64,000 nucleotides of DNA from Mobula birostris (lineage: Eukaryota): contig NC_092380.1 of assembly GCF_030028105.1 (NCBI RefSeq), forward strand, positions 70,243,717 to 70,307,716, read 5' to 3'. This document shows, piece by piece, positions 1 to 64,000 of the stretch. Below the pieces are notes generated by a model. The model worked only from the letters and a program-made list of their open reading frames with translations. It was not told the origin of the DNA and did no database searches. Within the stretch, counting starts at the first letter, position 1. Every line of letters starts with the position of its first letter. Both the position numbers and the translations under genes were made by a program.

Positions 1-74
1 CATACCACCAACAATAATTTAACAAAAACTCCTGCATGTATCCATTTATGTTCTCTAATGGCTATTGGAATCTT

Positions 75-1971
75 CCTTTCTTTTTCAATCTTTTTATTAA
101 TTTCACAGAAATAAACATAACATGGTAGTAGTACAAAGTTATTGGGAATACATTGTTATAATTAAAATTAACATAAGTGATTATAAAGCCAGATAATACA
201 AATGATAAAACTCACAATCATATAGGATACGGAAGAATAATATAAAAGAAAGAAAAATATCTAAAAAAAAATCATGAAGAAGGAAAAAAAATACCCCCCC
301 AAAAAAAAACTATTCTAAGCAGAACTAATCAACTAAACTAAAAAAAAGACATGGGCTGTTTTGTAACATTGTAAACAAAGAGAAAAAAGAAAACCTTAGT
401 GTCGACGACTCCATTCCTCTGAACCAACATTACAAAGAAGTAAAATAAGTTTGGAAATGGTCAAATTACATCATATGAAAATTTTGAATAAATGGCCTCC
501 AAGTCTTTTCGATTTTGATAGAGGGGTCAAAAATAACACTTACAAAACAACAAAACTTACAACACATATAAAAACAAAAAAATAAAGCATAAAGATTTAC
601 TTAAAGCTGATTTTTTACCCTTAATTGACCAGATTAAACGTTTGTTTACTAAATGGTCACCAATGTCTTTGTCAATGATTGGTCGGATCAATGCTATCAA
701 GATGATTATTTTGCCTGAATTTTTATATGTATTTCAATCGGTACAAATTTTTATTCCAAAATCTTTTTTTGATAATGTTGATTCAAAAATTTCCTCATAC
801 TTATAGCAGAATAAAAACCTTTGGTTAGGTAAGAGACATTTACAGAAATCTAAAAAAGGTGGGGGGGTGTTAGCACTCCCAAATTTTAGATTTTACTATT
901 GGGCAATTAACATTCGATACTTAAAATTTTGGTTACGGGACTTGGATGTAATTTCAAGCCCACATTGGGTAAATCTTGAATGTAATTCTTTACAAGGGTT
1001 TTCAGTGGGTTCTGTTTTAGGGACTTTGCTTCCTTTTATTCCTTTTAAATTGTATAAACAAATGAATAACCCAATAGTTAAATATACTCTACTTAAATGG
1101 TTTCAATTTCATAAATTTTTTTGGGTTGAACCAATTTATTTTAGCAAGTCCTATTATATCTAATTCCTTTTTTCAACCCTCCGCTATGGATCAAGCCTAT
1201 TTAGACTGGAAAATCAAAGGTATAGTAGGATTTCGTGATTTATTTTTGGATAATTGTTTTATGTCCTTTGAACAGTTATCTAATAAATATAATTTACCTA
1301 GATCTCACTTTTTTAGATATTTACAGGTTAGAAACTTTTTAATTACTGTTTCTCCTAATTTTCCACATTTATATTCAATGGATATTTTGGAAAAAAAATT
1401 TTAGATTTAAATCTTCTTCAAAAAAGTGTTGTAGCAATTATTTATAATATAATTATGAATTTATGTCCTGATGTAAAATTAAAACTGATTGGGAAAGAGA
1501 ACTCAAGATTACTGAACAGATTGAAAAATGGGAAAAAATTCTTCAATTAGTTAATTCATCCTCTATGATGTGCTAAACATGCGTTGATACAGTTTAAAGT
1601 AGTGCACAGGGCTCATATGTGCAAAGATAAATTATCTCGTTGTTATTCTTATATAAATCCTATATGTGATAGATGTCAATCCAAGATAGCTTCTTTAACT
1701 CACATGTTTTGGTCTTGTCCTTTGCTGAAAAAATATTGGAAAGATATTTTTGATATTATTTCAACGGTTTTGAATATAGACCTATAACCTCACCTAATTA
1801 CTGCTATTTTTGGGTTACCAATGATAGAATCAAATCATTTAACCTCTTCAGCTCGTCGGATGATTGCATTTCCTACTTTAATGGCTAGAAGATCCATTTT
1901 GCTGAATTGGAAAGAGATTAATCCTCCCACCACATTTCATTGGTTTTCTCAAACTATGCTGTGTTTAAATT
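75..1971. mobile_element. L1-clade LINE, 5'-truncated and internally inverted (twin priming), 16-bp TSD
   Basis: TSD tggctattggaatctt at 59-74 and 1972-1987. About 583-1971 (+) encodes ORF2 from IGRINAIKM to WFSQTMLCLNL. 75-540 (-) encodes SVIFDPSIKIEKTWRPFIQNFHMM* plus 3'UTR, AATAAA and an A-rich tail. Empty site at about 20161-20180. Confidence 0.88.
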
Positions 1972-2026
1972 TGGCTATTGGAATCTTGCAAAATAAGAAG
2001 TGTTAACAAATAAAACATTTACTCAC

Positions 2027-3242
2027 TCAATTTAACCAATTTACAGCTAGTTTTCTTGGTGTCTGTCATACTTTCATGCTGGAATTCACACGTTAATAAC
2101 TTTCCCAAATCTTCTCTTTCAGGAATAAATTTCAAATGACTTGTCCAGCCATACTGTAAAGTCATAGTCATACTTTATTGATCCCAGGGGAAATTGGTTT
2201 TCGTTACAGTTGCACCATAAATAATTAAATAGTAATATGTAAATTATGCCAGGAAATATGTCCAGGACCAGCCTATTGGCTCAGGGTGTCTGACCCTCCA
2301 AGGGAGGAGTTGTAAAGTTTGATGGCCACAGGCAGGAATGACTTCCTATGATGCTCTGTGTTGCATCTCGGTGGAATGAGTCTCTGGCTGAATGTACTCA
2401 TGTGCCCAACCAGTACATTATGTAGTGGATGGGAGACATTGTCCAAGATGGCATGCAACTTGGCCAGCATCCTCTTTTCAGACACCACTGTCAGAGAGTC
2501 CAGTTTCATACCCACAACATCACTGGCCTTACGAATGAGTTTGTTGATTCTGTTGGTGTCTGCTACCCTCAGCCTGCTGCCCCAGCACACAACAGCAAAC
2601 ATGATGGCACTAGCCACCACAGACTCGCAGAACATCCTCAGCATCGTCCGACAGATGTTAAAGGACCTCAATCTCCTCAGGAAATAGAGACAGTGCTGAC
2701 CCTTCTTGTAGACAGCCTCAGTGTTCTTTGTCCAGTCCAGTTTATTGTCAATTCGTATCCCCAGGTATTTGTAATCCTCCACCATGTCCACCCTGACCCC
2801 CTGGATGAAAACAGGGGTCACCGGTGCCTTAGCTCTCCTCAGGTCTACCACCAGCTCCTTAGTCTTTTTCACATTAAACTGCAGATAATTCTGCTCACAC
2901 CATGTGACAAAGTTTCCTACCGTAGCCCTGTACTCAGCCTCATCTCCCTTGCTGATGCATTCAACTATGGCAGAGTCATCAGAAAACTTCCGAAGATGAC
3001 AAGACTCTGTGCAGTGTTTGAAGTCCGAGGCGTAAATGGTCATCCATATACATATAGCGGCCATCCTTTCCCAAGATAGCTTCAGGTTCAGCATTCATTT
3101 CTTCCAGTATATTATTATCCATATTCCAGATAACTTTGATATTTTTTTGGGAAGAAGGAATATATTCAGCATGATGCAAAACCAAATTCTTCTACAATTG
3201 GGACTTCAGGAACAATTTTTATATCATCACATTTTGGGATTG
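2027..3242 (-). pseudogene. Post-TM Ig exon c (copy 1), interrupted by a Rex-Babar LINE
   Basis: ttgctgctcag| AIPKCDDIKIVPEVPIVEEFGFASC*IYSFFPK(frameshift)NIKVIW...ILGKDGRY [insertion] WTSHLKFIPEREDLGKLLTCEFQHESMTDTKKTSCKLVKL |gtgagt. Confidence 0.8.
2161..3038 (-). mobile_element. Rex1/Babar-clade LINE, 5'-truncated RT C-terminus
   Basis: KFSDDSAIV, KKTKELVVDLRR, YKYLG, LYFLRRLRSF; (TATGAC)n tail at 2161. Confidence 0.88.
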
Positions 3243-3489
3243 CTGAGCAGCAAAGAAAGGGAAAAATAAACTGTAAAAGATTGAGACAAACTACACGTTT
3301 TGTTTAAGAACCAGCTTTAGATGGAATCATTAAAAAGAGGATACTGATATTCAGTTTGATGGGGCTTTTGTAGAACATTCAATAGATCACTGAAGTATTA
3401 TAGATTGCTAGAGAAATCTGCAGACTCAAGTCCAAACCCTCCATGATACTAGGGGAAATTAAACTCAGGTAATTAAATAAATCTATACT

Positions 3490-4610
3490 AACCAGAAACA
3501 GTACAGAATGGGAACATGCCTTTCACTCCACAATCTTGTACCAATCAAATTACATCATCAAATGCCCAACAAAACTAATCCATTCTAACATCACGCCAAC
3601 CACTGAAGTCAGACTTACTGGCCTACAATTTCACAGTTTTATCTCTCTCCTTTTTAAAGTATGGAGTGACATTTATGATTTTCCAGTCCTCCAGCACCAC
3701 TCCAGAAGGGTCTTGCTACTAACAGTGCCCTGTTCCTTTGCATGTGAATTTTCAAATTGAAACACTTCACATTTGGCCGAAGATAATAAGCTCCATCTGC
3801 AACTGATCTATATCCCACTGCATCCTTTGCTAGTCATCTATTTTAACCAAAACACTGCCAATCTGCATATCATCTACAAACTTCCTAACACACCCATCTA
3901 CATTTTCATCCAGGTCATTAAGGTATTTGGCCAATAACAGAGGTCTCAGTATGGATCCACATGAATACCAGTCACAGACATTCAGCAAGAATAGGTCCTG
4001 TCTACCACTACTCTCTCTCTTCTAGGTGCACATAAATTCAGAATCCAAATGACCAATTCACCATGGATCCCATGTATTTATATCTCTTCAATGAACCTCC
4101 TCCGAGGGACCTTATCAAATGTCTAAGTAAAATCCATGTAAACAACATCCACAGCTCTATCTTCATCATTTCCTCAAAAAGACTTAATCAAGTTAGTTAG
4201 ACACAACTTGCACTGCACAAAGCTGTGCTGATTATCCCTCAATATGGTTTTCCAAATGCTCATAAATCCCATCCCTAAGAATCCTCATCAGCAAGTTCCC
4301 TATCAGTGATGTGAAATTCGCCTGTCTATTGTTAGCAGGATGATCCCTATTTCCTTTCTTAAATAATGGAACCACATTAGCTACTTGACAATTCTCTGGG
4401 ACTTCACATGTGGCTAGAGAGGACATGGTCAAGATCCCAGCAATCTCATTGCTTGCCTTCCTTAATAATCTGAGGCATATCCCATCGGGACCTGGGGATT
4501 TATCCACCTTAATGTCCTTTGAGAGAACCAATAAACACTCGTTCTTTATCTCAACATGCCCTGGTAAATTAGCATGCTCCACACTGGTGTCCCTACCCTC
4601 CTTGTCCTAA
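3490..4610 (-). mobile_element. Decayed CR1 LINE RT fragment
   Basis: DKSPGPDGI, ANVVPLFKKG motifs; paralog at 27258-27930 lacks about 557 bp. Confidence 0.75.
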
Positions 4611-5544
4611 AGCTTTGGTATTCCACCTGAACCTAAGATGAATACCTGGATCCATGGAAAAAGACAAGCTTTCTTTCAGCCTTATATCATCCAATTCCTT
4701 GACTCATCCCAATTTTGGCCTAAACTTTCACTGAGAGATAATAATTCTAGCCTCAACTACTGCAAAGATTTGTGACATACCTCTGGTTCCTGCATTCAAT
4801 AAATATTAGCTTATTTAAACTATTTCCTGCACCTTAACTCTTGTTCCTTCACCAATAATAATTACTTTTCATTTCCAGACAGCAGTGTCATTGGCATTCA
4901 GGACTTCAGCCACTTAACTTGTATACGTTATGGAACTTGCTTCAGAAGCTTCTGAGGCTTTGTAATATCTTGGTGCCTTACAATTCACCTCAAAACCTAT
5001 CAGATTCTTTAGCTTATTCTAGTTATGGAACAAATAAGAGCCTTTGAAAGCATTTCTCTGCAACTCACACATCCCAACAGTTCTGTTAATGTAACAACAA
5101 AGGAGGCAAATGACGAGAAAATCAGAAACACAGCAGAATAAAAGTGAAGATGAATTTTACATTAAAACAGAGGGCATGCTAAGACATTGGTCAGAAATAA
5201 TCAATAAATTAATAACTGATATATTTTATATTTTAATTATTACCAAGTCAATACTTTATCCCCATACCTTCACCGAGATCTTAAAATATAGTTTTATGTT
5301 TTTGTTAGCACAAATTAGAGGTCATTGCATGTGACCTCTACCTTAATATCTTTTAGAAAAATGATACCACAAGAGCAATAAATTATTTGACTGCAAAACA
5401 AGGAATTTGCCATTAGTGCTCAAATTAATATGTTTAAACCTGTAGAAGTTCTTTCTGGGCTGATTCCAAGATAACCTAAATATCGTAGTTAAAACAATAG
5501 TAAAACATGATACGCAAATATGAACTAATACATTCCGACTGTAC

Positions 5545-5900
5545 CTTTTATGCTTAGTGTAACACCCTTCAGTATTTTTGAACCTGTGGACAGATGTTCA
5601 GCTTCACAAATATACTCTTCCTGAATGGTTGGTATAAAAGCAAGAACACTTAAGATACTGTAAGTATGGTCTTCGTATTTCACCTCATGTAGGGTGTGGG
5701 AATATTTGGGAAGATTTCTTTCATTCCCAGCAAAAAATTTCTTGAACTCGTGGCACATATTTCACAATTTCTTATAATTTGTCATTCTGCTTCTAGTACC
5801 AAGTGATAAGCAGTGGTCTTGGTTTAAATCCAGGACAATGCAATCAAATCTTCATGAATGATGCAAGGACGTACTAGAATGTCTGTCATCTTCGGTGCAA
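5545..5900 (-). pseudogene. Post-TM Ig exon b (copy 1)
   Basis: About 13 substitutions in about 350 aligned bases against 28755-29120 (counted by eye), plus a 12-bp deletion and private stops. Confidence 0.85.
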
Positions 5901-6103
5901 CTGTTTTTTTATTGAGAAAAAAAAGGATAGAATACTTAATGTTGTCAGCACACGACATTGTCTTATTTTGCAAAAGATAAAATAAACTGAGGGATTTATT
6001 TATTATTTAACAGAAGCTGCACCTTTCTGTTTCCCAGCGCAGGCCATGGCCTCTTTAAGTTTTTTCATTTCTCTGTGTGAACGCCCATCGTGGGCACTCC
6101 TCG

Positions 6104-6117
6104 TTTCTTTCACTTTC
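6104..6117 (-). promoter_or_regulatory. IRF-E/ISRE-like element GAAAGTGAAAGAAA, 57-70 bp upstream of the copy 1 ATG
   Basis: Matches the GAAANNGAAA consensus exactly; function is inferred. Confidence 0.5.
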
Positions 6118-6532
6118 GGGAGGGAGAGGCGCGCCTAAGCACTATGGCATAGCTGAGACCCGCCCCCCGAGTCGCATTGCACCATCATTTTCATCGTCGG
6201 CGGGGCGAGAAAGCCGAGGCAACCTGGACATCAATGAGCTTTCATCCCACGGGTCCAGAACACTTAAAACTCTGGATGCCGTGGGACGCTGTCTGCATTA
6301 CTGCACATACACTAATGACTGCGCAGCTTCAGAAGACCGACCAGGTCAGAAAGAGCAACAGCTCCTGATCAGTGCCCTCCTCATTGAAACACAGTATCTC
6401 CCATCGCTGCTCCACTCTCATCCGCTCCCTTTCTGTTCCCATTCCCTCCCCTCAGTTCAACTCCCGCCTCCTCTCTGCCTTATGATGTTATTTAGTAATA
6501 TATTGATTTTTTTCAGCAAACCTAGCAAATCA

Positions 6533-6545
6533 ATTGGTGACGTAA
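6533..6545. promoter_or_regulatory. Adjacent CCAAT (ATTGG) and CRE-like TGACGTAA; identical at 51863-51875
   Basis: Direct motif match, retained in both copies, about 490 bp upstream of the copy 1 ATG. Confidence 0.35.
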
Positions 6546-9500
6546 GAGGCTGAGGCAGGAATTTAAAAATGGTAGATTTGTTTTTCTTGGTCGTACGGGC
6601 TGAGGTACACTGAAAGCACTTGTCTTGCATACCGTCCATACAAATCAATTCATTACAACAGTGCAAGATGAAGCAAACCGGTGGAGGAGCTCTGCGTCTC
6701 ACTTGGCATTTGTAAATGAAAATAGACAGTCGGCGTTCCGGATCGAGACCTATCATCTGGACGGTCCATTTCCCTCAGCTGATGATGCCTGGTCTGCAGT
6801 ATTCATCCAACTGGTTGTTTTTCACTGCAGATACCAGTTTAAATATGAAGGCTCTTGTGCCTTCATATTTAAACTGAGCCCTGGAACCAGGGCCTGGGGG
6901 ATTTGAAGGGGTGCACAGCAAAGCATCACCGGATGAGTCAGATACCTTATTATTTCCAAGTCGCTGAATAACAGATTAATGTTGTTTTACTGTAGTGAGC
7001 TTACTGGAGCTGTAGGTTGACACGTTCCTAAGGTCCTGATAGATGTCATGCTAGAGTATTGGAATAAGTGGATAGTGGCAGTATTGGTGTAATTAATAAA
7101 ACAACATGCTAGAAATAGTAATTAAGTCAAGCCTCATCGGTGGGAAGAGAAACAGATTTATCATTTAGGTTGAAGGCCCTTCTTCAATGACCCCAGTTTT
7201 ACACTATGGATGACCTCACCCACTCTCTCTGCAGCTTACCAACCATCTTTCCTTCCTGTTTCCAATGAAAGATCAATATGAAGCTTACTTTTGTTTCTCT
7301 TCCACAGATGTCACCTGACCTGTTGAGTATTTCCAGTGTTTTCTGTTTTTATTTTAGTTTTCCATTGTCTGCAATTTGGCTTTAATTAAGATTTTCAGAG
7401 ATTGTAACTATATTGGTTTTAATTTTCCCAAATTCCCTGGAATCAAGAAAAGTTCCATTGGTTTGAGAAGCAAAAAAAATCCAACTCCTTATTTCCAAAA
7501 GGGAGAGAAATGCAAAGACAGAAACTCTGGGCTAGCTTAACATCTGACACAGGGAAGTTATTAAATGGAGAAGCTATTATTAAAATGTTCTAGCACACCC
7601 TTAGATAAATGCAGCAATTTTAAGAAAAGTCAGTGTGTTTCTCTGAAGGGAAAATTAGGTTCAACTGGTTCATTGGAATCCTTTGATCTCTGGCTAATGA
7701 GGAATTATTTATTTTTATTTCTCTAGCGATACAGTGGGGAATAGGCCCTTCTGGCCCAATGAGCTATGCTGACCAGCAATCCGCTGATTTAACCCCTCAC
7801 CTAATCACAGGACAATTTACAATGAACTATTAATCTACAACCTCTTTGGCCCATCTAGTCAGTTTCTATGCTGTAGTGTCCTGTGACTCAAATGAAACAT
7901 ACAATCCACATCACTCTATCTGGGACTTTCAGTATTCTCCCCTCATTCATTTAAACCAGTGCGTATGGGTCTAGTGCCAACAAATGCTCCACATGAGTTA
8001 ATCCTTTCGATCACTCCCAAGATATTCTCATGAACCTCCTCTGGACTCTCCCCAGTGCAAACATATGTTACATATGTATAAACACCGTTAAAAATAAATG
8101 GATGGCTGAACAGAGCTTGTACATGCTGGAAATGCTGCTTTATTTGGCATCCCAGGCTGGGAATTCACCAATCCCTCAAATTTGCCAGCCTCTGGTTCTT
8201 CGTGATTAATTCTACTCTATTGCTGCAAATTTTACAAAATGAAATAATGGGGCCAACATTGTCTTTGACCTCCACCATCACACATTAGACAATCTGTCAG
8301 TGCCTGTCTCCATTTATCATTCATCTGCGCCAGTCTTTCAATTCCACCACTGCTTCCCTCCCTTACCTGGCACTACCTGCCTGTCATTTTACACCCCTCA
8401 GGTGCACTGATCACTTGGGAGTCCTTTCAGGCCATTCCCCTTACTCTCTCCATGCTGAATGTTGGTGTAGGTTTTTGACCAGAAACACAGATAATTTCCT
8501 TCCTTCCACCGATGCTGCCAAACATGCCGAATTCCTCCAGCAGACCGTATGTTGCTGCACATTCCAGCATCCGCAGTCTCTTGTTCTTCCAATCTGCCAG
8601 TGGGTGTTCACATTGTTTTTGCAATTTAAATGTTTCTTAAAAATATGGCTTCGGTCTGGAATTAACAACAATGTTGTATTTTAAGTATAATTGATGTAAA
8701 CATGATTGTATCATTAACTTGTAAGGAAAACACATGATCTATTAAAAGAAAACATGAGCATAGTTTATTTTAACAATTACCAGATACTTAAAAGGAGCAA
8801 TGCAAGAAAACCTTTCCCTCCTGCTTCCCATGCATTTGAGCCCCCAGTGAGTTGTAGCTAGAGCTGGTAGTACATCAACAATGATTTGCTACTTCAAGGG
8901 CCTTTTACCAGAGACTTGCATTCATGTCATACATTCAGCATACCTCCCAAAGTACTTAACAAAGAAACGTTGACTCTGCTTCACATAAAGTAATATTACA
9001 TCAAACAAACAAGATTTAGGAAGCTTAAAACAGGTTGGAGTGGTGGAGATGTTTAGGAAAAGAATTTCAGATCTCAAGCCTTACAACTCAGAGGCTCTGA
9101 GATCCACAGTTATGAAATGCTTTCTGAGGCCAGTAATGGCATGCAATGCATTAACTACAGCCTCCCAGATACATCTGATCCACTGCAATTGGCCTTGCAC
9201 TGCCAGATGCCATCTCTTTGGCCCTACATTCATCACTAGAGCATTTCAATGGTAAACACCTCTTTAGACTATTACTTACAGATTACAACTCTTTCTTCTG
9301 TACTATAATTCCAAACTCACTAATCTCCAAACTCCAAGATCTGAGACACAACACCTTCCTTTACAACTGAAGCCTCAACTTCCTGACCAACAGGCCACAA
9401 GTAGTAAAGATGGGCAGCAACACCTCTGTCACGATCATCCTCAACACTCGCACACCACAGCCCCCTACTGTATTCCCTGTACACTCATGATTATGTGGCC

Positions 9501-11309
9501 AGCTTATGCTCTAACTCCATCTCCTCCATTTATATACAGGCCTTGAACAACAATCCAGTAGCATGCACCACGGTCCGTTTGCGATCAGAACATCACAAGG
9601 TGAAAACAGGCGTGAACTCGTGTGCCTTCAGTGTTTACGATCTGTAGAGAGAGAAATAGAGTGACCTGATCTGCATGATGAGGACACTTACCTGAGGCGG
9701 ACGCACCTGTTCAAGAATCTCCATCTGCTGCAACACTTCCAGGAACCTATATTAGATTGGGTTGTTTATCTGTCCCACCACAATGATACATACCATCGCC
9801 TAATAGCTTAGGGCAAGTGACTAAAGAGGCAGAATAATCCTTTCACTTTGCCAGAGCATTCAGGTAGTCTACCCCAATCTCCATTAGATTTAGTGGGTTT
9901 TTTTTGGTGAGTTCTAATGTTGAAAACATTTCAAAAACATGAGACTGCTCTTAAAAGGGAATTAGTGAAAAAGGGAGGAATACAGAGAGAGAGAGAGAAA
10001 TTGTTAAAAAACAAAGCAAAAAATTGTCATAACGTTGGCAGTTCTTTTCGATGTTTATGTAAGGAGCATAAGTTACGTGCTATGGGTAAAATGAACTGAA
10101 TCACTCAGTATCGGTGACTATAATTTCAATGCAGTTCTATAGGCAAAAAGTACATAGTTTTTCTCTTTTTTTCAAGAAGGGGGGATGTAGTGGTAGTTAA
10201 TAGTATTATTCCTATACCACTTCCACATGGGAGGAGTTCACATACTGTACAAGTTCCAATAACAATAAACTTCGGTTGAGTATCCTTCAGACAGCATCCT
10301 GGTGAGCTCTGCACTATCCCTCAATAACAAACACAACAGGTCAGACAGCATCTGGAGTTTTGTGAGCAGTTTCTTGCCCCTTATTTAAATGGACCTGAAA
10401 GAAGTTTGCACTAGGGAGAGCCCAGAGGATGTTCATGAGAATATCCTGGAAGTGAACGAAAGGATTAACGCCTGTGGAGTATTTGTTGGCACTAGACCAA
10501 TACTCACTGGTTTAAATAAATGAGGGGAGAATATTGAAAGTCCCAGATAGAGTGATGTGGATTGTATGTTTCATTAGAGTCATAGGACCCTACAGCATAG
10601 AAACTGACTTGATGGGCCACAGGGTCTATGTCAAAATATTAATCTACCTAGTCCCATTGAAGGGTCCCTGGACCATAGCCCTCCATACCCATCATCCATG
10701 TACCTGTCCAAATTTCTTTTAGATGTTGAAATCAAACCCACATCCATGACTTGTGCTGGCAGCTCATTCCACACTCCTACCACCCTCTCTGTGAACAAGT
10801 TCCCCCTCATGTTCCCCTTAACATTTAACCTTTCACACTTAACACATGACCTCTAGTTGTAGTCTCACCTGACCTCAGTGGAAAAGGTATGCTTGCATTT
10901 ACCTTATTTACACCTCTCATAATTTTCTGTACCTCTATAAAATCTCCCCTCAATCTTCTACGTTCTAGGGAACAAAGTTCCAGCCTATTCAATCTTTCTG
11001 TATAACTCAGGTCCTCAAATCCTGGAACATCCTTGTAAATTTTCTCTACACTCTTTCAATCTTACTTACATCCTTTCTGTAGGCAGGTAATTAATACTGC
11101 ACAGAATACTTCAAATCTGGTGTCTTAAACAATTTCAACATAACATCCCAACTCCTGTACTCAAATACATTGATCTACGAAGGCAAATGTGCCAAAAGCT
11201 TTCTTTATGACCCTATCTATTAAGGATCTGTATTCCCCAGATTCCTCAGTTCTACAATACTCCTCAGTTCCCTACTGCTGACCGTGTAAAATCTACCCTG
11301 GCTAATCCT

Positions 11310-11850
11310 TCAAAAGTGATGTACCTCACACTATAGATGTACTGTGGAGAGCATTCTGACAGGCTGCATCACTGTCTGGTATGGGGGCGGGGGCTACTGC
11401 ACAGCACCGAAAGAAGCTGCAGAAGGTTGTAAATTTAGTCGGCTCCATCTTGGGTACTAGCCTACCAGGTACCCAGGAAAGCGGTGTCTCAGAAAGGCAG
11501 CATCCATTATTAAGGACCTCCAGCACCCAGGGCATGCCCTTTTTCTCTCTGTTACCATCAGGTAGAAGGTACAGAAGCCTAAAGGCACACATTCAGTGAT
11601 TCAGGATCAGCTTCTTCACCTCTGCCACCCAATGCCTAAATAGACATTGAACCCTTGAATACTACCTCACTTTTTAAATATATATTATTTCTGGGTTTTT
11701 TGCATGATTTTTAATTGATTAAATATATGTATACTGTATTTTATTCATTTTTTTTCTTCTTCGATATTATGTATTCCATTGAACTGCTGCTGCTAAATTA
11801 ACAAATTTCACAACACATGCTGGTGATAATAAACCTGATTCTGATCCTGA
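11310..11850 (+). mobile_element. Rex/L2-type LINE 3' fragment (paralog about 58460-59000)
   Basis: CTVESILTGCITVWYG...RKKLQKVV...LLPSGRRYRSL motifs and 3'UTR ending aataaacctgattctga. Confidence 0.75.
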
Positions 11851-11974
11851 CGAAGGGTCCTGGCCTGAAATGTCGACTGTACCTCTTCCTAGAGATGCTG
11901 CCTGGCCTGCTGCGTTCACCAGAAACTTTGATGTGTGTTGCTTGAATTTCTAGCATCTGCAGAATTCCTGTTGT
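11851..11974 (+). mobile_element. Penelope-derived short insertion private to copy 1, 12-bp TSD
   Basis: ttctgatcctga at 11839-11850 and 11975-11986; empty site at about 58989-58998. Confidence 0.8.
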
Positions 11975-11999
11975 TTCTGATCCTGATTCTTATTTGCGT

Positions 12000-13330
12000 T
12001 TAATTCCCTCTGCCATTTTTCATCCACTTCTCCAACTGGGCCAAATCCTGCTGCAAACTTTGATAGTCTTCCTCACTTCCCCAATCTTGATGTCATCCAC
12101 AAATTTGCTGATCTGGTTTACCATGTTATTATCCAGATCATTGATATAGATGTCAAACGACAGGGGGACCAGCACCGATCTCTGCAACACACCACTAGTC
12201 ACTGGCTTCCAGTCAAAGAGACAACCGTCTACTACCACCCTCTGGCTTCCCCCATGAAGTTAATGTCTAATCCAATTTAGTACCTCATCTTGAATGCCAA
12301 ATGACTGAACCTTGTTGCCCAGCCTCCCATTTGGGAACTTGTCAAAGGCCTTGCTAAATTCCATGTAGACAATATCCACTGACTTGACTTCATCAACTTT
12401 CCTGGTAACTTCCTCGACAAACCTTATAATTGCTGAAGCACAACATACCACACACAAAGCCATGTTGACTATCCCTAATCAGTCCCTGTCTATCCAAATA
12501 CTTACATATCTAGTCCCTTCAAATAACTTTACCACTACTGATGTCAGGCACACTGGCCTATAATTTCCTGGCTTATACTTAGAGCCTGTCCTAACAATGG
12601 AACAGCATTAGCTTTTCGACAATCCTCCGCCAGCCAACTCATGGTAAGATGATTTCAATATCTCTGTTAAGGCCCCTGCAGTTTCGATGCTAGTCTCCCA
12701 CAGGGTCGGAGGGAACACCTTGTCAGGCCTTGGGGATTTATGCACCCTAATTTGCCTTACAGGGTCCATGACCTCGCTACTGCTTTTCTTCACTTCTGTT
12801 GACTCTCTGTCCATCTTCCAAGTAAATACAGATACAATAAAACCCATTTAAGATCTACTCTATCTCTTTCAACTCCACACATAGATTACAACTCCGGTCG
12901 TCCAGAGAACCAGTTTTGCCCATTGCTATCCTTTTGCTTTTAATATCTGTAGAAGGTCTCAGGAATCTCCTTCCCTTTATTTGCTAGAGGAACCATGCCT
13001 TTTCATAGCCTTCTTGATTCCCTTCTTATGTGTTGTCTTGCATTTCTTGTACTCAATTACCTCATTTATTGTGACCTGCCTATACCTGCTAGGCACCTCC
13101 TTTTTCTTAACCAGAACCCTAACATCTCTCAAAACAAGGTTCCCTAAATCTGTTACCCATGCTTTTTATTCTGACAGGAGCGTACAAACTCTATATTCTC
13201 AAAATTCACTTATGAAGGCTTTCCACTTATCAAGTACACCTTTGCCAGGAAACAACGTATCCCAATCCACACTTGTCAGATCCTTTCTGATACCATCAAA
13301 ATCTTGAACCTCAACCTGAGGACCAGATCA
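12000..13330 (-). mobile_element. Decayed CR1 LINE fragments (paralog about 59010-60420)
   Basis: FSKAFDK, WKPVTSGV, ISKFVDD motifs in broken frames. Confidence 0.75.
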
Positions 13331-14339
13331 AACCTTTTCTATAATTACAACTTAACTCTTTTCATAACAAATCTCCAACATCACAATTTTAAACAAAGTA
13401 AATCTCATTGAATCACTTATCAAAGTATTTGCAAAATTATCCAGAAAATCAACTTCAAGTCATTAGAATGAAAACCAAACATATACATCCAACCGTTTTA
13501 AATACCCTACATTTTGAAACATTTTATTCCTGTGCTGATTCTTTGATCTTGGATGGTTTGCCATCTTATTTCTTGGTTCGTTGGATGAAATAGTGGGTCA
13601 TCCACAGAATGTTGGTTCACAATACTTGCACTTGAAAAACCTGACCAAATCTCTTCGTATGATTTAACAGAACTAATTCCTGTTTACACTGCACGGATTG
13701 TGGTCGCTGCACTCTACTGATATCATCTTGCTATAGTCATAGCTTCAATAAGTCTTTTATCGATATCATCTCTCCTCCATGGGTATCACACTGATGATTT
13801 CCCATACATAGGGTAGAGACACTAACTACTAATTCCACTTTTAACAGTTTTTATCTTTAGTTACTTTCTATAGTTTGCTGCATTTCTGTCAGTTGTCCAA
13901 GCCTCGTTAGCAATGCCTAGTTCTCGCATAGCCCTTTTTTCAAGTTCCCTTTATAAAAATTCGGTAAATTTCATCTTCATCCCTCCACAGTTTTCTGACA
14001 TTACATCTTTGGGGTTAATTAACCTGAGTTACACTTATGTTTCCTGCAGCAGCCTGTGATGTCTCTACTAATTTGCTCCTCTGAATCCCACAGACTGTTG
14101 GGTGGTCTACAATATAATCCCATTAACTTGGTCATACATTTCTTCTTCCTCAGGTCTACCCATAAGCCTTCACTAGAAAAGCTATCCAGCCTGTCCTGTA
14201 TCCTGTACCCAGCAGTATTCTGGGTGACTGTGTCCAGAGTGAAGGATGCCATGAAGATGGGCACTTCCTGGATGCTAAACAGTAGGTACTGGAATTGTGG
14301 TGCCCATGGCTGATACCCCCCAACCCCGCAGGATAGGAT

Positions 14340-14813
14340 GGCTCCTGCTATCTGGGGTACACATACACCACCTCAACAGCATCAATGAGCAGAAAGGTCT
14401 TGGATGATAGTCTTTCCCCTGTATGGTACAACCAGGCTGTCACGGCTGGCTTCTCTCATGGAGACACTACCAATGGGACAGCCTCAGCATTCAAACCTAC
14501 AGAGGGTGCACTGAGCAAAGTGTCAGCTTAATTGATGGCTGTTCAGATGGTGGCCTTGCAAAATCGGATGGCCTTGAACTACCTATTTGCAGTGATATGT
14601 GACAGCTGTGCTGTGATTGGTCAGAAATGCTGCACCTACATCCCCAATGAGTCTGGGAACATTACTCACCTGGCTGATCATATACAGCAGTCAGTTAATA
14701 AGATCAGGAAAGTAGGGGTCCAGATTCATAACTACTGCTCCCCAGTTGCAAGTTGGTGGTTTTTGGAGCACTGGGAGGTTGGTGGACTATGTCACTGGGT
14801 AGTAACTGGTTGA
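14340..14813 (+). mobile_element. Endogenous retrovirus env (gamma-type TM subunit) remnant
   Basis: Immunosuppressive-domain-like VALQNRMALNYL, CX6CC motif (CAVIGQKCC), heptad region; upstream stop and frameshifts. Confidence 0.85.
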
Positions 14814-16689
14814 TTGTTAGTTTTGGGTATTATTGTTATGTTTTGTGTGTAGAATAGTGAGGCGCCCATGAAAGTTATACAAGCCTTTGGGCCAAGCATC
14901 AGTGTTGTGGCTTTCGATGGGTAGAATGTTGCAGTGTCTTACCTGTTTATTGAAAGCCGCTGGCCTGTGTGGCTTGCTGGCGTAGAATGGAAGGAGAAAC
15001 TGAGTTAGTGTTTCAAGCTGATGACTCTCCATCAACACTATAAAATGTTAATGGTAATAAAAAAAATGCAGAGGATGGAAGAGTAAAGGAAACAAAATGT
15101 TGGTTCTATGACAGGGAGAAGGCCAGAAGAGATTGAATGGTACAATTATTGGCTGATTAACTTGACAGACTGCAGTAGTTTTGAGATACGAGAAGAGTGA
15201 AGCTATGGTAAGAGATATGGGAGTGTTCCTCTGGGGCCAAGCTGCAAAACACAGTACCAACAGTCATACACAGCACTGGAGGCAGCACACTACCACTGGC
15301 TGCAACGGGCAACACCACAGCATGAGGTCTAGTGCATGTTACAACTGAGGACGCACAGCTCCCCATGTCTGTCCTGCCAATAAAGCAGTGAATCAGACTT
15401 GTAGCATTACACGCTACCAATATCCACCAGCGGCTTGCGATTATAAGAAAAATGACTGAGACAATCACTGGCTGTTAGACTGCACACTGCCTTCATGCAC
15501 TGACCCCAATGCCTCTCTATAGCATGCAGCAATATGATCACACCAAATCCAGCCCCTCTGCCAACATGCAACTTGCTGATGGGGTAGACTTGCAGTGCCT
15601 GAAGTTCCTAGTGTCCAGCAGTGCCTTGCAATCATTAAAAAAAAGTTAGAGAAAGGCCTTGTGGATCTGCTGCCTTCGAGTGCACTGCCATCTTACTGAA
15701 AACATGTCTTTATCACCTACTTATGAAATGACCTTGTAAACAGAATATGTTTGTCAAATTGGATACAAATGCTAATATCAAACAATAATTCATTTACAAA
15801 TGCTAGATGTAATTGTTAGGAGGCAGTCACATTCATATACACAAATTAAAATTTCTAGAATTCGAATACATTTAATGAAAATATATTTTAAGGGACAATA
15901 AAAAATGAAATACAATGTACATTCATGCTGTTGCTGCCCCACCAGAAATTCATCCAAGATTTTCTCTTCCAGTTCTCCTGGTGCAGCCCTCATTTCCTAT
16001 CCCCATATCTGAATCCAATTTTATAACCAGCTGTTAACTAGCATGAAATTTTCAGTGAATGGTGTATTTGTTCCTTTTCTCACTGAAATTTCCCAGTACC
16101 AGATGGCCTACCAAACCCCACAACATCATATTTCTCAGCAGTTTCCTTGATCTCTCTGTAAAAATGAGAGAACTTCAGGACTTGCATACAAGGATAGATT
16201 ATTCAGTTATATTGGGGCCACAGCTTTAGTTGATATGATTCTAAGCTTAGGCTAACACATGAAAGTTTAGACATTTCACATACATACTTGTATAACAAGG
16301 CTCAATAATTTTGCTGCCCAAACTGACATAACATATACATGTAAATCTTAAAAATTATGTTAATGTACAAAATTTATATATCATCTTCAAATGTGTTCAC
16401 ATGCAGAGAGTCCAATATTTAATTACTGATGTCTAAAGCGCTTTAAAAAATGAAAACACCTTTCAGTAAACGGTACACATAATTCTTAGATGCAATCAAG
16501 CTTTCTGGTGTCAAATGCTGGATTGCAGAAATCCCCTTTCTGGGTTATAATAGAAAGTCAGAAAAGGGGTTCTGCATACAACAGGGATTGTTACATCCTT
16601 GGTACTAAATGGTCTGTGGCTGCAATTCTAGTCCATTATACTGAATTCCAACGACCTTAACATTAGTTCTAAAATGTTAAAACCTTGTA

Positions 16690-17282
16690 ATAATGAAGGG
16701 CTGGAGATGTAAGCAGGCCAGGCAGTGTCTATGGAAAAGAGTAAACAGTCGATGTTTCTGGCTGAGACCTTTCATCAAGAGTGGGAAAAAAAAGAGACCA
16801 GAGTAAGACGGCTGGGGGAGGGGAGGAAAAAGTACAAAGTGGTAGGTGATGGGTGAAATGGAGAGGGGGAGGGGGAGGGGTGAAGTGAAGAGTAAGATGG
16901 CTGGGGGAGGGGAGGAAAAAGTACAAAGTGGTAGGTGATAGGTAAAACGGAGACAGCGAGGGGTGAAGTAAAGTGTAAGACGGCTGGGGGAGGGGAGGAA
17001 AAAGTACAAAGTGGTAGGTGATAGGTGAAACAGAGTGGGGGAGGGGTGAAGTAAAGAGCTGGGGAGTTGGTTGGTGAAAGAGATAAAGGGCTGGGGAAGG
17101 GGAAATCAGATATGAGAGAATAGAAGACCACAGAAGAAAGGGAAGGGGGAGGACTACCAGAGGATGGGGATGGGCAGGTAAGGGGGATAAGGTAAGAGAG
17201 GGAAATAGCAATGGGGAATTTCTAAAGGGGGAGGGAGGCAGGAAACAATGAAGGGGGGGCAATTACCAGAAGCTTGAAAATC
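16690..17282 (-). mobile_element. Penelope-derived element with internal triplication of an 83-89 bp purine-rich unit
   Basis: Same family as 48975-49772; units start at 16803, 16892 and 16975. Confidence 0.65.
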
Positions 17283-17957
17283 TTTTTTCGAGAATCCACT
17301 TGCCCATGATATTCCTTTAAAACCCTCCAATCCAGGTACTCATCCAAACACTTAAATGTTTTTATTGTACAAGTATCAGACTGTCCCACAGGTCTCTTTG
17401 ATACTCTTCCCCTCTCACGTTAAACCTGTGATCTGTATGTTTTTGATTCCTGTGTGCATTGCCCCTTCATTCCTCTCAATAGATGCTGCCCAGCTTGCTG
17501 AAATCCTCTAGCATTTTGTTGTGTTTCTAGAAAATTTACAAAATTGATCAATGCATCTGATCCACCTGATTAGCTGGGGCAAAGGGAGGAGAGAGGCATT
17601 GTTCCGTAAATGCACTAATAGTAGTCACACTTTCGTGCAAATAGCATAAGAGTTCAACTTAACTGTAATAAATGATTCAATGGATTTGTCCAGCAGATCG
17701 ACACAATTACATCATAGTGGCTTAATGTGTCAGATCAGACAACTCCTATTGTACACGAGCTCTTGGGACACATCTGCCATCCTCAATTAATTTCTCCTTA
17801 CACCTATAACTAAATCACTGTCTGCCTCACAATTATGCAACTTTTGTGACTTAAATAAACAGTATGTTAACTAAAGTGGATTAATTTACCAATCAGAATG
17901 GTGAATGGATACTGGATGGTAAACTGCAAAAGAACAATGAAGTTGACAGTAAATTAT

Positions 17958-17963
17958 TTTATT
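17958..17963 (-). terminator. Candidate polyadenylation signal AATAAA of copy 2
   Basis: First AATAAA on the minus strand, about 75 nt after the terminal-exon stop. Confidence 0.5.
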
Positions 17964-18038
17964 CTCAGTTATAAGTGAAGTGCTGTCTCCTATTAAAAAA
18001 GATTCCATGCTCACTCTTCCAGAAAATACTACATAAAT

Positions 18039-18343
18039 TCAAATTAATATCAAGTCATACTGTTTCATATGTTCTTCCAAATTAAATTCAATTTGAACTT
18101 GGATGTGTTGTTTATCATTTGGTTTTGGTGTATAAGTTAGTTCAGTGGTGAAACCGCTAGCATTTTGAAATGGCTTGTTTGTAACAAACTCCTTTTCATC
18201 AAAAGGATAAGCATCTCTGTACCAGATGATATGAGCCTCCTTGAGGGCACATCCTTTAACATCACAAGAAAGAGTTACTGGTTGACCAATTTTAGGACTT
18301 TTTGAGAGGCACTTTATTTCTGAAACCTTCTCCCATACATCTG
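18039..18343 (-). pseudogene. Terminal Ig-like exon e, open frame ending in TGA
   Basis: ctctttttcag|cag acceptor. xDVWEKVSEIKCLSKSPKIGQPVTLSCDVKGCALKEAHIIWYRDAYPFDEKEFVTNKPFQNASGFTTELTYTPKPNDKQHIQVQIEFNLEEHMKQYDLILI*. Not in the supplied ORF track. Confidence 0.8.
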
Positions 18344-18971
18344 CTGAAAAAGAGAATTTACAATAAATGTGAGAAGCTTAAAGGCATTTCAAAAATAAAG
18401 AACTATGTAAGTCAATATATATCACTGCATTCGCAAAGTCCTTATTTTAATTCTTACAAATTTAAATGTTTACACTAAATCACCATTTGCCACCTGAACT
18501 ACTGCAGTTGGGTGGATATGGAATATCATCCAGATGAAATATTTGCTGTCATGGCATAGAATCATGGAATCATACAGCAGAGGAACAGGGCTTTGTCTCA
18601 ATTCATCAACACTGACCAAGATGCCGGAAGTTAGACACATCTGCCCACATGGAATGTATATCCCTGCAACACTATCCATGTACCTGTTCAAATGTCTTTT
18701 AGATGTTATTATTTTACCTGCTCCAACACTTCCTCTGGCAGCTTATTTGATATACTATGTATCATTCTCTGCCTCAGGTCCCTTCAAAATGTTTCTCCTC
18801 TCACACTTAACTTATACTCCCTAATTTTCAATTCCCTTTGGTGGGAAAAAGATTTGTGCATTCATCTTAACTATGCCTGATATGATATTATACACCTCTA
18901 AGATCACCTCTCAGTCACTGATACTCCAACAATAAAGTGCCAGCCTGCTCACCCTCTCCCTATAACTGACC

Positions 18972-19190
18972 TTATATTTGATACAACTTCCATGATCTGT
19001 TTTTGCTGGTGTAAACTTTATGCTTGTAATTGTAATCTTCTGCAATCTCACGATGACCTGTTTATCCATCATTCCACTTTTATACCATGTTACTTTGATT
19101 TTCGCAGGAACATAGCTCTTCAATTAGATGCTAAATATGTTGTATGCTATTTCGCTTGAAGTAGTTCTGGGTCACTTTTAATATCAGATT
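18972..19190 (-). pseudogene. Degenerate Ig C1-like fragment d
   Basis: SDIKSDPELL...SYVPAKIKVTWYK...TSIKFTPAKTDHG resembles exons a-c. Broken frames and no clean acceptor; flanked by CR1 pieces. Confidence 0.55.
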
Positions 19191-20103
19191 TCTCATCTCA
19201 ACTTAAACCAATGGTCTCTAGTTTTTCCATTCCCTTTGATGGGAAAAAAGATACATGCATTCATCCTGACTGTGCCCCATATGATATTATACACCTCTAG
19301 GATCACCTCTCAGCCTCCGATACTCCAACAAATAAAGTCCTAGCCTGCTCAGCCTCTCCCTATAACTCACCCCCTTGAGTCCTGGCAACATTCTCATAAA
19401 TCTGCTTTGCGCTCTTTCCAGGCAATGATATCTTTATACGAAAAATATCACATCCACTCTAAACACACTCATCTGGGCTATGCTTCTCCTTTCTAGCTAT
19501 TCTCAACACAGTGGCTCACATGCTAGTTTACTCGTCTTGACTTGTCAGCATTTCAGGATCTGAACCACACTCATTCCCTCCATCCCATTCACTAGAGAAG
19601 AGACGTACAGCAATAAAGGAGTTTAGTTGTTAATGCAGATGTCATGAATACATATCAGATGAAAGTGTGGGATGCATTCTTGGCAAGATTCTTTACAACA
19701 GAGTCAGTATTCATTGCCTTGTGGAAGAGAAGGGAAGTGATCTTGTTTTAAAATGAAGGCCTGAAGTGATTACAAGCATGTTCAGGTATGGAAGTTGGCA
19801 CCAGAATCTACCACAAAAAACTTATTCTAGCCATCATCTGAGCAGCCTGCCTGGGATTGGATTTTGACCCTCAAAGATTGCGTCCATATCCATATACATT
19901 TCTGCTTTCTTCAAGCAAAAAACTCACTGAGATGTCTGACAAGATTTCAAGTTGTGAAAATAAAAACTTCGAGTGAAAAGACAATTTTCTGATCCCGTAA
20001 CAAGTGGCCAATCTTAAATTGTTTGTCCAAAGTTAGTTTTTCCAGTTTGGCCAGCCATGGAGCTAGAACTGGAATGTATATCTGAATGAACCTGATAGAT
20101 TAT

Positions 20104-20282
20104 CCATACCACTAACAATAATTTAACAAAAGCTCTTGCATGTATCCATTTATGTTCTCTAATGGCTATTGGAATATTGCAAAATAAAAAGTGTTAACAA
20201 CTAAAACATTTACTCACCCAATTTAACCAATTTACAGCTAGTTTTCTTGGTGTCTGTCATGCTGGAATTCACACGTTAATAA
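20104..20282 (+). repeat. Start of repeat unit 2, paralog of 1-74 plus 1988-2099
   Basis: cataccac...ggctattggaat...cacgttaataa is shared; the L1 is absent here. Confidence 0.9.
20218..20282 (-). pseudogene. 3' remnant of post-TM Ig exon c (copy 2), cut by the Gypsy LTR
   Basis: LLTCEFQH... followed by |gtgagt donor. Matches 2027-2099 except for an 8-bp deletion. Abuts the LTR TG at 20283. Confidence 0.8.
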
Positions 20283-20926
20283 TGTGACGATATCCTGAGT
20301 TATTCATTACGGACTGTGCTTTTAAAAAGAGAGAGAAAGTGTGCAGCTATCCAGCACAAACAACCTGTTCCTGAGAGAGAGAGGGGCGAAGACTGCTCAC
20401 AGTTTGTTTGGGATTTCTACAAGGACACTGCCAGCTTTGGAGTTCTTACAGAGAGAAGGGAGGAGCTACTTGATGGACTGCTGGTGTTCAGCACAACAGC
20501 ATTTAATCTAGCGTAATTGCCAGTTTCACAGGACACACAAACGCAATAAGGTGTGGTGAAGTTACTACTATCCTGTTCAGGTGCCCACAAGTGTGGGACT
20601 GAGGATCGATCGTGAGGGACCGATCTGTGATTATTAGTGCGTGAAAGAGCGACCCTGTGGAGTCTACCCGTGTTTCTAACCTTTGCCTGGGTTGGGAGAC
20701 TATCACTTGAAGACAGGGTTCTTAAGCTGGTCAATTCTGTCTAACTTGGAAGTTTCGGAGGACAACGGGAAGAATCGACGGCATCACTCGGTCAATCTCA
20801 ACACCTCCCTCTCTCCAACGCTACTCAACTCAATACCACAAACTGAACTGATTTCATTTACCCATCACCATAAGACTGTATCCATTTACCTCCTAAGCTT
20901 GAAGAAGCTTGGCTTTTATATATTTC

Positions 20927-21017
<91 letters not shown>

Positions 21018-21102
21018 AATGAGCATTAGTTAACAGCAATACCAGACTCCAAGGTGTTTTCCATTTCTGCTGGTTCTTTAACCCATCACGGGGTACGTAA
21101 CA
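20283..21102 (+). repeat. Gypsy 5' LTR (TG...CA) followed by a tRNA-Pro-like PBS at 21107-21125
   Basis: Starts tgtgacg and ends gtaaca. tggggcctgcatccgggat resembles TGGGGGCTCGTCCGGGAT. Confidence 0.75.
20928..21014. repeat. (CA)n(TA)n microsatellite inside the LTR
   Basis: Direct reading. Confidence 0.97.
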
Positions 21103-23332
21103 AATTTGGGGCCTGCATCCGGGATTTGAACAAATTGTTTGGGGGCTTATTTGAATTGATTGGGGAAAATCCCTTTTGATTTGATTGTGTGGAAAAACAG
21201 CAGAAATGGAGGCTAGTATTGATAAGTTTCTAAGGGAACCAGCCCCTGAAGCGTTGGATGATGCTACGAGGGATATGCTGTTGGGAATCGCTCACAAGTT
21301 CAGGCTTAAGGTGAATACTAGAATGTGAAAGACTCAGATGCAGACGGTAATAGCGGAGTATTTTATAACCTAGGGAAAGCTTAATGAGGATGTGTTGGAA
21401 ATGTTTGCTGAAGGTAAATTTGCTGAGGCGGAGATTCAGCTTCAGTTGGAAAAATTAAAGATGGGCGTGAATTACAATTAAAATGACTCGAGAGAGAGGA
21501 GGCAGACAAACAGAGAGAGGAGGCAGAACGACAGAGGGTGTTTGAGAGGGAGATATTGCAGCAAGGAGGTCAAGTGTCACGCCGAGGTAATGAACAGGCG
21601 GCACCGTTTAATGTTTGCCAAGAAATTAAGTTGGTACCTCCATTTGAGGAAACAGAAGTCGATACATTTTGAAAAAGTTTCCATAAATCTGAAGTGACCA
21701 AGAGATCAGTGGGCTGTCCTGTTACAAAGTGTGCTTAAGGGGAAGGCTCAATGAGTGTATTCGGCGTTGTCTGTTGTAGATGCAAATGATTATGATACAG
21801 TGAAAGGTGCTGTACTTATGAGTTGTTTCTGGAGACGTACAGGCAAAGGTTCCAAAATTTGAGGAAGCCTTGGGACCGCATGTCCTTAGAGTTTGCCCAC
21901 GAGATGCAGGTGTACTTTGATCGTTGGTGTACCTCGAAAGGGGCAAGTGAGAATATTGACAACATGGAAGAGTTGATATTGATTGAACAGTTTAAAGGTT
22001 GTGTCCCTGATGGTATAAGGACATATTTAGATGAGAAAGCGGCAGCGACACTGTCAGAGTCTGCTCGGTTAGCAGACGAGTATGCCTTAACTCATAAGGT
22101 TAAGTTTTTTCCAAATAGGACTTACCAAAAGGGTAACAGAGATAACCCACTGGCTAAACCAGAAAGTAAGCTGGGGATTAGTGACAAAAGTAAGGAGGAA
22201 GGAAAGCAGTTGAGGGGAAAATTTCCCAGTTTAACGTATTACTATTGTAAGAAGCCCGGTTATGTGGCAGCTATTTGTTTTGCCTCAAAAAAGGGATAAG
22301 GAAAAAGAAAAGGCGACAACCCCAAATGCTTGTGTTCAGCCGGTTAAGGCACTGCTGAGGAAGAAGGGGTCTGACACCGTTCAAGAGGGACTTGAGCAGT
22401 TTATTTCAAATGGATGTGTGTCTGTGAAGGAGGGGTCAACCCCGGTTCCAGTGAGAATCTGGCGAGATACTGGGGCTTTTCAGTCACTGATATTAAAGAA
22501 TGTTTTGGAATTCGGTGCTGAGACAGAGACTGGTGAAGTGAATATTATCAAAGGTATTGGAAAGGGGACTGGGACTGAGACTGTACCTTTGCATAACATA
22601 GTTTTGAAATGTGACTTGGTACCAAGGCCAGTCATGATAGGGGTATGATCTGAATTACCGATAGATAATGTTGATGTATTACTCGGCAATGACCTTGCAG
22701 GTGGGGATGTTTATCCAGCAGTTCAGCTAATGAGCAAGCCTGCTGCTGCTGAAGACTCACCCATGGATACTGATGTTTACCCCACATGGGCAGTAACTTA
22801 AAGCATGTCTAAAATGTCTGCTGATGCCCATTATGATTTATCAGAGACTTTTCTACCTTCCCTATTCCAATAGGACTTAGAAGGTAGTAAGGCTCATGAG
22901 AAATGCTTGTCCTTATCTAGAAAGGAATTTATAAAGGAACAGAATCGAGATCCTGAAATTCTGGCTTTAAAGGAGACAGCCCTCTCTGATGATGAAATTC
23001 AGAAAGAGTCAGTGGGATACCACCTTAAAGATGGGGTGTTAATGAGGAAGTGGAGACCAAACACTGTGCCCGCAAGTGAGGATTGGGCTATTGTGCACCA
23101 GGTAGTGGTTCCAAAAGTTTACAAAGCTGAAATTTTAAACCTGGCCCATAATATCCCTTTAGGTGGACCTTTTGGGATAAAGAAGACAGTTCACAGGATT
23201 ATGAGGGAATTTTATTGGCCCAACGTGAGGAAAGATACTGTGAATTATTGCAAAATTTGCCATACATGCCAGGTGGTGGCAAAACCTAACCAGGCCATCC
23301 CAAAAGCTCCACTTCAGCCAATACCTGCTTTT

Positions 23333-26319
23333 AAACAATAGACAATAGACAATAGGTGCAGGAGTAGGCCATTCGGCCCTTCGAGCCAGCACTGCCATTC
23401 ACTGTGATCATGGCTGATCATCCACTGTCAGTATCCAGTACCTGCCTTATCCCCATAACCTATGATTCTGCAATCTTTAAGAGCTCTATCCATCTCTTTC
23501 TTGAAAGCATCCAGAGACTTGGCCTCCACAGCCTTCTGGGGCAGAGCATTCCATACATCCACCACTCTCTGGGTGAAAAAGTTTTTCCTCAACTCTGTTC
23601 TAAATGGCCTACCCTTAATTCTTAAACTGTGGCCTCTGGTTCTGGACTCACCCATCAGCGGGAACATGCTTCTTGCCTCCAGCATGTCCAATCCCTTAAT
23701 AATCTTATATATTTCAATAAGATCCCCTCTCAGCCTTCTAAATTCCAGAGTATACAAGCCCAGTCGCTCCAATCTTTCAACATATGACAGTCCTGCCATC
23801 CCGGGAATTAACCTTGTGAACCTACACTGCACTCCCTCAATAGCAAGAATGTCCTTCCTCAAATCTGGAGACCAAAACTGCACACAGTACTCCAGGTGTG
23901 GTCTCACCAGGGCCCTGTACAGCTGCAGAAGGACCTCTTTGCTCTTATACTCAATTCTCCTTGTTATGAAGGCCAGCGTGCCATTAGCTTTTTTCACTGC
24001 CTGCTGTACTTGCATGCTTGTTTTCAGTGACTGATGTACAAGAACACCTAGATCTCGTTGTGTTTCCCCTTTTCCTAACTTGACTCCATTTAGATAATAA
24101 TCTGCCTTCCCGTTCTTACCACCAAAGTGGATAACTTCACATTTATCCACATTAAACTGCATCTGCCATGCATCTGCCCACCCACCCAGCCTGTCCAAGT
24201 CACCCTGCATTCTCATAACATCCTCCTCACATTTCACACTGCCTCCCAGCTTTGTGTCATCGGCAAATTTGCTAATGTTACTTTTAATTCCCTCATCTAA
24301 ATCATTAATATATATTGTAAACAGCTGTGGTCCCAGCACTGAACCCTGCGGTACCCCACTGGTCACCGCCTGCCATTCCGAAAGGGACCCATTAATCGCT
24401 ACTCTTTGTTTCCTGTCAGCCAGCCAATTTTCAATCCACGTCAGTACTCTGCCCCCAATACCATGTGCCCTAATTTTGCCCACTAATCTCCTATGTGGGA
24501 CTTTATCGAAGGCTTTCTGAAAGTCCAGGTACACTACATCCACTGGCTCTCCCTTGTCCATTTTCATAGTTACATCCTCAAAAAATTCCAGAAGATTAAT
24601 CAAGCATGATTTTTCCTTCGTAAATCCATGCTGACTTGAACCAATCCTGTTACTACTATCCAGATGTGTTGTAATTTCATCTTTTATAATTGACTCCAGC
24701 ATCTTTCCCACCACTGACGGCAGGCTAACTGGTCTATAATTCCCTGTTATCTCTCTTCCTTCCTTCTTGAAGAGAGGGACAACATTAGCCACCCTCCAAT
24801 CCACAGGAACTGATCCTGAATCTATAGAACATTGGAAAATGATTACCAATGCATCCATGATTTCTGAAGCCACCTCCTTAAGTACCCTGGGATGCAGATC
24901 ATCAGGTCCCGGGGACTTATCAGCCTTCAGACCCAACAGCCTATCCAACACCAATTCCTGCCTAATATAGATTTCCTTCAATTCATCCATTACCCTAGGT
25001 CTTTTGGCCATTATTACATCTGGGAGATTGTTAGTGAAGACAGATCCAAAGTACCTGTTCAACTCGTCTGCCATTTCCTTGTTCCCCATAATAAGTTCAC
25101 CCGCTTCTGTCTTCAAGGGCCCAATTTTGGTCTTAATTATTTTTTTCCTTTTCACATACCTAAAGAAGCTTTTACTCTCCTCCTTTATATTCTTGGCTAG
25201 TTTACCTTTGTACCTCATTTTTTCTCCGCGTATTGCCTTTTTAGTTACCTTCTGTTGCTCTTTAAAAGTTTCCCAATCCTCCGGCTTCCCACTCGTCTTT
25301 GCTATGTTATACTTCTCTTTTATTTTTATGCTGTCCATTACTTCCCTTGTCAGCCATGGCCTCCCCTTACTCCCCTTAGGATCTTTCTTCCTCTTTGGAA
25401 CAAACTGATCCTGCACCTTCTGCATTATTCCCAGAAACACTTGCCATTGCTGGTCCACTGTCATCCCTGCTAGGGTATTGTTCCATTGAACTTTGGCCAA
25501 CTCCTCCCTCATAGCACCATAGGTTCCTCTGTTCGACTGTAATACTGATACTTCCGAGTTTCCCTTCTCCCTCTCAAATTGTAGATTAAAACTTATCATA
25601 TTATGGTCACTACCTCCTAATGACCCCTTTACCTCGAGGTCCCTGATCAAATCCGGTTCATTGCACAACACTAAATCTAGAATTGTGTTCTCTCTGGTAG
25701 GCTCCAGTACAAGCTGTTCTAAAAATCCATCTCGGAGGGACTCCACAAACTCCCTTTCTTTGGGTCCAGCACCAACCTGATTCCTCCAGTCTACCTGCAT
25801 GTTGAAGTCCCCCATAACAACTGTAGCATTACCTTTGCGACATGTCAATTTTAACTCTTGATTCAGCTTACACCCTATATCCAGACTACTGTTTGGGGGC
25901 CTGTAGATAACTCCCATTAGGGTCTTTCTACTCTTAGAATTTCTCAGTTCTATCCATACTGACTCTACGTCTCCTGATTCTATGTCCCCCCCCTCGCAAG
26001 GGACTGAATATCATTTCTCACCACAGAGCCACCCCACCCCCTCTGCCCATCAGTCTGTCCTTTCGATAGGATGTATACACTTGAATATTCATTTCCCAGG
26101 CCCTGTCCACTTGAAGCCATGTCTCTGTTATTCCCACAACATCATACTTACCAATTTCCAACTGTGCCTCAAGCTCATCCACTTTATTTCTTATACTCCG
26201 TGCACTCATATACAATACTTTTAATTCATTACCCCCCTGACCTCCCATATCAATTCCTATATCACTTGGCCATACTGTACGATCCCTTCTTGAGCTTTCT
26301 GCTCTGTTGATTCTTGGTA
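23333..26319 (-). mobile_element. CR1 LINE with near-complete ORF2 (APE + RT), nested in the Gypsy integrase
   Basis: 829-aa open frame 23428-25917 (DFQKAFDKV, FADD) and APE N-terminus (GITETWL) at 26018-26319. (CTATTGT)n tail; CTTTT at both junctions splits PAF|GE. Confidence 0.93.
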
Positions 26320-27257
26320 CTTTTGGTGAATCATTTTCCCGAGTCATAGTGGATTGTGTTGGCCCACTGCCAAAACTTGCAGCTGGCCATCAGTATGTGT
26401 TAACTATAATGTGTGCCGTTTCTAGGTTCCCCGAGGCAGTTCCTCTTCGAAATATTAGGGCTAAAATGGTGGTGAAGGCTCTCATCAAGTTTTTGACTAC
26501 GGTTGGTTTGCCCAGAGAAATTCAGTCCAACCAGGGAAGTAACTTTACATTGGGAGTATTCCAGCAAATAGTTTCTGAACTGGGGGCTAAACAAATTGTG
26601 TCATCTGCATACCACCCGGTGTCCCAAGGAGCCTTAGAACGGTTCTATTCCACTCTAAAGACAATGATTAAAACCTACTGTTATGAGAATAACAGGGACT
26701 GGGATGAAGGTATATGCTTACTTCTCTTTGCTGTTTGAGACTCAATTCAAGAATCATTGGGATTTAGTGTGATTGAGCTTGTTTTTGGTCACAGGCCCAG
26801 AGGACCTTTGCTTGCTCAGAGAACAGTGGTCTGATCCGAAGGTATGTGTCAGTGTGCTGGATTATGTTTTGGAGTTTTGAGATAGGCTTAACAAGGCTTG
26901 CGACCCTTGCAAAGCAGAATTTGCAGAACTCTCAAATTAAAATGAAATACTGGTATGATAGGAAAGTGAGGGAACAGGTGTTTTATGTTGGAGATAAAGT
27001 CTTGGTCTTGTTCCTCTTTTTGACCAACCCCCTCCAAGCGCAGTTTCATGGACCATACCAGATAATTAAGAAAATTGACTCTTTGAATTATGTTGTTGAG
27101 ACTCCTGACCAAAGGAAGGCTACTCAAGTGGTACACGTAAACATAATAAAGCCTTATTAATGACCCAAAGAGAGCACCTGTGGGTACTGTTATGAAAATA
27201 AGTGGAGTTGTAGGCCTGTAACAAGGTACAAGATAATTTTAACAAGCTAAGTATAGT

Positions 27258-29319
27258 CTAACCAGAAACAGTACAGAATGGGAATATGCCTTCCACTCCA
27301 CAATCTTGTGCCAATCAAATTTCATCGTCAAATGCCCAACAAAACTAATCCATTGTAACATCATGCCAACCCCTGAAGTCAAGCTTACTGGCCTATAATT
27401 TCACAGTTTTACCTCCCTTCTTTTTAAAGTGTGGAGTGATATTTATGATTTTCCAGCCCTCCAGCACCACTCCAGAAGGGTCTTGCTACAGTGCCCTCCT
27501 CCTTTGCATTTGAATTTTCAAATTGAAACACTTCACATTTGGCCGAAGATAAACTCCATTTGCAACTGATCTATATTCCACTGAATCCTTTGCTAGTCTT
27601 CTATTTTAACCAAAACACTGCCAATCTGCATATCATCTACAAACTTCCTTACCCACCAATCTACATTTTCATCCAGGTCATTTTTGTATTTGGCAAATAA
27701 CAGAGGTCTCTAGTATGGATCCATACGAATACTAGTCACAGACATCCAGCAAGAATAGGTCCTGTCTACTGCTACCCTCTCTCTTCTAGGGGCAAATAAA
27801 TTCAGAATCCAAATGACCAATTCACCATGGATCCCATGTATTTATATCTCTTCAATGAACTTCCTCTGAGGGACCTTATCAAATGTCTAAGTAAAATCCA
27901 TGTAAACAACATCCAAAGCTCTATCTTCATCTTTCACTGAGAGACAATAATTCTAGCCTCAACTACCGCAATGATTTGTGGCCTACCTCTGATTCCTGCA
28001 TTTAGTAAAAATTAGCTTATTTAAAACTATTACCTGCACCTTAACTTTTGTTCCTTCACCAATAATAATTACTTTTCATTTCCAGACAGCAGTGTCATTG
28101 GCAGTCAGGACTTCAGCCACTTAACTTGTATACGTTATGGAACTTGCTTCAGAAGCTTCTAAGGCTCTGTAATACCTTGGTCCCCTACCATTCACCTCAA
28201 AACCTATCAGATTCTTTAGCATATTCTAGTTATGGAACAATTAAGAGCCTTTGGAAGCATTTCTCTGCAACTCACACATTCCAACAGTTCTGTTAATGTA
28301 ATAACAAGGGTGGCAAATGATAAGAAAATCAGAAACACAGCAGAATAAAAGTGAAGTTGAATTTTACATTAAAACAGAGGGCACGCTAAAACATTTGTCA
28401 GAAATAATCAATAAATGAATAACTGATATAATGATTTCATATTTTAATTATTACCAAGTCAATACTTTATCCCTATACCTTCACCGAGATCTTAAGATAT
28501 AGCTTTATGTTTTTGTCAGCACAAACTAGAGGTCATTGCATGTGATTTCTTCCTTAATATCTTAAAACCAATCATACCACAAGAACAATAAATTATTTGA
28601 CTGTAAAACAAAGAATTTGGCATTAGTGCTCAAATTAATATGTTTAAACCTGTAGAAGTTCTTTCTGGGCTGATTCCAAGATAACCTAAATATCGTAGTT
28701 AAAACAATAGTAAAACATGATACGCAAATATGAACTAATACATTCCGACTGTACCTTTTATGCTTAGTGTAACACCCTTCAGTATTTTTGAACCTGTGGA
28801 CAGATGTTCAGCTTCACAAGTATACTCTGTGTCATGGTCTTACTGAATGGTTGGTATAAAAGCAAGAACACTTAAGATACTGTAAGTATGGTCTTCATAT
28901 TTCACTTCATTTAGGGTGTGGGAATATTTGGGAAGGTTTGTTTCGTTCCCAGCAAAAATCCTTGAACTCATGGCACATATTTCACAATTTCTTTCAATTT
29001 GTCATTCTGCTTCTGGTACCAAGTGATAAGCAGTGGTCTTGGTTTAAATCCAGGACAATGCAATCAAATCTTCATGAATGATGCAAGGACGTACTAGAAT
29101 GTCTGTCATCTTCGGTGCAACTTTTTTTTATTGAGAAAAAAAAAGGATAGAATACTTAATGTCGTCAGCACACAACATTGTCTTATTTTGCAAAAGATAA
29201 AATAAACTGAGAGGTTTATTTATTAATTAGATAAATAAACCTTCAGTTTTTTAAAATCTGTTGCAAATAGAGTATAAATAAAAATGCAGCAATTTTAACA
29301 GAAGCTGCACCTTTCTGTT
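27258..29319 (+). repeat. Segmental duplication block A2, paralog of 3488-6031
   Basis: Homology starts at ctaaccagaaacag and ends at ctttctgtt. Confidence 0.93.
28755..29120 (-). pseudogene. Post-TM Ig C1-like exon b (copy 2)
   Basis: aag| acceptor and AAG|GTACAG donor. Motifs GFKPRPLLITWYQ, EDHTYSILSVLAFIPT, DTEYTCEAEH; frameshifts and stops present. Confidence 0.85.
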
Positions 29320-29791
29320 AAAATTTACTGCCGAGTACTTCAGGCTTATAAGATTTAACTACAAAAAAGACTGCAAATTTTAAAAAAGGATATAGTAATA
29401 CAAAAAAGTCAAAAGACAAAGAGAAAACATGAGTGAAGATCCAACAACTTCAAAAAATCTGTTACTCTAACATATTGTACATGGCCCTAAATATAGGGCT
29501 AAAAAGTTACTGCTAACTTACATATACAAAACCTTTATTCAATACTATAGCTCTTTTACTATATCCCTTACAAACTTCTGTTCTCCAGAGCCTAGAATCA
29601 AATTGTAGTACACAAATGAAACTGCCGCTCTTAAAAAGGATTCATCCAACAAATTAATTGGGGATTAATCTGAGTACATGGCAGTTATCATCATCTCCCT
29701 CCTACTTGCAAATGAGGAGTATGATACTATCCTGCACAAAAGGACATAAGAAAGATAACATATGCAACAGTTTACAGACATAAAAAATATA

Positions 29792-30824
29792 CAGGTATCC
29801 CCTGCTTTTCAAAAGTTTGCTTTATGCCACTTCGCTTTTACGAAAGACCTATATTAGCACCTGTTTTCACTAACCGAAAGAACCATAGAACCATAGAAAC
29901 TACAGCACAGAAACAGGCCTTTTGGCCCTTCTTGGCTGTGCCGAACCATTTTCTGCCTAGTCCCACTGGCCTGCACCCGGACCATATATAGAACCATAGA
30001 AACTATAGAAATCTGAAGAGGATTTTCACTTTTACGAAAAAAGGCAAAAAGTGAAAATAGCGTTCAGCGTTTGTTTTGCAGCAAGCTGTTTTAGAGGCAG
30101 CGCGCACTCCAAGCAGCGAGAGTGGAATTGCCAAGCTCCTTCCCTGGGAACTACACTCAGCATCTCAGCATCAAGCCGCCATAGTTTTGAACTGTGTCTG
30201 TGAGCATCTGTGCTTTATCTCTATTGATTTTGTGCATCTGTTAGCAAGATGTGTCCTAATGTATCAGAAAAGCCTAAGAGAGCTCGTAAGGGTGTTATGC
30301 TTAGCATAAAACTGGATGCAATTCAGCGTTTCGATCATGGTGAACGAAAGAAAGACATTGTGCGTGCGTTGAAATCAGTCAGTCTTTTTAATACACTGAA
30401 ACAGAAAGCACTGTACGATGGTGATGAAAGTATTGCAAAAGTGGAATTTAAAGGTAGTCATGGGTGGTTTGATCAGTTTTTGAGGTGAGGGCAGCTTCAT
30501 AGCTGAAAGGTTACTGGAGAGAGCTGAAGTTGCCGAAAAGTTCCCAGAAGAACTGAAGAAAATAATTACAGAAGGTGGTTATTCGTATAAGCAAGTGTTT
30601 AACTGTGACGAAACTGCAATATATTGAAAAAACTACTGTATGTTAGTGTTATTTTAGGTTTTGTGTGTTATTTGGTATGATTTGCTAGGTTACTTTTTGG
30701 TCTAAGAACACTCAAAAAATTTTTCCCAGATAAATTAATGGCAATTGCTTCTTCACTTTACACCATTTCAGCTTACGAAAAGTTTCATAGGAGTGCTCTA
30801 CTTTTGGATAGCGGGGGAAACCTG
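29792..30824 (+). mobile_element. Internally deleted Tigger/pogo DNA transposon with a small nested CR1 3' end (about 29883-30010)
   Basis: TA flanks; about 25-bp imperfect TIRs caggt(a/t)tcccc...aaaagt; CENP-B-type HTH, FKGSHGWFD and FNCDET motifs. Confidence 0.85.
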
Positions 30825-32169
30825 TATTAGGTAATGTTGCTTTTTGGAATGAACTGAATAGACAGTAGTTGAATTCAATGCTATTCTTACCTACAGTTTG
30901 CAATGCAATTTGAGTGTCTACAACATGTTAGACTGATAGTTGCAAAGTACAGAAATTTAATTCCCTTTGCCTCTCTCTAATTCTCTCTTGCTGTTCTGAG
31001 TATTTGCAAAATGCTGAGTTTATGTTGTTGAGGATTTATTTAAAGTCAGCTCAGTCAGGAAACAATGCAACTGGATATCTGTATCCTCCCTTTTATCAAG
31101 CTTTCCACAATCATTCTCATCAGTTCACTGAGAAAATCTGGCCCATAGAATTGTACTTGGCTTAGTTACATATTTTGCAAAATAGAACTGAATTCAAATG
31201 ACATCAAAAACAGAATATCAATGTGAGTATATCATCTCCACCATAATTGCTGAACTAGAAACTGAGCAACACTAGACCTTTGAATCTCTCATCTTTTAAA
31301 AACTCTGCATTCCTATTTTTTCTAAAATGGATGACTTCATATTTTTCTGTATTATATTCCATCTGTTATGTCCTTTCTCTTTCACTTAGCCTATGCTATA
31401 TCTAGCAGAGGCCATTCTGTACCTTCCTAACAACTCACACTGCCACCTCCAGCTTTGTTTCAACAGCTAATTATGGATATATTGCACTGGGCCCCCTCAT
31501 TCTGATATAAATTAGAATCAGACTTATTATCATTGATACAAGTCAAGACATTTGTTGCTTTGTAGCCGCAGTACTGTGCAGGCATAACAAATGTTGGATG
31601 GCTGCCCACAACAATAGTGTCAGCAGTGAATTATAGATTACACTTCAACTGTACCTAGCCAGGCTGTCATGAGTGTGGGGGGAGACGAGCAGTGGGCTAA
31701 GCACACACTCTTGAGGTGCACCTGTGTAGACTGTCAGGAGGAGGAGATATTAAATTATAAACATCTGATGCCCCAGGATTGATCACTAGAACACTGCAAT
31801 AGTCGGAGCCTCCAAGCCCAAAAGTGACCTGCACTCTTTTTCCCCCTCTCTATTACATAATTCACAATTCATAGATAAACATTGCTTCCAATCCTGTGTG
31901 CTGTAATTTTATGTAATAATTGCTTGTTTAGTACAGTACCTACAGAAAGCCTCTCAAAATCCAAGTATACCTGTCCACCAAATCGGGTGACACTAGTCCT
32001 TGTTGGGATACCAGTCAGTGCATATTGTAATAAAATGGATGACAGAAAAATGGAGGGCTATATATGAGGGAAGGCTTAGATTGATCTTAAGAGTAATTTA
32101 AAACATTGTCACAACACATGATGGACTGAAGAGCCTGCCAAGTGCTGTAATGTTCTATGTAATAGCATT

Positions 32170-33050
32170 TCCTTCTTGCAGACAATCAACACAGGCATAC
32201 CTCAACTATATGTGCTTAGCCCACCGCTCTAATCCATCTACACTTATGACTGTGACTAGGTACAGCTCAAATGTTATCTCTAAATTTAGTATCACTGTTG
32301 AGGGCAGAAACTCAGATGTTGAAAAGGAAGTGTACATGAGTGAGATGGATTGGTTGGTTGAGTGCAGTCACAACAACAACTTTGCACAAAACATCAGCAA
32401 GACGAAGGAACTGATTGTAGCCTTCAGGAAGGGGAAGTCGAGGGAACACGCACTGGTCCTCATTGAACAGTCACTGGTGGAAAGGGTGGGCAGCTTCATG
32501 GTCCTGGGTTTCAACAAGTCAGAGGGTCTATCTTGGGCCCAACACATTGTTGTAATCATAAAGAAGGAATATCAGTGACTCTTCTTCATTAGGAGTCTGA
32601 GAAGGTTCAGTATGCCACCAAAGACTTGCAAATTTCTACACATACTGTATAGAGCATTCTCACTGGTTGCATAACAACCTGACATGGAGCCTCCAATGCC
32701 TCCGAAAGAGATCCAGCCAGTTTCTTTGCGGGGATAACCCTCCTCATCGCTGAGGAAATCTTCAAAAGGAATAGTGCCTCAGAAAGGCAGCATCAATCAT
32801 TAAGGACTCTCACCATCTGGGACATGACCTCTTCACATTACGATCATCGGGGATCAGGTAAAGGAGCCTGAAGACCCATGCTCCATGGTTTAGGAACAGC
32901 TTCTTTCTCTCTGCCATCAGATTTCTCAATAGAACACAAACTCATGAATACTACTTCCTCACTCGTCTTTTGCTCCATTTGTTTATTTTGTAACTTGCAG
33001 TACTTTTTATTTCATGAATATGCCGGAGATAATAAGCCTGATTCTGAAAT
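32170..33050 (+). mobile_element. Decayed Rex/L2-type LINE fragment
   Basis: NISKTKELIVAFRK, LSWAQH motifs; 3'UTR ending taagcctgattctga. Confidence 0.7.
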
Positions 33051-33330
33051 TAAACACTGGTAGTGCAGTGCTGACAAAGCGGTTAAGAATAAACAAGTGG
33101 ATGGAGAAATTTGTAACTTTATGTGTTCATTGTAATTTTCTAATCAGAATTATGTTTAATATCACTGGCATACTATGCATTGTGAAATTCAAAAGTAGTG
33201 CAAAAAAGAGAGGACAAAGATACCGATCCAGTCATGATCATTCAATTTTTCGCTCTTCTGAAACCATTCTATAATGAAGTAATTTAACTAATGATAAATA
33301 TTCAGTTATTTTCATTGTTTTCTTACTTAC

Positions 33331-33754
33331 TTCCTTCAACTTTCAATGTGATTGTCTTAATAATAGGCTTTCTAAAATTGCTACTATGCAAAACTTGAAG
33401 TTTAAGGACAGCTTCATTATCTCTCTCAGTATCAGGGCAGAAGATAACTTCACACTTCAGACTGGAGGTACCATCACCTGTTGTTTGTGACAGCTGACAT
33501 CTCAAATGCAAAAGCTTCCACTGGACATTCATAATCTTAAGTAAGTCTCTGCTGATCGATCTCCTCAGGTGCTTTCAAGTTCTCAGACGGAGAAGTCCAC
33601 TGGTAAATGCTATGTTCTGTTCCGCCATTTATTTGTAGAAACCATTGAATAGAAATATTTGAAGATTTATATCCAGATATCTGACAAGTCAGAACAGTTT
33701 CTTCCAAATGTACAATGCGTGAAGGCTGGCTGATATCAGAAACTGTAGGAGGTA
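33331..33754 (-). pseudogene. Post-TM Ig C1-like exon a, frameshifted by a 4-bp duplication
   Basis: tttctag| and |gtaagt; 424 nt = 420 + 4. VPPTVSDISQPSRIVHLEETVLTCQISGYKSSNISIQWF...GDGTSSLKCEVIFCPDTERDNEAVLKLQVLHSSNFRKPIIKTITLKVEG. Confidence 0.85.
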
Positions 33755-34699
33755 CTAGAAAAATATTTTTAAAAGTTATTCTTTTTTGCAAGGCAATTTT
33801 GTTACTTTAAAGCTATCAGAATATTCATATAACTACACCAAACATCTGCTCACATAAGTATCACCAGACAATGCATAGTTTAACATTGCACTAAATAAAA
33901 AAGTATGAAACAATTGAGTCTATCCCAATTATGGTGACCTCCAAGTTTAAAAACAATATAAAAATTGACCCACAAGTAGATCAGAGACAAAGATGAAGCC
34001 AAAGCAGTGAGAAATGCCAGGATAGAAGGACAGGAGAACTGGAAATGCAGAGGCTATTAATGCACAAGATAACACACCACAAGAGTCAAGAAAAGATAGA
34101 CACAAACAAAAAAATAAAATCGGGCGGTGTGTGAGAAATATCAGTTGACAGAGAGATCAGGCTCATGCAAGCCAAGTCTTAAGGAACAAGCTTCCAAAAG
34201 GGGAGAGAGAGATAGCAAAATAGAGACAAATTTATTGCAGGTAAACAGGCATGCTTTAGTGGATTGAGCCCAAACAATATAGACAAACCAGTGAGATCAA
34301 AAGTTTGGAAGGTATTCACTCAAGTATCATCAAGTGAAAGCCACCTTCCTTTATAGGAATCCACTTTTCTTCACCATTTGACTAATCAGATCTCATCACA
34401 CTTTCAACAAATTGCCATGTCCACACCCACATTTACAATGAGTACTATCTCTGTAACAAAGCCACTTGAAGAAATTTAGCAAACAGGTTCCCACAAATTA
34501 CTCATAATTCATTCTGAAATATTTTTGCTTTCCAGACCTAATATTTCTAAAAACTGAAATAAGGAATTTAACAGATAGTCTATTTAAAAATATTCATGAA
34601 TGCTTTACATTAAAATTATTGAATATGATGCCTTGATATACTTGCTCAGCCTCAGCTTGGAAATTATCCATTTTATCAAATCTAGGATTTTAACTTAAA

Positions 34700-37230
34700 T
34701 TTCAATCTTGTGCAAAGCTTAAACTAAAGGAACCCTAGGGAGGCAGTGATAATGTGATTGAATTCACCCTGCAATTTGAGAGGGAGAAGTTAAAGTCAGA
34801 CGTATCAGTATTAAAGAGGAGTAAAAAGGAATTACAGCGACATAAGCAAGGAGCCAAAGTTGATTGGAAGCGGACAGTCACAGGGATGACTACAGAGCAG
34901 CAATAGCTGGAGTTTCTGGGAGCAATTGGGAAGGTGCAGGAATAGATACATGCTAACGATGTAGTATTCTAAAGGGAGGATAACTTAAAGACGGCTGACA
35001 AGGGAGTCAAAGGCAACAAAAAAAAAAGCAAAATAGGACATATAATAAAACAAAAATTAGTGGGAAGTTAGAGGATTGGGAAGCTTTTAAAAAGCAACAG
35101 AAAGCAATGAAAAGGGACATATGGAGCAAAAGGATGAAATATTAAGGTAAGCTACATCAAAGACAAAACCAAAGATTTTTCAGATATTGGATGGCATCTG
35201 TTAGTCTCGCGAGATCATGGATCTGTGTCCGGAAAGTCTTGCTTCAGTCTCTCCAGGGTGCAGGCTTGGGCAAGTTTGTATGAAAGACCAGCAGTTGCCC
35301 AAGCAACAAGTCCCCCTCTCCACACCACCAAGGTTGTCCAAGGGAAGGGCAAGGGCCGATACAACTTGGCACCAGTGACGTCGCAGGAATTGCCAGAGCG
35401 AGGTTGAAAGCAACGTCGGACTGCCTGTGAGAGTCCAGCTCTGGATTTGTCCTCAGGGTTTACTCCCAAAGCCTTTCCCATAAGTGGGTATGGCCGCAAA
35501 GGCAGTGGCGGTTTGAAATCAGAGCTTTCCCTCTCTTTTTTCAGATATGTACAGAGTAAAAAAGAGCTGAGAGTAGATATTGGACCACTGGATAATGATG
35601 CTGGAGAGGTAGTAATGAGGGACAAGCAAATAGTGGATGAACCAAATAAGTATTTTGTATCAGTCTTAACTGTGGAAGACACTAGGCTACGCCAGAAATT
35701 TGAGATCATCAGGAGGCAGAAGCGAGTGCAGTTGCTATTACTAGGGAGAAGCTGCTTAAAAATCTGAAATGTCTGAAGGTGGTTCAGACCCTTGCACCAG
35801 CTGCACTACACCCAAAGAGTCCTGAAAGAGTAGCTTAAACGATTGTGGCATTAGTAACGATCTTTCAAGAAGCAATAGATTTTGGCATAGTTCCAGCGGA
35901 CTGGAAAATCGCAAACGTCACTCCACTCTTGAAGAAGGGAGAGTGGCAGAAGAAAGGAAACTATAGGCCAGTGAGCCTGACCTCGGTATTTGGGAAGATG
36001 TTGGAGTTGATTGTTAAGGATGTAGTTTCGGGGTACCTTGAGACACATGATAAAATAGGCCAACGTCAGCTTGTTTTCTTTAAGGGAAAATCTTGCCTGA
36101 CAAATCTGTAGGAATTCTTTGAGAAAATAACAAATAGGATAAACAAAGCAGAATCAGTGGATCTTGTGTACTTGGGTTTTCTGAAGGCCTTTGACAAGGT
36201 GCCACACATGACATTGCTTATCAAGATAAAAGCCCAAAGTATTACAGGAAAGACATGGTTAGAGCACTGGCTAATTGGGAGTTTTTTTTTTGATTGGCTG
36301 CTGGTGATTAGCAGTGTTCTGCAAGTGTTGGTGTTGTTACCGCTTCTTTTTATGCTGTACATTAACGATTGGAAGATGGAATTGATGCTTTGTGGCCATG
36401 GTTGTGGATGATATGAAGATAGGTGGAGGGACAGATAGTGATGAGGAAGCAGGGAGAATGCAGATGGACTGCAGATTGGAAGAATAGGCAAGAAAGTGGC
36501 AGATGGAATATAGTGTAGGGAGGTGTATGCTCATGCACTTTGGTAGAAGGAATAAAGGAGTAGACAATTTTCTAAACGAGGAGAAAATTCAAAATTCCAA
36601 GGTGAAAAGGGACTTGGGAGTCCTTGTGCAGGATTCCCTGAAGGTTAATTTGCAGTTTGAATTGGTGGTGAGGAAGGCAAATGCAATGTTAGCATTCATC
36701 TTGAGAGGACTAGAATATAAAGGCAAGGATGTAATGCTGATGATTGACACGGCACAGATGAGTCTCCACTTGAAGTATCGTTTTAAGAAAGGATGTACTG
36801 ACATTGCAGAGATTTCAGAGGAGGTTCACAAGATTGATTCTGGGAATGACAGGCTTATTGTATGAAAGGTATAATTGAAATCCATTGAATGTTGAAAGGC
36901 CTAGATAGAGTGGATGTGGAGAGGATGTTTCTTGTGCTGAGGGAGTCTAGGACCAGAAGGCACAGCCTCAGATCAGAGGGACGTCTGTTTAGAACAGAGA
37001 TGAAGAATATCTTTAGCCAGGGAGTGGTAAATCTGTGGAATTCCTTGCCACAGATGCCTGTGGAGGCCAGGTCATTTGGTGTTTTCAGGTAGAGGCTGAT
37101 AGTTTCTTGATTAGTCAAGGCATAAATGTTACGTGGAGAAGTCAGGACAATGGGGCTGAGAGGGAAATGGATCAGCCATGATAAGATAGCGGAGCAAACC
37201 TGATGGGCCATAATTCTGCTCTTATGTTCT
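34700..37230 (+). mobile_element. Decayed CR1 LINE
   Basis: DWKIANVTPL, NYRPVSLTSV, KAFDKVPH motifs with many frameshifts. Confidence 0.85.
35188..35536 (-). mobile_element. Non-autonomous RTE-like element nested in CR1, 12-bp TSD
   Basis: tttttcagatat at 35176-35187 and 35537-35548; ends resemble RTE 5' and 3' UTRs as I remember them. Confidence 0.6.
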
Positions 37231-37908
37231 GTGGTTTTACGGATAGTGGCTAAATCTTGGGCAAATTCATGGCTCTTAAGAAGTATCATAAAGAAGGAAG
37301 GCAAATACATTCAGAGAGCAAATTCCAGAACTGTGTAAACAACAGCCAATGGAGGTAACAAGCTTAAAAGTGACACATAAACCTAACTATACAGCATAAA
37401 ACATAATAGATTTTAATCAACCTTGTTTCTAAAAGGTAAAATAATGAAAACGGGCCAGGAATGTATCCTTTTTATTTCACATGTATTTGTTGTATAGACT
37501 TTGTAGCTTTAAATTGAAATATTCCTAAGTAAACACAAAGTGGCTAATGCACAATACCAAATGTAGTGTTTCATGACATGAAGAAGTCTGAATTTTACTT
37601 TCTAGTAAAAATTATTTTCAGATCAAATTTAATTTAAACTTTAAGATTCTTAATCAAATATACCTATCTTAATAGGTTTCCATGCCTAAATACTGCAAGT
37701 AGTGAAGGAGTAACTGCAATGCCTAGAAGGTGAATTAACGACTCATCACAAAGAAATACATTTTAAACAAATGCTTTCCCAGGGATCAGCTAAGAATTAC
37801 CTGTTCAGTAAGATGCACTTAAGGCAATGTAGTGCATTCGAATAAATGTGTGAGACACAGAAAAGGAGTTAAATATTCATGTTTCTGATGTACTGAAGCA
37901 TATCTTAC

Positions 37909-38025
37909 CTTTTCTGAAATATCGCAGATACATCACAAATCCAATGATCATGATCAGTGAACATATCAGTACACTAGCAAATACACTGCTAGCTATTATT
38001 CCCCCTGGCACAACAACTTCTGGCT
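37909..38025 (-). pseudogene. NCR3LG1-like: Exon 4, transmembrane segment EPEVVVPGGIIASSVFASVLICSLIMIIGFVMYLRYFRK
   Basis: ttttttttacag| and AAG|GTAAGA; 117 nt, open with no stop. About 23 hydrophobic residues followed by basic RYFRK. Confidence 0.88.
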
Positions 38026-39268
38026 CTGTAAAAAAAAGCTTTAATAATGAATATTTATATATTTTTAATTTATTCAAAAACAATGGTTAATCTTAGGGTT
38101 GGAGATTCTTCAGAATTGCGTTAACATTAATTTATCTTCCTTTGCCATTGATAATTTAAGCATTTCTTGACTTTACATAAGCTTTAGAATATTATATTTT
38201 TTAAAATCACAGTACAAAATAACTTTCATAAATGTACAAAATGAGCAAAACCCATTATTCCCTTCACAAGAAGAAATTACCTGGTCTGGCTTATATGAGC
38301 TTCCAAACCCTGCAAACTCTTTTTATGTGCCCTCTAAACAAGTCCACTATCCTTTAAAGAATCCTTCAATATGAGTCTGTTAATTAGCAATGTCTCACTA
38401 CACAAGACTAGAACCAAAACAACTAATATCCCAGTTAGTTCAAAAATGACTTGATTCCGACAACTCTCTCAAATGCATTTGATGAATTTTGTCTGTAGCT
38501 ACATTTTACAGGGTCATAGAAAAAGTACAGCACAGAAATAGGACATAATTCTCATCTCGTCCATGCTGAATCATTTAAACTGCCTACTCACATTGACCAA
38601 GACCAGGACCATAGCCCTCCATATCCGTACAATCCATGTAACTATCCAAACTTCTCTTAAACACTGAAATCAAGCTTGCATGCACTACTTGTGCATGGTG
38701 GCATTTCATTCCACACTGTCACGCTGAGTGAAGAAGTTTCCTCTCATGTTCCCCTTGAACTTTTCACCCTTCACTCCTGACCTCCCAGCCACCCAAATTT
38801 CATATCTTAATTTTTTCTGGCCTCTACTAAAAAAAAAACATCCCCACAATTAGTACCTTACAAGTTTTTTTGTTATAAACTTCCAGTTCGAAGGTTTTTA
38901 TTATTGTTTTGTTCTCCAAACATGTATACTAAAACAATATCTTTCAATTTCTAGTTAAAACCTTGTGATTACAAAAGCTGCTAATGGAAGCATGAAACTG
39001 CATTTGTATGTTTTGTAAATATCCTTGGGATAAAGAAATGTGCCATGCTTATCTATTCATAATTCCAGATCTAGCAATCTGGTAGAATCTTAACTATCCT
39101 CTCAGTCCAGGGACAAATTGGGATGGGCAAAACTTGTCAACATTATCGTTAATGTCCACATCCCATGAACAAAGTAATAAAGTCTCATAACAGCATGTTA
39201 GCCTTCACCTTATGCCTATATTTTCCTTTACAAACTTAATGTGCACATAAAGTAAGCTCAACACTTAC

Positions 39269-39567
39269 CTTTTACACTCAGAGTGGTTTCCAACTTTTCA
39301 CCATTACGAAGTGATCTGTGTCTCACAAAGCATATGTAAACATTAGAATTATCTTGGAGCGATGGCCGTAACCTCATACGACTAGAAACACTGTAGGTTC
39401 CATCATTATTTTTAATTGGGGATCCTTTTCTTCTCCATCTCTAGATTTCTTTAACTAGCTCATCTCAATTGCCTTGGGATAAAAACCGGTACTGTCACAG
39501 TTTGCTGATTTTTCAGTACCGTTCTCAATTGTGATGGCAGTTGAAGATAATGTCACAATTGGTTTGG
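39269..39567 (-). pseudogene. NCR3LG1-like: Exon 3, Ig C1-set domain with stop at the Trp codon and a frameshifting deletion
   Basis: tttttacag| and |gtaagt; 299 nt (not a multiple of 3). AKPIVTLSSTAITIENGTEKSANCDSTGFYPKAIEMS*LKK...(frameshift)...PIKNNDGTYSVSSRMRLRPSLQDNSNVYICFVRHRSLRNGEKLETTLSVK. TAG at 39455-39457. Confidence 0.9.
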
Positions 39568-40511
39568 CTGTAAAAATATAATAGATAGTCACAATTTAAT
39601 ATTACATACATTTTGCATCTATTGAGTCAAACAATTACTGCACACGTTAAAATGTTCACAGTTGAAGATAGCTTTTCCTGATCATTAAAGTGAAAAGATG
39701 TGGGTTAATCACGTCTCTACTCTCAGAACACAAACTTGTGATTTTGCCATTCCATAGTTTAATGCACAAAATACCAAACAAGTAAATGGTAATATGAAGT
39801 TGAGCATGAATATTAAACATCATCTTATCACTGGGCTGGCCATCATCTTAAAGCTGAGTACACCTGAGACACGCTCGAGCACCAGATTTCAATATCTATT
39901 GACAGGTTTGTTCCTTCCACACTCATGAATAGAGGTATTCATATAATTATGATAGAGCAAGACACGATTTATTTTATTTGCAGTAGAGAAAGAATTTTAT
40001 GTTTTAGAAGCCATCTTGCAACAGCATTTCCAAAATCTCATTTTGGAGATAATCTGCAACTATATTAAGAAGTTTATAAGTAAAATAAATGGCAAAATAC
40101 TGTTTGAAAATGTACCTTGTTGACAGAATTCTAATTGACAGCATATAAAAATCAGAGGACATCACCTTGTCCAGATGCTCTGTACATCACTATATTATAT
40201 TATAAATTTCACCACCAGTGTTATTTATTAATAACGTTCCAAAATTGCAACTATGGCAACACATTGGTTTAACACTGCTGATTTAGTTGAAGGATTATAA
40301 AGATTAGCTTTATTTGTCACTTGTACATACATTGAAACATAGAGTGAAATGCATCACTCGCATCAAATCAAATCAGCGAGGATTGTGCTGGGCAGCCTGC
40401 AAGTGTCGGCACATTTCTGTTGCCAATGTGGCATGTTTATAACTCGCTAATCCTAATCCTAGTCTTTGAAATGTGGGAGGAAACTAGAGAGAACATACAA
40501 ATTCATTACAA

Positions 40512-41154
40512 CACCTACGCTCTGTCCGCCAGAGAAAGCAGTATCTCCCAGTGGCCACACATTTTAATTCCACATCCCATTCCCATTCTGATATGTCTAT
40601 CCATGGCCTCCTCTACTGTCAAGATGAAGCCACACTCAGGTTGGATGAACAACACGTTATAGTCCATCAGGGTAGCCTCCAACCTGATGGCATGAACACT
40701 GACTTCCCTAGCTTCCATTAATGCCCCACCTCTCCTTCGTACCCGATCCCTTATTTATTTCCCCCTTTTTTCTCTTTTTTTTTCTCCCTCTGTCCCTCTC
40801 ACTATAACTCCTTGCCCATCCTCTGGTGCTCCCCTCCCCCTTTCTTTCTCCCTAGGCCTCCCGTCCCATGATCCTCTCCTTCCCCCAGCCTGGTATCCCT
40901 TTTGCCAATCAACTTTCCAGCTCTCAGCTCCATCCCTCCTCCTCCTGTCTTCTCCTATCATTTTGGATCTCCCCCTCCCCCCCACTTTCAAATCTCTTAT
41001 TAACTCTTCTTTCAGTTAGTCCTGATGAAGGGTCTCAGCCCGAAATGTCGACTGTACCTCTTCCTATAGATGCTGCCTGGCCTGCTGCGTTCAACAGCAT
41101 TTTTTGTGTTTGTTGCTTGAATTTCCAGCGTCTGCAGATTTCCTCGTCTTTGCG
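40512..41154 (+). mobile_element. Penelope-derived element in intron 2, 9-bp TSD
   Basis: tcattacaa at 40503-40511 and 41155-41163; carries the end of the GIY-YIG domain. Confidence 0.75.
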
Positions 41155-41437
41155 TCATTACAAACAGTGGTGGGATTTGAACCCTGATCTTACAGCTGGC
41201 ACACTACAAAGTGTTGCTCTAACCGCTATGCCATCATGTCGCTCCAGCTATGTGACCATGCATAAAGCCCTCAAAACTTTAAAACTGACTGTTATTTCAA
41301 ATTTATAGTGGTACCATTAAACTGCTTGCAACTACACGCATAAATATCGGTGAATACCTTCCTTGATCAAATATGCTGCAGCAGTAATTCGACAGTTTGC
41401 ATAAAAAGGGGCAGAATTCATGCTTTATTATTCTTAC

Positions 41438-41794
41438 CTGTAACAGTCATGGAAGATTTTCCTTCTCCATTCTCTGAGTTAATAGAAACAGTGCAGGTAT
41501 AATCTCCTTCTTCATTAATTTGCACAAGTGGAAGAAAAAGAGAAGCAATTTCCTTCTTCAATTCGTTGCCAAATATTTCAGCTCCTTTTCTGTATGGCGA
41601 ATGCTTGCCTCCATTGAACTGTTATACTACTTGTCTGTCAGAAGAGCCAAATTTTTGAAAGAACCACTGAACTCCAACCCTTCTAAGGTTAATTTCACTG
41701 GCCTTGTAACCAGACACACGGCATTTAAGAAAAACATCAATATTCACAAAGGCTTCCACAGTTCTTGAATTCATAGACACTATTAGGACACCTT
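41438..41794 (-). pseudogene. NCR3LG1-like: Exon 2, Ig V-set domain with in-frame TAA at 41622-41624
   Basis: ttattgcag| acceptor and |gtaaga donor; 357 nt. Translation EGVLIVSMNSRTVEAFVNIDVFLKCRVSGYKASEINLRRVGVQWFFQKFGSSDRQVV*QFNGGKHSPYRKGAEIFGNELKKEIASLFLPLVQINEEGDYTCTVSINSENGEGKSSMTVT has canonical C, W and DYTC. Confidence 0.9.
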
Positions 41795-42103
41795 CTGCAA
41801 TAATTAAGGTCAAAATTATCATTAGCAAGACAATAATTTTCTAATTTATCTTTTAACTGCAGGAAAATAATTTTAGATTGAGACTGTTTTGCTTATCAAC
41901 ATGAATTTATGCTCCATTTTTATTATGAAAGTGCTTAACAACTGACACACTTTACAATAGGCACTCTCACAGGATGACAGGAAATGGAACTGGCCTCTAC
42001 TACTGGCATCTACAGTTAACTAATTATGGTTTTAAAATCCTGTAGAATTAACTACAATTTTATTTTAAACAATGCATTCCTTCCTATAAACTGCAGAACT
42101 ATT

Positions 42104-42259
42104 CCCCTTCTCCTCTCCCTCGACCCTCCCCTCTTTCCTCCCCCTCCATCGGCCCTCTCCTCTTCCCTCCCCCTCCTCCTTCCCTCTCCCTTGACCCTCT
42201 CCCCTTCCATCCCCTCCCCTCCCCTACTCCCACCCCTTTCTCTCCCCCCCCTTCACTCC
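42104..42259. repeat. C/T-rich low-complexity tract
   Basis: Direct reading. Confidence 0.9.
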
Positions 42260-45039
42260 TCAAAAATCGACTTATAGATGTTTTTAAAAACAGAATTGAT
42301 TGGTTACCCAGGGGTGTGCTATACTGAGATGTGACATGGGATGTGAATATCAGCAGAAACAATGACAAAATACAAACGGATATGATAAATATCAAAGGGT
42401 CATGGAATCAGAGATATAATGCAGAAACCAGCCCTTACAGCCATCCCCATCTATGCCAACTATGATGCCCATACACATTAATTTTATTTACCTGCATTAG
42501 CCATATGTCCCTCTATGCCTTTCCTACCCAAGAACCTGTGCAAACAACTTTTAAACACTGGAATTGTCTCCACTATCTCCTCAGGCAGTCCATTTTAAAT
42601 AAATACCAGTCTCCATGTGGAAAATCCTCTCTCAAATCTCCCCCTCAACTTAAACTGACAGTACTTCTAGAGTCCCTGTGCCCTTTTCTACAAGGTCACC
42701 TCTTTTTCCTACATTCTAGTGAGAAAAAGCCAATTCCTTTTTACAGCCTACCATTCCATAGAACACCTGGTGAATCACTTCTGTACCTGCTCGATTGTTG
42801 CTCCATCCTTCCTGTAATGAAGTAACCAGAACTGTGTACAATACTGTACTCGAAGTGCAAACTAGCTAATGCTTTGAACAACTGCAGTTTAATGTCCCAA
42901 TTCTTATACTCAACATCTCAGCCTACAAAAGCAGGCGTACTAAATTCCCTTTTTTAATTTCACGTGTATTGTCACTTTCAGGGAGCTAATGGACTTGCAC
43001 ATCAATGTTTCTCCGGCTATCAATGTTCTTTAACTCCCTTTCATTTACTCTGTGTCCACACAGAAGTTGACCTCTTCAAATGTATGATCCTCATGCTTGT
43101 CTGAATTGAAGTCCATCTGTCACATTCCACCCACCTTGCCAGTTGATCCATGTCTCACAACGCAAGATAATAAATCTGGTTTCAACAGCAAGTCTAACTA
43201 TACTATAGGGTCAGACAAGCACTAGAAGAATGGGAACAAAGGATGAAGAGGAAAAAAATAATTTAGCCAGTTAGTGTGCTGCTATGTAACTTCAGATGAC
43301 TATTTCTATCAACATGAGATCAAATCTTTGTATATATCCCAGGTACCTGATACAACACAATATTTCAAATTTATTTGGCCGAAATGTTAAACTGCATTTC
43401 ACTCATTGTTTCACTTTTGGGTAAACAAGTTTGTAGAGCTGAATATGCCCATTTGTCAGCAATTTCACTTCACTGCCTCACATTGGCATCAGATTGCAGT
43501 GAACACATCAAATTTCACAAAAAAATTGTCCACAATTGTTCTTCCAAATCTGAAACCTGCAATTGCTTTCAAACACTTTTCCTATTACTACATGGATATT
43601 TGTTTGTATCCATGTGATCCACAGAAACGACACGTTGACATAAAATCAAAGCTTCATAACAGAGCATCAACATTTAGCGTGTGGCCTTGTGAATCAGCTT
43701 CAGGTACATCGACTTCAACACAGAAACATCTACCTCATAACAATTCCCCAACAACTCATTAATAAGACCAACTCCAGCCATCACTCTCAACCTCACTCCA
43801 CCACCCAAGATGCCAACTGCAACACCCCATAATCATCCAAACATAGCTGTTCCAATGTATTCCCAATTATCTTGAGCCACTCTTGGAATCATAGAGCAAG
43901 GAAACAGGTTTTAGGACCACTGAGTCTGTGATTAACCATTAAGCACACATTGACTCCAATCACATTTGAATCTCTCCACATTCACATTAACACCCCCTCC
44001 CCCCAGATTCTGCAATTCACCTGCACACTAGGGGAAACTTATACTAGCCATTTAACCTATCAATTTACCCATTGTTGGGATGTGGGAGAAAACCAGAGTA
44101 TTCAGGGGAAATTCAGAATATGACGGGAGAATGTGCAAACTCCACAAAGGTAGCACTGGGTATCAGGATTGAATCAGGTGTCTCTGAAGAGCATTCTATT
44201 GGCCATACCACTGGTGTCCATGTCCCTGTGGCAATTTGAATCACCCTGAACTCCAAGTGCCTGAACCTTCTTGGCCAGCCTCCCATGCAGGAACTTGTCA
44301 AAGGTCTTGCAAAAGTCCATGCAGACAATATCCACTCTTTTCCTTCATCCAACGTTCCTGGTAACCTCCTCAGAAATCTTTTTAGGATTAGTTAAACATG
44401 GCTAACAATACACAAGATCATTTTGACTATCCCTAATCAGTTCCTTCTTGACCAGGGCCTCAATATCCCTCAAAAGGCAAGGTTTCCTAAATCTGTTAGT
44501 GATGCATTTTATTCTAACAGAAACATACAATCACTGTACTCTCACAATATTTATATATCCTGCCCTTTATAATACCTTCCAATAATTTACCCACTGCTAC
44601 CCTCAGGCTCACTGGCCTATAATTTCCCAGCTTATTCTTATAGCTGTTCTCGGCAATGGTAAGCACTTAAGGAAAGCAAAGAAAGGAAACAAGGACATGT
44701 TCCCACACATAATGGTTAGATATCACAAGAACAAAAGAGTATAGAAACAAGAGCAGGCCACTCAGCCCTTCAATTTTACCCTGGCATTCAACATGCTCAT
44801 AACTGTTGTATCTCACGCCTAATTTCCTTTTAGGTGCCACTACCCCATAGCCCTCAATCACATGTTCTTTCTAAAATGTTTCCATTTCCTCTTGAAACAC
44901 CCCCAGTGACCTAGCTTCCACAACCCCCTCCTCCCCATCCATTGTCAAATTCAAATTTATTGTCATTCAACCATGCACATGTATATCGCCAAATGACAGA
45001 ACATTCCTCCAGACCAAGGTACACAACACAGTACATACT

Positions 45040-48000
45040 TTATTGTCGCCAAACAACTGATACTAGAACGTACAATTATCACAGCAATATTTGATTCTGC
45101 GCTTCCCACTCCCTGGATTACAAATCGATAGTAAATATTAAAAATTTAAATTATAAATCATAAATAGAAAATAGAAAAATGGAAAGTAAGGTAGTGCAAA
45201 AAAACCAAGAGGCAGGTCTGGATATTTGGAGGGTACGGCCCAGATCTGGGTCAGGATCTGTTCAGCAGTCTTATGACAGTTGGAAAGAAGCTGTTCCCAA
45301 ATCTGGCTGTACGAGTCTTCAAGCTCCTGAGCCTTCTCCTGGAGGGAAGGGGGATGAAAAGTGTGTTGGCTGGGTGGGTCGTGTCCTTGATTATCCTGGC
45401 AGCACTGCTCCGACAGCGTGCGGTGTAAAGTGAGTCTAAGGATGGAAGATTGGTTTGTGTGATGTGCTGCGCCATGTTCACGATCTTCTGCAGCTTCTTT
45501 CGGTCTTGGACAGGACAATTTCCATACCAGCTTGTGATGCACCCTAGAAGAATGCTTTCTATGGTGCATCTATAAAAATTAGTGAGGGTTTTAGGGGACA
45601 GGCCAAATTTCTTTAGTTTTCTCAGGAAGTAAAGGCGCTGGTGGGCCTTCATGGCAGTGAACTCTGCTTGGTTAGACCAAGTCAGGTCATTTGTGATATT
45701 GACCCCGAGGAACTTAAAGCTTTTGACCTGTTCCACTTACGCACCACTAATGTAAATTGGGTCGTGTGGTCCGCTACTCCTTCTGAAGTCAACAACCAAT
45801 TCCTTCTTGCTGATGTTGAGGGATAGGTTATTATCTTCGCACCATGCTATCAGGTTCTTAATTTCCTCTCTGTACTCAAACTCATCATTACCCGAGATAT
45901 GGCCTACAATTGTTGTGTCATCAGCAAACTTATATATTGAGTTTGATGGAAACTTGGCTACGTAATCATGGGTGTACAGTGTGTACAGTAGGGGGCTGAG
46001 TACACAGCCTTGTGTGGGGCACCAGTGCTCAGAGTGATTGTAGAGGAGAACTTGTCCCCTATTTTAGTCATAGTCATAGACATACTTTATTGATCTCCGG
46101 GGAAATTGGTTTTACAGCCTGGGTCCTATCTGTGAGGAAGTTGAAGATCCAGCTGCAGATCTGAGTGCTAAGGCCCAGGTTCTAGAGTTTAGGAATCAGT
46201 TTATTTGGTATGATGGTATTAAAGGCAGAGCTGTAGTCAATGAAAAGGAGCCTTACGTATGCGTCTTTATTCTCCAGGTGTTCTAAGGAGGAATGTAGGG
46301 CCAGAGAGATGGTATCTGCCATTGACCTATTGCTCTGGTAGGCGAATTGCAAAGCGTCGAGGTTGACCGGTAGGCTGTGGTTGATGTGTGCCATAACCAA
46401 TCTTTCGAAGCACTTCATAGCAATTGACGTCAGAGCCACAGGTCGATAGTCATTCAGGCATGCCATCTTGCTCTTCTTCGGCACTGGGATTATCGTTGCC
46501 TTCTTAAAACATGAGGGGATCTTAGACTGAAGCGAGGAGCAGTTGAAGATGTCAGCAAACACTCCAGCTAGCTCGCTTGCACAGGCCCAGAGAACCTATC
46601 CTGGGACACCATCTGGGCCCGTCGCCTTCCTTGGATTTATCTTCAGGAAGGCCCTTCGAACGTCCTCCTCGGTGACGATGAATCTCGATACTACCAGGTC
46701 CGGTTCATCCGGAGGGAGCGGGACGCTCCTCTTCTGTTCGAATCTTGCGTAGAATATGTTCAGTTCGTCAGGAAGAGAAGCACCACAGTTATTAATATTC
46801 CCAGCCTTTTCTTTGTGCCCAGTGATCTCATTTAGACCCTGCCATAGTCTACTGGCATCCCTCTGGTTAGCCTGGGCTTCCAACTTGGCTCGATATTGCC
46901 TCTTGGTGCCCTTAATGGCTTTCCGGAGTTCACGCCTGGATTCCGTGTAACGACTGGTATCCCCGGACCTAAAAGCCGCTGCTCTAGCCTTTAAAAGGGA
47001 CTTGACCTCATAATTCATCCAAGGTTTCTGGTTAGGGAATACCCGGATCGTCTTGCGAGACACACAGTCCTCCGTGCGTTTCCAAATAAAGTCTGTGACA
47101 GCTGAGGCATCCTCATCGAGGTTAGCTGCCGAGTCCTTAAATACTAACCGATTCAAAGCAGTCACAAAGGACCTCACCTGTTTCCTCCGTCCAATTCGAC
47201 ACTACTTTTGACACTGTGACCTCCCGCTTCAGTTTCTGTTTGTAAGCCGGGAGGCGGAGTACGGCCTGATGGTCCGATTTTCTGAAGTGAGGTCGTGGGA
47301 CGGAACGGTAGGCATCCTTGACTGCTGTGTAGCAGTGGTCAAGTATATCTGGGCCTTTAGTGCGGCAGGAGACATGTTGGTATAACTTTGGCAGCGCCTT
47401 TCTGAGGTTGGCCTGGTTAAAGTCCCCGGCTGTAATGAGCAAAGCCTCCGGATACCTGGTCTCAAGTTCACTGATGTTGGCATACAGTATGTTCAGAGCA
47501 CACTCCACATCCACCTGGGGGGGAATGTAAACCGCTGTCAGTATGACCGAGGTGAATTCCCGTGGCAGATAGTAGGGACGACACTTCACCGACAGGTGTT
47601 CCAGGTCCGGGCTGCAGGAGCTTGTCAGTGCCACTGTTTCCAAGCACCACGCAGTGTTGATCAGTGGGCAGACACCACCTCCCCTCGTCTTGCCCAAAGA
47701 CTCCGTGCGGTCCATCCGATGGATCAAAAATCCCTCTGGTTGGATGGCACAGTCGGCAGTGGCGGGGCAGAGCCAGGTCTTGGTAAAACAGAATTCACAG
47801 CAGTTCTGCATCTCCCTGCAGTAGGTGAGTCTCCCTTTAAGATCATCCACCTTGTTCTCTATGGCTTGCACATTAGCTAGTAGGATGGTGGGCATAGGGA
47901 CCCTGAAGCCCCTCAGTTTCAATCTGCCCAGCAGCCCAGCTCTTTTCCCACGCTTCCTCGGTAAATAGTGCATCTTTCCAGGTTTCCATCGATGCAGTGT

Positions 48001-48693
48001 GTTGTTGTCAGCTCTTTGAGGTTGGTGGATGCATCCCGTGGGGATTGATCGGCGGGTCGCTTCGTCAGGCCCTCCGGGTCGGGCCAAGTGACGGGGGAGG
48101 CTCCGCTGCCACTTCCAGCTGCCGGGGGCCCCGGCTGTCGATTGGGTCAGGCCCCGAAGCCGACACTTAATCCCAGAGGGCCGTGCTCCTGGCTGAAACA
48201 AGTCCGTAAACCAAGTCACGGTTGCGGAGGCCTCTGCTCCAGCCAAGCCTCGGGCTCGATTTCCGAGGTCGGTGGCGGAGGCCTCATTTCCGGCAGCTGT
48301 GAATGTCCACCAACGGGGCTTTATGGTGGTCACTCCAGGGAAGCATCTGGGGCACCTTTAGGTCTCCGCCGTCACTTCTGTGTAGTCGTCTGCTCCAGAG
48401 AGGTGCTGGTTGGAATGGGCCGTGTCTCCAAGCGCTCCGGCATGGTAACAGACTGCGGGTCTCCGGGAACGTGGTGGGCCTCACAGGTCGGGTCCAGGTG
48501 CGGTCCGGAGTTTAAGAAGCAATTCTGGCGCAGTGGTCTCCAGCTGGGTCAGTAGCTTCGCCAGGGTATTGCTGATCTTGCTAGATGTAGCAGATTGGAG
48601 GTTTAGAAGGGTTTCTCGGGTATAGGATAGTGGAGAAGGCGGTTTGCTCGGGAGAGCACGTGCAGAGTCGCCAGTTACCAGCGCCATCTTGAT
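45040..48693 (-). mobile_element. Near-full-length Rex-Babar LINE (APE + RT, frameshifted)
   Basis: 5' AAGATGGCG start; APE motifs (LLANVQ, YIPP, AGDFNQ, SDH); RT motifs ([26 protein letters not shown]); 3'UTR. Confidence 0.9.
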
Positions 48694-48974
48694 CACTCAT
48701 TTTATATATGTATGTGTGTATATAAAACACAAAGTAATATTACCACAAGTAAATTAACAAATAATAAGATGCATACCACTTTAAACTAGCCTACTTTTTC
48801 TCTTTCCCAGTTGTGACAAATGACCTTTGACCTAAACATTAATGCTTCCTCTTTACGCAGCTATTGAGAATAATTTTACTATTTTCTGTTTTTATTCTAT
48901 TACACCATACATTCTTAAAAGGCTTGTCTCATGCTTGCATGTAGTAAGAGACATGTTTGGCAATGCAGCCAGAC

Positions 48975-49772
48975 TCCTGAACACAAACACAAAATAATCT
49001 GCAGATGCTGGGATCAAAGCAACACTCACAACACGCTGGAGGAACTCAGCAGGTCAGGCAGCATCAGTGGAAACGATGAGTTGACGTTTCGGGCCGGAAC
49101 CCCTCATCAGGACTGAAGAGGGAAGGGGCAGAGGCCCTATAAAGAAGGTGAGGGGAGGGTGGAAAGGAGAAGGCTGGTAGATTCCAGGTGAAAAACCAGT
49201 AAGGGGAAAGATAAAGGGATGGGGGAGGGGAAGCAAGGAGGTGATAGGCAGGAAAGTTGAAGAAGGAATAGGGGAAAACACAATGGGCAGTAGAAGGAGG
49301 CGGAACCATGAGGGAGGTGATGGGCAGCTGGGGAGGGGGCAGAGTGAAGTAGGGATAGGGGAAGGGAGAGGGGAGGGAATTACTGGAAGTTGGAGAATTC
49401 TATGTTCATACCAAGGGGCTGGAGATGACCTAGATGGTATATGAGGTGTTGCTCCTCCAACCTGAGTTTAGCCTCATCATGGCAGTAGAGGAGGCCATGT
49501 ATGGACATATCTGAATGGGAATGGGAAGCAGAGTTGAAGTGGGTGGCTACCGGGAGATCTTGTCTGTTGCGGCGGACAGAGCGGAGGTGCTCTACGAAAC
49601 GGTCTCCCAATCTGTGTCGGGTTTCACCGATGTAGAGGAGGCCGCACCAGGAGCACCGAATGCAATAGATGACCCCAACAGACTCACAAGTGCGGTGTTG
49701 CCTCACCTGGAAGGACTGTTTGGGGCCCTGAATGGTGGCAAGAGAGGGGGTGTAGGGCCAGGTGTAGCACTT
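48975..49772 (-). mobile_element. Penelope-like element 3' part with GIY-YIG endonuclease
   Basis: VIYCIRCSWCGLLYIGET...EHLRSV...HFN...GMN in ORF 49380-49706. Confidence 0.88.
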
Positions 49773-50665
49773 ACACTTCTGAACACAAAACAGATAGATT
49801 TGAGGAACTCCAAAGAGAGGGATAGAGGGAGAGAAAGAGACTAATATTTGGTATCGCTATATTGTTCCAAGTCTCCAGCACAAATCTCATCTGATATACT
49901 CATTCAATTTCTAACAATAAACTAGAAAAAAAATGACATTGCCTTGGGAGGTATAGTACCAATAACCCAAATATTTTGCTTCTAGCTCACGTTACAGAAG
50001 TGATGCAGTACAGGTTCTTCTAAACACTACAGGCCATTCCTGGGTAACAAAACAAGTTCCATTTTTATGCATGTCCTTAAGTCGACTTTGTCCATAAATC
50101 AGAAAATACACAAAAGTCACTTGATGTGCTAATCATACATCCACAGTATCATAATGAATGGCATCAAAACCACATAAGAATGATAAGAAGGAATAATTAT
50201 TAAAAGATGAGAGCGAAGAAACTAGTTTTGCCATCCATAGGAATATGTATTCAGATATGTTAGGAGACTTTTGGATTTAAAATTATGGAAGTCAATCATA
50301 CAAGGGGGTGTTGTGGATAGTCTGGAGGATTGTCAGATGTTACAGCGTGACATTGATAGGATGCAGAGCTGGGCTAAGAAGTGACTTCAATCCAGAGAAG
50401 TGTGAAGTGGTTCATTTTGGAAGGCTTCATGGTCAAGGTAGTCTTTATCGGGGTAATCCAAGTGCCCCAATTTGACTGCTACTTTTGTCCCTTATTTGGG
50501 AGTGAGAAAGTTGGCAACGAATGAGCAAATAATTTGTGATTTAGTGGGAGATTCACTTTGCCCTAATCGTGCCTGTAAGTCCCAGAAGTCCATGCAGCAG
50601 CCTCGGCATAACCCTCAACCCCGAAGCCTGAATCACTGGATCAGAGCCCCCGTCCCTCGTTTTAC

Positions 50666-50741
50666 CTGAAAGTCGGAGCAGAGCCAAGAGCGTGACCACC
50701 CGGGGTACGAGGCGCGGCGAAAGTTCCCCGGCGCAGGCCAT
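50666..50741 (-). pseudogene. NCR3LG1-like: Exon 1, signal peptide MACAGELSPRLVPRVVTLLALLRLS(E)
   Basis: Strong Kozak gaggccATGG, hydrophobic stretch and donor CAG|GTAAAA. 76 nt (phase 1) joins the V exon as ...RLS-EGVLIVSM. Lies in a CpG-rich patch. Confidence 0.8.
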
Positions 50742-50806
50742 GGCCTCTTTACTTTTTTCATTTCTCTGTGTGAACGCCTATCGTGGGCACTTCCTTTCTT
50801 TTTCTC

Positions 50807-51444
50807 AAACAACAGGAATTCTGCAGATGCTGGAAATTCAAGCAACACACATCAAAGTTGCTGGTGAACGCAGCAGGCCAGGCAGCATCTGTAGGAAGAG
50901 GTGCAGTCGACGTTTCAGGCCGAGACCCTTCGTCAGGACTAACTGAAGGAAGAGTGAGTAAGGGATTTGAAAGTTGGAGGGGGAGGGGGAGATCCAAAAT
51001 GATAGGAGAAGACAGGAGGGGGAGGGATGGAGCCAAGAGCTGGACAGGTGATTGGCAAAGGGGGATACGAGAGGATCATGGGACAGGAGGTCCGGGAAGA
51101 AAGACAAGGGGGGTGGGGAACCCAGAGGATGGGCAAGAGGTATATTCAGAGGGACAGAGGGAGAAAAAGGAGAGTGAGAGAAAGAATGTGTGCATAAATA
51201 TGAGTAACAGATGGGATACGAGGGGGAGGTGGGGCTTTAGCGGAAGTTAGAGAAGTCGATGTTCATGCCATCAGGTTGGAGGCTACCCAGACGGAATATA
51301 AGGTGTTGTTCCTCCAACCTGAGTGTGGCTTCATTTTTACAGTAGAGGAGGCCGTGGATGGACATGTCAGAATGGGAATGGGATGTGGAATTAAAATGTG
51401 TGGCCACTGGGAGATCCTGCTTTCTCTGGCGGACAGAGCGTAGA
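50807..51444 (-). mobile_element. Penelope-derived insertion in the 5' leader/promoter of copy 2
   Basis: Imperfect TSD tcctttcttt(tt)ctc at 50792-50806 and 51445-51457; empty site at about 6098-6117. Confidence 0.8.
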
Positions 51445-53713
51445 TCCTTTCTTTCTCCTTCGGGAGGGCGAGGCGCTGCGCCTGAGCAGTACAGTATAGC
51501 TGAGGGTAGAGCTGAGGTATAGCTCGCGTTGTGCCACCATTTTCATCGCCGGCGGGACATCGATGAGCTTTCATTCCACGGGTCCAGAACACTTAAAACT
51601 CAGGATGCCGTGGGACGCTGTCTGCATTACTGCACATACACTAATGACTGCGCAGCTTCAGAAGACCGACCAGGTCAGAAAGAGCAACAACTCCTGATCA
51701 GCGCCCTCCTCATTGGAACACAGTATCTCCCATCGCTGCTCCACTCCCATCCGCTCCCTTTCTGTTCCCATTCCCTCCCCTCAGTTTCAACTCCGGCTTC
51801 CCCTCTACCTTATGATGTTATTTAATAATATATTGATTTTTTTCAGCAAACCTAGCAAATCAATTGGTGACGTAAGAGGCTGAGACAGGAATTAAAAAAT
51901 GGTAGATTTGTTTTTCTTGTCGTACGGGCTGAGGTACACTGAAAGCACTTGTCTTGCATACCGTCCATACGAATCAATTCATTACAACAGTGCAAGATGA
52001 AGCAAACCGGTGGAGGAGCTCTGCGTCTCACTTGGCATCTGTAAATGAAAGTAGACAGTCGGCGTTCCAGATCGAGACCTATCATCTGGACTGTCCATTT
52101 CCCTCAGCTGATGATGCCTGGTCTGCAGTATTCATCCAACTGGTTGTTTTTCACTGCAGATACCAGTTTAAATTTGAAGGCTCTTGTGCCTTCATATTTA
52201 AACTGAGCCCTGGAACCAGGGCCTGGGGGATTTGAAGGGGTGCACAGCAAGCATCACCGGATGAGTCGGATACCTTATTATTTCCAAGTCGCTGAATAGC
52301 AGATTAATGTCGTTTTACCGTAGTGTGCTTATTGGAGCTGTAGGTTGACACGTTCCTAGGGTCCTGATAGATGTCATGCTGGAGTATTGGAATAAGTGGA
52401 TAGTGGCAGTATTGGCGTAATTAATAAAACAACATGCTAGAAATAGTCATTAAGTCAAGCCTCATCGGTGGGAAGAGAAACAGATTTATCATTTAGGTTG
52501 AAGGCCCTTCTTCAATGACCCTAGTTTTACACTATGGAAGACCTCACCCACTCTCTCTGCAGCTTACCAACCATCTTTCCTTCCTGTTTCCAATGAAAGA
52601 TCAATATGAAGCATACTTTTGCTTCTCTTCCACAGATGTCACTTGACCTGTTGAGTATTTCCAGTGTTTTTTGTTTTTATTTTAGTTTTCCATTGTCTGC
52701 AATTTGGCTTTAATTAAGATTTTCAGAGATTGTAACTACATTGATTTTAATTTTCCCAAATTCCCTGGAATCAAGAAAAGTTCCATTGGGTTTGAGAAGC
52801 AAAAAAAAAATTCAACTCCTTATTTCCAAAAGGGAGAGAGATGCAAAGTCACAAACTCTGGGCTAGCTTAACATCTGACACAGGGAAGTTATTAAATGGA
52901 GAAGCTATTATTAAAATGTTCTAGCACATCCTTAGATAAATGCAGCAATTTTAAGAAAAATCAGCGTGTTTCTCTGAAGGGAAAATTATGTTCAACTAGT
53001 TCATTGATCTCTGGATAATGAGGAATTAGTTATTTTTATTTCTCTAGAGATACAGTGGGGAACAGGCCCTTCTGGCCCACTGAGCTATGCTGACCAGCAA
53101 TCCGCTGATTTAACCCCTCGCCTAATCACAGGACAATTTACAATGAACTATTAATCTACAACCTCTTTGGCTGTAGGAGGAAACTAGAACACCTAGAGGA
53201 AACCCATGTGCACTGGGGAAAAATATACAAACTTTCTTGCAGAGGACACCGGAATTGAACTCAGAACTCTGATGCCCCAATCTGTAATAGTGCCGCGCTA
53301 ACTGGAATGCGACTTGATATAAAATATTGTGCTTATACTTTCCAGGACACTTTTTAAGTGTTACTATTGAAAATAAAAGATAATGATGCATGTGGTTATA
53401 TTGACTTGGATGGAAGATCGGCTCACTAACAGGAAATTGGGTAGACTACGTAATTAGGTTATTTTTCTATTTGGCAAGATACAGAGAGAGGAGTGTTACA
53501 TGGATTTTTACTGAGGCCTCTGCTTTTCATATAACAGATGAAGGGACTAAAGGTGTAGTTGCTAAATTTGCTTTTGACACAATGAAGGGCACAAAAAAAA
53601 TTGTAAAGAAATCAAAAAGAGGCTATAAATTGATGCAGATAGATTGTGGTAATTATTAATCTGGCAAATGGAGCACAATGTTAAAATATTTAAATGTTAG
53701 TATGAAAAGAAGC

Positions 53714-54043
53714 TGTAGTGTTCTCGTGCAGTGTGTTGAAACTCTGACTAAACACCAAGTTAAACCGGAGCCGATGAAGACAGAGTCGAAGTAAGGTTAA
53801 CCATTTACTGTTCACTCTTCCACATTAACATCGTATAGTGAAAACTGTTGATAAAAAAAGTACAAACATATACAGCACCTGTTTCATTCTGGAGACCGCG
53901 CTCTCCTCTTTTAGCGAGTGTCTCCAGCTGCCCCGAGTACCGAGTGAGAGGGTCGTGTCAAACTGCCGCCGGGCCCGAGCCCACCCCACATTTGAAATTG
54001 AAAAGCCGGCACGCGTGCCGCCCCAACCACCACTTCCTTAACA
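53714..54043 (-). mobile_element. Probable solo LTR (330 bp)
   Basis: TGT...ACA termini; flanks GAAGC/GAAAC (5 bp, 1 mismatch); CpG-rich interior. Confidence 0.5.
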
Positions 54044-55877
54044 GAAACTGCATTAATATTTTTTACTTCAAATACATTCTTATGAACTTACGGCGTTGCT
54101 TTTATAATGTTTCTTTGTGGGTAGAAACGGAGCTCTTCACGATTATGCCGCACGCATGGCACCCACCTTCACACCTTCTCTAAACCGGAAGTTACACATA
54201 AGATGCGGCGAAACCGGAGGGGACATCATCACATGCCGCGATATACCATAGACAATGAATTTACCTTTGTAAAACTGTAACTTAATTATCAACCTTTAAC
54301 TTTAACTAGAAAATAGTCACAAACAAATCATTTAAAACATAGACCCAACAAAGTCAAATAAATGCCTTAAGGGCTACACAGAAGCATAATGAGAAATTGC
54401 AGAGCTGAGGGATAAATTACGAGATGTGCATGAATCCCAACCAGTTCGTATCCAGTTGCAGCAAATTCTGGAAAGCTTACAGAATATTATTGGTTATTAA
54501 TAGAGGAAATTGCATACCAAAGTAGGGAGGTTATGTTTTAGCTAGATGATGCTTTAGTCATCTGGAGTACTTGTACAGTACTGGTCTCCTTAGTTAAGGG
54601 AATATATTGATATATTGGGAGCAGTTCAAACAAAATTTACTAAACCGATACTGAAATAAGAGGGTTGAAGAAAGGTTAGGTAGCCTGACATAGTATCTGC
54701 TGACACTGACAAGAATGGGGGACTTGATTGAAAGAAAGAAAATCATGAGGGTAGTCATAGGATGAATAGAGATTTCCACATATGGAAGAATATAAACTAT
54801 TATATAAATATAAACACAGTTAAAAATAAATGGATGGCTAAGCAGAGCTTGTAGATGCTGGAAATGCCGCATTATTTTGCATCCCAGGCTGGGAATTCAC
54901 TACTCCCTCAAAGTTGCCAGCCTCCGGTGCCTCGTGATAAATTCTACTCTATTGCTGCAAATTTTACAAAATGAAATAATGGGGCCAACATTGTCTTTGA
55001 CCTCCACCATCAAACATTAGACAATGTCAGTGCTTGTCTCCATTTATCATTCATCTGCCCCAGTCTTTCAATTCCACCACTGCTTCCCTCCCTTACCTGG
55101 CACTACCTGCTTGTCATTTTACACCCCTCAGGTGCACCGATCACTTGGGAGTCCTTTCAGGCCACTCCCCTCACCCTCTCCATGCTGAATGTTGGTGTAG
55201 GTTTTCCACCAGAAACATAGATAATTTCCTTCCTTCCACTGATGCTGCCAAACATGCCGAATTCCTCCAGCAGACCGTATGTTGCTGCACATTCCAGCAT
55301 CCGCAGTCTCTTGTTCTTCCAATCTGCCAGTGGGTGTTCACATTGTTTTTGCAATTTAAATGTTTCTTAAAAATATGGCTTAAGTCTGGAATTAACAACA
55401 ATGTTGTATTTTAAGTATAACTGATGTAAACATGATTGGATCATTAACTTGTAAGGAAAATGCATGATCTATTAAAAGAAAACATGAGCATAGTTTATTT
55501 TAACAATTACCAGATACTTAAAAGGAGCAATGCAAGAAAACCTTTCCCTCCTGCTTCCCATGCATTTGAGCCCCCAGTGAGTTGTAGCTAGAGCTGGTAG
55601 TACATCAACAATGATTTGCTACTTCAAGGGCCTTTTACCAGAGACTTGCATTCATGTCATACATTCAGCATACCTCCCAAAGTACTTAACAAAGAAACGT
55701 TGACACTGCTTCACATAAAGTAATATTACATCAAACAAACAAGATTTAGGAGGCTTGAAACAGGTTAGAGTGGTGGAGATGTTTAGGGAAAGAATTTCAG
55801 ATCTCAAGCCTTACAACTCGGAGGCTCTGAGATCCACAGTTATGAAGTGCTTACTGAGGCCAGTAATGGCATGCAAT

Positions 55878-56635
55878 GCATTAACTACAGCCTCCCAGAT
55901 AAACTTGACCCACTTCAATTGACCTTACACTGCCAGAACCCATCTCTTTGGCCTTACATTCATCACTAGAGCATTTCAATGGTAAACACCTACTTTAGAC
56001 TATTACTTATTGATTACAACTCTTTCTTCTGTACTATAAATCCAAACTCACTAATCTCCAAACTCCAAGATCTGAGACACAACACCTTCCTTTACAACTG
56101 AAGCCTCAACTTCCTGACCAACAGACCACAAGTAGTAAGGATAAGCAGCAACACCTCTGTCATGATCATCCTCAACACTCGCACACCACAGCCCCCTACT
56201 GTATCCCCTGTACACTCATGATGTATTAACTCATGATGTATTAACTCATGATGTATTAACTACAGCATTAACTACAGCCTCCCAACTACAGCATTAACTA
56301 CAGCCTCCCAGATACATCTGATCCACTGCAATCGGCCTTACACTGCCAGAACCCATCTCTTTGGCCCTACATTCATCACTAGAGCATTTCAACGGTAAAC
56401 ACCTACTTTAGACTATTACTTACTGATTACAACTCTTTCTTCTATACTGTAATTCCAAACTCACTAATATCAAAATTCCAGCATCTGAGACAAAACACCT
56501 TCCTTTACAACTGAAGCCTCAACTTCCTGACCAACAGGCCACAAGTAGTAAAGATGGGCAGCAACACCTCTGTCACGATCATCCTCAACACTCGCACACC
56601 ACAGCCCCCTACTGTATTCCCTGTACACTCATGAT
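55878..56635 (+). repeat. About 345-bp local tandem duplication with a 68-bp repeat-filled junction
   Basis: Copies at 55878-56222 and 56291-56635; single copy in block B1 at about 9148-9492. Confidence 0.9.
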
Positions 56636-59600
56636 TATGTGGCCAGCTTATGCTCTAACTCCATCTCCTCCATTTATATACAGGCCTTGAACAACAATCC
56701 AGTAGCATGCACCACGGTCCGTTTGCGATCAGAACATCACAAGGTGAAAACAGGTGTGAACTCGTGTGCCTTCAGTGTTTACGATCTGTAGAGAGAGAAA
56801 TAGAATGATCTGATCCGCATGACAAGGACACTTACCTGAGGCAGACGCACCTGTTCAAGAATCTCCATCTGCTGCAAAACTTCCAGGAACCTATATTAGA
56901 TTGGGTTGTTTATCTGTCCCACCACAATGATATATGCCATCGCCTAATAGCTTCGGGCAAGTGACTAAAGAGGCAGAATAATCCTTTCACTTTGCCAGAG
57001 CATTCAGGTAGTCTACTCCAATCTCCATTAGATTTAGTCTTTTTTTTTTGGTGAGTTCTAATGTTGAAAACATTTCAAAAAAATGAGACTGCTCTTAAAG
57101 GGGAATTGGTGAAAAAGGGAGGAATACAGAGAGAGAGAGAGAGAGATAAATTGTTAAAAACAAAGCAAAAGATTGTCATAACGTTGGCAGTTCTTTTGGA
57201 TGTTTATGTAAGGAGCATAAGTTACGCGCTATGGGTAAAATGAACTGAATCACAGTATCGGTGACTATAATTTCAATGCAGTTCTATAGGCAAAAAGTAC
57301 ATAGTTTTTCTCTTTTTTTCAAGAAGGGGGGATGTAGTGGTAGTTAATAGTATTATTCCTATACCACTTCCACATGGGAGGAGTTCACATACTGTACAAG
57401 TTCCAATAACAATAAACTTCGGTTGAGTATCCTACAGACAGCATCCTGGTGAGCTCTGCACTATCCCTCAATAACAAACACAACAGGTCAGACAGCATCT
57501 GGAGTTTTGTGAGCAGTTTCTTGCCCCTTATTTAAATGGCCCTGAAAGAAGTTTGCACTGGGGAGAGTCCAAAGAATGCTCATGAGAATATCCTGGAAGT
57601 GAACGAAAGGATTAACGCCTGTGGAGCATTTGTTGACACTAGACCCATACTCATTGGTTTAAATGAATGAGGGGAGAATATTGAAAGTCCCAGATAGAGT
57701 GATGTGGATTGTATGTTTCATTAGAGTCATAGGACACTACAGCATAGAAACTGACTTGATGGGCCATAGGGTCTATGTCAAAATATTAATCTACCTAGTC
57801 CCATTGAAGGGTCCCTGGACCATAGCCCTCCATACCCATCATCCATGTACCTGTCCAAATTTCTTTTAGATGTTGAAATCAAACCCACATCCATGACTTG
57901 TGCTGGCAGCTCATTCCACACTCCTACCACCCTCTCTGTGAACAAGTTCCCCCTCATGTTCCCCTTAACATTTAACCTTTCACACTTAACACATGACCTC
58001 TAGTTGTAGTCTCACCTGACCTCAGTGGAAAAGGTATGCTTGCATTTACCTTATTTACACCTCTCATAATTTTCTGTACCTCTATAAAATCTCCCCTCAA
58101 TCTTCTACGTTCTAGGGAACAAAGTTCCAGCCTATTCAATCTTTCTGTATAACTCAGGTCCTCAAATCCTGGAACATCCTTGTAAATTTTCTCTACACTC
58201 TTTCAATCTTACTTACATCTTTTCTGTAGGCAGGTAATTAATACTGCACAGAATACTCCAAATCTGGTGTTTTAAACAATTTCAGAATAATATCCCAACT
58301 CCTGTACTCAAATACATTGATCTATGAAGGTAAATTTGCCAAAAGCTTTCTATATGACCCTATCTATTAAGGATCTGTATTCCCCAGATTCCTCAGTTCT
58401 ACAATACTCCTCAGTGCCCTACTGCTGACCGTGTAAAATCTACCCTGGCTAATCCTTCAAAAGTGATGTACCTCACACTATAGATGTACTGTGGAGAGCA
58501 TTCTGACAGGCTGCATCACTGTCTGGTATGGGGGCGGGGTCTACTGCACAGGACCGAAAGAAGCTGCAGAGGGTTGTAAATTTAGTTGGCTCCATCTTGG
58601 GTACTAGCCTACCAGGTACCCAGGACAGCAGTGTCTCAGAAAGGCAGCATCCATTATTAAGGACCTCCAGCACCCAGGGCATGCCCTTTTTCTCTCTGTT
58701 ACCATCAGGTAGGAGGTACAGAAGCCTAAAGGCACACATTCAATGATTCAGGATCATCTTCTTCCCCTCTGCCATCCAATGCCTAAATGGACATTGAACT
58801 CTTGAATGCTACCTCACTTTTCAAATCTATATTATTTCCGTTTTTTTGCATGATTTTTAATTGATTCAATATATGTATACTGTATTTTATTTATTATTCT
58901 TTTCTTCTTCGATATTATGTATTGCATTGAACTGCTACTACTAAATTAACAAATTTCACAACACATGCTGGTGATAATAAACCTGATTCCGATCCTGATT
59001 CTTGTTTGCGTTTAATTCCCTCTGCCACTTTTCAACCACCTTTCCAACTGGGCCAAACCCTGCTGCAAACTTTGATTGTTTTCCTCACTTCCCCAGTTTT
59101 GATGTCATCCACAAATTTGCTGATCTAGCTTACCATGTTATTATCCAGATCATTGATATAGATGTCAAACGACAGGGGGAGCAGCACCGATCTCTGCAAC
59201 ACACCACTAGTCACGGGCTTCCAGTCAAAGAGGCAACCATCTACTACCACCCTCTGACTTCCCCCATGAAGTTAATGTCTAATCTAATTTACTACCTTAT
59301 CTTGAATGCCAAATGACTGAACCTTGTTGCCCAATCTCCCATTTGGGAACTTGTCAAAGGCCCTGCTAAAGTCCATGTAGACAATATAAACTGACTTGAT
59401 TTCATCAACTTTCCTGGTAACTTTCTCGACAACCTTATAATTGGTTAAGCACAACATACCATACACAAAGTCATGTTGACTGTCCCAAATCAGTCCCTGT
59501 CTATCCAAATACTTATATATCCAGTCCCTTCAAATAACTTTACCACTACTGATGTCAGGCACACTGGCTTATAATTTCCTGGCTTATACTTAGAGCCTGT

Positions 59601-61374
59601 CCTAACAATGGAAAAGCATTAGCTTTTCAACAGTCCTCCGCCACCCAACTCATGGTAAGATGATTTCAATATCTCCGTTAAGGCCACTGTAGTTTCGGTG
59701 CTAGTCTCCCACAGGGTCGGAGGGAACACCTTGTCAGGCCTTGGGATTTATCCACCCAAATTTGCCTTACAGGGTCCATGACCTCACTATTGCTTTTCTT
59801 CACCTCTATTGACTCTCAGTCCATCTTCCAAGTAAATACAGATACAATAAAACCCATTTAAGATCTACTCTCTCTCTTTCAGCTCCACACATAGATTACA
59901 ACTCTGGTCATCCAGAGAACCAGTTTTGTCCATTGCTATCCTTTTGCTCTTAACATCTGTCCAAGTTCTCAGGAATCTCCTTCCCTTTATTTGCTAGAGC
60001 AACCATGCCTTTTCAGAGCCCTCTTGATTTCCTTCTTATGTATTGTCTTGCATTTCTTGTACTCAATTACCTCATTTGTTGTGGCCGTTCCTAACCTGCT
60101 ATACACCTCCTTTTTCTTAACCAGAACCTTAATATCTCTCAAAACAAGGTTCCCTAAATCTGTTATCCATGCTTTTTATTCTGAGAGGAGCATACAAACT
60201 ATATATTTTCAAAATTCACTTTTGAAAGCCTCCCACTTATCAAGTACACCTTTGCCAGGAAACTTATCCCAATCCACACTTGCAGATCCTTTCTGATACC
60301 ATCGAAATTGGCCTTTAGATGATACCATCAAAATTTTGAACCTCAACCTGAGGACCAGATCAATCCTTTTCTATAATTACAACTTAACTCCTTTCATGAC
60401 AAACCTCCAACATCACAACTTTTAAACAAAGTAAATCTCATTCAATTACTTATCAAAGTATTTGCAAAAATTATCAGTTCTTCCAGAAAATCAACTTCAG
60501 ATCCTTTGAATGAAAAATAAACATATACATTCAACCATTTTAAACACCCACATGTTTTGAAATATTTCATTCCTGTGCTGATTCTTCGATCTTGGGTGGT
60601 TTGCCATCTCGTTTCCTGGTTCGTTGGATGAAATAGTGGGTCATCCACAGGATGTTGATTCACAATACTTGCACTTGAAAAACCTGACCAAATCTCTTCG
60701 TATGATTTAACAGACCGAATTACTGTTTACACTGTGGATGCTACTCTCTACCGATATCACCTCGCTATAGTCGTAGCTTCAACAACTCTTTCATCGATGT
60801 CATCTCTCCTCCATGGGTTTCACACTGATGATTTCCCATACGTAGGGTAGAGACACTAACTACTAATTCCACTTTTAACAGTTTTTATCTTTAGTTATTT
60901 TCTATAGTTTGCTGCATTTCTGTCAGTTGTCCAAGCCTTGTTAGCAATGCCTAGTTATCGCATAGCCCTTTATTCAAGTTCTCTTTTTAAAACTGCAGTA
61001 AATCTTGTCCTCATCCCTCGACAGTTTTCTGACATTACATCTTTGGGCTTAATTAACCTGAGTTACACTTACGTTTCTTGCAGCAGCCTGTGATCTCTCT
61101 ACTAATTTGCTCCTCTGAATCCCACAGACTGTTGGGTGGTCTACAATATAATCCCATTAACTTGGTCATACATTTCTTCTTCCTCAGGTCTACCCATAAG
61201 CCTTCACTAGAAAAGCTATCCAGCCTGTCCTATATCCTGTACCCAGCAGTATTCTGGGTGACTGTGTCCAGAACGAATGATGCCACGAAGATGGGCACTT
61301 CCTGGATGCTAAACAGTAGGTACTGGAATTGTGGTGCCCATGGCTGATACGCCCCCAACCCCGCAGGATAGGAT

Positions 61375-61842
61375 GGCTCCTGCTATCTGGGGTACACATA
61401 CACCACCTCAACAGCCTGAATGAGCAGAAAGGTCTTGGATGATAGTCTTTCCCCTGTATGGTACGACCAGGCTGTCCCGGCAACTGATACGCATGGCTTC
61501 TCTCATGGAGACACTACCAATGGGACAGCCTCGGCATTCAAACATACAGAGGGTGCACTGAGCAAAGTGTCAGCTGAATTGATGGCTGTTCAGATGGTGG
61601 CCTTGCACTACCTATTTGCAGTGATAGGTGACAGCTGGGCTGTGATTGGTCAGAAATGCTGCACCTACATCCCCCATGAGTCTGGGAACATTACTCACCT
61701 GGCCGATCATATTCAGCAGTCAGTAAATAAGATCAGGAAAGTAGGGGTCCAGATTCATAACTACTACTCCCCAGTTGCAAGTTGGTGGTTTTTGGAGCAC
61801 TGGGAGTTTGGTGGACTATGTCACTGGGTAGTAACTGGTTGA
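61375..61842 (+). mobile_element. ERV env remnant, paralog in block B2
   Basis: Same sequence with QNRMAL deleted and the first Cys changed (WAVIGQKCC). Confidence 0.85.
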
Positions 61843-62685
61843 TTGTTAGATTTGGGTATTATTGTTATGTTTTGTGTGTAATAGCGAGGCGCCCATGAGG
61901 GTTATACAAGCCTTTGGGCCAAACATCAGTGTTGTGGCTTTCGATGGGTAGAATGTTGCAGTGTCTTACCTGTTTATTGAAAGCCGCTGGCCCATGTGGC
62001 TCGCTGGCGTAGAATGGAAGGAGAAACTGAGTTAGTGTTTCAAGCTGATGACTCTCCATCAACACTATAAAATGTTAATGGTAATAAAAAAAATGCAGAG
62101 GATGGAAGAGTAAAGGAAACAAAATGGAGGTTCTATGATAGGGAGAAGGCCAGAAGAGATTGAGTGGTACAATTATTGGCAGATTAACTTGACAGACTGC
62201 AGTAGTTTTGAGATACGAGAAGAGTGAAGCTATGGTAAGAGATATGGGAGTGTTCCTCTGGGGCCAAGGTGCAAAACACAGTACCAACAGTCATACACAG
62301 CACTGGAGGCAGCACACTACCACCGGCTGCAACAGGCAACACCACAGCATGAGGTCTAGTGCATGTTACAACTGAGGACGCACAGCTCCCCGTGTCTGTC
62401 CTGCCAATAAAGCAGTGAATCAGACTTGTAGCATTACACGTTACCAATATCCACCAGGGGCTTGCGATTATAAGAAAAATGACTGAGACAATCACTGGCT
62501 GTTAGACTGCACACTGCCTTCATGCACTGACCCCAATGCCTCTCTATAGCAGGCAGCAATATGATCACACCAAATCCAGCCCCTCTGCCAACATGCAACT
62601 TGCTGATGGGGTAGACTTGCAGTGTCTGAAGTTCCTAGTGTCCAGCAGTGCCTTGCAATCATTAAAAAAAAGTTAAAAAAGGCCT

Positions 62686-62818
62686 ACAACAGGAATTCTG
62701 CAGATGCTGGAAATTCAAGCAACACACATAAAAGTTGCTGGTGAACGCAGCAGGCCAGGCAGCATCTCTAGGAAGAGGTACAGTCGACGTTTCAGGCCGA
62801 GACCCTTCGTCAGGACTG
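62686..62818 (-). mobile_element. Penelope-derived short insertion private to block B2, about 16-bp TSD
   Basis: aagtt(t)aaaaaaggcct at 62670-62685 and 62819-62835; empty site at about 15643-15660. Confidence 0.8.
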
Positions 62819-64000
62819 AAGTTTAAAAAAGGCCTTGTGCATCTGCTGCATTCCAGTGCACTGCCATCTTACTGAAAACATGTCTTTATTACTTACTTAT
62901 GAAATGACCTTGTAAACCGAATATGTTTGTCAAATTGGATACAAATGCTAATATCAAACATTCAATCACAAATGCTAGATATAATTGTTAGGAGGCAGTC
63001 ACATTCATATACACAAATTAAAATTTCTAGAATTCGAATATATTTAATGAAAATATATTTTAAAAGACAATAAAAAATGACATACAATGTACACTCATGC
63101 TTTTATTGCCCCACCAGAAATTCATCCAAGATTTTCTCTTCCAGTTCTCCTGGTGCAGCCCTCATTTCCTATTCCCATATCTGAAGCCAGTTGTTAACTA
63201 GCATAAAATTTTCAGTGAATGGTGTACTTGTTCCTTTTCCCACCAAAATTTCCAAGTCCCAGATGGCCTACCAAATCCCACTGCATCATACTTATAGCAG
63301 TTTCCTTGATCTCTCTGTAAAAATGAGAGAACTTAAGCATAGATTATTCAGTTATACTGGGGCCACAGCTTTAGTTGATATGATTCTAAGCTTAGGCTAA
63401 CACATGAAAGTTCAGACATTTCACATACATACTTGTATAACAAGGCTCAATAATTTTGCTGCCCAAACTGACATAACAAATACATGTAAATCTTAAAAAT
63501 TATGTTAATATACAAAATTTATATATCATCTTCAAATGTGTTCACATGCAGAGAGTCCAAAATTTAATTACTGATGTCTAAAGCGCTTTAAAAAATTAAA
63601 ACACCTTTCAGTAAACAATACACATAATTCTTAGATGCAATCAAGCTTTCTGGTGTCACAATGCTGGATTGCAGAAATCCCCTTTCTGGTTTATAATATA
63701 AAGTCAGAAAAGGGGTTCTGCATACGACAGGGATTGTTACATCCTTGGTATTAAATGGTCTGTGGCTGCAATTCTAGTCCATTATACTGAATTCCAACGA
63801 CCTTAACATTAGTTCCAAAATGTTAAAACCTTGTAATAATGAAGGGCTGGAGATGCAAGCAGGCCAGGCAGTGTCTATGGAAAAGAGTAAACAATACATG
63901 TTTCTGGCTGAGACTTTTCATCAAGAGTGGGAAAGAAAAGAGATCCGAGTAAGACGGCTGGGGGAAGGGAAAAAGTACAAAGTGGTAGGTGATGGGTGAA

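Follow-up and report, generated by a model that had tools for sequence, protein, structure and literature searches.

We analyzed a stretch of 64,000 nucleotides from Mobula birostris (NC_092380.1), hereafter called the window. Its minus strand carries what is very probably an unprocessed pseudogene of chimeric structure, which belongs to the manta-ray array of B7-H6-like (NCR3LG1-like) genes. The larger part (50741 down to 20219) begins with the leader (SP) exon, ends with a remnant of tail exon c and is a decayed copy of an intact Mobula birostris gene, that of XP_072128565.1 (977 aa). The smaller part consists of a fragment of an Ig exon and the terminal Ig exon e (19135-18039). Judged by its similarities, it most likely represents the duplicated 3' end of a neighboring gene subfamily that bears exon e, and it now lies downstream on the same strand. 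In the intact paralog, the mRNA joins the IgC1 exon to a 117-nt transmembrane (TM) cassette, and this cassette directly to the first Ig exon of the tail.

The initial annotation described SP, V, C1 and TM exons followed on the same strand by further Ig exons, and all of these are indeed present. The SP exon (50666-50741; MACAGELSPRLVPRVVTLLALLRLS) has its ATG at 50741 and a phase-1 donor after 50666, and it matches the N-terminus of P0125. It is followed by the IgV exon (41438-41794; 357 nt; 78% identity to P0114), the disrupted IgC1 exon (39269-39567) and the TM exon (37909-38025), which is intact, has phase 1-1 and is 92% identical to the paralog. As annotated, the TM exon is devoid of a stop codon and has a phase-1 donor (G|GTAAGA); the encoded sequence ends in ...YLRYFRK. 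Tail exons a (33331-33754; phase 1; 92-95% identity to the paralog) and b (28755-29093) code for the first and second C1-set domains past the TM. Only the final ~43 codons of tail exon c are left (20219-20348). Then follow a fragment of a d3-type Ig exon (about 18941-19135), with LINE tail sequences on its flanks, and exon e (18039-18343). The latter contains the TGA (18041-18039) that had been assigned to the last exon, and an AATAAA is found about 75 nt downstream of it, at about 17963. Exons V, C1, TM, a, b and c are each 78-100% identical to the intact paralog (tblastn E-values of 1e-15 to 1e-70), and thus they are not chance ORFs. A weak likeness (35% over 37-51 aa) exists between exon a and the V exon and between exon b and the C1 exon.

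The proposal that the locus derives from a functional ancestor and is itself dead is supported. The V exon has an in-frame TAA (41624-41622) where the paralog codes for Tyr. In the C1 exon, a Trp codon is replaced by TAG (39457-39455), and a deletion of 22 nt, matching 22 extra letters in the RNA contig of the paralog, causes a frameshift. Exon a has a TAA (33539-33537) and, near 33479, a frameshift of 1 nt. Exon b has several frameshifts and stop codons, with a net loss of 42 nt. The three tail exons d1-d3 of the lineage that supplied SP to c are absent from the locus. Altogether, the locus has three nonsense codons, the 22-nt deletion and at least three additional frameshifts; exon c is truncated, and d1-d3 are lost. 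An intact reading frame of the B7-H6/NCR3LG1 type is thus not found at this locus, and its copy yields no V-C1-TM-poly-Ig protein. When stop-free stretches of at least 60 aa from the window were scanned for Ig signatures, no match was obtained because each Ig exon is broken; the Ig exons were recovered with shorter pieces and by tblastn. It could be argued that the locus still works and that the stop codons and frameshifts reflect assembly errors or a null allele, as the TM and SP exons and all examined splice sites are intact. We consider this very unlikely, given the number and variety of the lesions and given that RNA from the sample used for the assembly (X18) shows only the letters of the paralog at sites where the two differ.

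According to the initial annotation, a single ancestral gene (SP-V-C1-TM-a-b-(c)-d-e) had a cytoplasmic tail of 550-600 aa that ended at the TGA of exon e. This part of the proposal is not supported for the subfamily to which the exons SP to c belong. In this subfamily, which matches SP to c at 78-100%, the tail consists of six C1-set domains (687 aa) and then ends; P0125-type proteins from four species all terminate in ...LTF after d3 and lack an e domain. Exon e is instead 93-95% identical to the terminal domain of neighboring e-bearing genes (P0134/P0101). The d fragment has its best matches within the e-bearing subfamily, with 39% identity to d3 of P0102/P0104 versus 27% to d3 of P0125. 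An in-window comparison shows that 6226-16857 is a segmental duplicate of 51555-64000 (92-96% identity). Exon e is at the head of this 12-kb block, which was duplicated from DNA downstream of a neighboring gene. A second, deleted pseudogene copy (2028-6084, minus strand) retains an SP' remnant (6084-6030) that adjoins b' (5916-5543), and an interrupted c' (3255-2028). The duplicate, exon e and the SP' remnant together show that exon e belongs to a block composed of a terminal exon, intergenic DNA and the leader of the next gene. The origin of exon e is assigned on the basis of this duplication and of protein similarity. The 45-nt micro-exons that precede e in the neighboring gene were not found in the window. 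As expected for a single gene, the exons share one strand and phase 1 and are correctly ordered, and many homologs from other lineages finish in an e-type domain. Nevertheless, we regard a single ancestral gene as unlikely, because of the tail of the matching subfamily, the relationship of exon e to the other subfamily and its position in the duplicated block. In addition, the RNA contig extends 2311 nt past the TM, which corresponds to 2061 coding nt plus the UTR and leaves no room for exon e.

The initial annotation also suggested a search for RNA reads that span the junction between the TM exon and exon a, as well as for intact paralogs. An intact paralog from Mobula birostris is XP_072128565.1, and the junction RNA comes from this expressed paralog (~97% identity). 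When RNA contigs were compared with a 236-nt stretch enclosing the TM exon, the unmatched contig sequence before 37909 proved to be the beginning of exon a in reverse complement, encoding VPPKVSDISQ as in P0125. The unmatched sequence behind 38027 corresponds to the 3' end of C1. Both junctions (C1-TM and TM-a) are present in four runs from two Mobula species (X19, X27, X12 and X25). The RNA contigs of the paralog (3109-3232 nt) cover C1, TM and a at one depth. It had been argued that the TM exon joins exon a in frame. The phases do agree and the RNA of the paralog confirms the join, but in-frame joining carries no weight alone, since every Ig-superfamily exon at the locus has phase 1-1. In exon a of the window, the first residues are VPPT; a VPP(K/T) start after a phase 1-1 TM cassette is thus present here, the family consensus being FKKVPPK.

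The exons a to c might instead belong to a second gene in tandem that has a leader of its own, in which case the B7-H6-like gene would stop soon past the TM. The resemblance of a to V and of b to C1 noted above would fit such an arrangement. The probability that it applies is nevertheless close to negligible, given the direct TM-a join in four runs, the single contig depth across C1, TM and a, and an exon order shared by about 30 homologous models. For the paralog, a second V-C1 pair (a and b) of a separate tandem gene was rejected on the basis of the TM-a junction, which contradicts the assignment of the downstream Ig exons to a separate transcript.

XP_072128565.1 consists of SP, IgV, IgC1, TM and six Ig domains followed by the stop codon. 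All six tail domains are assigned to the C1-set, with 22-50 bits (gathering cut-off: 21). For the intact paralog, AF2 predicts a TM helix (residues 271-287) and six Ig folds, with a mean pLDDT of 84. With Foldseek, the tail of the whole model gives a generic multi-Ig match, and UrIg2 is among the better PDB matches to the tail. A second TM that would return the Ig domains to the lumen is not found past the first one in about 30 homologs. The flank preceding the TM has a net charge of -0.8 and the one following it a net charge of +2.1, and nearly all homologs retain the TM exon together with this basic flank. Between manta and sawfish, the tail is as well conserved as the ectodomain (72-86%). 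The cysteine pairs of V and C1 are 100% conserved in the family and are also present in the exons of the window, which are broken elsewhere.

With these properties, the TM-containing isoform would be a type I protein with a cleavable SP, an uncharged anchor of 21-32 residues and a positive C-terminal flank. The B7-H6-like V-C1 part would face outward, and the Ig domains past the TM (about 690 aa) would reside in the cytosol. We infer this cytosolic poly-Ig tail by a rule-based prediction, as six C1-set domains are located past the TM, a second TM is lacking and the charges of the flanks fit a type I anchor. Skipping of the TM cassette would lead to a fully secreted poly-Ig form. Exon-precise TM-less isoforms are found among NCBI models from Hemitrygon (stingray; minus 38 aa) and Bombina (toad; minus 34 aa), and also in a catshark model.

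The tail may therefore have been selected for an extracellular role. The TM would then be a skippable cassette, the TM-less secreted V-C1-(C1)n protein would be the working form, and the TM form would be a tethered variant whose tail simply comes to lie in the cytosol. We consider this possible, albeit not probable. Besides the TM-less models, it would account for tail domains b and c, which have both canonical cysteines in 97-100% of 33 homologs (as does e in most cases); their retention would suit an oxidizing compartment. To our knowledge, C1-set domains are otherwise known solely outside the cytosol. On the other hand, tail domains a, d1, d2 and d3, four out of six, are without one canonical cysteine throughout the family. 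The number of sequons in the tail is at chance level (165 observed versus 152 expected), while the ectodomain has 85 versus 63. The positions of a few tail sequons are partly conserved; on topology, this conservation and the cysteine pattern point partly in opposite directions. The path assembled from each of the five Mobula RNA runs includes the TM exon, with no break at the 3' end of C1, which also argues against a secreted working form, as does the conservation of the TM exon with its basic flank. Public RNA runs from Mobula contain the transcript in abundance, the TM-a junction is confirmed and intact cDNAs are now defined, so that the question has become directly testable.

It is about an even call whether the following more general view is correct. 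The B7-H6 lineage of cartilaginous fish, coelacanth, sturgeon, amphibians and reptiles would comprise type I surface ligands whose cytosolic tail is conserved and contains four to seven C1-set domains, the first such domains to work in the cytosol. The tail would link an NK-cell ligand to intracellular scaffolding or sensing, and TM skipping would act as a switch that releases a secreted poly-Ig form. The window would contain a dead, recombined member of this lineage. That the tail functions as a scaffold or sensor, as raised in the initial annotation, is speculation. If the ancestral and widespread form has a folded, conserved C1-set tail of about 700 aa, this would be an exception to the rule that such domains are extracellular. 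If the long tail is real, the B7-H6 lineage has, outside mammals, another function than the human protein suggests. For annotation, the locus is to be treated as a pseudogene. Its apparent last exons come from another gene lineage, and it is therefore unfit for reconstructing the ancestral tail. In the literature, no published account of Ig domains located past the TM of B7-H6 was found, but an earlier one may exist.

The attribution to B7-H6 is upheld for the intact paralog. The best PDB sequence match of its ectodomain is human B7-H6/NCR3LG1 (4e-29, versus 3e-22 for CD276), and a fold comparison with human B7-H6 gives a TM-score of 0.87-0.93 at about 2 A and 31% identity. The 61-aa V piece from the window itself places the locus only in the B7 family, because it matches CD276 with 1.5e-6 and NCR3LG1 with 2e-3. 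The known B7-H6 is a stress ligand of NKp30 and has a short tail. The human protein shares SP, IgV, IgC1 and a single type I TM with the manta family. Its tail, however, is a non-Ig tail of roughly 170-190 aa with signaling motifs, while the manta family has six C1-set Ig domains (and the copy in the window is dead). The V-C1-TM-poly-Ig order, a VPPK-type start of the first tail domain and the lack of a second TM are shared with NCBI-predicted proteins named "natural cytotoxicity triggering receptor 3 ligand 1" or "uncharacterized". Such long-tailed database models, for which no published description was found, exist for alligator, lizard, frogs, coelacanth, sturgeon, sharks and rays (e.g., XP_019332669, XP_033026526, XP_053576613, XP_014340773 and XP_072905585). 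Most of them finish in an e-type domain, often past an acidic/Ser linker, whereas the manta P0125 subfamily stops after d3.

A precedent for the layout is integrin beta4, a type I protein with a long cytoplasmic tail of beta-sandwich modules that are otherwise extracellular. Its modules are FnIII rather than C1-set Ig domains, the sequences are unrelated, and its function as a hemidesmosome scaffold is established. Skipping of an in-frame TM cassette generates secreted forms of CTLA-4, CD86 and the IL-6 receptor (sCTLA-4, soluble CD86 and sIL-6R). The TM-less isoforms from Hemitrygon and Bombina follow the same pattern, but the known cases have a short post-TM tail without a string of Ig domains. 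Tandem duplication of C1-type or V-C exons in immune IgSF genes is also seen in 4Ig-B7-H3 and in shark UrIg2, which has VJ plus nine C1 domains and the TM last (PMC12227049). Unlike in the manta family, all Ig domains of these proteins precede the TM and are extracellular.

The initial annotation had read leader, V, C1 and transmembrane (TM) exons at this B7-H6-like locus, followed by further Ig exons on the same strand, and each of these exons was located on the minus strand by sequence reading. The leader exon (MACAGELSPRLVPRVVTLLALLRLS) starts at 50741 and has a phase-1 donor after 50666. It is followed by the IgV exon (41794-41438), the IgC1 exon (39567-39269) and a TM exon of 117 nt (38025-37909; acceptor ...TTACAG/, donor G/GTAAGA), which encodes 31 uncharged residues and then RYFRK, so that the basic end and phase-1 donor described for it are confirmed. 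The tail consists of Ig exon a (33754-33331, beginning with VPPT), Ig exon b (29093-28755), a short remnant of the third tail exon, c (20348-20219, the last ~43 codons only), part of another Ig exon, the d fragment (about 19135-18941), and the last Ig exon, e (18343-18039), where the series indeed closes with a TGA, with AATAAA ~75 nt downstream. Because all Ig-superfamily exons at the locus are phase 1-1, the in-frame join of TM and exon a is no proof by itself.

The locus is a dead, recombined copy. The V exon has a TAA at 41624, the C1 exon a TAG at 39457 (Trp to stop) and a 22-nt deletion, and exon a a TAA at 33539 and a 1-nt insertion; exon b has multiple frameshifts and stops. An LTR retroelement (21823-27160, plus strand) sits in the intron that separates b from the c remnant; it has a SCAN-like gag piece, an integrase zinc domain and an rve core, and is interrupted by an inserted near-full-length LINE ORF2 (23431-26010, minus strand; 860 aa stop-free, with endonuclease and RVT_1). 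A second, fragmented LINE lies in intron 1 (45254-48357, minus strand; GC up to 0.51) and has an endonuclease-like ORF of 406 aa, RT pieces and a C-terminal piece matching the ALKBH8_N model. A long (TA)n/(TATA)n microsatellite, the translation of which reads YIYIYI, is found at 20861-21029.

The reading of the exons as the series of one gene holds only in part: they are all present and in order, but the series is chimeric, with exon e and the d fragment coming from an e-bearing neighbouring subfamily. When Mobula proteins were mapped onto the window, V, C1, TM, a, b and c were 78-100% identical to Mobula birostris XP_072128566 and XP_072128565 (P0114 and P0125), and exon e was 93-95% identical to the terminal domain of the different subfamily (P0134-136, P0101). 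The d fragment has 39% identity to d3 of this subfamily versus 27% to d3 of P0125. The latter is an intact paralogue; in assembly GCA_030028105.1 its gene extends over 47,600 bp. The P0125 protein has no e-type domain and closes with ...LTF right after the sixth tail domain, as do the corresponding proteins of M. hypostoma, Pristis and Rhinoraja. No micro-exons of the neighbour's linker were found within the window.

Exon e is the head of a duplicated block, which comprises this terminal exon, the leader of the next gene and the 12 kb of intergenic DNA between them, since 6226-16857 copies 51555-64000 (92-96% identity, offset ~45.3-47.1 kb) and a leader remnant and copies of b and c follow; 3488-6009 likewise corresponds to 27258-29229. 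In the lower copy, the leader remnant (6084-6030) abuts the copy of b almost directly (b and c copies at 5916-2028), meaning that ~21 kb (V, C1, TM and a) were deleted. A second copy of the e-headed block would be expected to begin just past the window end. A repeat of ~630 nt (40515-41144; 50814-51443, inverted; 49363-49583; copies 77-85% identical; translation including SPDEGS.PETST) has one copy that separates the leader from the upstream duplicated block, which accounts for the 640 nt by which the two block copies differ in size. Unequal exchange probably brought the 3' end of a gene with an e exon to a position downstream of a P0125-type gene, which would have lost d1-d3 before the exchange or after it, and both parts would then have decayed.

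The poly-Ig tail layout is widespread among non-mammalian vertebrates. In a whole-library HMMER search, exon e matched ~30 proteins of 900-1250 aa, always in the extreme C-terminal domain, from rays, sharks, coelacanth, frogs, alligators and one lizard; a second search added sturgeon, newt and two Mobula species. NCBI names the tetrapod members "natural cytotoxicity triggering receptor 3 ligand 1". Each of these proteins has a single segment of strong hydrophobicity, at about residue 230-300, and in all of them the C-terminus is free of such segments. The family is modular: one Mobula gene (P0097/P0141) has six near-identical tandem d1 domains, V-C1 is duplicated ahead of TM in the Amblyraja protein P0003, and in a Hypanus gene (P0144/P0008) TM is followed by just a micro-exon and half an e domain.

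Transcript data confirm the poly-Ig tail downstream of the membrane anchor in the intact paralogue. In public RNA runs from M. birostris and a close relative, spliced contigs of 3109-3232 nt cover C1, TM and the start of a at equal depth. When reads were mapped to the TM exon by itself, four runs (X19, X27, X12, X25) showed clean junctions. The sequence past 38027 is the 3' end of the C1 exon, and that past 37909 is TACCTCCTAAAGTTTCTGATATCAGCCAGC in reverse complement; these 30 nt match the beginning of exon a except for one change and encode VPPKVSDISQ, identical to P0125. The RNA comes from the intact paralogue and not from the window locus, as contig differences from the window fall where P0125/P0126 differ from it, the 22 nt deleted from the window C1 are present, and these contigs also occur in X18, a run from the sample that was used for the assembly. 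Contig sequence 3' of TM amounts to 2311 nt, which fits 2061 coding nt and a short UTR. The proposed TM-to-exon-a junction thus exists in the family; the data showed no short stop exon joined to TM, no separate leader and no second TM. X12 also contains a 285-nt contig (depth 3.9 versus ~110) that extends from the TM exon past its donor into intronic sequence (37850-37938, one mismatch) and represents unspliced RNA, carried-over DNA or a form that retains the intron; in the last case, the protein would stop 10 codons past RYFRK.

Each of the six P0125 tail domains exceeds the gathering score of Pfam C1-set; for exon e there is a weak generic Ig match. The AlphaFold2 model of P0125 (35-sequence alignment; mean pLDDT 84) has a TM helix at 271-287 and six confident beta-sandwiches, with only the leader, the stalk and a domain-a loop (348-369) poorly predicted. 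V-C1 is nearest to human B7-H6 by sequence (4e-29, then CD276 with 3e-22) and by fold (TM-score 0.87-0.93, ~2 A, 31% identity), and the tail is similar to Ig constant domains, SIRP C1 and shark UrIg2. The tail is under constraint: manta-sawfish identity of its domains (72-86%) equals that of V (74%) and C1 (77%). A fifth cysteine in the ectodomain C1 (P0002 residue 209, motif CTG), present in 91% of homologues and without an obvious partner, may form an interchain disulfide.

We consider it fairly likely that the TM-containing isoform predominates among the transcripts of the Mobula samples and encodes a type I protein with a predicted cytosolic poly-Ig tail. For a cytosolic location speak the cleavable leader, an anchor of 21-32 uncharged residues (Kyte-Doolittle mean 2.1-3.5), the net charge in 35 proteins (-0.8 over the 12 residues preceding the anchor, +2.1 over the 12 that follow) and the absence of a second TM. 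Furthermore, one canonical cysteine is missing family-wide from four of the six tail domains (a, d1 and d2 retain only that of the B-strand, d3 only that of the F-strand), whereas V and C1 have both in 100%, and N-glycosylation sequons are at chance in the tail (165 observed, 152 expected from shuffles; 0.64 per 100 aa) but enriched in the ectodomain (85 versus 63). Against it, or for an additional role outside the cell, speak domains b and c, which have both cysteines in 97-100% of sequences, a few tail sequons common to cartilaginous fishes, and NCBI isoforms of Hemitrygon and Bombina from which precisely the TM exon is missing (38 aa and 34 aa, respectively), as it is from a catshark model. 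Besides the anchored protein, a minor TM-less secreted form is probably present in at least some species.

Soluble forms that arise by TM-exon skipping are common among immune receptors. A literature search, with incomplete coverage of the relevant papers, found no report of Ig domains following the TM in homologues of B7-H6. The human protein has the ectodomain and anchor in common with the manta family, but not the tail. Tandem Ig exon duplication is also known from UrIg2 and 4Ig-B7-H3, but there on the extracellular side, while integrin beta4 is a precedent for beta-sandwich modules within a cytoplasmic tail.
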